Assembly: GCF_016806735.1 (NCBI RefSeq)
Contig: NZ_CP060530.1
Coordinates: 810,001-842,000 of the forward strand
Length of the DNA stretch: 32,000 nucleotides
Source of the DNA: Candidatus Micrarchaeum sp.
GTDB lineage: Archaea > Micrarchaeota > Micrarchaeia > Micrarchaeales > Micrarchaeaceae
Direction of reading: 5' to 3'
Shown: in pieces, positions 1 through 32,000 of the stretch
Layout of the letters: the number at the start of each line of letters is the position of its first letter
Numbering within the stretch: position 1 is the stretch's first letter
The notes under the pieces: model-generated
Told to the model about the DNA's origin: nothing
What the model saw: only the letters and a program-made list of their open reading frames with translations
Databases searched by the model: none
Position numbers and translations under genes: made by a program

Positions 1-302
1 AGCACGCCGAGCAGGTTCTTCACCACGTAAAGCTTCCTCATCTTTTCGCTAGTGTCCAGGGCTATTGAATACTGCACATCTATGGAATCCGGCTTTAGCG
101 TTATTATGAAGAAAAGGAAAGGATTTTTCTGCATGTCCCTGCTCTCCACGCTCAGCAGAACCAGGCTGTTGTCCTGCTCGAGCTTGACGGAGAACATCTG
201 CAAGGTGGAGAATCTTTGGGCTATGCTTGGGAAATCGCCAGTTAGCGTGGCCTTGAGCGAGAACTCTGCTATTTTTGGTTCTATCAATCCTGTTTCAGCC
301 AT
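1..302 (-). CDS. hypothetical protein, N-terminal fragment running off the window edge; last visible gene of the minus-strand cluster
   Basis: Not in the ORF track because there is no stop inside the window. Reverse-strand ATG at 300-302, and the frame stays open for 100 codons to position 1 (MAETGLIEPKIAEFSLKATLTGDFPSIAQRF...). It lies 45 nt downstream of the 348..731 gene. Preferred over the + strand ORF 52..411, whose Ser/Leu/Cys-rich product looks like antisense noise. Confidence 0.45.
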   Translation of the reverse strand, partial: MAETGLIEPKIAEFSLKATLTGDFPSIAQRFSTLQMFSVKLEQDNSLVLLSVESRDMQKNPFLFFIITLKPDSIDVQYSIALDTSEKMRKLYVVKNLLGV

Positions 303-347
303 CGGAAGACCTTTAGGTTATCTACAACATAAATTAAAAGTTTATTC

Positions 348-731
348 TTATATTTGTTGCCCTGTGCTTTTGGATGCGCCCCTGCCCTGCTGCTTCAGCC
401 CGGGCATGTAGCTGAGCAGCGACAGGGCGTACATCAATATTATTATTGCGATGCCGGCTGCAACCGCGCCTAGGCTTCTCCCGGTTATTATTAGCAGCGC
501 CGCGAATATGACCCCTATTGCCAGGTACGATACGGTTTTCGAGTTGTACGAATCCCTGGCTTTCTTGTATTTCACGTAGCAATCCTTGCATACTACTAGC
601 CTGTAGTTCTTCTCATTGTGCGTAACGTTGTGCTTGAACCAGCGCAGCGATTTTATAACATAGTCGTCTTTCACTTCGAGCCCGTTGAGCTCCTTTCCGC
701 ATATTATGCATCTTGTCTCCTTTTTCATCAT
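348..731 (-). CDS. small zinc-ribbon membrane protein (N-terminal CxxC...CxxC, two C-terminal TM helices)
   Basis: 127 aa starting ATG-ATG. Motifs CIICGKEL ... VVCKDCYVKY form a 4-Cys ribbon, followed by hydrophobic segments AIGVIFAALLIITG and AVAAGIAIIILMYALSLL. It starts 2 nt after the upstream gene's stop. Confidence 0.65.
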   Translation of the reverse strand: MMKKETRCIICGKELNGLEVKDDYVIKSLRWFKHNVTHNEKNYRLVVCKDCYVKYKKARDSYNSKTVSYLAIGVIFAALLIITGRSLGAVAAGIAIIILMYALSLLSYMPGLKQQGRGASKSTGQQI

Positions 732-733
732 AA

Positions 734-1039
734 TCAGCTAAAATTTATCGTAGCCTCAAAAATCCTCCCGGATTCTGCAAGGAGCTTCTGCTCGTCCATG
801 CTGTCTATGGTGCTGTTTATCGTTACGTCGTCCATGCCAAGCCTCCTGAGCACGTTTACGATTGCGTCCCTCTTCAGGTTTATTTTCTCCAGCATGCCTG
901 CAAACGCTATTGCGTTTATGTGCCTGTGGGCCTTCTCCATGTCCGAGAAGAGCTTGGCCATGCTCGATTCGTCCACCTTGTATATGGTGAGTATGCGCCT
1001 CAGCTCCTGCCTGCTTATCGTAAATGTGTCCTTAGCCAT
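734..1039 (-). CDS. hypothetical small soluble protein, translationally coupled to the upstream ATPase
   Basis: 101 aa with an ATG start that overlaps the ATPase stop by 8 nt. No TM segments and no motif I recognise. Confidence 0.55.
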   Translation of the reverse strand: MAKDTFTISRQELRRILTIYKVDESSMAKLFSDMEKAHRHINAIAFAGMLEKINLKRDAIVNVLRRLGMDDVTINSTIDSMDEQKLLAESGRIFEATINFS

Positions 1040-2549
1040 TCACAGCACCCACGGATGACATTATTCTGGTTATCAATAGGTCCTCTATGCTCAGGTTCTT
1101 GAGGAACTGGACTACGTCCTCGGTAGTTATGCCGTTTGACATAAGCAGGCGTATGAAGTCTAGTATCTTTGAGGACCTGTTCTGGTCGTTGAGGACCTTG
1201 AATATCGAATTTATGGCTTCTGTGCTTACGTTGTATTCTATGAACTTGTTCTTGAGCTCCTCCTCCTCGAACTGGTAGTCCTTCTGTATTATGCCGGCGG
1301 AAAGCTCGCTCTGTGTCAGTATGTCGGTTATGTCTAGCGTGTACACGTATAACGGTTCCTCTCCGCGCACCCTGTCAAGCACAAATATCTCCGGGAAGCG
1401 CAGCGATGTCTGGAATGCCATGTTGACAGCAGCCTGGCCCACGCCGAACTTGCTTATCTCGGAGCGTATGAAGTCGGAGAAGTTTATGGATCCCTGTATG
1501 TAATCGAGGAACTTTTCGAACCTTATCCTTAGTATGAAAGTTGTGCCTACGTTGGAAAATATGGCTTCGTTTATGTCCGTTGGATTCTGCGATGCCACTA
1601 TTAGGCCGAACTGGTATTTTCTGCCCTCCCTGACTATCATGACCGCGTCGCTCTTCTCATCTCCCGCTATCTTCCATGCCTCGTCGAGAACGACAAGGGT
1701 CTTAAGCCCTTTTGCCTCGTTCCAGCCCTCGAAGCGCATGCGTTCCTTGAGCGTCTGAAGTATGAAAAGGGCGGCAAGAGCCCTGAACCTCTCGTCAGGA
1801 AGGCCAGACAGGTCTATGTCGACAAGCCCCGAGTTCGCGAGCTTTTCGAGGTTGACAGTGCTTTTCCTTGCGAAGTAGTCCTCTCCCTCTCGTGCGAACT
1901 GCCTTAGCCTGTATATCGCATTTTCGAGTTCGGCAGGATATTCGTAGGTGCCCTCCTGCAGCTGCTCTTCAAGTATCGATATCGCGTCCTTTAGCGTTGG
2001 CGCTTCCTTGTCCTCCGGCGCAGGTTCGGCAAGAACAAAGCCTGCATTGGTGTACGATTGCTCTATTGCTTCCTCGGTAAGCCTGCGCTGCTCCGGATAC
2101 GAGGCTATGTCGGTAAGTATCTCGAATGACGAAAGTATCTGCTTGACCCTGTCCAGCGGCTTCATGCCGGAAAGGTCCATTATGTTTAGGTAGTCGCCCT
2201 TGCCCAGCGATACTATTATGCCATCGCTCTGCTTGACCCAGGCGCGGTATTCTGCTGCCCAGTCTATTATAACGGCATTGGTGTTCCATATATAGCTGGC
2301 CCTTATCAGGAATGTCTTGACAAAGTAGCTCTTTCCCGCTCCGGTTATTCCCACAACCGCTATGTGCGGATTTGTAAGGTTGGTGAACGACCAGCTGAAC
2401 GGGACCTTGAAAAGCTTGGTGTTGCCTATGAATATTGCCTGGAACGGGTCGTTTATCAGTATGTTTGCCGGCGGCTCCGGCGGCCTCGACAGGAAGGCCC
2501 TTTTGCCCACCTCGTTGCTCATTATATTCTGCAATTTCAGTATGCTCAT
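1032..2549 (-). CDS. VirB4/TrbE/CedB-like (HerA/DUF87-AAA_10 superfamily) P-loop ATPase lacking a long N-terminal domain
   Basis: 505 aa. Walker A GITGAGKS lies at nt 2328-2351 and Walker B LVVLDEAW (DEAW) at nt 1674-1685. A downstream REGRKYQFGLIVASQNPTDI matches the RK...(A/T)TQ..D pattern typical of VirB4/TraC-type ATPases. There are no GspE/FlaI-type Asp/His boxes. Confidence 0.8.
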   Translation of the reverse strand: MSILKLQNIMSNEVGKRAFLSRPPEPPANILINDPFQAIFIGNTKLFKVPFSWSFTNLTNPHIAVVGITGAGKSYFVKTFLIRASYIWNTNAVIIDWAAEYRAWVKQSDGIIVSLGKGDYLNIMDLSGMKPLDRVKQILSSFEILTDIASYPEQRRLTEEAIEQSYTNAGFVLAEPAPEDKEAPTLKDAISILEEQLQEGTYEYPAELENAIYRLRQFAREGEDYFARKSTVNLEKLANSGLVDIDLSGLPDERFRALAALFILQTLKERMRFEGWNEAKGLKTLVVLDEAWKIAGDEKSDAVMIVREGRKYQFGLIVASQNPTDINEAIFSNVGTTFILRIRFEKFLDYIQGSINFSDFIRSEISKFGVGQAAVNMAFQTSLRFPEIFVLDRVRGEEPLYVYTLDITDILTQSELSAGIIQKDYQFEEEELKNKFIEYNVSTEAINSIFKVLNDQNRSSKILDFIRLLMSNGITTEDVVQFLKNLSIEDLLITRIMSSVGAVNG

Positions 2550-2559
2550 TTTTACGACC

Positions 2560-3390
2560 TCAGCTCTGGTTATCGAACATCGTCGAAAGCTCCTTCATGC
2601 CCGTGGGGAGCGAGAAATTGAAGTTGAAAAGCGAATAAAGCTCGCGGCCGATTATCCTTGAGGTTTCTACGTCCATAGAACTGAACGACAGCCTTAATTG
2701 GTTTACCTGCGCGTCAAGCGCGTCAAGAGCGGCCTTCTCGCTTACCCCTATCGCAGTGGTTTCTATGTACATGACTGTGGCTATTGGCTTCTCGCCCTGG
2801 GATATCCTGTTTATCTTGGCCTGTATCATGTTCATTCTCCTTCTTATGTCCGTTAACGTGACCTCGTTCGAATTGTTCTGCATTGCCCTCGACAGCTGAA
2901 ATTCCTGGTAAGAGCGCTTGCCCTCGAGCTCGTCCCTTATGCCCTGGACGTCAAGGCCTGAGGCAAGGACATGGAACTTGAAAGGGAAGTTTATGTTCAT
3001 CACTATGCGCTCCCAAAGCTCCGGCGCGCTTATCATCTTCTCCTCGTCATCTTCCGGAGCGGATTCCTCCCTGAAAGTATAGGCGAAGAGGTTGGCGGTG
3101 ATATAGCCGGTTGCGTAGAATATGCCGTTCACTTCCTTTATAACGGCGTTCTGGTGCTTGTTGATCGTGTAATCCTTCGCAGGCTGGAAGGTTATTCCAA
3201 GTATTGAGGTTATTGCAGAGAAAAGCTTCGCGTCTATCCAGTTCATCGCAAGTATGAAAAGGGTAGTTATAAGCAATAGCAACACGCCTATGTAGTATAA
3301 TATCCCCTTGCCGAGCTCATGCAATGCCAGGAATCCGAAAAGCACTATTATAAGCGAAAAGAGGAGGAATACGAGCTTTGTTTCGTCCAT
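2560..3390 (-). CDS. 2-TM anchored protein with a soluble C-terminal domain; paralog of the 3390..4223 product
   Basis: 276 aa. N-terminal hydrophobic helices are LVFLLFSLIIVLFGFLAL and ILYYIGVLLLLITTLFILAM. It shares colinear patches with the neighbour: VIKEVNGIFYATGYI / ILRKSGENFIATVYI, EDDEEKM / EDDEKL, and IATVMYIETTAIGVSEK / FELSTYMTVSATGVKEY. Confidence 0.75.
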   Translation of the reverse strand: MDETKLVFLLFSLIIVLFGFLALHELGKGILYYIGVLLLLITTLFILAMNWIDAKLFSAITSILGITFQPAKDYTINKHQNAVIKEVNGIFYATGYITANLFAYTFREESAPEDDEEKMISAPELWERIVMNINFPFKFHVLASGLDVQGIRDELEGKRSYQEFQLSRAMQNNSNEVTLTDIRRRMNMIQAKINRISQGEKPIATVMYIETTAIGVSEKAALDALDAQVNQLRLSFSSMDVETSRIIGRELYSLFNFNFSLPTGMKELSTMFDNQS

Positions 3391-4223
3391 TATATTACCT
3401 GTTCCTGTATGTTTTTGCTTATCTGTTCCGTTACCGTCGAAATCGGCAGGAGGTATTCGGGCTCGACAAACCTAAGCAAGTCCGCACCGGTTATTATGCT
3501 AGGCGGGACTCCGAATATGGATCCCACTCCGGACATCAGCTCCTTGGCTTTCTGCTGGGCCAGGCTCGATGCTTCATATTCCTTGACACCGGTTGCAGAC
3601 ACTGTCATATAGGTGCTTAGCTCGAAGGAAAAGCCCTTGCCTATGCTGTCCAGCATGTTGCGCCACATGGCCAGCTTGCCACGGACTCTGTCCAGTTCGT
3701 TCTTCGGCGCGTCCTTGGACTGAAGGTCTGCCTCCTCGTTCTCAGTCATCGTTATCCTTTCCTTGAGCTTCTGTATATAGGAGTCCTTGTTCATCACGTA
3801 GAGCTCCGAGGTATACCTTACCGGATCTTTTGAGAGGCCGACAAGCCTGCTTATTTGCTGTGAAAAGTCTAGTTTTTCGTCATCCTCCATTTCTGTGGCT
3901 GACCTGTACAACGGTATCGATATGTAGACAGTAGCTATAAAATTTTCTCCGGACTTGCGCAGTATCGTATCTCCAGACTGGGCAAGCCAGTATGGATTCT
4001 CGTTGCTAAGTATTACGTGCTTCTTTCTGTGTTTAAGCAGCGGACCAATCAAGTATGAGTAATATCTGGAGGTAAATGCCATTGCGTCCAATACGAGAGA
4101 GATAAAGAATAATATTATTTTTATGTATGAGGGAAGCAGCAGAGAAGGGACAAACATCACTATGCCCATTAACACCGCAGATGCCAGGATTAAACCTACG
4201 AACATCCCCACGTAACTTGCCAT
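3390..4223 (-). CDS. 2-TM anchored protein with a soluble C-terminal domain; paralog of the 2560..3390 product
   Basis: 277 aa with an ATG start. Its stop overlaps the next gene's ATG by 1 nt (TAATG). N-terminal TM helices are followed by a charged, coiled-coil-like soluble domain. Confidence 0.75.
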   Translation of the reverse strand: MASYVGMFVGLILASAVLMGIVMFVPSLLLPSYIKIILFFISLVLDAMAFTSRYYSYLIGPLLKHRKKHVILSNENPYWLAQSGDTILRKSGENFIATVYISIPLYRSATEMEDDEKLDFSQQISRLVGLSKDPVRYTSELYVMNKDSYIQKLKERITMTENEEADLQSKDAPKNELDRVRGKLAMWRNMLDSIGKGFSFELSTYMTVSATGVKEYEASSLAQQKAKELMSGVGSIFGVPPSIITGADLLRFVEPEYLLPISTVTEQISKNIQEQVI

Positions 4224-4295
4224 CGAATCACTACCATATTGCTTTAAAGGTTAATAAATTTACCTATATATATCCACAGTACATATTTTCATTGC

Positions 4296-5921
4296 TTATA
4301 TAAACTTGGCGCGCGCCCTTCCGCTCATGCGTGCGGCTCCGCCTATGAAATTCGCAAGTTGCACGACGAAGGCGTACGTGACCGCGCTTATCAGTGCAGG
4401 ATAGAACAGTATCAGCAGCCAGAAGCTGTTCAGTGAGCTGCTTATGCCTGAAAGGGTAATGACGAGCGGGCTTGAAGGCGTCACAGCGTTATTGACTGCG
4501 CCTTTGCCTACGCTGTACCTGTTGAGCAAAGCCGCAACGTTGTTCATCTGTGTAGCGAGATGCGGAGCAGTGAAATAGAAGGCAACCGCAAATAGGAGGG
4601 GCATTACAAAATAGAATCCGGCGGCAAGGGCTATAAGTATGCCTCCGAGCGACCTCGTTGGAAGCAGAACCCTTAATATGACTCCCGGTATCAGGAAAAC
4701 GGGTATGGCTGCAATTGCGAAAAATACTATTAGATAGTATTCGGCGTACAGCGCCAGTATCCCGTCGTATATGAAGCCGGAAACTACCGCTGTGGGCTCT
4801 ATGAAATATATGTCAAGCGGAAGCAGCGAATATTTTACCACAGTGCCTGTCAGGTTGAGCTGCGGCACAGCAGGCACGCTTAAGTCTACGGACAAGGTGC
4901 TTAGGTACATGTCGTAGTCGTAGGCGTGGAACAGGCCGGTGTATACGTTCTCTGCCGAATTTATTGTAGTAGTTATAAGATGCAGAGAAGTAGCGTAGGG
5001 ATTTATCGCACCGACGAAAACCCCGGGAATAAGGCCGAATATCACGGCGCTAAGATAAACGAAAAATGCTACGATTATGGCACTTGCCACTGCTTCGTAT
5101 AGTTCGCCTATGCCGAAGTTGCGTATCTTGTTGTTTTTGATTCCGGCTCCGACCATGAATATGCCCCCTGCTATGAGGAAGGCTATCATAACGACTATGA
5201 ATGCTATCGGTATGTCTTTCTGCCAGGATAGGTACAGCGATTGGTTTATCGGGCAGTACCATGGCTCGTTCGAGCCCAGGCTCTTTGCCAGGCTTGGTGG
5301 AAGGAAGCCGCACTCTATCTTGGGCGGCGTTGAAGAGGGAGAGCAAGCGATGTATCCCGAGGGACAACCGTTGGTTGGGCCGCTGCTCTGATACTGGCAA
5401 TTGGACGGGCAAGAACTTCCAACAGTTGACGGAAGGCATTCATTGCACGAATAAAAAGCAGTCGTTGTTGTGGATGTGGTTGTTGTAGACGTAGAAGTTG
5501 TCGAGGTGGAAGTTGTGGAAGTAGATGTTGTTGTTGACGTTGTTGTTATTGACGACGAGGTAGTTTTTACAGTAGTTGTAGAAGTTGAGGTAGTAGTTGT
5601 TACACATACTAAGGCCCTGCTTGTTGTTCCAGGACAGTCGAAATGCTCGACCTTGCAGTCGCCTATTGGACAGCTGACCTCTGTCCCGCATTCGTCGCAA
5701 TTGCTGTATTGCGTCATTATCGGTATGCTTAATGTGCTTAAAGTGGAATCGGAAGTGCCTGCATATGCGTATCCGGATGTTGAGTTGATTGCACCGACTG
5801 GCTGCTGGTGCTGGACGTTATGAGGCGCATAGAAGTACGATGCATAGGCCAAGGCAACGGCTATAATTACCGCGTATAGGACGAATGCCATTAATCTCTT
5901 TTCGTTTTGCAAAACTTGCAC
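4296..5921 (-). CDS. polytopic membrane protein, paralog 6 of 6 (RxxPxTRxxGG family), with an N-terminal Cys-rich plus poly-Thr/Ser ectodomain
   Basis: 541 aa. A GTG at 5919-5921 abuts the upstream stop; an alternative ATG at 5889-5891 would give MAFVLYAV.... It has a signal-anchor, two Cys modules flanking a 47-aa T/S run, then the family core (GELYEA ... ILRVLLPTRSLGGILIALAAGFYFVMPLL ... GGAARMSG tail). Confidence 0.8.
   Translation of the reverse strand: MQVLQNEKRLMAFVLYAVIIAVALAYASYFYAPHNVQHQQPVGAINSTSGYAYAGTSDSTLSTLSIPIMTQYSNCDECGTEVSCPIGDCKVEHFDCPGTTSRALVCVTTTTSTSTTTVKTTSSSITTTSTTTSTSTTSTSTTSTSTTTTSTTTTAFYSCNECLPSTVGSSCPSNCQYQSSGPTNGCPSGYIACSPSSTPPKIECGFLPPSLAKSLGSNEPWYCPINQSLYLSWQKDIPIAFIVVMIAFLIAGGIFMVGAGIKNNKIRNFGIGELYEAVASAIIVAFFVYLSAVIFGLIPGVFVGAINPYATSLHLITTTINSAENVYTGLFHAYDYDMYLSTLSVDLSVPAVPQLNLTGTVVKYSLLPLDIYFIEPTAVVSGFIYDGILALYAEYYLIVFFAIAAIPVFLIPGVILRVLLPTRSLGGILIALAAGFYFVMPLLFAVAFYFTAPHLATQMNNVAALLNRYSVGKGAVNNAVTPSSPLVITLSGISSSLNSFWLLILFYPALISAVTYAFVVQLANFIGGAARMSGRARAKFI
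5461..5598 (-). repeat. low-complexity (ACN/AGN)n coding repeat encoding a Thr/Ser run
   Basis: The + strand reads gtcgttgttgtggatgtggttgttgtagacgtagaagttgt.... The minus strand encodes VTTTTSTSTTTVKTTSSSITTTSTTTSTSTTSTSTTSTSTTTTSTTTT. Confidence 0.85.
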
Positions 5922-7037
5922 CTATATGAAATTTGAAAGCAAAGCCATAAAGCTTACCTTTTCGCCTATCGCCTTCGAAAAATCAACTATGAAAGCGTCC
6001 AGTATTATGAAGTTTATGAATGGTATGAATGTCAGTCCAGCTATGACGTACCCGAGCCCAAGTATAAGCCCGCTTGGAAGCAGAGGCAGAGTACTGCCAT
6101 AAGCGAACGTTATGAAGTCCACTATCGCAGATGGAAGAAGCGCGAAGGCCCCGGTGGCGGATATCATGTTCGCGTCTATGAACCCGTATGTTATGCTTAT
6201 CAGAAGAGGGTATATTACGCCGAGGCCCAGGCCGAACGCTATCATCGCGCCTCCGAATGTCCTCGTTATGCCGAAGAGCCTTGCAAACACTCCGAGCGTT
6301 ATGAAAAATATCAGGAACAGTATAGATCCGGATATCAATATTAGCTGCAGGTTGTTTAGCACTAAGAAGAATATCAGGGCAGACATTCCGGAGCCCAGCA
6401 TGCCTTCAAGCCCGTCGGGCATGACGCTCGTAAGCGAGGAGGATATCCCAAATCCTTCGATAGGCTCAAAGCCGAATTCGATTCCCGGAGATGAGCCTGA
6501 GGCTAAGCCTATTACGGAAACAAGGTCAAAATACCCAAGCGCATTGTTGGAAAATGTGCCTATGTCGCATGCCGACAGGTTGAACAGTGTGTTTATGCTT
6601 GGAGTGCTGCACTCTTTTGGGAGCAAGCCCACGGAATTGTAGTAGGTTGAGGGATTTATCAAGAACAGGTAGAAAAGCCCCAGGAATATAAGCAGCAGCA
6701 CTATGGAAAGCAGAGCTTCGTATATCTGTATCTTCGCCCAGTTTTTGGCGTTTGAGCTGTTGATTACGCTCGCGATTATGTAAATAAATGCCGAGATTGT
6801 TATTACTATCAGGACCACTATTATTGCGAGGCCCATGCTGACTACAGGAGGAGTTATGCTGGTGAGCATTATTGGGAATGCTTTTATCTGGGCCAAGATG
6901 CCTGGATGCGACAATATATATGTCTGCAGGCCGTTCTGAACAAAAGCACCTGAACCGGTTCCTGAAGCACCGGCAAGCGGGGCGAGCGCTGCCAAGAGAA
7001 GCACAATGACCGCAAGCATAGATATTTTCATTGTCAC
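5922..7037 (-). CDS. polytopic membrane protein, paralog 5 of 6 (RxxPxTRxxGG family)
   Basis: 371 aa. Start is either GTG at 7035-7037 (GTGA overlap with the upstream stop) or ATG at 7029-7031. Signal peptide MKISMLAVIVLLLAALAPLAGASG. Family motifs: IQIYEA, FARLFGITRTFGGAMIAFGLGLGVIYPLL. Confidence 0.8.
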   Translation of the reverse strand: MTMKISMLAVIVLLLAALAPLAGASGTGSGAFVQNGLQTYILSHPGILAQIKAFPIMLTSITPPVVSMGLAIIVVLIVITISAFIYIIASVINSSNAKNWAKIQIYEALLSIVLLLIFLGLFYLFLINPSTYYNSVGLLPKECSTPSINTLFNLSACDIGTFSNNALGYFDLVSVIGLASGSSPGIEFGFEPIEGFGISSSLTSVMPDGLEGMLGSGMSALIFFLVLNNLQLILISGSILFLIFFITLGVFARLFGITRTFGGAMIAFGLGLGVIYPLLISITYGFIDANMISATGAFALLPSAIVDFITFAYGSTLPLLPSGLILGLGYVIAGLTFIPFINFIILDAFIVDFSKAIGEKVSFMALLSNFI

Positions 7038-8161
7038 ACCAGACCCTTGAGTGCATTCCCGCTTGAAAGGCTCGGCGCGCCAAGATAATCGCCCATAGTC
7101 TCGGCGAAGTCAAGCGAAAGCATTATCGATATCACCACTCCGATTATTACGTATATGCTGGGTGCCACGACACCCTCTATGAAACTTATGAGCATGTCAC
7201 CGCTTATAAAGTTGGCAAGGTAAGACAGGCTTGATACCGGGTTCCCGGAGAACGACGACAGGCTGAATATCGAGGTGTCGAACGTAGTAACCGGCACGTT
7301 AGAGAAGGATACGCTTGTGACGAAGCCGAGTAGAAGCGGAAGCAGTATGTAAAAGCCTATGAAAAGCCCTATGAAAGCCCCGCCTGCCGCACGTGTCCAT
7401 GGTATTGTTCTTAGTACAATCCCAACATAGAGGAATATTGGAAACAGGCCGTATATTATGGCAAGAAAAACCGATAGGCCGAAAAACAACGCTATTATTA
7501 TGCCTGTGAATTCCATCATCATTTTTATTATCTGGTTGACGACAGTAAGTCCCACATAAGGAAGGAATGAGAACCCGAAATAGTTTGGCGCTACGTTTAT
7601 GGTCGTATGCGAAACGATGCTGTAATAGTCCTGTATTATGGTAAGAGACCTGAAATCCGAAGTCGTATTAAGCGCGGTAAGCGTCATAGTATAGCAGTCA
7701 TGGCTGAAAATCCCGTAGAAATTGTAGTTGGAGAATATCCTTCCCGGAGAAGTGCCTCCGGTTATGGCAGCCATTGAGCCAAGCAGGACCAGCAGTATTA
7801 TGAGCGATATGGCTATTTCGCCCATCTCCGTTTTTGAAAAATTGACAAGCAGGTTTATCCCGAGGGCGTACCCTATCGCCCACGCCATTCCGACTATGGC
7901 GAAGATAAGCGCTATTATGGATATTGATATCGTGAAAACTCCGCTGGAAAGCGCGTTCCCAGAAGTTATTTCTGTAGATGATGGTATTATCCCATTAGAC
8001 GTCACAACCCCGTTGGCATTCGTAGTCCCGACGCAGAACGAAGAAGCTTCGCCTGAATAGCCGGCATGGGCCGAGGCAGGGAGCACAACCAGAAGTAGCA
8101 ATAGCAATGCCAGCACAGGCATGCCCCTTGCAGTCATTCCAAATCTTCCAGATGCCATCAT
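7034..8161 (-). CDS. polytopic membrane protein, paralog 4 of 6 (RxxPxTRxxGG family)
   Basis: 375 aa with an ATGA overlap with the upstream gene. Signal peptide ...VLALLLLLLVVLPASAHA. Family motifs: GEIAIS, VLRTIPWTRAAGGAFIGLFIGFYILLPLL. Confidence 0.8.
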   Translation of the reverse strand: MMASGRFGMTARGMPVLALLLLLLVVLPASAHAGYSGEASSFCVGTTNANGVVTSNGIIPSSTEITSGNALSSGVFTISISIIALIFAIVGMAWAIGYALGINLLVNFSKTEMGEIAISLIILLVLLGSMAAITGGTSPGRIFSNYNFYGIFSHDCYTMTLTALNTTSDFRSLTIIQDYYSIVSHTTINVAPNYFGFSFLPYVGLTVVNQIIKMMMEFTGIIIALFFGLSVFLAIIYGLFPIFLYVGIVLRTIPWTRAAGGAFIGLFIGFYILLPLLLGFVTSVSFSNVPVTTFDTSIFSLSSFSGNPVSSLSYLANFISGDMLISFIEGVVAPSIYVIIGVVISIMLSLDFAETMGDYLGAPSLSSGNALKGLV

Positions 8162-9663
8162 ACCAACCTCGACAAGCCCGCAAGGGATGTGTCACCGCCC
8201 AGCAGGCCGGACACCCCGATTATTGCGGTCAAAACTATTATTATGTTTATTATTGGAAGGAAGTATGCACTTATCCCGAATACGCCGTAAGATCTTGCCA
8301 CCAGGTAGTTTGTATTCAGCGCCTGGGATCTGTTGCAGGCATACGTTATCCCGAGTGTGCCGGTTGGCGGAGTCGGGTTATGGTTTGCAAACGCTATTAT
8401 GGAACTGAATATAACTCCGCCGTTGGCATACGGTATCAAGAGATCCTGCGTATCTGCCTGTTCCGTCTCAAAAAGGTTCCCGTTGTGCGGCCAGCAGCCG
8501 CCATATATTGCTATTGCGCTTATGTTAGGCATTATGTAGAAATTCGTCACATACGGCTCCCCGGTGCTGTTTGGAATGAAGTACGTGCTGTTCGTGAATA
8601 TATTTCCGAACCCGTAATAGCTGCCTATGTCGTTTGCAGAATATGAACCTGGAGTTATGGCGCCTGAAGAGCCAGATGGAGGCACATATCCCAGGGATGG
8701 GCCAAGCCCGTGAGCCAGCGAAAGGTATTCTATTGAAAATATCAGAGGGAAGAATATCACGCCTGCCACAGCTATAGCAAGCAGGAGCCCGCCTATTTTT
8801 CTTGTGAACGGAGTCGCCCTTAGTATTATCCCAACGAACAGGAAGTAAGGCCATGCGTATAGGAATATTGACAGAAGCGTCAGCTGGGCTATGAAGGATT
8901 CCAGAGCTGCGGTCAGAAGGTCTCCAAGCGCTGCCAATGATTTATATATCAACGAGTATCCTGCGAACGGAGTAATTGAATAGTGTATCAGCAGCTCCGG
9001 TGGATCCGGGAGCGGAAGCACGCATTCCGGTATTATTGGAATAGGGGGATCTCCCGGCGATATGCATATGTTTAGCGAGGGCGATAGCTTTTCCAGGAAG
9101 CCGACATAGGAATCGAATATGAAGAACGAATTCAGGTTTGTCGCCGTCTGGTTTGTAACGTTGGCTATTATGACACCCGTAGCCGCAAGCGGATAGTCAA
9201 CCTTCTCGGTAAACGTCTGCTTGTTGTTTTGCTTTACCAGGGCGCACAGGCCTGGGAAGCCGCTGGCACTCGAAGAATAAAGCAGCGAGGAACCAGTAGG
9301 GGACAGCGATGAATTCAGAAGCGTAAGCATTGACGTGGAGTTTATGCCCTTGCACATGTTGAATATTGCCGATGGAGACATCAGCGATGTGGATGAAGTG
9401 GCTGAATAGAAGGTGTTTGCGAAGATTACCAATATTCCGGCGAGCACTGCCACCAGCAGCGCGGTGCCGAAAACCTGGTAGAATTCGCCCATTGCAGTGG
9501 ATTTTATCTTGTTGTTGTTAAGAACAGCTCCTGCGAAATACCACAGCGCAACTATGGCAGCGTCTATGAATATCGCTATTGCTATTATTGGAAACATCTC
9601 CGTTGATATGGAGCTGTAGCTGGTGATTTGAAGCAGCGGAAACAGAAGCGACAAATCCATCAT
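8158..9663 (-). CDS. polytopic membrane protein, paralog 3 of 6 (RxxPxTRxxGG family), with enlarged extracytoplasmic loops
   Basis: 501 aa with an ATGA overlap with the upstream gene. Family motifs: GEFYQV, ILRATPFTRKIGGLLLAIAVAGVIFFPLI. It carries several N-X-S/T sequons and paired Cys in its loops. Confidence 0.8.
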   Translation of the reverse strand: MMDLSLLFPLLQITSYSSISTEMFPIIAIAIFIDAAIVALWYFAGAVLNNNKIKSTAMGEFYQVFGTALLVAVLAGILVIFANTFYSATSSTSLMSPSAIFNMCKGINSTSMLTLLNSSLSPTGSSLLYSSSASGFPGLCALVKQNNKQTFTEKVDYPLAATGVIIANVTNQTATNLNSFFIFDSYVGFLEKLSPSLNICISPGDPPIPIIPECVLPLPDPPELLIHYSITPFAGYSLIYKSLAALGDLLTAALESFIAQLTLLSIFLYAWPYFLFVGIILRATPFTRKIGGLLLAIAVAGVIFFPLIFSIEYLSLAHGLGPSLGYVPPSGSSGAITPGSYSANDIGSYYGFGNIFTNSTYFIPNSTGEPYVTNFYIMPNISAIAIYGGCWPHNGNLFETEQADTQDLLIPYANGGVIFSSIIAFANHNPTPPTGTLGITYACNRSQALNTNYLVARSYGVFGISAYFLPIINIIIVLTAIIGVSGLLGGDTSLAGLSRLV

Positions 9664-10862
9664 AAGCTCTCCCAGAACGATGCAGGCCCTTCTATGCCGA
9701 CGTTGAGCCCTCTTGCAAGCCCCATCGCAAAGCCGATGGTGACTGCAAGGTTAAGTCCGAAAAGGAACACTGCAACGAATATGAACTGCGACATCTGCTG
9801 CGTTATGTATGCCGCAGCAGGCTCTGGATCTATTGTAAGCGAAGAATAGAACGAAGATGAAAGTACGTTATTGACCGCCGGTGTGGATATGCCGAGCGCA
9901 CCGGTTATGCCGCCCAAAGCGTTGCTGCTGCTGCTTGTCACGCTTGTGCTGAGGAAGGACGAAGATGGAAGACTGGGCAGGGTATATGCGGTGCTCAGGC
10001 AGTTGGTGCAGCCATATGCCGGATTCAGCGCCGGGCTGTATATCCAGTAGACGATATAGCTGTCAAAGGCTATCATCAGCGGGTATATTATATACGCTGC
10101 GATTGCTATGGCAAGTATTGCGTTTGATGCGGATTTTAGACCGTTGCCGCCATAGGGTATCAGCCTTATCAGTATGGCAACCGGCAGTATTACGGTAAAC
10201 GCAGTATATTCCAGAAGGGGCAGCGCCAGGTATTGCAGATAAAGCATGCCTATGGTTATCACCAATATTGGCGACAGGGCATCGAAATAGACGTCTGAAA
10301 GCGCACCGTAGAGGGAGCCGAGGTCATGCTCGTAGGTGATGCCGAACGACAGTGCAGAGTCCCCGCCGGTACTGAAACCCAAATCCTGGGAAAGCGCAGT
10401 TATGACCCTAGCTTCTATGGCATAGCCTATGGATGTTGAGTATATGTATCCCAGCAGGTTTATTCCGTGGTTGAGAGCCAGCGTTCCTATGTAGTAATCG
10501 GCATACTGGAACGGGCTGAGCCCATTGGCATTGGAAACTCCGGCGCTGGCAAGCACTTGTGAGCCGAGGCTACTCGATAGGTTGCATGCGGCCGTGGTCA
10601 TGGAAAGCAGTATGAGTATTATGAATACGCCGATGAATATCTGCGTAATCTCCGACTTTGTCACCTCCCTGAGCCTGCTGCTTACCGATGGCGGCGTAAG
10701 CCTGCTGACCATGTACAGTATGGCCACTATCAGGAAACCGAGTGCTACAACCAGATATGTGAGTGGCAGCCAGCCGCTTATATACGGAGAGGCAGGGCCC
10801 CCGAAGAGCTGGCAGTAGTTTATTGCCGTTGTTGTAGCAGCTAAAATGAACATTATACTCAC
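9660..10862 (-). CDS. polytopic membrane protein, paralog 2 of 6 (the most divergent member)
   Basis: 400 aa. Start is GTG at 10860-10862 (GTGA overlap) or ATG at 10851-10853. Motifs are degenerate: SEITQI, LIRLIPYGGNGLKSASNAILAIAIAAYIIYPLM. The C-terminal tail GLARGLNVGIEG resembles the other paralogs. Confidence 0.75.
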   Translation of the reverse strand: MSIMFILAATTTAINYCQLFGGPASPYISGWLPLTYLVVALGFLIVAILYMVSRLTPPSVSSRLREVTKSEITQIFIGVFIILILLSMTTAACNLSSSLGSQVLASAGVSNANGLSPFQYADYYIGTLALNHGINLLGYIYSTSIGYAIEARVITALSQDLGFSTGGDSALSFGITYEHDLGSLYGALSDVYFDALSPILVITIGMLYLQYLALPLLEYTAFTVILPVAILIRLIPYGGNGLKSASNAILAIAIAAYIIYPLMIAFDSYIVYWIYSPALNPAYGCTNCLSTAYTLPSLPSSSFLSTSVTSSSSNALGGITGALGISTPAVNNVLSSSFYSSLTIDPEPAAAYITQQMSQFIFVAVFLFGLNLAVTIGFAMGLARGLNVGIEGPASFWESL

Positions 10863-12163
10863 GCTATCTTGAATTTGCCTACGCCCAGGCTTAGCTTTCC
10901 GCCGAGCATCTGGGCAAGGGCTCCCGCAATCACTATCGTTATGACTATGTCAAATATGAAAAGTATCAATTGCAGCAACACTCCGTACGTATAGAAGTTT
11001 ATGAAGTTTATTGAAGGATATATTGAACCGCCGTCATTATTAAACAATGTTGCCAGGGCCGAATCCTGCCCGTTGTTGAATACAGCAGTGTAGATAGAGC
11101 TATATGTTTGCCCACTTGTTATTTGCTCACTTATCAGGTAACCGGAAGAGAGGCTGAAAGCCAAACTTGCCGGGCCGCAGGCTATGTCCTCAAAAAAGTT
11201 GAAAGTTATGTAATTGCATGATTGCGCCGGTGCATAGCTGGCGCTCTGGCTGAATATAAGAGGCAATATGAAGTTCTGTATGGGAAGGTTGAACATTATT
11301 AATAGGGCAGGGAAGATGAGCGCTATTGCTATGCCTATGGCTATGAATGAGCCGCCCAAGCCCCTGAGGAATGGAAATGCCCTGAACACTATGCCTATGG
11401 GTATGAACAGTGTCAATCCGGCAATCACTATTGAATAAAGATCCACGCTAAGGACGCTGAAGACTATGTATACTGGAACCAGCACTATGGTTATTATGTC
11501 CTTTATGAACGAGAACCCTGGAAGCGCGGTGTCAGACTCTATTACGGAACTTGCAAGCAGAGCCGCATTGGATGAACCAAACTGGATTGCACCGACAAAA
11601 GGCAGAGGTATGGGTATCCATTCAGTTATTGACGCTTTTTTTAGGTCTCCGGTCCCTGTTGCTAATCCTTCCAGGCCGTAGTAGGATTCATTTACCATCA
11701 GCATATCCGGATTCACGTAGCTGGCCAAGACTGATGAGTAAAGCGCGTTTAGATTTTCTCCAACCGCACTGGTTATTCCGGATTGCGACCCTGGTATGTA
11801 GGAAACAGGTATGCTGCTTCCCGTAAGGCCCAGGGCCAAGCCCCCAAGTATTATCAGGACTGCAAAAATCAGCACTATCAATATTATCGTTTTTGTTGTT
11901 TCCCATAGCTCGCCTTTGTACCAGTTCTTAAGCGATGGAAGGTTGAAAACATTGCCAAACATGAACGCCACGGCAACCATGGCGAATGAGACAAGAAGGC
12001 CGATTACGGCAAGAGGTATTGCGCTTTCTATGCAGACACCAGCTTGCGTTATTGGCACGCTCTGACCCGTAAGCGCGCACGTTATGTCTGTGCTAGATGC
12101 GTTGGAATAGCCAATCAATGAGACAACGGCTATTGCTAACAGCAAAAGTGCAGCGCTTCGCAT
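10859..12163 (-). CDS. polytopic membrane protein, paralog 1 of 6 (RxxPxTRxxGG family)
   Basis: 434 aa with ATG at 12161-12163. Signal peptide MRSAALLLLAIAVVSLIGYSNASS. Family motifs: GELWET, VFRAFPFLRGLGGSFIAIGIAIALIFPALL. Tail: QMLGGKLSLGVGKF. Confidence 0.8.
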   Translation of the reverse strand: MRSAALLLLAIAVVSLIGYSNASSTDITCALTGQSVPITQAGVCIESAIPLAVIGLLVSFAMVAVAFMFGNVFNLPSLKNWYKGELWETTKTIILIVLIFAVLIILGGLALGLTGSSIPVSYIPGSQSGITSAVGENLNALYSSVLASYVNPDMLMVNESYYGLEGLATGTGDLKKASITEWIPIPLPFVGAIQFGSSNAALLASSVIESDTALPGFSFIKDIITIVLVPVYIVFSVLSVDLYSIVIAGLTLFIPIGIVFRAFPFLRGLGGSFIAIGIAIALIFPALLIMFNLPIQNFILPLIFSQSASYAPAQSCNYITFNFFEDIACGPASLAFSLSSGYLISEQITSGQTYSSIYTAVFNNGQDSALATLFNNDGGSIYPSINFINFYTYGVLLQLILFIFDIVITIVIAGALAQMLGGKLSLGVGKFKIA

Positions 12164-12206
12164 AATATTATTTTCAAGGATAAGTATTTAGTTGTGTGAC
12201 AGTCGT

Positions 12207-12216
12207 GCACATGTGC
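12207..12216. promoter_or_regulatory. perfect 10-bp palindrome GCACATGTGC upstream of the six-paralog operon (possible operator)
   Basis: Read directly from the sequence. It sits in the 104-nt gap between the 244-aa gene and paralog 1. On the coding strand it lies about 17 nt upstream of a TATA-like TAAATACTTA (12181-12190), which is itself about 18 nt from the ATG at 12163. Confidence 0.3.
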
Positions 12217-12267
12217 CGTTGTCCTTGGTGCCAATAGCTTGAAAAGGGGCAATTATGCATGGGCTTT

Positions 12268-13002
12268 TTAGGTATGGCTAAGTATCTTGAATCTCCTTAT
12301 GTAGGATTCGCTTTGCAGCACTATCAGGAATGGAAGCACTATGAAGGAATCTATGACAAGCGATGCGTACATAGAGACGTACGAGCCTGAGCCTATTATG
12401 GGTATTAAGTCAACAACGCTAAGAAGCACGAAAGATGCAAGTACCCACAGCAGGAAATACTTGAAGTGGTTTTTCATGAAGCCGAGGCTGTGCCCAATGG
12501 CCCTCATTGTCCTGGTGTCGTCTATCACTATGGACGTAGGGGCATAGAACAGGAATGGTATGAGAACGATCGCAGTGATGAGCGTGGCTATGCCAGAATA
12601 CCCGGTATAATACGTAAGGAAGCTTACTAGCACCAGAAGCGCGGTAAAGAGAAGAAGCACCACGAAAACATTGGCAGTGTATTTCTCCAATCCGTCTATT
12701 ACCTCTTTCCTGATCCTGGTCGCAGTATGGCTGTGCTTTACTATGACATTTATTGCGACTATGGCAAAGCTAAGGAATAGAAGCGAAAACATCGTAGAGG
12801 CCACTATTATTATCGCGTCTATGAAATTCAGGTTCAGGTATATGCTTCCGGTCCGAATGAATATTGAGCCGAGGTCGTTGTACGTAGGAAATGGAGCGAA
12901 CACCGGTATCAGAAGGGCGATTACGAACGCTATCGAGAAAAGCAGTATCAGCTTCAAATTTTTTTTGTAGGTGCTGAATGAGACCTCAATTATGTTAGCC
13001 AT
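12268..13002 (-). CDS. polytopic (about 6 TM) membrane protein, function unknown
   Basis: 244 aa with ATG at 13000-13002. It is almost entirely hydrophobic helices separated by short basic loops (KHSHTATRIRKE, KNHFKY). It lies between the pilin-like gene and the paralog array. Confidence 0.7.
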   Translation of the reverse strand: MANIIEVSFSTYKKNLKLILLFSIAFVIALLIPVFAPFPTYNDLGSIFIRTGSIYLNLNFIDAIIIVASTMFSLLFLSFAIVAINVIVKHSHTATRIRKEVIDGLEKYTANVFVVLLLFTALLVLVSFLTYYTGYSGIATLITAIVLIPFLFYAPTSIVIDDTRTMRAIGHSLGFMKNHFKYFLLWVLASFVLLSVVDLIPIIGSGSYVSMYASLVIDSFIVLPFLIVLQSESYIRRFKILSHT

Positions 13003-13112
13003 CGGTTTACCACGTTTATGATTGCAAATGACCGCAAGTTCAGATTATTAGAAGTTTAACACAATAAATAGATTTCGGTATGCGCAGGAATTGCGCATGC
13101 TAAGCGTCCCTG

Positions 13113-13180
13113 GAAAACGAAATCAAAAAAGAGGTAAAAAAGAAAGAAATAGAAAGCATGCCGAAGCCGCTTTTGGCTTC
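13113..13180 (-). terminator. hairpin plus long T-rich tract directly after the VirB2-like gene
   Basis: The minus strand reads TGA-AGCC AAAAGC GGCTTC, a 6-bp stem (13175-13180 / 13163-13168) that overlaps the stop codon. It is followed by GGCATGCTTTCTATTTCTTTCTTTTTTACCTCTTTTTTGATTTCGTTTTCC. Oligo-T tracts are the known archaeal termination signal. Confidence 0.6.
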
Positions 13181-13565
13181 AGCAATAAGAGGATATGGTC
13201 GAGGATGACGTGCTCGTTAGCAGCCCCAGTATGTATGGTGCAAGCTCGGCTATTATCACGCCTATAACCCCGCCTATTATCATGCTCATTCCATATCCCT
13301 GTATTGAACCCTTGCTCTGTGCGGGCATTATGTGCGCAGCCGCATATAGGGCTCCGCCCAGTATCATAAGGGTCAATCCGAGTATGAATATGCCTGTGTT
13401 TACGGCCACATATATGGGGCATATTACGCTGCTTATAGTTACTTGTATGCTAGATTGTGCCGAAGCAGTAGCTAGAGTAAGAAATGGGAGCAGCATAAGT
13501 ACAAGTTTGAACACGCGGGACTGTACTATCTTCATTAAACTTAATGTTTTTGTTTCTATAGGCAT
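13179..13565 (-). CDS. small secreted two-helix membrane protein; candidate VirB2/TrbC/CedA1-like conjugative-type pilin
   Basis: 128 aa. Start is ATG at 13563-13565, or the internal M at 13535. Sec-type signal MKIVQSRVFKLVLMLLPFLTLATASA|QSS. The mature part of about 92 aa is two hydrophobic helices (ICPIYVAVNTGIFILGLTLMILGGALYAAAHI and MSMIIGGVIGVIIAELAPYILGLL) joined by a short loop with one basic residue (PAQSKGSIQGYG), followed by a Ser/Thr tail. Confidence 0.65.
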   Translation of the reverse strand: MPIETKTLSLMKIVQSRVFKLVLMLLPFLTLATASAQSSIQVTISSVICPIYVAVNTGIFILGLTLMILGGALYAAAHIMPAQSKGSIQGYGMSMIIGGVIGVIIAELAPYILGLLTSTSSSTISSYC

Positions 13566-13851
13566 TTTGGCACCCGATCAGATATATTGACTTACTTTTA
13601 TATGATTGAATAATTTAAATAGTTTTCTATCATCTGATAATTGCTGCATTACCCAGTAGGGTTTATTTTGCATTGAGTGTGCCAACTAGAATCCGGATTG
13701 GCGTTATTATCGGTTTATGCTGCATATGCTAGCGCATAAGATGCTAACACATAAAGAATTAACATTTTAAATAGATACAAAAACCATGGTGCCTGGTTTT
13801 ATTGGCGCAATATGATTAACATGCACATTTTGCTCTTGATGCTGTGATTAC

Positions 13852-15558
13852 ATGTATGTTTTAGGCTTGTGGGATGGGCACGATGCAGGTGCTGCGCTGC
13901 TTGAGGATGGCAACATAGTCTATGCTGCGAACGAGGAGCGCTTCACCAAAAGAAAGCTGGAGATGAAGTTTCCATACAATTCAATAAGGGCAGCATTGGA
14001 CTATGCCCAGATAAAGCCCACGGATATAGAGAATATAACTTATACTACAACCGAATTCACAAAAACGCTTGAGCGCATATACCCCGGAATGAAAGAGAGA
14101 TACTACTTGTTCAGGCGCAGGAAGATCCCCAAACCGAGATTTGAGGGATTCATGCACAACTTAAAGTACAGCATGACAGGAGTCGGAATACTTCCCCTGT
14201 GCAATACCGTTAGCTCTTCAATAATATCCAGGCAGCTCAGGCACATGGGGTTCAAGAACTTCAAATTGAGGGTAGTGGAGCACCATACCGCGCATGCAGC
14301 CACAGCGGCGTTTACCTCCGGTTTCAAAAAATCCCTGGTAATAACGCTTGACGGGCTTGGCGACGGGCTTTCAGGCTCTGTAAGCACATTCGACAACGGC
14401 AAGCTCGAAAGGCACATATCGATACCTGCAAGGGACTCGCTCGGCATATTCTTCGAGCAGATAACGAACATAATAGGCATGAGGGAGCTTGAGGACGAGG
14501 GAAAGGTTATGGCAATGGCCGATTACTCATATCCGTTCGACTTCGACAGCAACAAGCTCAAGGACATGTTCAGGGTCGAGGGCACGATAATAAGCGCAAA
14601 GTACAATGCCAGAAAGCAGTTCGCCAAGCTGCAGAGCATAGGCTGGCAGATGCCAAGGGAGCAGTTCTCGTACATGGCCCAGCAGCTGCTTGAAAACATA
14701 GTTGTAAAGTTCGTTAGCAACGTTGTGGACAGATTCAGCATAGGCGACGTGGTGCTGGCCGGAGGGCTTTTCTCGAACATAAAGGCGAACATGAAGATAA
14801 GGAAGCTGGAGAATGTCAAGCACTGGTACGTTTTCCCGCACATGGGCGACGGAGGCATAGCGCTTGGCAGCGCGCTTTACACGGATTATGAGCTTAACGG
14901 CAGTACAAGCCATGATTTTTCCGCCTATTTGGGCAATGATTACGATGCTGAAACCACTATGCAGGCGCTCAAGAAGGACAGATCCCTTGAAACCGCAAAA
15001 GAGAGCCATGCGGAGCAGGCAAGGCACGCGGCCGAGCTGATAAGCAACGGCAACTACGTGTTCTGGTTCCAGGGCAGAATGGAATATGGACCAAGGGCCC
15101 TCGGAGACAGGAGCATACTGGCACCTCCGGATTCCGAAAGCGTTAAGGAAAAGCTCAACCTTTACGTGAAGAGGAGGGAATGGTTCCAGCCATTCGCCCC
15201 TTCAATGCTCGAAGAGGATCTGGCGCGCGTAGTCGATTATGACAACAAGGGATATGACAGGTACATGACCATGGCTTACAGCGTAAAGGATTCGGCCAGG
15301 GATGCAACAAAGTCTGTAGTCAATGTTGATTATTCGGCAAGGCCACAAGCCGTCGGGCAGGAGAATCCGAATTACAGGGAATTGCTCGACAACATGAGGA
15401 AGCTCACAGGCTACGGGCTTGTCCTGAACACGAGCTTCAACCTTCACGGCATGCCAATAGTAATGACCCCAGAGGATGCGATAGCGACAATGAAGGCCAC
15501 GAAGACCAAATACATGTTTATAAACGGGGTCACTGTAACGAATAAGAGGGGCGTTTGA
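13852..15558 (+). CDS. carbamoyltransferase, NodU/CmcH family
   Basis: 568 aa. The N-terminus MYVLGLWDGHDAGAALLEDGNIVYAANEERFTKRK, together with HHTAHAA, GDGG and the C-terminal NTSFNLHGMPIV, is typical of the NodU/CmcH (Kae1-like fold) carbamoyltransferases. Confidence 0.85.
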   Translation: MYVLGLWDGHDAGAALLEDGNIVYAANEERFTKRKLEMKFPYNSIRAALDYAQIKPTDIENITYTTTEFTKTLERIYPGMKERYYLFRRRKIPKPRFEGFMHNLKYSMTGVGILPLCNTVSSSIISRQLRHMGFKNFKLRVVEHHTAHAATAAFTSGFKKSLVITLDGLGDGLSGSVSTFDNGKLERHISIPARDSLGIFFEQITNIIGMRELEDEGKVMAMADYSYPFDFDSNKLKDMFRVEGTIISAKYNARKQFAKLQSIGWQMPREQFSYMAQQLLENIVVKFVSNVVDRFSIGDVVLAGGLFSNIKANMKIRKLENVKHWYVFPHMGDGGIALGSALYTDYELNGSTSHDFSAYLGNDYDAETTMQALKKDRSLETAKESHAEQARHAAELISNGNYVFWFQGRMEYGPRALGDRSILAPPDSESVKEKLNLYVKRREWFQPFAPSMLEEDLARVVDYDNKGYDRYMTMAYSVKDSARDATKSVVNVDYSARPQAVGQENPNYRELLDNMRKLTGYGLVLNTSFNLHGMPIVMTPEDAIATMKATKTKYMFINGVTVTNKRGV

Positions 15559-16859
15559 TGTTTCTTACATCCGCAGGGATGGAGCAATACCTTTTTACCA
15601 TGGGCGTGCTTGTATCCTTCATCGGCATGCTCATTGGCGTATATTTTTCCCGCAGGCAGATAAGGGGCATATTCAAGGAAAGAGGCATAGATTCAAAGAA
15701 GCTTCTGCTCTCTTTTGCCATCGTTCTCGTATTCGTTTCTGCTGAGGCGCTCATAGTCAAACCGACGCAGCAGCTGTTTTTCGACGACACTATTTATCAG
15801 GACATGGCAATTAACCTGCTGCACATGGGACAGGCCTGGATGTGCACTTACGGAACCGCGAGCTCGTGCATCATAGGCAGCACATTTCACGAGCCGATAG
15901 GGACCGCCTTTCTTCTTGCGATCGGATTCGCGGGATTCGGGCTCAGCAGGACGACCGCTTATGGCACAATGTTTTTCATGGCTGCGGTTTCCGTATTCAT
16001 GACGTTCGTAGTGGCTCTGCTCCTCAGCAAAAAATTCAAGGTTGCCATATTCTCTGAGTTCATAATGGCGCTTACCCCCGTTTTGCTGGTATGGGCTTAT
16101 CCGACGACTTCAGACATGCCCATGCTGGCTTTTTCGCTTATTGCCATTGCGATGATGCTGGTTTTCCTAGAAAGGCGCAGCATGGCTACTTTGTTCACGG
16201 CCTTGATGGCCCTGTCGCTCCTTACATACATGAAGATAGACGGAGTCGTTTATCTCATTGCGATACCTCTGCTGTACGTCATAGTTTCCGATGGCAGCCT
16301 AAGGCAGTCCATAATGAACAATATGAAGCGCGTTAGAGAATACTGGCTTGATACAAGGTTCCTTTTGGTAATCCTTGTGTTCGTGCTTGCCATAGCTCCC
16401 GAGGTAGGGTTTGCCGCAAACGAACTCGTTTTCGGAAGTTTCGGATACCAGGGCGCATACGTGCAGCAGACTTGTATGGTAAACCAACCCAGTGTAATAG
16501 CGAGCAGACCCATAGATCTGCAGAATTTCGAGGCCAACCTGTGCTCTAATGTCGATTATTGGCTGAACTCTTACGCAAGCATAGACATAATACAGCCGCT
16601 TGCCTTCACGGCTTTTGCCATAATAGGCGTGGCGTTCATGCTGGCAGCAGGTTACAGGAGGCAGCTTCTCGCCATCGCAGTCTGGTTCGGGCTGTTCTTC
16701 GTGCTGTATACTTCATTCTATGCTGGCGGCGTACTTTACGGAGTAGACTGGAGATTCATGCTTTCGCTGGCCGCGCCAGCTGCCATACTTGGAGGATATG
16801 GCATTTACGGGATAGCCAAGACTGCTTCGATGTTTTTTGGTGGTGGATTTGAAAGATAA
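15558..16859 (+). CDS. GT-C fold membrane glycosyltransferase, ArnT/PMT (GT39)-like; possibly truncated by a frameshift
   Basis: ATG at 15558 overlaps the upstream TGA (TGATG) and is preceded by an AGAGGGG Shine-Dalgarno sequence. It has about 11 hydrophobic helices. The first loop, FFDDTIYQDMAINLLHMGQAW, matches the DD/DE...Y...A motif of ArnT/PMT_2-type enzymes. Confidence 0.6.
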   Translation: MFLTSAGMEQYLFTMGVLVSFIGMLIGVYFSRRQIRGIFKERGIDSKKLLLSFAIVLVFVSAEALIVKPTQQLFFDDTIYQDMAINLLHMGQAWMCTYGTASSCIIGSTFHEPIGTAFLLAIGFAGFGLSRTTAYGTMFFMAAVSVFMTFVVALLLSKKFKVAIFSEFIMALTPVLLVWAYPTTSDMPMLAFSLIAIAMMLVFLERRSMATLFTALMALSLLTYMKIDGVVYLIAIPLLYVIVSDGSLRQSIMNNMKRVREYWLDTRFLLVILVFVLAIAPEVGFAANELVFGSFGYQGAYVQQTCMVNQPSVIASRPIDLQNFEANLCSNVDYWLNSYASIDIIQPLAFTAFAIIGVAFMLAAGYRRQLLAIAVWFGLFFVLYTSFYAGGVLYGVDWRFMLSLAAPAAILGGYGIYGIAKTASMFFGGGFER

Positions 16860-17313
16860 GATTACTGCACGAAAGGCGGCATATGCCGTAGTTATTATTG
16901 CAATGCTCGCCGTATTGTTCTACTCGTTTTTGCTGCAGGTGCACGAGCTCGCAATAAAGCCGTCAAAGATAGCCCAGGCCGGAGGCGCAAGGTTTTATGA
17001 GAATTTTGTATACAACAGCAGCAGCAAAATACCGAACAGCTGCCTCGTTTTCAGCTATGATCCAACCCTGTTCAACATCGTTGGAAAGAATTCGGTCCAG
17101 TATTATTACATATACAACCAGAGCTTCATGGGCAGGGCGAGCGCCGAATACAAATGCTTGGTGATAGATTATGGATATTGGTGCGGAACGCCTGACAACA
17201 TATGCCAGCAGGCATTTTCCGAATACAAAACTTCGCCGATAGCTACTGCGACTTATCTTCCCGACAATTTCGAGTATGGGTTTTATCGCATAACAGGCTA
17301 CAATTCGAGCTGA
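16837..17313 (+). CDS. TM-anchored extracytoplasmic domain protein; probably the C-terminal part of the preceding GT-C transferase
   Basis: 158 aa in the +1 frame relative to 15558..16859. There is no ATG before its TM helix; only TTG/GTG codons at 16837-16845 are available. It overlaps the upstream ORF by 23 nt at a T6 run (16833-16838). Confidence 0.5.
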   Translation: MVVDLKDKITARKAAYAVVIIAMLAVLFYSFLLQVHELAIKPSKIAQAGGARFYENFVYNSSSKIPNSCLVFSYDPTLFNIVGKNSVQYYYIYNQSFMGRASAEYKCLVIDYGYWCGTPDNICQQAFSEYKTSPIATATYLPDNFEYGFYRITGYNSS

Positions 17314-17319
17314 ACTGCT

Positions 17320-17997
17320 TCAATCCAAGATGTTTTTAAGTATCGTCTTAAGTATTATGTAGCCGTCCCTGAACGAGTGCAGCTTGCCCGTCCCTGTCCC
17401 GCGTTTCTTTTCGAAGCTCGGGATCTCTATAACCTTCAGGTGCTTTTTACGGGCTTTTATGCTTATTTCCGTTTCTATGCCAAACCCGACTGACCTCAAG
17501 CCGAGCTTCTTTGTCGCTGATCTGCTGAAGCTCCTGTACCCGTAGCAGAGGTCGGAATAGTGCGCATTGTAAAGCGCGTTGACCATGTAGACAAAGACCT
17601 TATTGCCGAATCTTCGGAAGGCGGGCATGTCGTCCGAACCTCCGCCAGTAAGGAACCTGGAGCCCATGCATACGTCGTAGCCGGCTTCTATTGCAGTTAT
17701 GAGAAGCTTGAGCTCCATCGGCCTGTGCGAAAGATCCGCGTCCATAGATATTATTATCGAACCTTTCGCTTCCTTGAAGCCTTTTATGAGCGCGCTGCCT
17801 TTGCCATTGCTGTCGTACAGCACCTTGGCGCCGTTGCTTTTTGCAACTTCAGCAGTGCCGTCAGTCGAGTTTTTGTCCACTATTATTATTTCGTACCTGT
17901 AATCCTTAAGGGTGCTTTTTATTGACGGCAAAAGGCTGCGCAGGTTCTTGGCTTCGTTAAGTGTTGGTATTATTATGCTCACATATGGCTTTTGCAT
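17320..17997 (-). CDS. GT2 family glycosyltransferase, dolichyl-phosphate mannose/glucose synthase (Dpm1)-like
   Basis: 225 aa. VSIIIPTLNEAKNL, IIVDKNSTDGT, and DADLSH (the DxD-type motif), plus the compact size, are typical of polyprenyl-phosphate sugar synthases. Confidence 0.8.
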   Translation of the reverse strand: MQKPYVSIIIPTLNEAKNLRSLLPSIKSTLKDYRYEIIIVDKNSTDGTAEVAKSNGAKVLYDSNGKGSALIKGFKEAKGSIIISMDADLSHRPMELKLLITAIEAGYDVCMGSRFLTGGGSDDMPAFRRFGNKVFVYMVNALYNAHYSDLCYGYRSFSRSATKKLGLRSVGFGIETEISIKARKKHLKVIEIPSFEKKRGTGTGKLHSFRDGYIILKTILKNILD

Positions 17998-18015
17998 GGA
18001 GTAACCGCATATTTC

Positions 18016-18852
18016 TTATTGACCTTGTCGCGACCTTTTCCTTTTTCGCATTACAGAGAATATTATAAGCCCTATAAGGATAACGAATACCGCCACGAAT
18101 GCGCCAACTATCAAAAGGCTGCTCGATATCGAAGTCGTAGTTGAGCTTGATGATGACAGGTATAGGTTTTCCAGCGTGGAATAGTATTTGCCGTCATACA
18201 CGTATCCCGCAACCATTGAGACGCCGAGCGATGCGTTTGCAAGTCCGGACAATTTGCCGACAGATACGTTGAAGCTCGTGTTGTAGTCGGACTGTGGGTC
18301 TATCGTAGCGGTCCTGTTTGGGGGAGAATAGCGCACCTGCGGCGGTGCGATTATGTTTATGGTCGTATTTATCGGCTTTGACCCTATGTTGAATAGCCCG
18401 ATGTTAAGCTTGCCGTCGCTGTAGCCAGCCGAGATTGGAGCAAGGTAGTCCGTGAGATTCCCGGAATCGTAATTGAACCTGCATGGAAATGCTGCAAAGA
18501 AGTTGGACGAGCCCTGGAAATATGAAACTATAACCTCCAGTATGTAGCTGCCAGGCATCGGCAGATTGCTGAGATTAAATGTGGCTCCCCTAGTTGCATT
18601 TGGATATATGGAGCCTATGCTGTATGCGCTTATGTTTGCAGATGCAAGGGGTCCGAGGCCTTTAGGTATAAGGGATACGCCGGTTGCCGGGAAATCCCCG
18701 CTGTTCTGCAGCGAGAATGACACGTTGACAGTATTTGAAGATACACTAGAGTATGTGCACAGGCCGGTAAGGCTCACTGTGGCACCGAATGAAGTATATG
18801 CTAGCGCAATAATTGACAATAGCATTATCGCAGCAAAAATACGCACAGCCAT
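18016..18852 (-). CDS. secreted, C-terminally TM-anchored surface (glyco)protein
   Basis: ATG at 18850-18852 gives the signal peptide MAVRIFAAIMLLSIIALAYTSFG; the ORF track's TTG at 18861 adds only 3 aa. I count 10 N-X-S/T sequons. It has a Ser/Thr linker SSSSSTTTSISSS, a TM helix, and a KRKRSR stop-transfer tail. Only 18 nt separate it from the downstream GT2 gene. Confidence 0.7.
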   Translation of the reverse strand: MAVRIFAAIMLLSIIALAYTSFGATVSLTGLCTYSSVSSNTVNVSFSLQNSGDFPATGVSLIPKGLGPLASANISAYSIGSIYPNATRGATFNLSNLPMPGSYILEVIVSYFQGSSNFFAAFPCRFNYDSGNLTDYLAPISAGYSDGKLNIGLFNIGSKPINTTINIIAPPQVRYSPPNRTATIDPQSDYNTSFNVSVGKLSGLANASLGVSMVAGYVYDGKYYSTLENLYLSSSSSTTTSISSSLLIVGAFVAVFVILIGLIIFSVMRKRKRSRQGQ

Positions 18853-18874
18853 ACACCTCAAATATCAGACAAGC

Positions 18875-18885
18875 AATATTTATTA
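18875..18885. promoter_or_regulatory. AT-rich TATA-like box AATATTTATTA (recurrent 11-mer)
   Basis: Lies 23-33 nt upstream of the minus-strand ATG at 18852. A second AT box, ATAATTAAAATA (about 18893-18904), lies roughly 20-30 nt upstream of the + strand ATG at 18923. Confidence 0.4.
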
Positions 18886-18922
18886 ATCGGCAAATAATTA
18901 AAATAGTAAGTATGGTGCTTTT

Positions 18923-19489
18923 ATGACCGACATATTCATGGAGATAGAAAGGATAGATGGCAGCCTAAGAAGCTTGGAGGCCAGGCTCGATGAGGCGGAA
19001 GGGCTTGCAAGGCAGCTCGTCAGGGCTTGCGGCATTCTCATAACAAACATACACAGAAGGCAGGATGGAACGAAACAGGAATTGGAAGCAGCAAGGGCTG
19101 TCGCCGGCTCCCTTATAGGAATGGGCGAAGCCAATGAAAACATGAAGCTCCATTCATTGCAGGAGTATGCCGAAGCTTTCATATTTTACGCCACGATGTC
19201 GGAGGGCAGAGTCCCAGATTCAGCTGAAACAGGAGTAGGAGACAGGGCTTACCTGCTAGGCATGATGGATGCAATAGGAGAACTTAAGAGGGAAGTTTTC
19301 GAATCCCTTTCTAAAAACGAGGTGGCAAGGGCGAGGAATTACGCCAATGCGATGCAGGACATGTATGATGCGTGCGCAGGGATACGCTATCAGGAGCACG
19401 TGCTTCCGGGGTTCAGGCGCAAGCAGGACGTCGCAAGGGTCCTGGTCGAGAGCTGCAACGCAGAGCTGCTGCATTTTGGGCGCTTCTAG
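18923..19489 (+). CDS. translin family protein
   Basis: 188 aa, all-helical. AYLLGMMDAIGELKRE fits the Y-L-x-G-x-x-D-x-x-G-E-L-x-R core of translin/TRAX. This is recognition from memory only. Confidence 0.55.
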   Translation: MTDIFMEIERIDGSLRSLEARLDEAEGLARQLVRACGILITNIHRRQDGTKQELEAARAVAGSLIGMGEANENMKLHSLQEYAEAFIFYATMSEGRVPDSAETGVGDRAYLLGMMDAIGELKREVFESLSKNEVARARNYANAMQDMYDACAGIRYQEHVLPGFRRKQDVARVLVESCNAELLHFGRF

Positions 19490-19560
19490 CCGTTTTAGCC
19501 AATTGACGTTGGACACGCCAGCATTATAATTTGTTATTGCACATTGTGCTATGTGCTACA

Positions 19561-19950
19561 ATGCAGAAAATACTGTCTTCAATGGGCGAATTCCGGAGCA
19601 GTTTGAAGCCCGCAGTGCTTGATGCGAAGCACGACTGCAGCGAGGTTGTGGCGGAACGCATAAGCGAGCTTAGGGAATATGCACAGGGTAATGAAAGTGC
19701 ATTCCATAGGATAATAAACGGCTCTATAGAGGAACTTGCTGTTGCTGCCAGCTCTATTAAGGCAAACAATGAGAAGGAATACAACTCGCTGGTGCACAAC
19801 CTGATATCTGCAATCGGGCTGCTTTTTGAGGCTTCGTTGAAGGATGAAAAAGTCGGCGAGGCCTTGACTGAGGGATTGAGGAGATGGCAGACAAAGGACA
19901 TAGAGCAGTCCCTAAGGGATTACAGAAGCAGGACAAAGATTAGAAAATAA
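19561..19950 (+). CDS. hypothetical helical protein
   Basis: The first in-frame ATG is at 19561 (MQKILSSMGEF...); the ORF track's TTG is at 19531. A TATA-like CATTATAATTTG lies about 30 nt upstream. No motif recognised. Confidence 0.5.
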   Translation: MQKILSSMGEFRSSLKPAVLDAKHDCSEVVAERISELREYAQGNESAFHRIINGSIEELAVAASSIKANNEKEYNSLVHNLISAIGLLFEASLKDEKVGEALTEGLRRWQTKDIEQSLRDYRSRTKIRK

Positions 19951-19951
19951 C

Positions 19952-20299
19952 TCACTTTCCGGATTTGATGAGGGAATTGCAGTATGCTGATACTTTCCTG
20001 CTTGATGCCAGCCTTTCTATCATTTCCTGCACCTTTAGCGTATCTGAGCCGGAGATTATGGCTTTTGCTATGGGCTCGTGGATGCCGTTTGATTTTATGA
20101 AATTGGTGACCATGGACACCCGCTCCGAATATTTGCCCCTAAGGTATTTGTACACCGCGGGCTGGGCGACGCCCAGCTTGGAGGCTATTGTCTCCTGCGA
20201 GAACTTGTAATTGCCATAGAGCGTGTCCGATACCGCTATTCTTACTGCAGGTATTGAAAATTTTGCAAGCTTTTCGCACAGCATCTGCATGTCAATCAC
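19952..20299 (-). CDS. small HTH-type transcriptional regulator
   Basis: 115 aa. FSQETIASKLGVAQPAVYKYLRGK is a classic helix-turn-helix. It overlaps the upstream gene's stop by 4 nt. Confidence 0.6.
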   Translation of the reverse strand: MIDMQMLCEKLAKFSIPAVRIAVSDTLYGNYKFSQETIASKLGVAQPAVYKYLRGKYSERVSMVTNFIKSNGIHEPIAKAIISGSDTLKVQEMIERLASSRKVSAYCNSLIKSGK

Positions 20300-20853
20300 T
20301 CTATCCCGAATAGGTCCTTGAGGTTCTTTTTTATTCCCTTGTTCTTTTCCCAGACTGGCTTGGCATCGTCTTGGGCTTGCGGTTTTGGCTGGCTTTTTGA
20401 AAGCCCGAAACCGAATGCTGGCTTTTGCTTTTGTACAGGTTTTTGGGCTGCCGGCCTCTGCTGTTTCTTTTGTATCGCTGGCCTTTGGGGCTGCTGAACT
20501 GGCGATGAGCCCAGCGTAGAAGCTATATCAGATATAACGTCGGATTCGTCCTGCACCGCTATCAGGTTGGCGCCCTCTTCGAGCGCAGTCCCGAAGTCAT
20601 TTGAAGTGCTGCACGCCACGGCGTTGAAGTAGCCGCTCTTGTTTGCCATTAGAGCCAGCTTTATCGGGTTTGGGCATACGACTATGGCTATGGTGTTGTC
20701 GTCTATGTTGCTGCTTATGTCGGATATTACGGATTCCGGAGCGGAAGAGTCGGCTTCCGATATTATCGGATTGTCGCCCATCCTGCTTATGGCGTTTGAC
20801 AGCTTGATCGCTGCGCTGGGATCCGAAGATGAGATGTAGAATTTCAATTTCAT
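20296..20853 (-). CDS. hypothetical protein: N-terminal RpiB/LacAB-like-looking domain plus Q/P/K-rich tail
   Basis: 185 aa. AIVVCPNPIKLALMANKSGYFNAVACSTSNDFGTALEEGANLIAV loosely resembles the G-x-G..ANK...RAA...A......N.L pattern of RpiB-fold proteins. The C-terminus, QQPQRPAIQKKQQRPAAQKPVQKQKP, is low complexity. Confidence 0.4.
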   Translation of the reverse strand: MKLKFYISSSDPSAAIKLSNAISRMGDNPIISEADSSAPESVISDISSNIDDNTIAIVVCPNPIKLALMANKSGYFNAVACSTSNDFGTALEEGANLIAVQDESDVISDIASTLGSSPVQQPQRPAIQKKQQRPAAQKPVQKQKPAFGFGLSKSQPKPQAQDDAKPVWEKNKGIKKNLKDLFGIE

Positions 20854-20913
20854 GCACCTTTTTGGGGATTTTAAGCCGAATGAAGTAAAGACAGTTAATC
20901 TTATTATATGGCT

Positions 20914-20924
20914 AATATTTATTA
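20914..20924. promoter_or_regulatory. AT-rich TATA-like box AATATTTATTA (recurrent 11-mer)
   Basis: Lies 34-44 nt upstream of the S26e start at 20958. An AAGGTG Shine-Dalgarno sequence at 20947-20952 lies between them. Confidence 0.35.
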
Positions 20925-20957
20925 ATTAACCTGCAATAACAATAACAAGGTGTTTAA

Positions 20958-21191
20958 TTGCGAGGAAAGGATACACTAGTAATCTGCGAGTCATGCGGAA
21001 GGAAGGTCCCCAGGAACAAGGCCGTAATTTTCGAGAAATCGATCAGCTTCAGCACCGACCTGAAGACGGCAAACGACGTGCGCTTCTTCGAGCGCAGGAA
21101 GGTCTATTACTGCATAAGCTGTGCAAAGCACAGGGGAATCTTCGAGCAGAAAAAGCGCAAGGCAATAGAAAGATCGAAGAAAATGATGTGA
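20958..21191 (+). CDS. rps26e: 30S ribosomal protein S26e (eS26)
   Basis: 77 aa. CESCGRKVPRNKAV ... YYCISCAKHRGIF matches the C-x2-C-x3-VP-x-DKA ... YC-x-SCA-x-H zinc-ribbon pattern of eS26. The start is TTG; an in-frame TAA sits immediately upstream and an AAGGTG SD lies 5 nt before it. Confidence 0.7.
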   Translation: MRGKDTLVICESCGRKVPRNKAVIFEKSISFSTDLKTANDVRFFERRKVYYCISCAKHRGIFEQKKRKAIERSKKMM

Positions 21192-22211
21192 ATGCCAGTA
21201 GATCCTGACGATATGCTGATATTCAGGATGCGGCACATGAATCCAAATATGAGGATGGCGCCGCAGCAGATATCTCAGGCTACGCCAGCCCAGCAGACAA
21301 GGCAGCAGCCGGAACAGGCACAGGCAAGCGCAAAGACCCAACCCAAAGCGGCAGCGCAAGCTCCGCAGCAAAAGCCAAGGTTCGTGCCGCCTGCGGAAAG
21401 CAGGAGGCCGGCAGCGAATTTCAAGGAACAGACTGAAACTCCCATATTCGTGAGCCCCAAAGTATCCAACGCTGTCATAGAGGAAGCAGTAGAGGCAGCA
21501 GGAGGCGACATGTCGCAGATGTCTGCAAAGAAGAAGGGCAAGACACGCTCCGAGGAGGAGAGCGAGGAAGCTGCAGAGGGACTGTCATGCGTATGGCACC
21601 CGTGGAGGCCGGCATACGCGATATGCAACTACTGCCACAGGCCTTTCTGCTTCGAGGACATAGTCGAACAGAACGGACATTATTACTGCTTGGAAGACAT
21701 AGACAAGGTAGGCACTGAAAGCGCTATAAGCGAAGTGTCAGGGAAGCTTAACTATGTGAACGTTGGTGCAATATCCGGGATAATGTACGTGGCTGTATTC
21801 CTTCTTTTCATACTCTTTGCAAGCACGCAGCTTTCCAGCGTGATAAGCTATTCGAACAGCGTTGGCTTCTTCACTTTCCTTTCAAGCGCCAAGCTTGAGG
21901 AACTGCTGCTTGTGCTTGAAAGCGCCGTGTCGCTGCTGGCTTTCATAGCAGGGTTCCTGATAATGCTGCATACCAAGGCTGCGCTTGCAATTGGACCCAT
22001 AGCCGCATTGCTTACGATAATAATGTTCGCCTACGGGTTTGCGGCTTACGGCATATTGTATGCAGCCATAATAGCCGCGGTGGCGCTTATAGCGCTCATA
22101 ATGCAGGCATATTCCCTGGTTGGTTCGCGCAGCGTTGAAGCGGTTGAGGAGAAAAGCACCAATGAGCAGGATAATTCCGAAGTCCAGTTTGCAAACGTAG
22201 GCAGGTTCTAG
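21192..22211 (+). CDS. membrane protein with a Q/A/P-rich N-terminus, a B-box-like zinc finger and about 4 C-terminal TM helices
   Basis: 339 aa. Its ATG abuts the S26e TGA. CVWHPWRPAYAICNYCHRPFCFEDIVEQNGHYYC is a C/H-rich B-box-type pattern, followed by hydrophobic helices. Confidence 0.6.
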   Translation: MPVDPDDMLIFRMRHMNPNMRMAPQQISQATPAQQTRQQPEQAQASAKTQPKAAAQAPQQKPRFVPPAESRRPAANFKEQTETPIFVSPKVSNAVIEEAVEAAGGDMSQMSAKKKGKTRSEEESEEAAEGLSCVWHPWRPAYAICNYCHRPFCFEDIVEQNGHYYCLEDIDKVGTESAISEVSGKLNYVNVGAISGIMYVAVFLLFILFASTQLSSVISYSNSVGFFTFLSSAKLEELLLVLESAVSLLAFIAGFLIMLHTKAALAIGPIAALLTIIMFAYGFAAYGILYAAIIAAVALIALIMQAYSLVGSRSVEAVEEKSTNEQDNSEVQFANVGRF

Positions 22212-23140
22212 TCCTCTCTAGAAAGAGTTATTAGAGTATTGCCCAGACGTGTTTTCATTGGCATACCGTTGACATTTCTAGCGTTTGACCTGGAGGGCTC
22301 AAAGCCTGCGGTTGCAATTATGCCAGAAGCCACGGCCGACTGGTCTGCTCCCGAAACTACTGTTGGGAAATTGCGCGTAGCTTTGCGTATCAGCTTGGCA
22401 ACAGGCTCTTTTAACTGCACCTCTTTTCCGGAATGCAGCTCGTATCTTGCACCTGTTCCTGCGCTTATATGTATAACTTCGGGAAATTCGAATGAGGAAG
22501 CGTTTGGCTTGTTGAAAAACGCGCCGATGTATCCTGCTTCGCGATTGCGCGAATAATACAAATCCTCCAGAGGATATGGAGATGTTATGAATGACTTGTA
22601 GCTGTTCTGGCTGCCATAGGTAGTATAAATCCCAAATCCTATATCATTCCACGTATTTGTATCGTACGTAAGCCTGGCAAGCACGGAACCAACAGGTATT
22701 GAGTTCTCATCGGCTATCTTTCTTGCTGAAGCCATCGAATGCTCCATTTCCTTGTATTCGGCCAAGCCCCATTTCGGCATTATTATTTCTCTTGCCAGCT
22801 TCTCCGCGCCTATTTCGACAGCATGGTTTTGGTGTCTGAGCGTGCTGCTGTCTACCCTGAGAAGATGCGCCGCTTCATGCGCGAGCGTTATCTTTTCGTC
22901 GCGCGAATTCAGCTCGGTTGAAAGCATTATGAACAGATTTCCATCAAAACGTATTATGTAGCCGTCCCCGTTCAGGCATTCGCGCATTACCTTGAATTCC
23001 TTTTCCCCGGACCAAAGCTTTAGCCTGAGCGTGCCTTCGTGGCCGTAAGCGAACGAATCTATTGACTTCTTGGCATAGCGCATTAGATCTGCAAATTCGA
23101 TCGAGTAATCTTCAAGCTTCGCATTGGCTGTTGAGTTCAT
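22208..23140 (-). CDS. ImmA/IrrE-family (COG2856-like) zinc metallopeptidase domain protein with an uncharacterised C-terminal half
   Basis: 310 aa. HExxH appears as LAHEAAHLL, followed by EIGAEKLAREIIMP, which matches the E..AN.FA..LLMP pattern of ImmA/IrrE peptidases. Confidence 0.6.
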   Translation of the reverse strand: MNSTANAKLEDYSIEFADLMRYAKKSIDSFAYGHEGTLRLKLWSGEKEFKVMRECLNGDGYIIRFDGNLFIMLSTELNSRDEKITLAHEAAHLLRVDSSTLRHQNHAVEIGAEKLAREIIMPKWGLAEYKEMEHSMASARKIADENSIPVGSVLARLTYDTNTWNDIGFGIYTTYGSQNSYKSFITSPYPLEDLYYSRNREAGYIGAFFNKPNASSFEFPEVIHISAGTGARYELHSGKEVQLKEPVAKLIRKATRNFPTVVSGADQSAVASGIIATAGFEPSRSNARNVNGMPMKTRLGNTLITLSRED

Positions 23141-23169
23141 CCGAGCACGCTAATTGCTGGGGTCAGGTT

Positions 23170-23180
23170 AATATTTATTA
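23170..23180. promoter_or_regulatory. AT-rich TATA-like box AATATTTATTA (recurrent 11-mer)
   Basis: Lies 30-40 nt upstream of the minus-strand ATG at 23140, in the 58-nt gap after bud32. Confidence 0.35.
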
Positions 23181-23198
23181 TTTTGGGATTGCGGAAGA

Positions 23199-23798
23199 TC
23201 ATGCGGTTTCCAGGCTTCGGTTCTGGTACCTGCCGCGCATTTCTATCTCTGCAAGCTTTTTCAGCACTTCGCGAGCCTTGGCAAAGCCGCTTTCATATGC
23301 CCTTTCGAACGCATGAAAATCTTCTTCGCTCACCGACCTCTTGAAGAGCAGCACGTCGAAGGCCATGTCCTCGACAGAACTTGAATAATAGGAAAGCCCA
23401 AAGTCTATGACGGATATTCCATCGCTTTTGATTAGTATGTTGGCAGTGGTAAAATCCCCGTGTATTATGCCCGATGAATGCAGCGCGGCCATTGCCTTGC
23501 CTGATGCCAGGGCACCTGGCCTGCCAAGGCTGGGCCTCTTTAACGCTTGGATCCCTTCCAGCTTCTTCATTATTATGGCATATTTGGTGACAAAAAGAGG
23601 CTTAGGCGCGCTTATCAGCGACGAAGCCTTCGAAAGAATCCTTGCTTCCGTTTTCGTGCGCTGACCCCTGAGAGATTCCTCTATGTCTTTGACCAGATAA
23701 GGCTTGGGCCTCCTGTACTTCATCACCGCCTTTATGCCGAGAAGTTCAAGCTCGTATATGTCTGCTTCTGCGCCTTCGGAGATTTTCGTCAGAGCCAT
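23199..23798 (-). CDS. bud32: Bud32/PRPK atypical protein kinase (KEOPS subunit)
   Basis: 199 aa. EGAEADIY, AVMKYRRPKPY, IIHGDFTTANILI and VIDFGLS are present. It overlaps the kae1 stop by 10 nt. Confidence 0.85.
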   Translation of the reverse strand: MALTKISEGAEADIYELELLGIKAVMKYRRPKPYLVKDIEESLRGQRTKTEARILSKASSLISAPKPLFVTKYAIIMKKLEGIQALKRPSLGRPGALASGKAMAALHSSGIIHGDFTTANILIKSDGISVIDFGLSYYSSSVEDMAFDVLLFKRSVSEEDFHAFERAYESGFAKAREVLKKLAEIEMRGRYQNRSLETA

Positions 23799-24769
23799 TT
23801 GAGTTCCACCCCGTCTATCCTGTATCTCTGCTCTATGGTATAATCGCCGCTCCTTGGTTTGGCTCCACCCCTGTGCATCAGCTCCCCGACATAAGCTATC
23901 ATGGCGCCGTTGTCTGCGTTATACTCATTCGGCGCAGTGTAGAAGCCGACGCCATGGGATTTTGACATTGCAGCAAGTATTTCCTGAAGCCTTTTGCTCT
24001 GCGCCACGCCTCCGCATAGTATTACACCTTGTTTTCCTGAGAGCAGCAACGCCCTCTCTGACGCTTCTGCTATCATACTGAAGGCAGTCTCCTGCAATGA
24101 ATATGCAACATCCTCAACTTTATGGGAGGAAAGCGCTTTCACGGCATTTGTGAGCAATCCGGTAAACGTAAAATCCATTCCCTTGACGGTGTATGGCATC
24201 TGCATATAATGGCCGTTCTCAGCGACCTTTGCCACTGTAGAGCCCCATGCAGGGTTGAGCCTTGCAGCCCTGGCAAAGTTGTCTATCATGTTGCCCACCC
24301 CTATGTCGAGAGTCTCTCCGTATATTGCATAATGCCTGAAGCCCTTGTCGGTTATCCCAAGTATCTGGGAGTTGCCTCCGCTTACGTATACTGCGAGAGG
24401 GTCCTTGAAGCCCGATAAATGAGTAGTTATCTGTATGTGGCCTATGGCATGGTTCACAGGATATAGTGGCACCGAAAGAGTTTCTGACAGCGTCATTGCT
24501 GCAAGCTGGCCCACCCTAAGGCAGGGGCCCAGGCCTGGTCCTTTCGTATAGCTTATCGCTTCTATCTCGGACAACCGAATTCCTGATTCTGAGATCGCCC
24601 TTTGTATGACGCCCCTGGCATTGCTGGCGTGAAACTCGGCTACGCGCGAGGGTATCATCCCCTTGTCGGTTATCTTGTACATCTCTTTGGAATTGGCAAG
24701 TATTTTCCCCTTATCGGATATGCCCACGCCAAAGGTGTGTGCGCTGCTTTCTATTCCCAGTACTGCCAT
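23789..24769 (-). CDS. kae1: tRNA N6-adenosine threonylcarbamoyltransferase Kae1
   Basis: 326 aa. MAVLGIESSAHTFGVGI, NHAIGHI, YVSGGNSQ and GGVAQSKRLQE are hallmarks of Kae1/TsaD. Confidence 0.9.
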   Translation of the reverse strand: MAVLGIESSAHTFGVGISDKGKILANSKEMYKITDKGMIPSRVAEFHASNARGVIQRAISESGIRLSEIEAISYTKGPGLGPCLRVGQLAAMTLSETLSVPLYPVNHAIGHIQITTHLSGFKDPLAVYVSGGNSQILGITDKGFRHYAIYGETLDIGVGNMIDNFARAARLNPAWGSTVAKVAENGHYMQMPYTVKGMDFTFTGLLTNAVKALSSHKVEDVAYSLQETAFSMIAEASERALLLSGKQGVILCGGVAQSKRLQEILAAMSKSHGVGFYTAPNEYNADNGAMIAYVGELMHRGGAKPRSGDYTIEQRYRIDGVELKWL

Positions 24770-24821
24770 TTATGACACGCTCGCGCTAAGCTTATTATGG
24801 AAAACAAGAAATAAAAACAGG

Positions 24822-25130
24822 TCAGGACGCAACGTCTATGCTTGCATCCTTGTAGCCCATGTTCACTAATACGTTCTTGACCTTCGATTTGTGGTTTCCC
24901 TGAAGCTCTATCATGTTGTCCTTTGAAGTGCCGCCACAGGCAAGCGTCCTCTTTAGGTTCTTCAAGGCATTTTCCAGGTCTCCGGAATTCAATCCTTCGA
25001 CTATTGTAACCACTTTGTTGAACTTGGCTTTCTTGGTATAAACCTTTATCCTGCTTTCAACTTCCTTATCTAAAACATCGCACACGCAGAGTTCTTTCGG
25101 CAATCCGCACTTGGGACATATGTCGCTCAT
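24822..25130 (-). CDS. sui1: translation initiation factor aSUI1 (eIF1 homolog)
   Basis: 102 aa. N-terminal CPKCGLPKELCVC knuckle, then KVVTIVEGL ... LKRTLACGGTSKDNMIELQGNH. ATGA overlap with the L29 stop. Confidence 0.85.
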   Translation of the reverse strand: MSDICPKCGLPKELCVCDVLDKEVESRIKVYTKKAKFNKVVTIVEGLNSGDLENALKNLKRTLACGGTSKDNMIELQGNHKSKVKNVLVNMGYKDASIDVAS

Positions 25131-25336
25131 TTCTTCTCTGCACCTCTTTCGTTAAGCACAGTCTTTATCCTAGCTATGGTCTTTTTCATCTCGCGTATCT
25201 TTACGACCTTGCTGGAAACTCCTGTTGCTGCAACCTTTCTCTTTTCTATCGCAAGTTCGAGGTTGAGTTCCCCTACCTTGGTCTTGAGTGCATTCTCCTG
25301 CATTGCCCTTATGTCTTTGATCTTTATTTCAAACAC
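25127..25336 (-). CDS. rpl29: 50S ribosomal protein L29 (uL29)
   Basis: 69 aa with a GTG start. IKDIRAMQENALKTKVGELNLEL ... IREMKKTIARIKTVLNE aligns with the archaeal L29 pattern (ELR..S..EL..KL.ELK.EL ... IRE.RK.IARI.T). Confidence 0.8.
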   Translation of the reverse strand: MFEIKIKDIRAMQENALKTKVGELNLELAIEKRKVAATGVSSKVVKIREMKKTIARIKTVLNERGAEKK

Positions 25337-25407
25337 CTCAAATATACTTTATTTTGACGATTAATATATTAAAAGCTTTCTAGCAGTTGGACTTGCACGT
25401 TTGGTTG

Positions 25408-26217
25408 CTATTTCTTTACTACCGCGTTGTCGAGTGCTGTGGCACACGTGCATGAACGTTCTTTCGGTATTTCGTTTATCAGGTCTGTAACCATTTTCTT
25501 AACCTTCTCTATGCTTGAAGCAAACCTCTTTCCGACATCCTCGAATGATACCGGCTGTATGTGCTGGTCTTCTTCTATGCCTGCGTCATAGTCAGTAACT
25601 ACTGCTATGGTAGAATAGCACATCGCCCGTTCCCTGGCAAGAGTCACTTCAGGATATTGGGTCATGTTTATTATGTCGGCACCCATATTTTTGAACATCT
25701 TTGATTCTGCCATTGTGGAAAATCTTGGCCCGTTTATTGCTATTATGGTTGCGTTCTCGTGATATTTTATGTCGTCATAGTCGCTTACGCGCACGGCCAT
25801 TTTGTGCATTTCCGGGCAGTAGGGGAAAGCGGTGCTCACGTGTGTAACTTGCGGCCCGTCATAGAATGTGTCAGCCCTTCCGCTCGTCATATTTATGAAC
25901 TGGGTAGGCAAAGCGAAATCCCCAGGTACAAAATCCATCCTTAGAGAGCCTACAGCAGTTATCGATATGAGCCTTTTTACCCCGAGAGAGTCAAGAGCTG
26001 CAATATTTGCCCTGTAGTTTATCTTGTGCGGTGGAATCGTATGGTCCTTGCCGTGCCTTGGAATGAAGGCAACGCTCCTCCCATTTATCGTTCCTAGCGA
26101 GACCTTGTCGCTTGGCTTGCCATATTCAGTATTTATATCAAGCTCTTCGGGGTTGTCGAAAAGGGAGTAAACTCCCGAGCCTCCTATTACCCCGAATTCA
26201 GCATTCTTGCCTTTCAT
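25408..26217 (-). CDS. mtnP: S-methyl-5'-thioadenosine phosphorylase
   Basis: 269 aa. GVIGGSGVY, EYGKPSD, VAFIPRHGKDHTIPPHKINYRANIAAL and AINGPRFST are present. Confidence 0.85.
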   Translation of the reverse strand: MKGKNAEFGVIGGSGVYSLFDNPEELDINTEYGKPSDKVSLGTINGRSVAFIPRHGKDHTIPPHKINYRANIAALDSLGVKRLISITAVGSLRMDFVPGDFALPTQFINMTSGRADTFYDGPQVTHVSTAFPYCPEMHKMAVRVSDYDDIKYHENATIIAINGPRFSTMAESKMFKNMGADIINMTQYPEVTLARERAMCYSTIAVVTDYDAGIEEDQHIQPVSFEDVGKRFASSIEKVKKMVTDLINEIPKERSCTCATALDNAVVKK

Positions 26218-26229
26218 CCATGAACACCT

Positions 26230-27495
26230 TCAGTACCAGCCTCTGGCTTTCATGGCCGCTGCGACTCTGGAAACCGCTATTATGTAAGCTGCAGTCCTCG
26301 GAGTTATATTCTTTCCTTTGTCATTGTACTCCTTCTTCGTTGCCATCATGTCCGTGTATGACTTTGTTATTATTTTGTCAAGCTTGGAGTATACCTCTTC
26401 GGCGCTCCAGTAGTATCCGCCTATGTTCTGCACCCATTCGAAGTAGGAGCCTATTACCCCTCCGGAATTTACAAGGAAGTCTGGCACGTCGAAGATGTTG
26501 CGCTCGTGCAGAATCTTGTCCGCATCTGGTGTTACTGGCCCGTTTGCAAGCTCAAGCACAAGCTTGGCCTTTATCTTGTCGGCGTTTGAGCCCGTTATCT
26601 GGTTCTCTATTGCTGCCGGTATGAGTATGTCAACGTCGCTCTCTAGCAGCTGCTCGTTTGTCATCTTTTCTCCGCCCTCGTAGCCGGTTACGCTGCCTGT
26701 TTCCTTCTTGGCCTTTTCAAGCTTGGCAAGATCCAGGCCATTCGGGTCGTATATGGCGCCGTTGGAATCGCTTATTGCCACGACGTTGGAGCCATAGAGC
26801 TTCTTTGAAAGCGTGTATGCATACATTCCGGCATTGCCGAATCCCTGCACTGCGATTTTCGCCTTCTTGAGGTCTATGCCAAGCGTCTTAGCTGCTTCCC
26901 TCATTACGAAAAGCCCTCCCATCGCTGTAGAATCGTTTCTTCCTTCGCTTCCCCAGACTTCCAAAGGCTTTCCGGTTATTGTACCGAACTCATTGTGCCT
27001 CACTATGTTGCTGTATTCATCCATCATCCACGCCATTATCTGCGGGGTAGTATAGACGTCCGGTGCAGGTATGTCAACTTGCGGGCCTATGTATTTTCCT
27101 ATTGCCCTTATGTATCCTCGGGAAAGAGCTTCAAGCTCTTGCGGTGTCATGCTTTTCGTATCGCAGATTACGCCGCCCTTAGAGCCGCCGAACGGTACGT
27201 TTGCAAGCGAAACCTTCCACGTCATCCATGCTGAAAGCGCCTTCACGGTGTCGATGCTCTCCTTCGGGTGAAATCTTATGCCGCCTTTTGTAGGGCCCCT
27301 TGCATCATTGTACTGCACCCTAAAGCCCTGGAAAACTTTGACTTTGCCGTCATGCATTTTCACAGGTATGTTAACTATCAGCGTTCGCATTGGTTCTCTA
27401 AGTATTGCATGTGCCTGCTCATCCAGACCCATTACCTCCGCAGCTTCGTCCAGCTGCTGTTGTGCTATCTTGAAAGGATTCAGTTCTTCTGCCAT
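26230..27495 (-). CDS. gdhA: glutamate dehydrogenase (Glu/Leu/Phe/Val dehydrogenase family)
   Basis: 421 aa. GGIRFHP, MTWKVSLANVPFGGSKGG and VQGFGNAG (Rossmann motif) are present. Confidence 0.9.
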   Translation of the reverse strand: MAEELNPFKIAQQQLDEAAEVMGLDEQAHAILREPMRTLIVNIPVKMHDGKVKVFQGFRVQYNDARGPTKGGIRFHPKESIDTVKALSAWMTWKVSLANVPFGGSKGGVICDTKSMTPQELEALSRGYIRAIGKYIGPQVDIPAPDVYTTPQIMAWMMDEYSNIVRHNEFGTITGKPLEVWGSEGRNDSTAMGGLFVMREAAKTLGIDLKKAKIAVQGFGNAGMYAYTLSKKLYGSNVVAISDSNGAIYDPNGLDLAKLEKAKKETGSVTGYEGGEKMTNEQLLESDVDILIPAAIENQITGSNADKIKAKLVLELANGPVTPDADKILHERNIFDVPDFLVNSGGVIGSYFEWVQNIGGYYWSAEEVYSKLDKIITKSYTDMMATKKEYNDKGKNITPRTAAYIIAVSRVAAAMKARGWY

Positions 27496-27716
27496 TTTTA
27501 CACCTATTGCGATTAGGAGCGATTGCCCCTCATTTATTTTTCCAGCAATCTATATAAACGTCTTTGGCATAGCATAATTACACGAATAAAATTTGTTTTA
27601 TGAAATGAAAATTTTCCGTTAAAGAAAAAGAATTTTTGTCTTCATAAAAACTGCTTTGGGCTAATTCATAGATTAGGAATACGCAAGGGAAGAAATGTTC
27701 CAGTATTAAAGTAAGC

Positions 27717-27728
27717 TTTATATATATT
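27717..27728 (+). promoter_or_regulatory. TATA-like box TTTATATATATT upstream of the pilin gene
   Basis: Lies 41-52 nt upstream of the ATG at 27769. An AGGTG Shine-Dalgarno sequence at 27757-27761 would fall in the short 5' UTR. Confidence 0.4.
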
Positions 27729-27768
27729 GTGCATTGAAGTATTTATTAGCACTTAAAGGTGTTAGTAC

Positions 27769-28296
27769 ATGGGAATGAAAAACCAAAAAGCGCAAAGCGC
27801 TATGGAATACCTAATGACATACGGTTGGGCAATACTGATTATTGCGATAGTGCTGGCGGCACTTTTCTCACTGGGAATCTTCAGCAGCAGCTCCTTCACA
27901 GGAACGACTTGCATAGCAAGCTCCGGATTCTTGTGCAGCTCCCCTGTTTGGACTAGCGGAACATTGCATGTAACACTTGGACAGAGCACAGGCACATCTT
28001 GGACTGGAGTGAGCTTCTTCTTTGTACCATCAGGAGTAGCAGATCCAACAACGGCAGCACAAGTAACGTCGGCCAATTATGTTATAGCGAGTTTGTCGCC
28101 GTCCACAACTGACCTGTCAAGCGGACAAACAGTATCTGCAGACTTTACACTCAACGGAACGAGTCAACCAACAGGAGCAGACTTCTCAACAGCACCAGGA
28201 ACATCGGCAAGCGGAACTATTTGGGTAGTATATAACACGCCGAGCGCAAGTGGATTGTTGTCGCAGATAGCAACTACAACACTGAAGGAAAGCTGA
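27769..28296 (+). CDS. archaeal type IV pilin-like protein with a class III signal peptide (DUF361-type)
   Basis: 175 aa. M(GM)KNQKAQ|SAMEYLMTYGWAILIIAIVLAALFSLGIF has a short basic leader, the Q-S-x-x-E-Y-L motif and a hydrophobic helix, as in prepilin-peptidase (PibD/EppA) substrates. The rest is Ser/Thr/Gly-rich. Confidence 0.8.
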   Translation: MGMKNQKAQSAMEYLMTYGWAILIIAIVLAALFSLGIFSSSSFTGTTCIASSGFLCSSPVWTSGTLHVTLGQSTGTSWTGVSFFFVPSGVADPTTAAQVTSANYVIASLSPSTTDLSSGQTVSADFTLNGTSQPTGADFSTAPGTSASGTIWVVYNTPSASGLLSQIATTTLKES

Positions 28297-28345
28297 TCAG
28301 TTCAGCTTTTCTTTTTTTCTTTTTCTTTTTTAATTTGATTTTTTT
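28291..28345 (+). terminator. hairpin plus long oligo-T terminator after the pilin gene
   Basis: AGCTGA (28291-28296) / TCAGCT (28302-28307) forms a 6-bp stem overlapping the stop codon. It is followed by TTTTCTTTTTTTCTTTTTCTTTTTTAATTTGATTTTTTT. Confidence 0.65.
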
Positions 28346-28400
28346 AGCATAGCGGCAGCTATTCTTTATCTTGAGTTGCTATGCGAAAAAGAGGAAACGA

Positions 28401-29333
28401 TTACTGTTTTCCTTGTCTCAGCTCAATGAGCTCCTTCTTCATTGAAAGCACCTGCATTAGCTCGTTGGCGCTGAGTAGTGGCTTTCTCAATCTGTCAGTA
28501 TCGTCTATCGCTATGCGCGGGCATGCAGTATTGACGAATGCATCAAACTCCATCATGTTGTTTATGGAATCGAAGTCGAACGTGTTTGATACCAGGATTG
28601 CGGATTTGATCCCTTCGGATTCTATTTTCTTTTTGAGTATCTCTGCAAGCTTCAGGTTATGCTGGCCGTTCTTTGTGCTTACCAGTATCGCTATGGACTT
28701 CGCATCAAGCGAGGCCAGAACCTTGCCCTTGCTTCTCCTTTGATAGGTATCCCTTAAGCTGTCTATGAATTCCACCTTGTTGTCAAACGGCTCTATGACC
28801 AGGAATGGTTTTTTTGTGTTAAGAAGCGCTCCCAATGGATGGAATATGCCGCCGCCGAAATATACGTGAGCGTCGACCTTGCTGTCCACCGAAGCCGCGC
28901 TGCCTATGTCGCAGCCCAGTATCTGGCCCGGGTGCTTGGCGAAGCCGTATGGCCTTCCTATAAAGACCTCTTTGCCGTTTTTCTCGTAGAATTCTTTTAT
29001 GCTGTCAAGTTGGTGTAGGTGCTGTACTGTAGTGACCACGCTTATCCTGTTGAAATCCTTGAGGTACTCCAACGATTTAGGCAGAAGATCCAAAGGGGCA
29101 TCTATCTCGTATGGGACATATTCCACGTTGAAGTCGACCTTGTTGAATTCTGCATGGCCGTAGTGTATTAGCTTGTCGACCTTAAGGTTCCTAGCTTCGT
29201 CCAAAGCGAGGTCGCACGCGCCAAAGTTGGGAGAAGCAGATATGAATACCTCGTTGCCTTCCTTTTCAAGGCTTTCGGCATATTCCAGAGCTTTCTGCTT
29301 TAGCCCTTCGGGAAACTGTATGAGTATGCGCAT
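28401..29333 (-). CDS. dph2: 2-(3-amino-3-carboxypropyl)histidine synthase (diphthamide synthesis, Dph2)
   Basis: ATG at 29331-29333 (MRILIQFPEGLKQKAL...); the ORF track's GTG is 9 nt upstream. FGACD, LIHYGHA, GCD and NTACPR are the conserved Cys-containing motifs of radical-SAM Dph2. Confidence 0.85.
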   Translation of the reverse strand: MRILIQFPEGLKQKALEYAESLEKEGNEVFISASPNFGACDLALDEARNLKVDKLIHYGHAEFNKVDFNVEYVPYEIDAPLDLLPKSLEYLKDFNRISVVTTVQHLHQLDSIKEFYEKNGKEVFIGRPYGFAKHPGQILGCDIGSAASVDSKVDAHVYFGGGIFHPLGALLNTKKPFLVIEPFDNKVEFIDSLRDTYQRRSKGKVLASLDAKSIAILVSTKNGQHNLKLAEILKKKIESEGIKSAILVSNTFDFDSINNMMEFDAFVNTACPRIAIDDTDRLRKPLLSANELMQVLSMKKELIELRQGKQ

Positions 29334-29420
29334 TGGAAACACTGATTTAGCATTTAAAAAAAGTAATATTTATGCCTGTTGGCCTTTTTGCAGGCATAAA
29401 ATGCACGGTTGCAGAATTGC

Positions 29421-29960
29421 TCAGTTCTTGGCCTGCTGGGCCTGCTCTATGTTGAGCTTGTAAAGCCCTGAGAGCTTTGATGATGCCCTCCTGAAGGCTT
29501 CCCTGACATGGGGCACGTTCTTTGCCCTTGTCTTGACCATGAAGACAGGCTGGCCCTCCCTGAGCCTTGCAGCTACGCTCACCGGCTTGCCGAAAGCGTG
29601 GCTCATTCCCTGCGATATACGGTCTGCTCCTGCGCCAGTTGCCATCCTGTGCTCCCTTATTATCATGTGTGGGTACACAAGAACCTTGAAGTAGAAATCG
29701 CCAGGGGCCATGAGCTCCATGTGCTTGTTTATCATCTGCCTTGCCGATTCTATCGAGTTTGAGCGAAGCTGTATGGCCTGCTTTGTCGTTAGCGTAAGGA
29801 CCGTGTCGAAATCTGGCTTGTCTACGCCCATGTTGAACACCAGCAGGCTCGTGTGCGGCTTAGCCCTTATGTAGTTCTTTCTGGGCTTCTTCTGCGAGTA
29901 CCTCGCCCATGCCTGCGAAAATATATACCTAAAAGTCCTTGCCGGTCTTAGCCTTGTCAT
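29421..29960 (-). CDS. rpl10e: 50S ribosomal protein L10e (uL16)
   Basis: ATG at 29958-29960 (MTRLRPARTFRY...); the ORF track's GTG is 9 nt upstream. RPAR.(F/Y)R, MATGAGADRISQGM and the VREAFRRASSKL tail are typical of L10e. Confidence 0.85.
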   Translation of the reverse strand: MTRLRPARTFRYIFSQAWARYSQKKPRKNYIRAKPHTSLLVFNMGVDKPDFDTVLTLTTKQAIQLRSNSIESARQMINKHMELMAPGDFYFKVLVYPHMIIREHRMATGAGADRISQGMSHAFGKPVSVAARLREGQPVFMVKTRAKNVPHVREAFRRASSKLSGLYKLNIEQAQQAKN

Positions 29961-30114
29961 TATAAACACTCCTAAAAAAATCTAATGCTCCTGAGAAAAG
30001 AGATTAGCGATAATAGTTTAGCATAAAAACCTATAAAAAGATTTGGAAATCCCTGCTCAGGTATTTAGGATTATACATTTAAACTTTAATTGAGTATGTT
30101 TTGCAGGTGACACC

Positions 30115-31167
30115 ATGGAGCTCTTGGACAACGCTTTGAACAACAATGATTTTGACGACACGCTTTTCAAGGCCAAGATTGCAGTATGCGGACTTGGCGG
30201 CGGGGGCAGCAACACGATACAGAGGATGGTAAAGCAGGGCATAAAGAGCGCCAGCTTCATAGCAGTCAATACGGACTCCAAGCACCTCAACAGCCTGGAT
30301 CCGTCAATAAACAGGATACTTATCGGCGGGCCGCTGACAAAGGGCCTGGGAGCAGGAGGCTTCCCTGAAATGGGTGCTAGGGCCGCTGAATACTCAAGGG
30401 GCGACCTCAAGAAGGCTTTAGATGGCTATAACCTGGTGTTCGTATGCGCCGGAATGGGCGGAGGAACAGGAGGTGGCGCAGCTCCAGTAGCTGCAGGCAT
30501 AGCCAAGGAAAACGGAGCCATAGTTATAGGCATAGTCACATTCCCGTTCAGGCTGGAGAAGGTAAGGCTGCAGGTTGCAATGAAGAGCATACAGGACCTA
30601 AGAAAGAACGTCGACACGCTCATAGTCATAGACAACCAGAGGCTGGTCAGCCTGTACCAGAACCTTGCACTTGAGCAGGCGTTCAGGGTTGCCGACGAAG
30701 TGGCGTATAGGGCAGTAAAGGGGATTACCGAAACCGTCAATACTCCAAGCTTCATAAACCTAGATTTCGCAGACGTCAAAGCAGTGATGAACAGCGGCGG
30801 CCTTGCAATGATAAGCATAGGCGAAGGCAAGGGCACCAACAAGGTCGAGGAAGCCGTCGAAGACACGCTGAAGAACAAGCTTCTTGACGTGGATTATGAC
30901 GGAGCTACCGGAGTGCTAATGCACATAACCGGAGGCGACGACCTTACGTTGGGAGAAGCAAACGAGATAGGCAGGAAGCTGACGGAGCACATATCCCAGA
31001 ATGCCAACATACTGTGGGGAGCCAGGGTCGACCCCGCATACAACGGCAAGATAGAGCTCATAGCCATATTCACCGGAGTGAAAAGCCCATCGATACTCGG
31101 AAGCTCTGAAAGCAGCGAGTTCGGGCCAAGCAACGAAAAGAGGAGCTATGGCATAGATGAAATATGA
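30115..31167 (+). CDS. ftsZ: cell division GTPase FtsZ
   Basis: 350 aa. GLGGGGSNTIQRM, AVNTDSKHL, GLGAGGFPEMG and AGMGGGTGGGAAPV (the tubulin signature) are present. An AGGTGA SD at 30105-30110 precedes the ATG. Confidence 0.9.
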   Translation: MELLDNALNNNDFDDTLFKAKIAVCGLGGGGSNTIQRMVKQGIKSASFIAVNTDSKHLNSLDPSINRILIGGPLTKGLGAGGFPEMGARAAEYSRGDLKKALDGYNLVFVCAGMGGGTGGGAAPVAAGIAKENGAIVIGIVTFPFRLEKVRLQVAMKSIQDLRKNVDTLIVIDNQRLVSLYQNLALEQAFRVADEVAYRAVKGITETVNTPSFINLDFADVKAVMNSGGLAMISIGEGKGTNKVEEAVEDTLKNKLLDVDYDGATGVLMHITGGDDLTLGEANEIGRKLTEHISQNANILWGARVDPAYNGKIELIAIFTGVKSPSILGSSESSEFGPSNEKRSYGIDEI

Positions 31168-31212
31168 ATGATTTAAATATATTTTCCGGCACAATGAAAT
31201 TTTAGTGATTTA

Positions 31213-31869
31213 ATGAGCATGCTGAACGACGGAGACAGGAAAGCGCTAGAAGAAACTTTCAAGAAGGAGATGTCGGATGACGTCTCTGTAATGTATTTCA
31301 CGGATTCCAAGGACAGATGCGAATACTGCGGGGAAAACCTGAAGCTGCTTGAGGAGCTTAGCTCCATAGACAGCAGGATAAAGCTCACGGTATACGACAT
31401 AAACGAGCACCGGAGCGAGGCAAAGTTCCTTGGAGTTGATGCCACGCCGTCTACAGTAATCGGTGGAAAGCGCATTTACGGAGTGATTTACAAGGGCATA
31501 CCAGCAGGGCATGAATTCGCTTCTTTGATTGGCGACATAATAGACGCATCGAGGAATTCGACAACCCTTTCGGAAAACACGAAGAAGAAGCTTAGTGGGC
31601 TCAAGAAGCACGTGGACATAAAGGTATTCGTGACTCCGACATGCCCGTGGTGCCCGAAAGCAGTCAGAATAGCGCACCAGTTTGCGATGGAGAGCAAGTT
31701 CGTCAGGAGCAGCATGATAGAGGCTTCAGAATTCATGGACTTGGCGAAGAAATATGCAGTAATGGGAGTGCCTAAGATAGTCATAAACGACAAATACTCT
31801 TTTGAAGGCGCGCAGCCGGAAGATGTTTTCCTGAACTACGTAATGGCGTCAGCAGAGGACGCGGCATGA
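31213..31869 (+). CDS. protein disulfide oxidoreductase / glutaredoxin-like protein with two thioredoxin-fold units
   Basis: 218 aa with two CxxC sites: CEYC in the first half and CPWC in the second, with GVPKIVIN downstream. This resembles the archaeal PDO family. Confidence 0.7.
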   Translation: MSMLNDGDRKALEETFKKEMSDDVSVMYFTDSKDRCEYCGENLKLLEELSSIDSRIKLTVYDINEHRSEAKFLGVDATPSTVIGGKRIYGVIYKGIPAGHEFASLIGDIIDASRNSTTLSENTKKKLSGLKKHVDIKVFVTPTCPWCPKAVRIAHQFAMESKFVRSSMIEASEFMDLAKKYAVMGVPKIVINDKYSFEGAQPEDVFLNYVMASAEDAA

Positions 31870-31877
31870 GCTTGCGC

Positions 31878-32000
31878 TCATGCTGATTTTATCGCGTCCA
31901 CAAGATACTGCGCAAATTCCTTTGTCCCTAGCGCTTCGACACCCATGAACCTTGCTATGTCAGGAGTGACCTTGCGCTCCTTCATGGCCTTTTCTACGGC
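31878..32000 (-). CDS. C-terminal fragment of an unidentified protein (enters from beyond the window)
   Basis: The reverse strand is open from 32000 to a TGA at 31878-31880: ...AVEKAMKERKVTPDIARFMGVEALGTKEFAQYLVDAIKSA*. It is convergent with the PDO gene. Not in the ORF track because there is no start inside the window. Confidence 0.4.
   Translation of the reverse strand, partial: AVEKAMKERKVTPDIARFMGVEALGTKEFAQYLVDAIKSA

Follow-up and report, generated by a model that had tools for sequence, protein, structure and literature searches.

What kind of machine is encoded by a run of tightly packed membrane-protein genes in the chromosome of a Micrarchaeota (DPANN) archaeon, and does it belong to that chromosome or to a mobile element? 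The genes open a 32,000-nucleotide stretch of DNA from Candidatus Micrarchaeum sp., which was analysed as a whole and is called the window here. A sequence-only reading had described them as a resident machine related to the machinery of type IV secretion (T4SS) and to the archaeal Ced and Ted systems, with an unusual part list.

Layout and inheritance of the cluster

ORF calls place 13 close-set minus-strand genes and a truncated fourteenth at positions 1-13565 (Table 1), in agreement with the earlier gene list. Public contigs with an identical ATPase extend the 13 complete genes by three across the window edge, to a total of 16, the last of which precedes topoisomerase VI-B (TopoVI-B). The genes are packed as described: there are 4-nt overlaps at the g03/g04, g04/g05, g05/g06 and g06/g07 junctions, 0 nt at g07/g08, a 1-nt overlap at g09/g10, a 10-nt gap at g10/g11, an 8-nt overlap at g11/g12 and a 2-nt gap at g12/g13. 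Inspection likewise bore out the A/T-rich TATA-like boxes of the three larger gaps, showed further ones upstream of g01, the pilin gene, and confirmed that gene's own terminator, a G+C-rich hairpin at 13184-13159 (six GC pairs) followed by long T runs.

Table 1. Genes and predicted control elements of the cluster, in transcription order; positions are those of the window
Feature	Position	Strand	Length	Assignment	Basis or detail
g01 promoter	13566..13650	minus		putative promoter of pilin gene	predicted from TATA-like ATTTAAAT and CATATAAAAG boxes
g01	13179-13565	minus	128 aa	VirB2/TrbC-like pilin precursor	Sec-type signal peptide, two hydrophobic helices
g01 terminator	13105..13184	minus		terminator 3' of pilin gene	10-bp hairpin, then oligo-T tracts
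g02	12268-13002	minus	244 aa	conserved 6-TM membrane protein	hydropathy
g03	10859-12163	minus	434 aa	polytopic paralogue 1, candidate CedA/VirB6-like channel subunit	hhalign 98.5-99.3% to g04-g08
g04	9660-10862	minus	400 aa	polytopic paralogue 2	hhalign 93-98.7% to other paralogues
g05	8158-9663	minus	501 aa	polytopic paralogue 3	large extracellular loops, 8 N-glycosylation sequons
g06	7034-8161	minus	375 aa	polytopic paralogue 4	profile comparison
g07	5922-7037	minus	371 aa	polytopic paralogue 5	modelled with AF2
g08	4296-5921	minus	541 aa	polytopic paralogue 6	Cys-rich, Thr/Ser-rich extracellular N-terminal extension
g09	3390-4223	minus	277 aa	2-TM anchor and alpha/beta domain, CedB/VirB4-type N-terminal module copy 1	hhalign
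g10	2560-3390	minus	276 aa	2-TM anchor and alpha/beta domain, CedB/VirB4 N-terminal module copy 2	NCBIfam, hhalign
g11	1032-2549	minus	505 aa	catalytic VirB4/CedB-type ATPase domain	Walker A near residue 68, DEAW as Walker B; ~80-aa C-terminal helical domain
g12	734-1039	minus	101 aa	stand-alone copy of ATPase C-terminal helical domain	hhalign 97.4% to g11 residues 423-499; hmmsearch
g13	348-731	minus	127 aa	cytoplasmic 4-Cys zinc ribbon, then 2 TM helices	CxxC...CxxC conserved
g14	1-302 (start at 302)	minus	first 100 of 242 aa	N-terminal domain, coiled coil, C-terminal winged-helix-like domain	ORF cut by window edge
g15	beyond window edge		44 aa	basic peptide	
g16	beyond window edge		784 aa	bitopic protein	19 N-x-S/T sequons; TopoVI-B next

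The genes g01-g16 recur in near-identical order in about 80 species-level Micrarchaeota genomes, with the full order in 33 loci and g03-g13 contiguous in 50. Chance is excluded by this recurrence in dozens of other genomes, and the unusual part list is genuine rather than an annotation artefact. The flanks of the cluster are housekeeping genes, and the 10 kb past window position 1 end in TopoVI-B and a KH protein. Neither the cluster nor this extension contains a relaxase, VirD4 or integrase, and searches at the locus found no tRNA gene. The cluster is therefore a resident chromosomal machine, as the earlier reading had argued, and one that is vertically inherited and essential-looking.

The T4SS-like gene content could also suggest a self-transferring conjugative element in integrated form, or what is left of a conjugative plasmid; for Mancarchaeum, Golyshina et al. 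raised the speculation that islands rich in membrane proteins are conjugative elements (PMC5498576). Yet the locus sits in the same TopoVI-B/KH setting in Mancarchaeum and dozens of further species, and the divergence of its proteins tracks that of TopoVI-B (identity correlation across genomes, r 0.85-0.96), the ATPase g11 being even more conserved (median identity 74% versus 60%). Besides the missing mobility genes, there is no replication gene at the locus, no shift in G+C content at the cluster and no relative of it in IMG/VR viral contigs. Self-transfer is contradicted by these observations, and we regard such an element as very improbable.

Pilin-like and polytopic membrane proteins

The first gene product had been likened to VirB2/TrbC pilins, and its family sustains the comparison. 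The window protein itself matches Pfam TrbC at E=0.016, whereas 25 of 45 orthologues match PF04956 (best 9e-7) and five match T4SS_pilin (PF18895); no family except TrbC/VirB2 is matched by more than five. A sequence search with the g01 profile found none of the solved pilins. One cysteine is located close to the mature N-terminus and another at the C-terminus; at least two cysteines are present in all 45 orthologues, with C128 kept in all of them and C49 in 38. Eleven loci carry two to three tandem copies of the gene. In all 67 loci that keep its neighbor g02, this gene separates the pilin gene from g03; neither the single g02 protein nor a family of 44 members matched anything in Pfam, NCBIfam or PDB.

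The six polytopic proteins g03-g08, proposed to be paralogous, are indeed true paralogues, with hhalign probabilities of 93-99% in every pair. The common R-x-x-P-x-x-R-x-x-GG motif is carried by g03, whose position is kept in all loci, and the N-terminal hairpin of g04 weakly resembles the pilin g01 (hhalign 70%). Homologues of g07 come exclusively from Micrarchaeota-type contigs (116 of 116), none of them with a Pfam domain. An AF2 model of g07 (pLDDT 82, pTM 0.73) had no significant fold match in the PDB, TrwI/VirB6 ranking eighth with an E-value of 2.3.

The proposal that these proteins are VirB6-like fared less well. They align to CedA weakly, though colinearly, with an hhalign probability of 29%, which is below significance. 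Their pooled profile reached an E-value of 6e-4 with CedA over 249 colinear columns, including a common P..R..G-x13-P motif, and 5e-4 with CedA1, compared to 0.76 for reversed-sequence controls. Further, the CedA/VirB6 gene slot is held by a single polytopic copy in a minimal relative (L112). With so low an hhalign probability and no Foldseek match, a relationship to VirB6/CedA is only suggested.

The ATPase and its separately encoded modules

The motifs GITGAGKS, LDEAWK and EGRKYQFGLIVASQNPTD, on which the assignment of g11 to the VirB4/CedB type was first based, are all present in the translation, and the assignment held up in profile comparisons. Among NCBIfam models, g11 matches CedD (2e-18), VirB4-like CD1110 (1e-17), CedB (3e-16) and VirB4_plasma (5e-16), in each case only over the ATPase portion at the C-terminal end of the model and with scores far below every curated cutoff. 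The Pfam matches are DUF87 (1e-16, the best), AAA_10 (4e-12) and P-loop_TraG (2e-9), and the VirB4 proteins of Gram-positive conjugative plasmids (MPF-FATA-type) are matched with hhalign probabilities of 95-98%. A tblastn search on plasmids gave 439 matches, mostly to annotated traC/VirB4 genes. Outside the family, the closest full-length relatives (P0398 class, E 1e-38 to 1e-48) match the CedB model over almost its whole length (1e-27 to 1e-42), and one of them is encoded in a CedA1-CedA-x-CedB operon. Some g11 homologues contain inteins.

The ATPase had been noted as short, and its 505 residues are confirmed; the shortness is now explained, since g11 is the catalytic domain only and two separate genes, g09 and g10, each encode a copy of the VirB4/CedB N-terminal module. 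g09 matches residues 81-254 of fused CedB-like ATPases (hhalign 95.2%, E 3e-8), and g10 matches NCBIfam VirB4_plasma at positions 24-276 of 894 (E 2e-4). In the g10 family, 11 of 40 members match CedB and seven VirB4_plasma, each time in the N-terminal part of the model. Foldseek searches with the AF2 model of g10 returned R388 TrwK/VirB4 chains as the PDB matches with the highest TM-score and the highest probability, albeit with an E-value of only 0.075. The paralogy of g09 and g10, invisible to BLASTP (E=5), is borne out by their family profiles (96.5%, E 9e-10). Direct comparison of either with the N-termini of bacterial VirB4 proteins, with PrgI and with plasmid DNA found no similarity. 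Profile comparison shows g09 and g10 to be homologues of the N-terminal module found in CedB-like ATPases.

For g02 and g12-g16, by our count half of the cluster, no recognizable family was found. The g14 gene stays behind the ATPase gene even where the variants are dispersed, and in one locus (L113) its homologue is located directly after it (E 2e-27). In P0479, a distant relative of the ATPase, a zinc ribbon is fused on; in another distant relative (L115), the ATPase is paired with a 1004-aa PA14-like protein.

The ATPase could instead be of the HerA/FtsK type and drive a membrane complex unrelated to T4SS, to segregate or pump DNA during division or to build the envelope or S-layer, with the pilin-like and CedA-like resemblances arising by convergence of small hydrophobic proteins. 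DUF87/HerA is the best Pfam match, sequence comparison with the PDB ranks HerA chains first by E-value, and the HerA NCBIfam models (2e-14) come close behind the VirB4/Ced models in score. The membrane proteins lack significant fold or profile matches, TopoVI-B adjoins the cluster, and FtsZ is close to the locus in two variants. HerA-NurA, a helicase in DNA end resection, belongs to the same P-loop superfamily as g11. However, g11 has no room for the HerA N-terminal barrel domain, since only about 50 residues precede its P-loop; all its partners are membrane proteins, and NurA, Mre11 and Rad50 are absent. The TrbC/VirB2 matches of the pilin family and the homology of the N-terminal module to that of proteins from CedA1-CedA-CedB operons also count against this possibility, as does gene order: the pilin, polytopic protein, TM-anchored N-terminal domain and ATPase of the minimal variant L112 correspond to CedA1-CedA-CedB in L086 and to Maff2-CD0415-PrgI-VirB4 in a streptococcal plasmid, that is, to Ced and Gram-positive T4SS. 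We therefore consider a HerA/FtsK-type complex distinctly unlikely.

An anti-phage defence system built around HerA is more improbable than any other explanation considered here. The ATPase does match the PADLOC models HerA, DndH and mad8 (1e-10 to 1e-19), but these matches cover only the generic P-loop core, and nine other proteins of the cluster gave no meaningful match to defence families. The partner genes contradict such a system, with no SIR2, nuclease or DUF4297 among them, and the lineage-wide, syntenic, single-copy conservation of the cluster is unlike that of a defence island.

Proposed function and comparison with known systems

The cluster is probably a chromosomal, vertically inherited, lineage-wide envelope machine of the Ced/Ted kind, derived from a T4SS, expanded and rearranged, and so far found only in Micrarchaeota; homology of its core to the T4SS/Ced type is very likely. 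Our literature search found no paper describing it. The g01 product would be exported via Sec and its signal peptide cut, leaving a two-helix hairpin that may be stapled by an N-to-C disulfide and that would form a pilin pool in the membrane. The polytopic proteins, which occupy the CedA/VirB6 gene slot, would likely form a hetero-oligomeric platform or channel, plausibly with one copy each around a six-fold axis and their variable glycosylated loops facing outward. To this platform, g09 and g10 may anchor a hexameric g11, supplying the VirB4/CedB N-terminal domain in trans. ATP hydrolysis would power pilin extraction and polymerization, giving a short pilus or a conduit that crosses the S-layer, and then the passage of macromolecular cargo. 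The products of g12-g16 may be lineage-specific accessory or surface parts, among them the zinc-ribbon TM protein, the coiled-coil/winged-helix protein, the basic peptide and the large bitopic glycoprotein.

The machine might also serve adhesion only, assembling a VirB2-type filament or another surface structure that attaches the symbiont to its host without translocating any substrate. Bacterial VirB4 is a pilus-biogenesis ATPase, and g11 could have that role alone; the variable glycosylated loops, the large surface glycoprotein g16, the tandem pilin copies and the lack of a VirD4 coupling protein, relaxase or nuclease would all suit a contact pilus. Yet Ced and Ted import DNA without VirD4 or relaxase (PMC9905601), and Micrarchaeota are already equipped for adhesion with loci for type IV pili (PMC5498576). 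Adhesion would also seem to require neither six conserved channel-like paralogues nor an ATPase conserved to so extreme a degree, so that a pilus of this kind appears rather unlikely.

For the T4SS-derived machine that we favor, we lean towards a role at the symbiont-host or cell-cell interface. By analogy with Ced, DNA is the likeliest, though still tentative, candidate for its cargo and would be taken up from, or exchanged with, host or sister cells; a cargo of proteins or of other molecules from the host is possible. The cluster is thus a strong candidate for the exchange of DNA or other material between symbionts and their hosts.

Several known systems share part of this organization. Nanohaloarchaeal giant surface proteins of the SPEARE type, proposed to act on the host, contain a VirB4/TraG-like ATPase domain (PMC10266531). 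In them too, a surface apparatus of a DPANN symbiont goes together with a VirB4-like ATPase, a pairing also comparable to that in L115; the ATPase is however fused to a giant Ig-repeat adhesin, with no pilin or polytopic set described. Among bacteria, the Rickettsiales vir homologue (rvh) T4SS has tandem VirB6 paralogues. These are clearly of the VirB6 family, and rvh differs further in its diderm bacterial host, its VirB7-11 and VirD4 and its unsplit ATPase. It resembles the cluster as a system of reduced-genome obligate symbionts with duplicated components (PMC7648143).

In Patescibacteria/CPR, epibiotic growth requires the genes of a T4SS that lacks a relaxase (PMC12102498). Like the cluster, these MPF-FATA-derived systems are lineage-wide and chromosomal in ultra-small, genome-reduced episymbionts, and have VirB2-like pilins, sometimes in several copies, and no relaxase. 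They are, however, bacterial, with a full-length VirB4, a separate PrgI/VirB3, recognizable VirB6/PrgH and VirB8-like proteins and cell-wall hydrolases, and lack a six-fold polytopic expansion.

Ted of Thermoproteales (TedC pilin, TedA, TedB) is, like the cluster, a domesticated T4SS-like apparatus, in its case for import. The Ted pilin is a substrate of signal peptidase I (PMC9905601), as is predicted for g01. By published description, TedB is a full-length VirB4 and TedA single, and Ted loci often carry ParA/VirC1, HerA and Rad50, all absent from the cluster.

Ced of Sulfolobales comprises the CedA1 pilin, the CedA channel, CedA2 and CedB, plus CedD/CedE. As in the cluster, there are two paralogous N-terminal modules, here of CedB and CedD, which jointly resemble one VirB4 N-terminal domain (PMC11868833); in the cluster the modules are separate genes and there is only one catalytic domain. 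g11 is not a CedB/CedD orthologue, since it scores 59-67 bits against equivalog cutoffs of 600-700. The cluster further differs in its six fixed polytopic paralogues of 370-540 aa, in a pilin with a cleavable, Ted-like signal peptide and a conserved cysteine pair, in six further conserved genes (g02, g12-g16) and in its DPANN rather than Thermoproteota host. Common to both are their chromosomal, archaeal nature without relaxase or VirD4, a VirB2-like two-helix pilin with a polytopic protein encoded beside it, and a TM-anchored ATPase of the VirB4/HerA type, its anchor in the cluster being putatively supplied by g09 and g10.

Layout and inheritance of the cluster

Between 348 and 13565 the window holds thirteen complete genes, all on the minus strand, and a fourteenth begins at 302 and runs off its edge. 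Adjacent genes mostly overlap by 4 nt or lie 0-10 nt apart. Three gaps are larger; like the sequence upstream of the first gene, g01, they are A/T-rich and contain TATA-like boxes. The hairpin and T runs 3' of g01 mark it as a separate, terminated transcription unit. The packing, the boxes and the terminator are thus as described in the sequence-only reading. G+C content is even throughout the window.

Coordinates of features in the cluster, its surroundings and the loci compared with it
Feature	Coordinates	Strand	Remarks
g01, pilin	window 13179-13565	-	45-sequence alignment A3
Hairpin 3' of g01	window 13184-13159		10 bp, G+C-rich, then long T runs
Larger intergenic gaps	window 13003-13178, 12164-12267, 4224-4295		
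g08 extension	window 4296-5921, about residues 1-230	-	Cys-rich and Thr/Ser-rich (TTSTSTT...), extracellular
g11, ATPase	window 1032-2549	-	505 aa
g12	window 734-1039	-	stand-alone duplicate of the g11 C-terminal helical domain
g15	L002 12980-13114	+	just past window position 1; 44 aa, very basic, conserved (MKYIARVNKRVRYIRVYGIVKRVGPKQNFLSRLFTKALTKKEEK)
Carbamoyltransferase, PMT_2-type glycosyltransferase, GT2 glycosyltransferase and, further on, IrrE/M78 peptidase-like gene	window 13852-17997 and 22208-23140		
FtsZ	window 30115-31167	+	
FtsZ of L112	L112 6057-7094		
Minimal archaeal version	L112 7645-15507		
Locus of ATPase relative P0402	L115 505-6163		
pCLJ genes	L120 3166-6098		C. botulinum plasmid

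One NCBI contig of 221 kb and several metagenome contigs encode a protein identical to the ATPase, the product of g11. Beyond window position 1, these contain three further cluster genes (the remainder of g14, then g15 and g16), after which the cluster ends at topoisomerase VI-B (TopoVI-B), followed by a KRR1-type KH protein on the opposite strand. About 50 loci have g15 at this place between g14 and g16; its small product may be a nucleic acid or membrane binder. g16 is a bitopic protein of 784 residues with 19 N-glycosylation sequons, whose cytoplasmic tail is better conserved than its large glycosylated ectodomain. Neither the 16 genes nor their flanks include a relaxase, VirD4, an integrase or replication genes, and no tRNAs were found at the locus. 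On the other side the cluster adjoins glycosylation genes, beyond which lie the housekeeping genes Kae1, glutamate dehydrogenase, diphthamide synthase and FtsZ, in agreement with what had been read from the window. The glycosylation enzymes may have the machine's many sequon-rich surface parts as substrates. FtsZ lies about 1-17 kb from the cluster both here and in the distant locus L112, which may be coincidence.

More than 1100 homologues of g11 were found, the best 120 of which have 70-98% identity and, by source name, come nearly all from Micrarchaeota; Ca. Mancarchaeum acidiphilum is among them with 74%. When one genome per GTDB species was scanned, 133 relatives of the polytopic protein g07 came up; the 80 loci kept are all from Micrarchaeota or from mislabelled Micrarchaeota contigs. 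Some contigs with this Micrarchaeota-specific cluster (e.g. L006, L009, L011) are publicly labelled as Marsarchaeota, Methanothrix sp., Baltobacteraceae bacterium or Acidoferrales bacterium; these are MAG contigs that were probably mis-binned or mislabelled. When all ORFs in the loci were mapped by best hit, the order g01 to g16, followed by TopoVI-B, recurred, with a fixed slot for every one of the six polytopic paralogues. The full order is present in 33 of 82 non-redundant loci and g03-g13 are contiguous in 50; the ATPase module is separated from g01-g08 in 10, and the pilin gene is present two or three times in 11. Gene order and flank are the same in Mancarchaeum.

Across 31 genomes, identity to the window proteins correlates with the identity of TopoVI-B (r 0.85-0.96). 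The ATPase (median 74%) is better conserved than TopoVI-B (60%), and the polytopic proteins evolve fastest, with 34-49% identity. Together with the synteny, these values indicate vertical inheritance of the cluster under strong constraint. It takes up about 1.5% of a genome of roughly 1 Mb. In so reduced a genome, this share, the order kept across the species-level Micrarchaeota genomes recovered and the slowly evolving ATPase point to a core function. We searched IMG/VR viral contigs for relatives of the ATPase and found none. That the cluster is a conjugative plasmid or ICE is therefore highly improbable: genes for a relaxase, a type IV coupling protein, integration or replication are absent, and such an element is contradicted by the syntenic, vertical distribution, the housekeeping flanks and the absence from viral contigs. 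The earlier view of a resident rather than mobile system is upheld.

Pilin and polytopic proteins

In the alignment of 45 orthologues, g01 has a signal peptide with a small-x-small end and two hydrophobic helices linked by a conserved loop, HIMPGQxKGxxQGYGM. PF04956 (TrbC/VirB2) is matched by 25 of the 45, at best with 9e-7, the window protein itself remaining below the cutoff (15.9 against 27.9 bits); PF18895 (T4SS_pilin) is matched by five and other families by at most three. Signal peptide, paired helices, polar loop and family matches describe a putative pilin of VirB2/TrbC architecture, as had been proposed for this 128-aa protein. Almost every orthologue has exactly two cysteines, the first close to the mature N-terminus and the second at the C-terminus, where C128 is present in 45 of 45. 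Bacterial TrbC/VirB2 pilins are cyclised head-to-tail, which a disulfide joining the two ends of g01 would mimic. The second gene, g02, encodes a protein with six TM helices and no relatives detectable outside the lineage. Searches of PDB sequences with the g01, g02 and g10 family profiles gave nothing useful, apart from a chance match to PsbZ, and g01 matched no solved pilin.

The six polytopic proteins g03-g08 are all related to each other (93-99% in pairwise hhalign comparisons), share the motif G-I-V-x-R-x-x-P-x-x-R-x-x-G-G-x13-P and have about 5-7 predicted TM helices each. They are thus predicted polytopic proteins (at least five TM helices) encoded alongside pilin and VirB4 genes. Pfam does not recognise the family, and none of its homologues carries a Pfam domain. 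The last member, g08, with a total length of 370-600 residues, has an extension and differs widely in length between species; public gene callers shorten it to 297 residues and predict spurious opposite-strand ORFs in the low-complexity stretch.

We compared this family with CedA (15 members) and CedA1 families assembled from 26 CedB-like loci; CedA1, CedA and CedB are components of the Ced DNA-import system. The pooled polytopic profile aligned with CedA over 249 colinear columns (hhalign probability 28.6%, E 6e-4), the polytopic motif falling on 'AiPFRiGRrlG...LP' of CedA, and its first helical hairpin aligned with CedA1 (32%, E 5e-4), against an E-value of 0.76 for reversed-sequence controls. 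Taken singly, the paralogues reached less than 20% against either the CedA1/CedA sequences of locus L086 or the 15-member families, and pooling raised this only to 29%. A relationship to CedA at this low probability is suggestive. Streptococcal CD0415 was not matched by the polytopic family in hhalign. A structural model of g07 (pLDDT 82) had no significant Foldseek neighbor in the PDB, TrwI/VirB6 ranking eighth with an E-value of 2.3. The six-fold paralogy noted from the window is real; homology to VirB6 or CedA is suggestive at most, and the g07 model matches no PDB fold significantly.

Six distinct paralogues retained in fixed order, next to an ATPase that is presumably hexameric, suggest a hetero-hexameric assembly.

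The ATPase and its probable, separately encoded N-terminal module

g11 contains the ATPase motifs quoted in the sequence-only reading, and with them Walker A, Walker B and the Arg finger region. In Pfam it matches DUF87, AAA_10 and P-loop_TraG, the latter two above their cutoffs, and in NCBIfam CedD, VirB4-like CD1110, CedB and the VirB4 of mycoplasma ICEs, with only the C-terminal ATPase part of these models being covered. Comparisons with VirB4 proteins of Gram-positive plasmids gave 95-98% (hhalign), and tblastn matches on plasmids were mostly to annotated traC genes. HerA models score only slightly below the VirB4 and Ced models. By these matches, g11 appears to carry the P-loop ATPase domain that lies C-terminally in the VirB4 clade, with HerA models nearly as good; the proposed VirB4/CedB type thus holds for motifs and families, with HerA close behind. 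A membrane complex of HerA/FtsK type, outside the T4SS superfamily, would fit these HerA scores but not the TrbC/VirB2 matches of the pilin, the CedB-like N-terminal module and the gene order, and we consider it decidedly unlikely. A HerA-NurA repair module was rejected, as there are no nurA, mre11 or rad50 domains among the neighbors and g11 lacks the N-terminal barrel domain. An anti-phage defense system is barely conceivable: PADLOC gave only generic P-loop HerA matches for g11 and nothing meaningful for the partner proteins, no SIR2, DUF4297 or nuclease effector accompanies it, and synteny, flanks and partner genes contradict it.

In several loci the ATPase appears as two or three ORF pieces because inteins have inserted directly after the P-loop (GSGKS) and just before Walker B (DEAW); carriers are the homologues P0358 and P0359 and the loci L042, L066, L071 and L082. 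Downstream of g11, the roughly 80-aa domain of g12 corresponds to residues 423-499 of g11 (hhalign 97.4%). g13 consists of a zinc ribbon and two TM helices, and one distant ATPase relative has a zinc ribbon fused to it. g14, a 242-aa coiled-coil protein with a winged-helix-like end, follows the ATPase even in dispersed clusters.

Since the P-loop of g11 lies at about residue 68, the protein lacks an N-terminal domain. Relatives of the ATPase, searched for exhaustively among 1.8 billion representatives, include fused forms of 690-913 residues, in which the homologous ATPase domain follows a pair of TM helices and a roughly 230-residue domain. Their matches cover nearly the whole CedB model (E 1e-27 to 1e-42), and one of them is encoded in a CedA1-CedA-x-CedB operon. 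In hhalign profile-profile comparisons, the N-terminal module of the fused ATPases was matched by the family of the 2-TM protein g09 with 95.2% (E 3e-8) and by that of its paralogue g10 with 36%, g09 and g10 matching each other with 96.5%. g10 matches positions 24-276 of the 894-position mycoplasma VirB4 model (VirB4_plasma), and 11 and 7 of 40 g10 family members match CedB and VirB4_plasma, respectively, weakly and in the N-terminal parts of the models. A Foldseek search of the PDB with the AF2 model of g10 (pLDDT 75) gave nothing at E <= 1e-3, the top matches by TM and probability being R388 TrwK/VirB4 chains (E 0.075).

Only profile-profile comparison linked g09 and g10 to the fused ATPases, which HMM searches with the two at database-scale Z did not match. 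Bacterial VirB4 N-termini had no direct match to either protein, and tblastn of both against plasmids found nothing. Likewise, hhalign comparisons of the cluster families with single bacterial PrgI, CD0415, Maff2 and VirB4 N-terminal sequences and a 'TraC family' protein of C. botulinum gave a signal only for the ATPase.

From the profile similarities we infer that the N-terminal module of VirB4/CedB is encoded separately and twice, as g09 and g10, ahead of the single motor gene g11. The short ATPase and the duplicated 2-TM proteins, both noted from the window, are real and on this view would be one phenomenon, a split VirB4/CedB. The N-terminal domains of CedB and CedD superpose on that of VirB4, and together they may replace one VirB4 (PMC11868833). 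On the C. botulinum plasmid pCLJ, overlapping genes encode PrgI, the 257-aa 'TraC family protein' and a 620-aa ATPase. In this trio, too, a piece ahead of VirB4 may have a gene of its own, here in a bacterial system; hhalign comparisons with g09 and g10 yielded nothing.

Candidate functions and comparison with known systems

A minimal archaeal version, in locus L112, comprises in order a pilin, one polytopic protein, one protein with the TM N-terminal domain and an ATPase with 29% identity to g11. Its polytopic protein matches the HMMs of g03, g05, g06, g07 and g08 with 1e-10 to 1e-18. This is the gene order of CedA1-CedA-CedB and of Maff2-CD0415-PrgI-VirB4 on a streptococcal plasmid, and it lends added support to the link between the polytopic family and CedA. 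Judged by this order, the Micrarchaeota cluster appears as an expansion of a minimal Ced-like operon, from one to six polytopic genes and from one to two anchor genes. L112 also encodes a second P-loop ATPase of 765 residues (GLPGSGKT, CLEEAH), which has no counterpart in the Micrarchaeota cluster, and adjoins FtsZ, an SMC-like protein and Lon. In L115, a 377-aa polytopic member and a 1004-aa PA14-like surface protein precede P0402, a distant relative of the ATPase (32% identity), in a layout that recalls the nanohaloarchaeal arrangement of giant adhesin and VirB4.

The best-supported reading, drawn from these sequence comparisons, is a resident machine of Ced/Ted type derived from a T4SS, which would build a pilus or conduit of VirB2 type and carry a macromolecule across the envelope of the symbiont. 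It is not a Ced orthologue, as g11 scores 59-67 bits against CedB/CedD equivalog models with cutoffs of 600-700 and neither g01 nor g02 is similar to the CedA1/CedA family. The g01 product could also form a pilus for adhesion only, which we consider unlikely. In the Ced precedent, the cargo is DNA (PMC9905601).

For epibiotic growth, CPR episymbionts require their relaxase-less T4SS (PMC12102498), so such machines can be core to the lifestyle of ultra-small symbionts. Tentatively, the cluster could be the symbiont-side part of the DPANN-host connection, a hetero-hexameric conduit for the uptake of macromolecules. In it, g03-g08 would form a CedA/VirB6-like ring driven by the three-gene split VirB4, with the g16 glycoprotein and a g01 tube on top, through which Micrarchaeota would take up host DNA, nucleotides or other macromolecules. 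Cryo-ET of the micrarchaeon ARM-1 showed a 21-nm envelope barrel, a docking platform for intercellular nanotubes (PMC11329633); that the cluster encodes this barrel is speculation.

We found no description of the cluster in the searchable Micrarchaeota/DPANN literature on T4SS, Ced or secretion, and no link of these archaea to Ced/T4SS components besides the nanohaloarchaeal SPEARE proteins. The Mia14 genome paper reports type IV pili loci and speculates on conjugative elements without describing the cluster (PMC5498576), and the other Micrarchaeota papers searched make no mention of it.

A large share of archaeal diversity consists of DPANN archaea, which are attached to hosts, and we know of essentially no genes that build the physical interface between the two. 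With the cluster recognised as T4SS/Ced-like, material exchange in the three existing Micrarchaeota co-cultures has named candidate genes that can be tested. The cluster also bears on the stoichiometry and assembly of T4SS in evolution, with VirB4 apparently split into anchor and motor genes, a channel-like subunit in a fixed six-fold expansion, and a pilin with a conserved N- and C-terminal cysteine pair where bacterial pilins are cyclised.

The cluster is very probably a member of the T4SS/Ced superfamily with an architecture not described before, combining an apparently split VirB4, a fixed six-fold channel-like expansion and lineage-wide vertical inheritance in DPANN; as suspected from the window, its part list is unusual. 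With it, the range of domesticated conjugation-like machines grows beyond Thermoproteota to include DPANN, in parallel to CPR bacteria, and the conduit, if real, would be the archaeal counterpart of their essential relaxase-less T4SS.

Follow-up and report, generated by a model that had tools for sequence, protein, structure and literature searches.

A conserved array of six paralogous five-helix membrane proteins in Micrarchaeota as a candidate platform of a T4SS-derived apparatus

The stretch of Candidatus Micrarchaeum sp. DNA analysed here (32 kb, referred to as the window) carries six adjacent genes for polytopic membrane proteins, and the locus raises the question of whether these proteins are truly related and what kind of membrane machine they might build. 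The initial annotation described six adjacent ORFs with tight coupling and three classes of shared motif, and all of these features are found in the array (Table 1). With the longest ORFs taken, the junctions measure -4, -4, -4, -4 and 0 nt. Alternative ATG starts lie 3, 2 or 10 codons downstream for p400, p371 and p541 and would give small positive gaps at the junctions; public gene calls differ likewise, and they give p541 inconsistently, as 297 aa, as 531 aa or not at all.

Table 1. Genes of the six-paralog array and its neighbours, in window coordinates
Feature	Position	Strand	Remarks
Paralog 1, 434 aa (p434)	10859..12163	-	Position best conserved across genomes; AlphaFold2 model built on p434
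Paralog 2, 400 aa (p400)	9660..10862	-	Most divergent; core motif degenerate (LIRLIPYGGNGLKSASN)
Paralog 3, 501 aa	8158..9663	-	Longest outer loops; 6 Cys and 8 N-X-S/T sequons
Paralog 4, 375 aa (p375)	7034..8161	-	Sole member with a sub-threshold NCBIfam CedA match
Paralog 5, 371 aa (p371)	5922..7037	-	
Paralog 6, 541 aa (p541)	4296..5921	-	
VirB2/TrbC-type pilin precursor, 128 aa	13179..13565	-	Weak full-length Pfam PF04956 match, E 0.016
Polytopic membrane protein, 244 aa (p244)	12268..13002	-	~6 hydrophobic segments by hydropathy
p277, 277 aa	3390..4223	-	N-terminal hydrophobic hairpin and soluble domain; paralog of p276
p276, 276 aa	2560..3390	-	N-terminal hydrophobic hairpin and soluble domain; weak VirB4 N-terminal likeness
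P-loop ATPase, 505 aa, HerA/VirB4 (FtsK-HerA) superfamily	1032..2549	-	Walker A GITGAGKS
Conserved soluble protein, 101 aa (p101)	734..1039	-	Start overlaps ATPase stop by 8 nt
Conserved protein, 127 aa (p127)	348..731	-	Two CxxC pairs (zinc ribbon); C-terminal hydrophobic hairpin

The paralogy of the six proteins is statistically real. Position-specific HMMs, trained on orthologs from other genomes with the window copies left out, give the remaining paralogs of the window scores of 25-56 bits; among 1,200 decoys, shuffled locally so that the hydrophobic segments were kept, the top scores were 8-20 bits. The divergent p400 is reached by the position-1 HMM (30 bits; decoy maximum 20) and the position-4 HMM (35 bits; decoy maximum 14). 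The description of the family as unrecognised also stands, with Pfam and NCBIfam scans assigning no family to the six proteins or to 112 relatives. At E <= 1e-3 the family matches 2,888 clusters (50% identity), of which 1,996 also pass E <= 1e-10, and the named sources are all Micrarchaeota-type MAGs. Six copies are present in 44 of the 51 arrays that are untruncated by the end of a locus, and the remaining 7 look like ORF-calling artefacts. The best matches in other genomes occupy the same array position ~1,260-1,420 times and any other position 3-117 times; orthology tracks array position, and the six-copy number is fixed phylum-wide.

All six proteins have a five-helix topology with the N terminus outside and the C terminus inside, which in p541 is preceded by an N-terminal extension of ~230 amino acids that is Cys-rich and Thr/Ser-rich (mucin-like). 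The cytoplasmic loops are short turns of 11-18 residues, and the outer loops are long, acidic and lineage-variable. Lys and Arg are concentrated in the short loops and most of the C-terminal tails (in two of the tails they are few or absent), whereas nearly all Cys and N-X-S/T sequons fall within the long outer loops, a distribution that supports the earlier guess that these loops are extracellular. The proposed diversification on exposed loops is likewise visible in the identity among orthologs, which is 16-38% in the outer loops compared with 52-86% in the cytoplasmic loops and tail, with one case at 37%. The most conserved face of the six paralogs is cytoplasmic and is made up of a K-x-W-x-K-x-E-x-x-E turn, an R-x-x-P-x-x-R-x-x-G-G turn and a G-G-x-L-x-L-G...K tail. 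In an alignment of 141 sequences the near-invariant residues (p434 numbering) are E85, E88, G257, R261, P264, R267, G270, G271, P285, G421 and G422. The AlphaFold2 model of p434 (pLDDT 87.6, pTM 0.83) gave TTYH (Tweety homolog) proteins as the top, non-significant Foldseek matches (E 0.4-3, probability <= 0.13, TM 0.12-0.19). TTYH proteins, which are eukaryotic, likewise span the membrane with five helices, and extensions of these helices form a helical bundle outside the cell; they are no more than the best geometric resemblance found, with no evidence of kinship.

Micrarchaeales-type loci share one operon-like cluster with the recurrent order pilin, p244, six paralogs, p277, p276, ATPase, p101, p127, and in all of them the array is embedded gap-free on one strand between the pilin/p244 and p277/p276/ATPase genes. 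The pilin gene is upstream of the array; its product carries a signal peptide whose last residues are ...ASAQ and then two hydrophobic helices with a short basic loop, PAQSKGSIQG, between them. PF04956 is matched by 29 of 42 pilin orthologs (best E 9.7e-8) and PF18895 (T4SS_pilin) by 9 of 42 (best E 9.3e-7), and a pilin domain forms the end of 20 large proteins across 9 loci. The p244 gene, to which 48 ORFs of related loci are syntenic orthologs, is always placed between the pilin gene and the array, and its product has no match in Pfam and NCBIfam scans. Orthologs of p277 and p276 cross-match at ~1e-5. Residues 6-260 of p276 align with profile positions 24-276 of 894 in NCBIfam NF045975 VirB4_plasma (E 2.2e-4; best ortholog E 2.2e-5), a model matched by 4 of the 61 p276/p277 orthologs, with CedB also matched by 4; hhalign against single VirB4 sequences was negative. 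The pair appears weakly VirB4/CedB-N-terminal-like, as if a VirB4 had been split. The ATPase matches Pfam DUF87 (62 bits), AAA_10 and the TraG P-loop above cut-offs, and NCBIfam CedD, CD1110-VirB4, CedB, VirB4_plasma and HerA at E 1e-14 to 1e-18, far below the equivalog cut-offs. Its sole near-full-length match in the PDB is the VirB4 C-terminal domain (PDB code 4ag5, E 2e-7); HerA structures give stronger but partial matches, and the VirB4 identity carries the caveat that in partial alignments the ATPase is equally close to HerA. Family searches with p101 gave nothing significant, and the 32-kb window contains no relaxase or coupling protein.

With a conjugation-type pilin encoded on one side of it and a VirB4-like ATPase on the other, the array in this genome probably encodes the membrane platform of a secretion or pilus machine. 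We assign a probability of about one-half to the proposal as a whole, in which the six paralogs build a hetero-oligomeric membrane platform and this platform is used here by a pilus or transfer apparatus derived from a T4SS. On this reading the six genes encode ancient paralogs, each specific to its array position, of a five-helix membrane protein confined to Micrarchaeota; the six proteins are co-expressed from one operon, and one copy of each would most likely co-assemble into a hetero-oligomer of the cytoplasmic membrane, probably with pseudo-six-fold geometry and a 1:1:1:1:1:1 stoichiometry. The conserved cytoplasmic face would be the docking site of a cytoplasmic partner, for which the ATPase is a candidate. 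Here and in Micrarchaeales relatives the complex would supply the polytopic membrane part of a T4SS-derived apparatus fixed in the chromosome, which has a pilin of VirB2 type, large proteins whose last part is a pilin domain and a split VirB4-like ATPase, with neither relaxase nor coupling protein. In the role of VirB6/CedA/TedA it may act as a platform that extracts pilin from the membrane and polymerises it, cargo would pass through the complex, and the apparatus may function in contact with the Thermoplasmatales host.

Local co-occurrence of the family with a VirB4-like ATPase holds for the Micrarchaeales-type loci but not for deeper lineages (Anstonellales-type and others), in which the 10-kb flanks of the complete six-gene array gave no match to the profiles of the ATPase, the pilin, p244 or p276/p277. 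The array neighbours there are LeuRS, SecD/SecF or giant secreted proteins rich in Cys; some arrays have giant, lipoprotein-like Cys-rich proteins of 870-1,440 amino acids encoded directly downstream, and other arrays are flanked by divergently transcribed proteins of 1,850-2,200 amino acids. The core function may therefore be ATPase-independent, and the six-paralog complex could be an autonomous membrane machine ancestral to Micrarchaeota (a channel, a transporter, or a dedicated export/anchoring platform for giant surface proteins) that merely adjoins, or was secondarily recruited by, T4SS-like genes in Micrarchaeales. The complete array with no such matches nearby, its SecD/SecF and giant-protein neighbours and the failure to find homology to VirB6 or CedA favour this alternative, which we nevertheless consider less likely given the gap-free embedding of the array in all Micrarchaeales-type loci and a most conserved surface that is cytoplasmic, fitting a dock for a cytoplasmic motor; an ATPase missing from a 10-kb flank is also not equivalent to one missing from the genome.

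The initial annotation had suggested that the six proteins may hold the VirB6/TrbL/CedA position. This reading holds for gene position and topology, as the genes for a genuine pilin of the VirB2/TrbC type and an ATPase of the VirB4/HerA type flank the array, but homology was not found by profile scans, hhalign or Foldseek. VirB6 of A. tumefaciens is reported to cross the membrane five times, with its N terminus in the periplasm, its C terminus in the cytoplasm and a large outer loop at its centre, the same gross topology as here. PF04610 has no match in the six proteins or their relatives, a comparison by hhalign with a profile of 32 VirB6 sequences reaches a probability of 0.1-0.25%, and Foldseek with the p434 model returns nothing significant, with TrwI/VirB6 (E = 3.2, TM 0.12/0.17) and a TrbL-annotated protein among the non-significant matches. 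The match of p375 to NCBIfam CedA (residues 197-349, E 5.3e-6) reaches 26 bits against a cut-off of 330; it is seen in 1 of 112 family members, and the consensus of every position, position 4 included, fails to match. Because no sequence or fold relationship to VirB6/TrbL/CedA is detectable, the case for a VirB6-like role is one of context and topology. Common descent, with the six proteins as extremely diverged members of a VirB6/TrbL/CedA/TedA superfamily, goes beyond a shared role and appears doubtful. The shared position and topology, the p375 match, the presence of TrwI/VirB6 and TrbL among the Foldseek matches and the failure of BLAST between Ced and Ted components themselves (PMC9905601) point toward it. 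The negative profile, hhalign and Foldseek results and the unreproduced CedA match argue against it, as does the lack, among the conserved positions of the family, of the invariant Trp that is the conserved essential residue of VirB6 (PMC2653234). The array N-terminal hairpin also has no similarity to the cognate pilin, in contrast with the relationship reported for CedA and CedA1.

Among known systems, Ced (Sulfolobales) and Ted (Thermoproteales) are domesticated T4SS for DNA import, with a VirB6-like pore (CedA/TedA), a VirB2-like pilin (CedA1/TedC) and a VirB4-like ATPase (CedB/TedB) (PMC9905601). The cluster resembles them as a chromosomal, domesticated T4SS-like set with no relaxase, in which the VirB2-type pilin, like TedC, bears a cleavable signal peptide, the ATPase belongs to the VirB4 family and the gene for a polytopic membrane component lies between or beside these two. 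It differs in having six distinct paralogs in place of one polytopic component, with a CedA match that is not robust, and an ATPase apparently split into two paralogous membrane-anchored N-terminal-like proteins and a soluble ATPase. The organism, too, differs, being a DPANN episymbiont. The VirB6/TrbL proteins (PF04610; TrwI of R388, RvhB6a-e) are likewise polytopic inner-membrane proteins that carry a large outer loop and whose genes accompany those of VirB2 and VirB4; the present family differs from them in the sequence, profile and fold comparisons above and in that its array is also found without an adjacent VirB4. The closest ecological parallel is the MPF-FATA-like T4SS of Patescibacteria (CPR), a chromosomally fixed, reduced VirB4/VirB6/VirB2-like pilin set, usually with no relaxase, of ultra-small episymbionts. 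Epibiotic growth reportedly requires that system, and VirB6 is reported essential in an epibiotic Patescibacterium (PMC12102498); the system is bacterial and has a recognisable single-copy VirB6 or PrgH, in contrast with the unrecognisable six-copy family of Micrarchaeota.

The analogy drawn with VirB6 amplification in Rickettsiales is sound in form, as Rickettsia, an obligate symbiont, carries five tandem RvhB6a-e genes with variable flanking/exposed regions (PMC2653234). It does not extend further, since RvhB6 comprises 4-5 giant proteins in one order and the array here consists of a fixed six short paralogs with strict position orthology phylum-wide. Variable outer loops with Cys pairs and sequons, and the inflation of individual members to 600-1,045 amino acids in some lineages, might also suggest that the paralogs are alternative versions of one component, a host-range or antigenic-variation cassette with one in use at a time. 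This is very improbable, as birth-and-death would vary the number and order of copies where both number and positional orthology are fixed, the four-nucleotide overlaps indicate joint translation and neither a recombinase nor direct or inverted repeats were noticed among the window ORFs. Least probable of all is an integrated conjugative element with amplified membrane genes: a pilin and a VirB4-like ATPase do form the core of conjugation systems, but the 32-kb window shows no integrase, no relaxase, no coupling protein and no tRNA target, composition is even across it (GC 0.43-0.50, no step at the cluster borders), independent assemblies place the locus next to the same two housekeeping genes (TopoVI-B, carbamoyltransferase), synteny of the cluster extends across Micrarchaeales-type loci, and the 2.9 million viral or mobile-element contigs of IMG/VR hold no relative.

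If the hetero-oligomeric platform is the correct reading, the array would represent the membrane platform of a so far undescribed secretion or pilus machine in tiny symbiotic archaea.

The six reading frames described in the initial annotation are present head to tail and encode proteins of 434, 400, 501, 375, 371 and 541 amino acids (p434, p400, p501, p375, p371 and p541, array positions 1 to 6). Their reported close packing is reproduced, with junctions of -4, -4, -4, -4 and 0 nt when the longest open reading frames are taken. Three of the genes have a nearby downstream ATG, the start used in the public gene calls, and the packing of the six is operon-like whichever starts apply. All three common motifs claimed for the array are found in the six proteins. 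Pairwise BLASTP among the window proteins gives 25-41 bits, which is suggestive at most, and paralogy was therefore tested with positional HMMs whose sequences are all orthologs from genomes other than this one. The HMM of a given position scores 408-639 bits on the window protein of that position and reaches other paralogs at 25-56 bits; among 1,200 decoys (shuffled inside 20-residue blocks, hydrophobic segments retained) the top score is 8-20 bits. All six members are thus linked above decoy scores, and the common motifs and paralogy stand; the 400-aa protein is the most divergent. p541 carries an N-terminal extension (residues ~60-225) that contains 14 Cys as well as a long stretch of Thr and Ser (TTTSTSTTTVKTTSSSITTTSTTTS…) and by its composition looks like a mucin-like stalk. 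Public assemblies give this gene as 297 aa, uncalled, or 531 aa, and these inconsistent calls mean that the sixth paralog is easily overlooked by gene callers. The 375-aa protein is identical on contigs of GCA_001896515.1, GCA_001889985.1, a JGI metagenome and a Logan run.

The description of the family as unrecognised is borne out, as the six proteins and 112 relatives have no Pfam or NCBIfam model: Pfam gives zero matches among them, NCBIfam a single sub-threshold match (p375 to CedA), and scans of the six proteins, the 112 relatives and 10 consensus sequences against Pfam, NCBIfam and PHROGs find nothing beyond this one weak CedA match. Family profiles searched against PDB sequences with hmmsearch give no match, and at the protein level this is a new family without a recognisable fold relative. 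A word-indexed protein search returns just 22-24 relatives per query; the true size is visible when 1.84 billion cluster representatives are searched exhaustively with the family HMM: at 50% identity, 2,888 clusters match with E <= 1e-3 and 1,996 with E <= 1e-10. Relatives with organism names come from Micrarchaeota-type MAGs, apart from a few labelled Marsarchaeota, Methanothrix or Acidiferrales, and nearly all of the related loci from the collection of species-representative genomes carry the label Candidatus Micrarchaeota, Micrarchaeia or Micrarchaeaceae. The odd labels occur on L006 (JAVYSI010000036.1, 'Methanothrix sp.'), on L030 (DATLRT010000039.1, 'Acidiferrales bacterium') and, as 'Marsarchaeota', on L005, L010, L016, L018 and L041, all with the Micrarchaeota cluster. 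They are attributed to binning or labelling error, bin contamination or mislabelling being likely, because those contigs have the same cluster at 38-90% identity.

Open reading frames were called in 71 loci and searched with the family HMM. Six members are present in 44 of the 51 arrays not interrupted by a locus end, and the remaining seven look like split genes or overlap-filter artefacts. The best match in other genomes lies at the same array position ~1,260-1,420 times, compared with 3-117 times for any other position. This position-specific orthology holds too within eight deeply diverging loci (labels including Anstonellales, Iainarchaeum and Bilamarchaeum), and the signal between the main set and these eight loci is weaker, still visible. 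Copy number and positional orthology together indicate that the six-fold duplication is older than the radiation of the phylum and that each paralog has been retained as a distinct subunit, which, on this comparative evidence, is the signature of a probable obligate hetero-oligomer and not of a birth-and-death cassette.

An AlphaFold2 model of paralog 1 from a 141-sequence family alignment (A3) has a pLDDT of 87.6 and a pTM of 0.83; a 14-sequence alignment gave an unusable model with a pLDDT of 43.5. At the N-terminus the model predicts a helix for the signal peptide, then a small hairpin bridged by Cys and a pair of membrane helices with a tight turn between them. The predicted middle part is a long helix with a β-hairpin insertion followed by two long helices linked by an R-x-x-P-x-x-R-G-x-G-G turn, and the C-terminal part is modeled as a second helical insertion, the last membrane helix and a Gly-rich tail. 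Foldseek against PDB and BFVD, a method weak on all-helical membrane proteins, finds nothing at E <= 0.001, the top matches being TTYH channels at E 0.4, and the predicted structure is thus a confident model without a similar solved fold. If Cys pairs and N-X-S/T sequons are taken to mark the outside, the protein crosses the membrane with five helices after the signal peptide, N-out and C-in. Most Lys and Arg residues lie on three short inside segments of 11-20 residues each, and two outer loops (100-175 and 25-109 residues) are acidic and almost without Lys or Arg. The variation that the initial annotation had placed on the exposed loops is found there: the outer loops share 16-38% identity across the 34 orthologs of each position, compared with 52-86% (one exception, 37%) for the cytoplasmic turns and tail. 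This difference indicates that the conserved face of the complex points into the cytoplasm. The invariant or near-invariant columns of A3 and of a second family alignment, A4, are E, E, G, R, P, R, G, G, P, G and G.

The array lies within a run of thirteen genes with gaps of -8 to +176 nt, whose order is conserved in all Micrarchaeales-type loci (see the table). The previously unannotated 128-aa protein is, by its profile matches, assigned as a conjugation-type (VirB2/TrbC-type) pilin: 29 of 42 orthologs match PF04956 TrbC/VirB2 (best E 9.7e-8), 9 of 42 match PF18895 T4SS_pilin (best E 9.3e-7), and the window protein on its own matches PF04956 at E 0.016 across the full profile length. The mature pilin is strongly conserved (…IFILGLxLMILGGALYAGAHxxPGxxKGxxQGYGMGMIxGGVIGVIIA…) with a conserved Cys near both ends. 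The pilin domain recurs, mostly C-terminally, in 20 large proteins (367-1,152 aa) from nine related loci, none of them in the window, and this suggests that the fusions may be pilus subunits showing big outer domains.

A few orthologs of p277 and p276 show weak matches to VirB4 or CedB models, in the models' N-terminal part and at E 2e-5 to 2e-4. The p276/p277 profile is negative by hhalign against single sequences of pTiC58 VirB4 and the pNOB8 TrbE-like protein, a comparison of low sensitivity, and gives noise only against PDB sequences. The best NCBIfam matches of the 505-aa ATPase are CedD, CD1110-VirB4, CedB and VirB4_plasma, all far under the equivalog cut-offs, and HerA scores alike; against the PDB the sole near-full-length match is 4ag5 (VirB4 C-terminal domain), HerA matches being stronger but partial. 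These similarities suggest a split VirB4, with duplicated N-terminal-like parts in p277 and p276 and a separate ATPase.

Features of the gene cluster, its surroundings in the window and related loci
Feature	Position (strand)	Length (aa)	Observation
Thirteen-gene cluster	348-13565 (-)		Transcribed from 13565 down to 348
Six-paralog array	4296-12163 (-)	434, 400, 501, 375, 371, 541	
p375	7034-8161 (-)	375	Array position 4
p541	4296-5921 (-)	541	Array position 6
Pilin	13179-13565 (-)	128	Signal peptide and two hydrophobic helices with basic loop; 1 kb upstream of array
p244	12268-13002 (-)	244	
p277 and p276	2560-4223 (-)	277, 276	Two paralogous proteins, each with N-terminal membrane hairpin
P-loop ATPase	1032-2549 (-)	505	DUF87, AAA_10 and TraG P-loop above Pfam cut-offs
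Secreted protein	18016-18861 (-)	281	Many N-X-S/T sequons, Ser/Thr linker, C-terminal membrane anchor then KRKRSR
Type IV pilin-like protein	27769-28296 (+)	175	Archaeal class III signal (KAQSAMEYLMTYGWAILIIAIVLAALF), Ser/Thr-rich body; no Pfam or NCBIfam match
Continuation of cluster past low end of window	L001:17860-21094	242	Coiled-coil protein, weak ZapB-like match; then a 784-811-aa protein (large sequon-rich outer domain, one membrane helix, cytoplasmic C-terminal domain), then TopoVI-B
Large proteins with pilin domain (examples)	L035:653-7466, L037:20-8437, L043:1686-8561, L044:16-8083		Encoded upstream of pilin gene
Protein with four tandem pilin domains	L043:1686-3584		
SecD/SecF directly after six-gene array	L055:17074-19945, L074:17700-20555, L076:17098-19952		One deep sublineage
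Cys-rich proteins directly downstream of array	L053:11997-20412, L056:7813-11733, L062:11503-15222, L064:7285-10932, L065:12068-14692	870-1,440	N-termini resemble lipoprotein signal peptides (…GC); no pilin domain

No relaxase, coupling protein or integrase is found among the open reading frames of the 32-kb window, and no relaxase or coupling protein in the extra 4 kb of the related locus L001. The cluster is similar to Ced and Ted, domesticated systems (PMC9905601) that also are without relaxase and coupling protein; unlike in those systems, a fixed set of six paralogs stands in for the polytopic component or has diverged from it. At the system level this is a Ced/Ted-like domesticated T4SS with a six-paralog polytopic component. 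The Mia14 genome paper gives type IV pili, Sec and Tat as the sole secretion systems (PMC5498576). The remainder of the window encodes archaeal housekeeping proteins (FtsZ, Kae1/Bud32, glutamate dehydrogenase, MTAP, L10e and an SUI1-like protein), which together with the labels of the related loci mark it as a stretch of chromosome from an acidophilic Micrarchaeon (DPANN, 'ARMAN'). The 175-aa class III signal protein represents a second pilus system in the window, unrelated to the VirB2-type pilin, and the 281-aa secreted protein is likely a surface glycoprotein.

The pilin and ATPase operon of this genome thus encodes six different subunits side by side, conserved on their cytoplasmic face and variable in their outer loops. 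The reading that we prefer, with a probability of about 0.5, is that they form the platform of a pilin/ATPase apparatus for pilus building and, possibly, DNA or protein passage. One copy of each paralog would assemble into a ring-like platform; with its count of six this would fit a hexameric ATPase, perhaps by way of three p277/p276 pairs. The R-x-x-P-x-x-R-G-G turns together with the Gly/Lys tails would be the docking site of the ATPase, and the platform would pull the VirB2-type pilin and the pilin-fusion proteins out of the membrane to build a pilus. A further role may be to let DNA or protein pass between the Thermoplasmatales host and the Micrarchaeon.

The co-occurrence with a VirB4-like ATPase implied by the initial annotation is seen, within 10 kb of the array, in one part of the family only. 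Pilin and ATPase lie beside the array in all Micrarchaeales-type loci, whereas in the deep Micrarchaeota loci, where the six-gene arrays are intact, the 10 kb around them give no match to the profiles of ATPase, p276/p277, pilin or p244. Array neighbors in these lineages are leucyl-tRNA synthetase, EF-1 alpha, SecD/SecF or very large proteins. In the sublineage with SecD/SecF (L055, L074 and L076), divergently transcribed proteins of 1,850-2,200 and 735-758 aa precede the array, and one of the 735-758-aa proteins has a faint SLT (lytic transglycosylase) Pfam match. Either the partner genes of the deep lineages lie elsewhere in those genomes, or the array has its own core function and gained the T4SS-like module only in Micrarchaeales. 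On either view, its repeated association with SecDF and very large secreted proteins speaks for surface-structure biogenesis. An autonomous six-paralog complex, favored by the deep loci and disfavored by the constant pilin and ATPase of the Micrarchaeales-type loci, is a tentative alternative. Held just as tentatively is a hetero-hexameric membrane machine unrelated to VirB6, ancestral in the phylum, with lineage-specific partners and forming the core of the interface between DPANN archaea and Thermoplasmatales hosts. Its conserved cytoplasmic face would couple to a split VirB4-like motor and VirB2 pili in Micrarchaeales and to SecDF or giant secreted lipoprotein-like proteins elsewhere, in attachment to and exchange with those hosts.

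The proposal that the array occupies the VirB6/TrbL/CedA position of a T4SS-like system agrees with its context in a pilin/ATPase cluster; membership of those families is not supported by profile, hhalign and Foldseek comparisons. PF04610 (TrbL/VirB6, COG3704) matches none of the six proteins at E <= 1 and none of 112 members at E <= 0.01. When A3 and a 42-sequence family alignment, A7, are compared by hhalign with A9, a 32-sequence VirB6 alignment, the probabilities are 0.1% and 0.25% (E 0.63 and 0.25), with sensitivity limited by the composition of A9 (A. tumefaciens VirB6 and 31 homologs, Proteobacteria only, >=37% identity). The solved VirB6 (TrwI of R388, 8rt9_F) ranks 21st by Foldseek (E 3.2, TM 0.12/0.17), a negative of limited strength given the weakness of the method on all-helical membrane proteins. 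VirB6 has an essential invariant Trp in a conserved transmembrane-cytoplasmic region (PMC2653234), seen as W197 in A9, and this residue has no counterpart in the columns of A3 or A4. The gross layout is VirB6-like (at least five transmembrane segments, a large outer loop, N-out/C-in) and is not VirB6-specific. The CedA model NF041796 matches p375 at 26.2 bits (E 5.3e-6; curated cut-off 330 bits), aligning residues 197-349 with model positions 102-243, and matches none of the 111 other members nor the consensus sequences of positions 1 to 6 and four distant positions (E <= 1); the p375 match could be an artefact of composition or could be real but faint. CedA's N-terminal region is reported to be homologous to its cognate pilin CedA1 (PMC9905601), and the N-terminal hairpin of the present family is not pilin-like, its profiles, compared by hhalign with A8, the alignment of the pilin, reaching probabilities of 1.2% and 0.2%. 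Common descent with VirB6/CedA, kept apart here from functional analogy, is accordingly unlikely. An ABC permease, MMPL or other transporter is rejected on the lack of a profile or fold match to any of them, and a mobile element on the lack of tRNA, integrase or relaxase in the window, an even GC content (0.43-0.50, without a step at the cluster) and the lack of any relative of the family in IMG/VR.

Micrarchaeota (ARMAN) and other DPANN archaea need physical contact with a host cell, and we know of no molecular component of that contact. Among the papers searched, none ties DPANN or Micrarchaeota to this cluster, which is phylum-wide and chromosomally fixed. The combination of a pilin, pilin-fusion proteins, a VirB4-like motor and a six-paralog complex makes it a concrete, testable candidate for a contact apparatus and so a concrete handle on the DPANN-host interface; in Patescibacteria, in parallel, a T4SS is reported to be essential for epibiotic growth (PMC12102498). 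Regardless of function, the array defines a large family of 2,888 clusters without a Pfam or NCBIfam model or a similar solved fold. As the platform of a pilin/ATPase apparatus it would be the first in a T4SS-like system to consist of a fixed set of six different subunits, an arrangement that bears on the symmetry match between platform and hexameric ATPase.

Follow-up and report, generated by a model that had tools for sequence, protein, structure and literature searches.

A probable divergent VirB2/TrbC-class pilin precursor encoded at the head of a conserved chromosomal locus in Micrarchaeota

Within a stretch of 32,000 nucleotides from the chromosome of Candidatus Micrarchaeum sp. (hereafter the window), one minus-strand gene probably encodes the precursor of a divergent pilin of the VirB2/TrbC class, that is, of the type IV secretion or conjugative type, belonging to the Micrarchaeota (DPANN). 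Its product has the hallmarks of TrbC/VirB2 proteins, namely a predicted cleavable leader, two hydrophobic helices and, between them, a short basic-residue-bearing loop, and a VirB4-class ATPase is encoded with it, a linkage that holds across Micrarchaeota. The pilin most likely heads a previously undescribed secretion-machine locus that is conserved across these host-dependent archaea (Table 1).

To our knowledge, no molecular apparatus has been assigned to host connection in the Micrarchaeota (ARMAN), and no paper linking this group to VirB2/VirB4-type systems was found in the searchable literature. The pilin is a concrete candidate for how DPANN archaea physically connect to and draw on their hosts. 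As a candidate it is well defined, being a secreted subunit within a conserved 11-gene locus that parallels the type IV secretion systems (T4SSs) of Patescibacteria.

Table 1. Features of the pilin locus, in window coordinates
Feature	Position	Strand	Description
s101 and s127 (zinc-ribbon + TM)	348..1039	-	Small genes after the ATPase gene, here and in L042
HerA/VirB4-class P-loop ATPase	1032..2549	-	505 aa; catalytic domain alone, no N-terminal VirB4 domain
x277 and x276	2560..4223	-	Paralogues; two TM helices at the N-terminus, followed by a ~210-aa cytoplasmic domain
Six paralogous polytopic membrane proteins	4296..12163	-	434, 400, 501, 375, 371 and 541 aa
m244, polytopic membrane protein	12268..13002	-	No known family; in most loci the first gene after the pilin gene(s)
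Putative second promoter, BRE/TATA ACCGAAATCTATTTATTG	13062..13079	-	Would drive the machinery genes; precedes the 244-aa gene by ~60 nt
Inverted repeat ATGCGCA-N5-TGCGCAT	13080..13098	.	Perfect 7-bp repeat abutting the downstream BRE; unconserved, function doubtful
T-rich tract, putative archaeal oligo-T terminator	13113..13158	-	46 nt, 67% T; T6 at 13136-13141 and 13125-13130
GC-rich hairpin	13159..13184	-	10 bp; spans the terminal Cys codon and the stop (TGA)
Pilin precursor gene	13179..13565	-	128 aa + stop; divergent VirB2/TrbC family (probable), from Pfam, purifying selection and homologues
Mature pilin (predicted)	13182..13457	-	aa 37-128; two helices, loop, Ser/Thr tail, Cys49 and Cys128; from alignment and AlphaFold
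Signal peptide (predicted)	13458..13565	-	aa 1-36; would be cut by signal peptidase I at ASA↓QSS, by inspection and family conservation
GGTG, Shine-Dalgarno-like motif	13571..13574	-	6 nt before the first ATG; invariant in an alignment of 7 orthologous upstream regions
Putative pilin promoter, BRE/TATA GAAAACTATTTAAATTA	13611..13627	-	~50 nt upstream of the ATG; invariant among 7 orthologous upstream regions

The Pilin Gene and Its Product

Judging from its substitution pattern, the pilin reading frame is a real gene under purifying selection, since differences from orthologues concentrate at the third codon position (10/3/51, 18/8/65, 22/7/63 and 25/9/65 at positions 1/2/3 of the minus-strand frame). 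An antisense open reading frame (13195-13590, plus strand) was considered and rejected, as the substitutions follow the minus frame. The GGTG motif upstream of the first ATG and the conservation of residues 1-10 of the precursor among orthologues favor the start that gives 128 residues over one at Met11.

On inspection, the leader MPIETKTLSLMKIVQSRVFKLVLMLLPFLTLATASA↓QSS shows a basic n-region followed by a hydrophobic core, with positions -3 and -1 taken by small residues, features that predict a mature pilin of 92 residues with the tail TSTSSSTISSYC. In many family members, too, the predicted junction pairs a small residue with a following Gln (small-x-small↓Q in the family alignment). An AlphaFold2 model of the pilin, built on a 35-sequence alignment, places the leader in a separate N-terminal helix (residues 3-34) and predicts a helical hairpin of residues 40-77 and 82-117, with a core pLDDT of 86-94. 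The initial annotation had described a 128-residue product with a Sec-type leader ending in ASA↓QSS, and exactly the same sequence was found; its further description, a mature part of about 92 residues with two long hydrophobic helices, a short loop and a Ser/Thr tail ending in Cys, also agrees with these results. It had named a predicted structure other than a helical hairpin as grounds for abandoning the pilin assignment, and the model is such a hairpin.

The loop PAQSKGSIQGYG spans residues 81-92 and contains one Lys. Across the family its consensus is MPxxSKGxxQGYG, of invariant length, with P81, G86, Q89, G90 and Y91 invariant and K or R at position 85. Length variation in the alignment is confined to the mature N-terminus and the C-terminal tail and never affects the loop. 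Cys49 and Cys128 occur as a pair in 128 of 130 full-length members.

The family comprises 348 clusters at 50% identity and appears, from the sequences retrieved, to be confined to Micrarchaeota. Among 93 homologues, each one that carries an organism name comes from a Micrarchaeota or a 'Marsarchaeota'-labelled metagenome-assembled genome, and the 67 pilin loci in species-representative genomes are nearly all from Micrarchaeota. Some relatives encode arrays of 2-6 pilin genes. Others join extracellular-looking domains of 300-1300 residues N-terminally to the pilin module, giving adhesin-like fusions, and still others are tandem "polypilins" with 4-7 hairpins in one polypeptide. The near-invariant Cys pair, the pilin arrays, the adhesin-pilin fusions and the tandem polypilins go beyond the initial annotation, and all but the arrays are new features for the VirB2 superfamily.

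Relationship to the TrbC/VirB2 Family

Membership of the TrbC/VirB2 family was assessed against Pfam PF04956, for which the curated cut-off is 27.9 bits. The window pilin itself scores below this threshold (15.9 bits, E 0.016), covering positions 7-96 of the 98 in the profile, whereas the family consensus exceeds it (32.4 bits, E 1e-7 over the whole profile), as do the members P0025 and P0031 (29.8 and 29.6 bits). PF04956 is matched by 21 of 35 family members and PF18895 (T4SS_pilin) by nine of 35, with a background level for other transmembrane families of about E 0.1 in the same scan. The reversed consensus and eight composition- and layout-preserving shuffles, nine controls in all, gave no TrbC match at E ≤ 1. 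These results are in line with the earlier assignment of the product as a VirB2/TrbC-type pilin precursor.

Comparisons with individual solved pilins were less telling. Searches of the PDB sequences with the pilin (phmmer) and with the family profile (hmmsearch) returned no pilin, the sole match being a calcium channel at E 4.9; VirB2 is present in the searched set, yet is not matched by the family profile. Two checks that had been proposed at the outset gave no corroboration. Profile comparison by hhalign of the pilin family with Agrobacterium tumefaciens VirB2 (sequence from PDB 8cue) gave an insignificant probability of 3.7%, and a Foldseek search of the PDB with the pilin model, in place of superposition on conjugative pilins, gave generic helical hairpins alone (e.g., SmhB/AhlB; best E 0.49, none at E ≤ 0.1) and no conjugative pilin. 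Foldseek has little power to tell two-helix folds apart, and the structural search is uninformative here.

Gene Order and Partners of the Pilin

The gene had been described as heading its cluster, and in most of 67 genomes the pilin indeed heads one fixed order, followed by the genes for the 244-residue protein, the six paralogues, the two anchored paralogues and the ATPase; the order is conserved in most of the Micrarchaeota loci whose length allows it to be seen. The best-conserved partner is m244, with 45-57% identity across the phylum. The six paralogues share a common core, R-x-x-P-x-x-R-x-x-G-G, and keep a fixed order in relatives, and their coding sequences abut or overlap by 4 nt. The relationship between two of them (A4 and A5) reaches 97.7% in hhalign, and that between x277 and x276 reaches 93.7%. 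The latter two proteins are candidates for anchoring the ATPase in the membrane. Neither an Rfam family nor a tRNA was found in the window.

Searches of Pfam, NCBIfam and the PDB gave no convincing matches for m244, x277 and x276, and the six paralogues matched no Pfam or PDB entry by sequence or profile. An AlphaFold model of the p375 paralogue (pLDDT 79.6) had no significant Foldseek match, TrwI/VirB6 (7o3v_F) ranking 14th with E 4.1 and a TM-score of 0.19-0.26. A VirB6/TrbL/CedA-like channel protein was thus not found among the six by Pfam, PDB or AlphaFold plus Foldseek; they may have a remote relationship to VirB6. A weak match of x276 to a Mycoplasma VirB4 model (N-terminal, 24-276; E 2e-4) is possibly composition noise, because it recurs in just two of 11 orthologues and another Mycoplasma-derived model also appears. 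It gives a weak hint, at the sequence level, that x276 and x277 might represent a "split VirB4."

The ATPase matches DUF87 (1e-16), AAA_10 (4e-12) and the TraG P-loop (2e-9) in Pfam. Its NCBIfam matches are CedD (2e-18), the CD1110 VirB4-like family (1e-17), VirB4_plasma (5e-16), CedB (3e-16) and TIGR00929 (5e-10), all far below the equivalog cut-offs and with HerA models scoring similarly. In the PDB the C-terminal domain of VirB4 is matched (4ag5, residues 33-311, E 2e-7). The best PDB matches by E-value are HerA proteins, and the enzyme is about as near to HerA helicases as to VirB4. Homologues with no link to VirB4-like genes had initially been named as an outcome that would speak against a pilin; the family instead shows a fixed, phylum-wide linkage to this HerA/VirB4-class ATPase.

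The locus is chromosomally fixed and does not have the features of a conjugative element, plasmid or ICE. Housekeeping genes flank it upstream of the pilin gene, the one flank that lies within the window, and the same locus occupies the same chromosomal neighborhood in about 30 genomes. No relaxase, coupling protein or integrase was present among the scanned window proteins, and no match was found in 2.9 million viral contigs or 72,556 plasmids. The possibility that a thioredoxin-fold protein (31213-31869) catalyzes disulfide formation outside the cell was considered and rejected, since the protein has no leader and is therefore cytoplasmic.

Transcription Signals

The sequence upstream of the pilin gene contains an element assigned by inspection as an archaeal BRE/TATA. 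At the other end of the gene, the hairpin over the stop codon has ten pairs, six of them G-C, and a loop of six. It ranks first of the 12 terminator-like sites in positions 1-14000, a region in which such sites are no more frequent than chance (12 versus 12.3 in shuffles). In the T-rich tract that follows, neither T6 run is more than 60 nt from the pilin stop. The initial annotation had reported a hairpin with a 6-bp stem at the stop codon, about 45 nt of T-rich sequence after it and the strongest terminator-like signal of the cluster; all of this stands except for the stem, which is 10 bp.

Related loci point the same way. A run of at least five Ts is present in 36 of 43 spacers between the pilin and the next gene (84%), versus 11% of control 130-nt segments, and a hairpin at least as stable as -15 kcal/mol lies at the stop in 23 of 43 related loci, versus 20% of controls. 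A criterion of -10 kcal/mol is undiscriminating, as 61% of controls pass it, and the fold energy of the terminator region as a whole is unexceptional (z = -1.6). Close relatives have a GC hairpin and T tract at the same place, built from different sequences. The hallmark of an oligo-T terminator, a T5+ run soon after the stop that is conserved in orthologous positions, is therefore present and termination is predicted, and the conserved terminator-like spacer suggests that the pilin gene is its own transcription unit, as had been proposed.

Downstream of the T tract, ACCGAAATnTATTTATTG (13062-13079) is the only long invariant block in an alignment of eight orthologous spacers. The position of this BRE/TATA between the terminator and the 244-residue gene suggests that the machinery has its own promoter. 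An excess of pilin, which had been attributed to partial termination, need not arise in that way. The perfect 7-bp inverted repeat next to this element was also correctly noted, but it is not conserved: none of 68 retrieved loci has it, even the nearest relatives show it in decayed form, and it was accordingly rejected as a conserved operator. Its half-site, TGCGCA, is unenriched in the window (nine copies versus 15 expected).

Alternative Explanations

It is rather doubtful that pilin and machinery form one operon in which the hairpin and T tract act as a leaky attenuator, giving a high pilin ratio by partial read-through. The pilin gene and the 244-residue gene do lie on the same strand with a spacer of just 176 nt, the terminator-like element between them is conserved, and a strong promoter upstream could, through read-through, also contribute to expression of the genes beyond. 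However, the only invariant block of the spacer is the BRE/TATA-like element, which follows the T tract and precedes the next ATG by about 60 nt, and in some genomes (L020, L036, L013 and L050) pilin genes lie 0.6-7 kb from the 244-residue gene or elsewhere, so that these genomes evidently manage without the linkage.

The nature of the protein itself can also be read in other ways. HerA genes are normally accompanied by NurA/Mre11/Rad50, whereas the ATPase gene here sits amid ten membrane-protein genes and not beside these partners, which is one reason why a generic small two-TM protein (holin-like or accessory) next to a HerA-type helicase unrelated to secretion is very improbable. The 15.9 bits of the window pilin on PF04956, the ranking of HerA as best PDB match by E-value and the failure of Foldseek to match solved pilins would fit such a protein, its TrbC match then stemming from hydrophobicity; yet shuffled and reversed sequences never match TrbC, the consensus does so at E 1e-7 over the whole profile where other TM families lie at about E 0.1, and the alignment of the ATPase with conjugal enzymes of the VirB4 type (CD1110, E 1e-17; 4ag5) runs through the entire catalytic domain. 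A VirB2-related protein might instead stay in the membrane as a small component of a translocon that makes no pilus, of the kind seen in monoderm T4SSs; the six paralogues and the ATPase would then form a contact-dependent channel from which no long filament extends. Monoderm MPF-FATA systems without pili (PMC12102498) and VirB2-like segments inside VirB6/CedA (Beltran et al., 2023, PMC9905601) are precedents, and the tandem polypilins resemble a polytopic membrane protein more than a polymerizing monomer. This arrangement is nevertheless unlikely, given that a separate promoter and terminator suit a subunit needed in large excess, that arrays of 2-6 pilins and adhesin-like fusions are what a surface fiber built of major and minor subunits would be expected to have, that the loop is invariant in length while the termini vary, and that hhalign shows no relationship between the pilin family and the p375 family (1.5%).

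Comparison with Known Systems

The window pilin shares several traits with bacterial TrbC/VirB2 pilins. The long leader of A. tumefaciens VirB2 (PDB 8cue/8exh) ends in AAA↓QS, compared with ASA↓QS here; the mature proteins are helix-loop-helix chains of about 70-90 residues with a basic residue in the loop, and helix 1 has a Cys at its start (NNICTF in VirB2, SVICPI in the window pilin). In both, the family-level Pfam match lies above the cut-off and a VirB4-class ATPase is linked. Unlike the bacterial systems, the window locus is archaeal, chromosomal and phylum-wide, and no relaxase, coupling protein or VirB3/5/6/8-11 is detectable there. Pairwise and PDB-level similarity to VirB2 is insignificant, and the window pilin differs further in its near-invariant second Cys at the C-terminus and its Ser/Thr-rich tail, as its relatives do in their adhesin fusions and tandem polypilins.

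Among archaea, CedA1/TedC are the pilins of the Ced/Ted DNA-import systems, chromosomal, domesticated T4SS derivatives that combine a VirB2-like pilin with a VirB4/HerA-class ATPase and have no relaxase; signal peptidase I is the enzyme that processes TedC (Beltran et al., 2023, PMC9905601). The Micrarchaeota locus is alike in all of these respects of composition and setting, and its ATPase matches the CedD and CedB models. However, no sequence similarity of the window pilin to CedA1/TedC was detected, the family profile having no PDB match of this kind, and the system comes from DPANN rather than Thermoproteota. While CedB and CedD carry a TM and N-terminal domain (PMC11868833), the window ATPase lacks both and is adjoined by the two separate TM-anchored paralogues. 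In place of a single CedA/TedA there are six paralogous large membrane proteins.

The Patescibacteria (CPR) have widespread chromosomal T4SSs without relaxase, in which VirB2-like pilins (PF04956/PF18895) often occur in arrays of 2-11 variable copies (PMC12102498). The Micrarchaeota relatives have 2-6, nine of the 35 family members scanned touch PF18895, and both lineages are ultrasmall and host-dependent. Despite these parallels, the CPR systems are bacterial and keep recognizable VirB6, VirB3/PrgI and TrsD homologues, none of which is recognizable in the archaeal locus, and the Micrarchaeota system alone has the six-paralogue array and the Cys pair.

Proposed Mechanism and Possible Role

From these features, we infer that the pilin forms a filament. 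The precursor would enter the membrane through Sec and be cut at ASA↓Q, leaving the 92-residue hairpin N-out/C-out with its Lys-bearing loop inside; the extracellular-looking N-terminal fusions in relatives likewise imply that the pilin N-terminus is outside. An ATPase-driven machine would then extract the subunits and polymerize them into an extracellular tube, in which the loop of invariant length would line the lumen and the variable termini would face outward. A Cys49-Cys128 disulfide, within or between subunits, could staple the exposed ends. Production of the pilin from its own strong monocistronic unit would uncouple its dosage from that of the machinery.

The chromosomal, phylum-wide occurrence of the locus and its lack of a relaxase suggest that the pilus most likely serves cell-cell contact or host exchange, or DNA uptake, rather than plasmid transfer. 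It may build a tube that contacts host cells. A fuller picture, in which a T4SS-derived machine uses disulfide-stapled or cross-linked VirB2-like pilin to build a tube for exchange between these genome-reduced archaea and their Thermoplasmatales hosts, can be advanced as a tentative possibility. As part of it, the pilin is possibly glycosylated or carbamoylated by a divergently encoded enzyme module, and a hetero-oligomeric base of the six paralogous membrane proteins would match a hexameric ATPase. The T4SS of Patescibacteria is essential for epibiotic growth, and such a tube, if real, would be its archaeal counterpart. The pilin would also extend the VirB2 superfamily to a third archaeal lineage.

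Identity of the Probable Pilin Gene and Its Product

The pilin candidate is encoded by a minus-strand open reading frame, and the span initially assigned to it comprised this frame plus its 3′ flank. The product had been described as a leader, two hydrophobic segments separated by a loop with one Lys, and a tail, which matches the frame exactly. Comparison with four orthologues gives 10/3/51, 18/8/65, 22/7/63, and 25/9/65 substitutions at codon positions 1/2/3. By this measure the pilin ORF is a real gene, and an overlapping plus-strand ORF was rejected as an antisense artefact because the substitutions fit the pilin frame. The 118-aa entry P0004 (Ca. Micrarchaeum sp. AZ1, JJ59_03905) is identical to the window pilin from Met11 on. 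Since a GGTG motif 6 nt before the first ATG is invariant in seven orthologous upstream regions and residues 1–10 are conserved, these features indicate that the true start is the upstream ATG, giving 128 aa, and that the P0004 annotation is too short.

An AlphaFold2 model built on a 35-sequence alignment (core pLDDT 86–94) places helices at residues 3–34 (the leader), 40–77, and 82–117, a helical hairpin as initially predicted. Across the family, the core IFILGLTLMILGGALYAGAHxMPGQSKGxxQGYGMGMIxGGVIGVIIAxxAPYIL is strongly conserved and the loop is constant in length; length differences are confined to the interval between leader and helix 1 and to the C-terminal tail. Cys49, at the start of helix 1, and Cys128, at or near the C-terminus, are nearly invariant (128 of 130 full-length members have both), and VirB2 carries a Cys at the helix-1 position equivalent to Cys49 (NNICTF). 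Because both pilin ends are predicted to lie outside the cell, a Cys49–Cys128 disulfide is a reasonable inference, either intramolecular or between neighbouring subunits. Head-to-tail cyclisation was once proposed for VirB2/TrbC, and an intramolecular disulfide would recall it.

Features of the pilin locus, its flank, and related polypilins (window positions unless a locus is named)
Feature	Position	Strand	Description
Pilin ORF	13179..13565	minus	128 aa
Pilin leader		minus	36 aa, MPIETKTLSLMKIVQSRVFKLVLMLLPFLTLATASA, predicted cut before QSS (sequence inspection)
Pilin loop		minus	PAQSKGSIQGYG, single Lys, between the hydrophobic segments
Pilin tail		minus	TSTSSSTISSYC, after second hydrophobic segment
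Pilin promoter	13611-13627	minus	GAAAnCTATTTAAATTA, invariant in seven orthologous upstream regions; read as BRE plus TATA
Stop-codon hairpin	13159-13184	minus	10 pairs
7-bp inverted repeat	13080-13098		abuts second BRE directly
Second promoter	13062-13079	minus	ACCGAAATnTATTTATTG, after T tract, ~60 nt before m244 start; read as BRE/TATA
p541	4296-5921	minus	last of six paralogues
x277 and x276	2560-4223	minus	TM-anchored paralogues
ATPase	1032-2549	minus	505 aa, HerA/VirB4/FtsK class
s101	734-1039	minus	small protein
Carbamoyltransferase	13852-15558	plus	NodU/CmcH-type
Glycosyltransferase	15555-16859	plus	PMT_2-like, lipid-linked
158-aa protein	16837-17313	plus
Glycosyltransferase	17320-17997	minus	GT2
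281-aa membrane protein	18016-18861	minus
Polypilin	L037:3043-5583		847-aa ORF, 7 pilin domains
Polypilin	L068:3-1115
Polypilin P0094			1071 aa, 7 units
Polypilin P0095			632 aa, 4 units, 488-kb contig
Polypilin P0096

Relationship to the TrbC/VirB2 Superfamily

Against the Pfam profile PF04956 (TrbC/VirB2), the window pilin scores 15.9 bits (E 0.016) over profile positions 7–96 of 98, which is under the cut-off of 27.9 bits. That cut-off is passed by the family consensus, with 32.4 bits (E 1e-7), and by two natural members, with 29.6–29.8 bits. PF04956 is matched by 21 of 35 family members and PF18895 (T4SS_pilin) by nine, and the next-best unrelated TM families lie at E ~0.1. Hydrophobicity might produce such a match artefactually, but this is ruled out because neither the reversed consensus nor any of eight shuffles keeping the leader/helix/loop/helix layout and composition matched TrbC at E ≤ 1. 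The family profile found no solved pilin among PDB sequences, where VirB2 is present; hhalign gave no significant match to a single VirB2 sequence, and Foldseek with the pilin model returned only generic hairpins from the PDB.

From these profiles we place the family in the TrbC/VirB2 superfamily as a divergent branch; by itself, the window sequence would not be recognised as a member. The VirB2/TrbC identity proposed in the initial annotation is thus supported at family level.

Transcription of the Pilin and the Machinery

The initial annotation placed a hairpin with a 6-bp stem over the pilin stop codon; the hairpin is present, but its stem is larger. It had been called the strongest terminator-like signal in the cluster and ranks first of such sites found in 1–14000, and the T-rich tract after it, put at about 45 nt, measures 46 nt (67% T, two T6 runs). 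All eight orthologous spacers retain a GC hairpin with a T-rich tract after it. The hairpin sequences vary (GAAGCC...GGCTTC, ATGGGCA..TGCCCAT, TGCGGC..GCCGCA, and others); what is conserved is therefore the structure. Phylum-wide, T5+ runs occur in 36 of 43 spacers versus 11% of control segments, and a strong hairpin at the stop in 53% of these spacers versus 20% of controls.

Across the spacer, the sole long invariant stretch is the putative second promoter. These elements are best read as two transcription units: the pilin gene alone in one, and the machinery block, with a promoter of its own, in the other. Pilin excess through partial termination, as first envisaged, is therefore not required, since the predicted second BRE/TATA would serve the machinery, though some read-through from the pilin unit into the machinery genes might occur. 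The reported inverted repeat exists but is not conserved: even relatives whose pilins are 88–93% identical have lost it, it is absent from 68/68 loci, and it is either strain-specific or due to chance. Of the nine TGCGCA palindromes in the window, three (13081–13086, 13092–13097, 13333–13338) fall inside a 260-bp stretch at the pilin 3′ end and spacer; they are not conserved in relatives, and TGCGCA is under-represented across the window (9 versus 15 expected).

Machinery Encoded Downstream of the Pilin

On the same strand, the pilin gene is followed in order by m244 (a 244-aa polytopic membrane protein), six polytopic proteins of 434, 400, 501, 375, 371, and 541 aa, x277, x276, the ATPase, and two small proteins. 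By tblastn this order recurs in most loci long enough to display it, and the HerA/VirB4-class ATPase keeps its place with the pilin. A shorter form (pilin–x277–x276–ATPase–s101–s127) occurs at L042, L034, and L019, and some loci have extra inserted genes. Among the scanned window proteins, none was identified as a relaxase, coupling protein, or integrase.

The six polytopic proteins are paralogues (pairwise BLAST 1e-5 to 3e-7 around an R-x-x-P-x-x-R-x-x-G-G core; hhalign 97.7%). Their coding sequences abut or overlap by 4 nt, an arrangement that suggests they are made together in equimolar amounts; that they form a hetero-hexamer fitting a hexameric ATPase is attractive speculation. No relationship to VirB6/TrbL/CedA was detected by Pfam, PDB profile search, or Foldseek of the model of the 375-aa paralogue (pLDDT 79.6), which places TrwI/VirB6 only 14th (E 4.1). 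The extracellular N-terminal half of p541 has Cys-rich segments and a ~50-residue near-pure Thr/Ser run (TTTTSTSTTT...) that looks like an O-glycosylated stalk.

The ATPase matches DUF87, AAA_10, and TraG P-loop in Pfam, and in NCBIfam CedD (2e-18), VirB4-like CD1110 (1e-17), CedB (3e-16), Mycoplasma VirB4 (5e-16), HerA (2e-14), and TIGR00929 VirB4 (5e-10); the VirB4 C-terminal domain 4ag5 (2e-7) gives the broadest coverage in the PDB. Because its sequence starts directly with the catalytic domain, with no N-terminal part before it, the ATPase would need a membrane tether, for which the adjoining x277 and x276 are obvious candidates. These two (hhalign 93.7%) each have two N-terminal TM helices, a basic cluster, and a ~210-aa domain that is presumably cytoplasmic. 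x276 weakly matches a VirB4 model over the model's N-terminal third (E 2e-4); just 2 of 11 orthologues do the same, and a match to a second Mycoplasma-derived model appears as well. A 'split VirB4' formed by x276/x277 and the ATPase is thus a weak lead, echoing the complementary N-domains of CedB and CedD, which together resemble the VirB4 N-domain (PMC11868833). Faint similarity of s101 to ATPase residues 425–500, the C-terminal extension (BLASTP E 0.03–0.13), may mark a duplicated ATPase C-terminal domain.

Distribution and Variants in Relatives

A set of 5.8 billion proteins holds 93 homologues of the window pilin, every named one from Micrarchaeota or a 'Marsarchaeota'-labelled MAG. Exhaustive HMM searching extends the family to 348 clusters at 50% identity. 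Species-representative genomes contain 67 loci, virtually all Micrarchaeota, whereas 2.9 million viral contigs and 72,556 plasmids yielded no match. Some locus-bearing contigs are filed as 'Methanothrix sp.' (L001) or 'Candidatus Acidiferrales bacterium' (L032) and several as 'Marsarchaeota', probably through mis-binning or mislabelling of MAG contigs.

Three variations seen in relatives are absent from the window lineage, which has one small pilin. Many Micrarchaeota carry arrays of 2–6 pilin-domain genes, paralleling the arrays of VirB2 genes in Patescibacteria (PMC12102498). Some relatives encode proteins of 500–1300 aa in which the pilin hairpin is C-terminal to Ser/Thr/Cys-rich, Ig-like-looking extracellular regions. 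Arrays, with fusions of 500–1290 aa among their genes, or single large fusions are seen at L014, L024, L026, L028, L036, L039, and L057 (upstream of the m244 orthologue) and in proteins P0105 and P0153. The N-terminal fusions argue for an N-out pilin, and the large fusions are candidate adhesin-bearing minor pilins, as expected in a surface fibre. Finally, tandem 'polypilins' hold 4–7 complete modules per ORF; every module has a Cys pair of its own, and no leader intervenes. They might be cleaved to monomers or work whole, as polytopic proteins.

Chromosomal Setting and Proposed Function

Beyond the pilin end lies a divergently transcribed glycosylation module (13852–18861), syntenic with the pilus locus in ~30 fetched genomes, as well as housekeeping genes for Kae1/TsaD, a RIO/Bud32-like kinase, glutamate dehydrogenase, Dph2, L10e, and FtsZ. 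The locus belongs to the core chromosome rather than to a mobile element; the housekeeping flank is seen on the pilin side, the other end reaching the window edge. The module may add glycans or carbamoyl groups to the Ser/Thr-rich tail of the pilin or to other surface components.

The gene, family, predicted fold, linkage, and promoter and terminator elements of the pilin are established here. The pilin belongs to the TrbC/VirB2 superfamily at profile level and would work like a VirB2/TrbC pilin. The precursor would be inserted by Sec and cleaved at ASA|Q, and the mature protein would form a membrane pool, N-out/C-out, with the Lys85 loop inside. The ATPase would then drive extraction and helical polymerisation, so that the loop faces the lumen and the termini lie on the exterior, with disulfide stapling and possibly O-glycosylation of the tail.

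The function may be host contact or exchange, or Ced/Ted-like DNA uptake. An essential relaxase-less T4SS in Patescibacteria offers a precedent. This precedent, the conservation of the locus on the chromosome throughout a phylum that is obligately host-associated, and the adhesin-pilin fusions lead us to lean towards host interaction; the full reading as a host 'conduit' is tentative and, in our estimate, less likely than not. Known T4SS, Ced, and Ted systems share the ATPase class alone with the machine around the window pilin. The searchable literature yielded no account of such a system from Micrarchaeota or any other DPANN archaea; its nearest report concerns nanohaloarchaeal giant proteins proposed to carry VirB4-like domains (PMC10266531).
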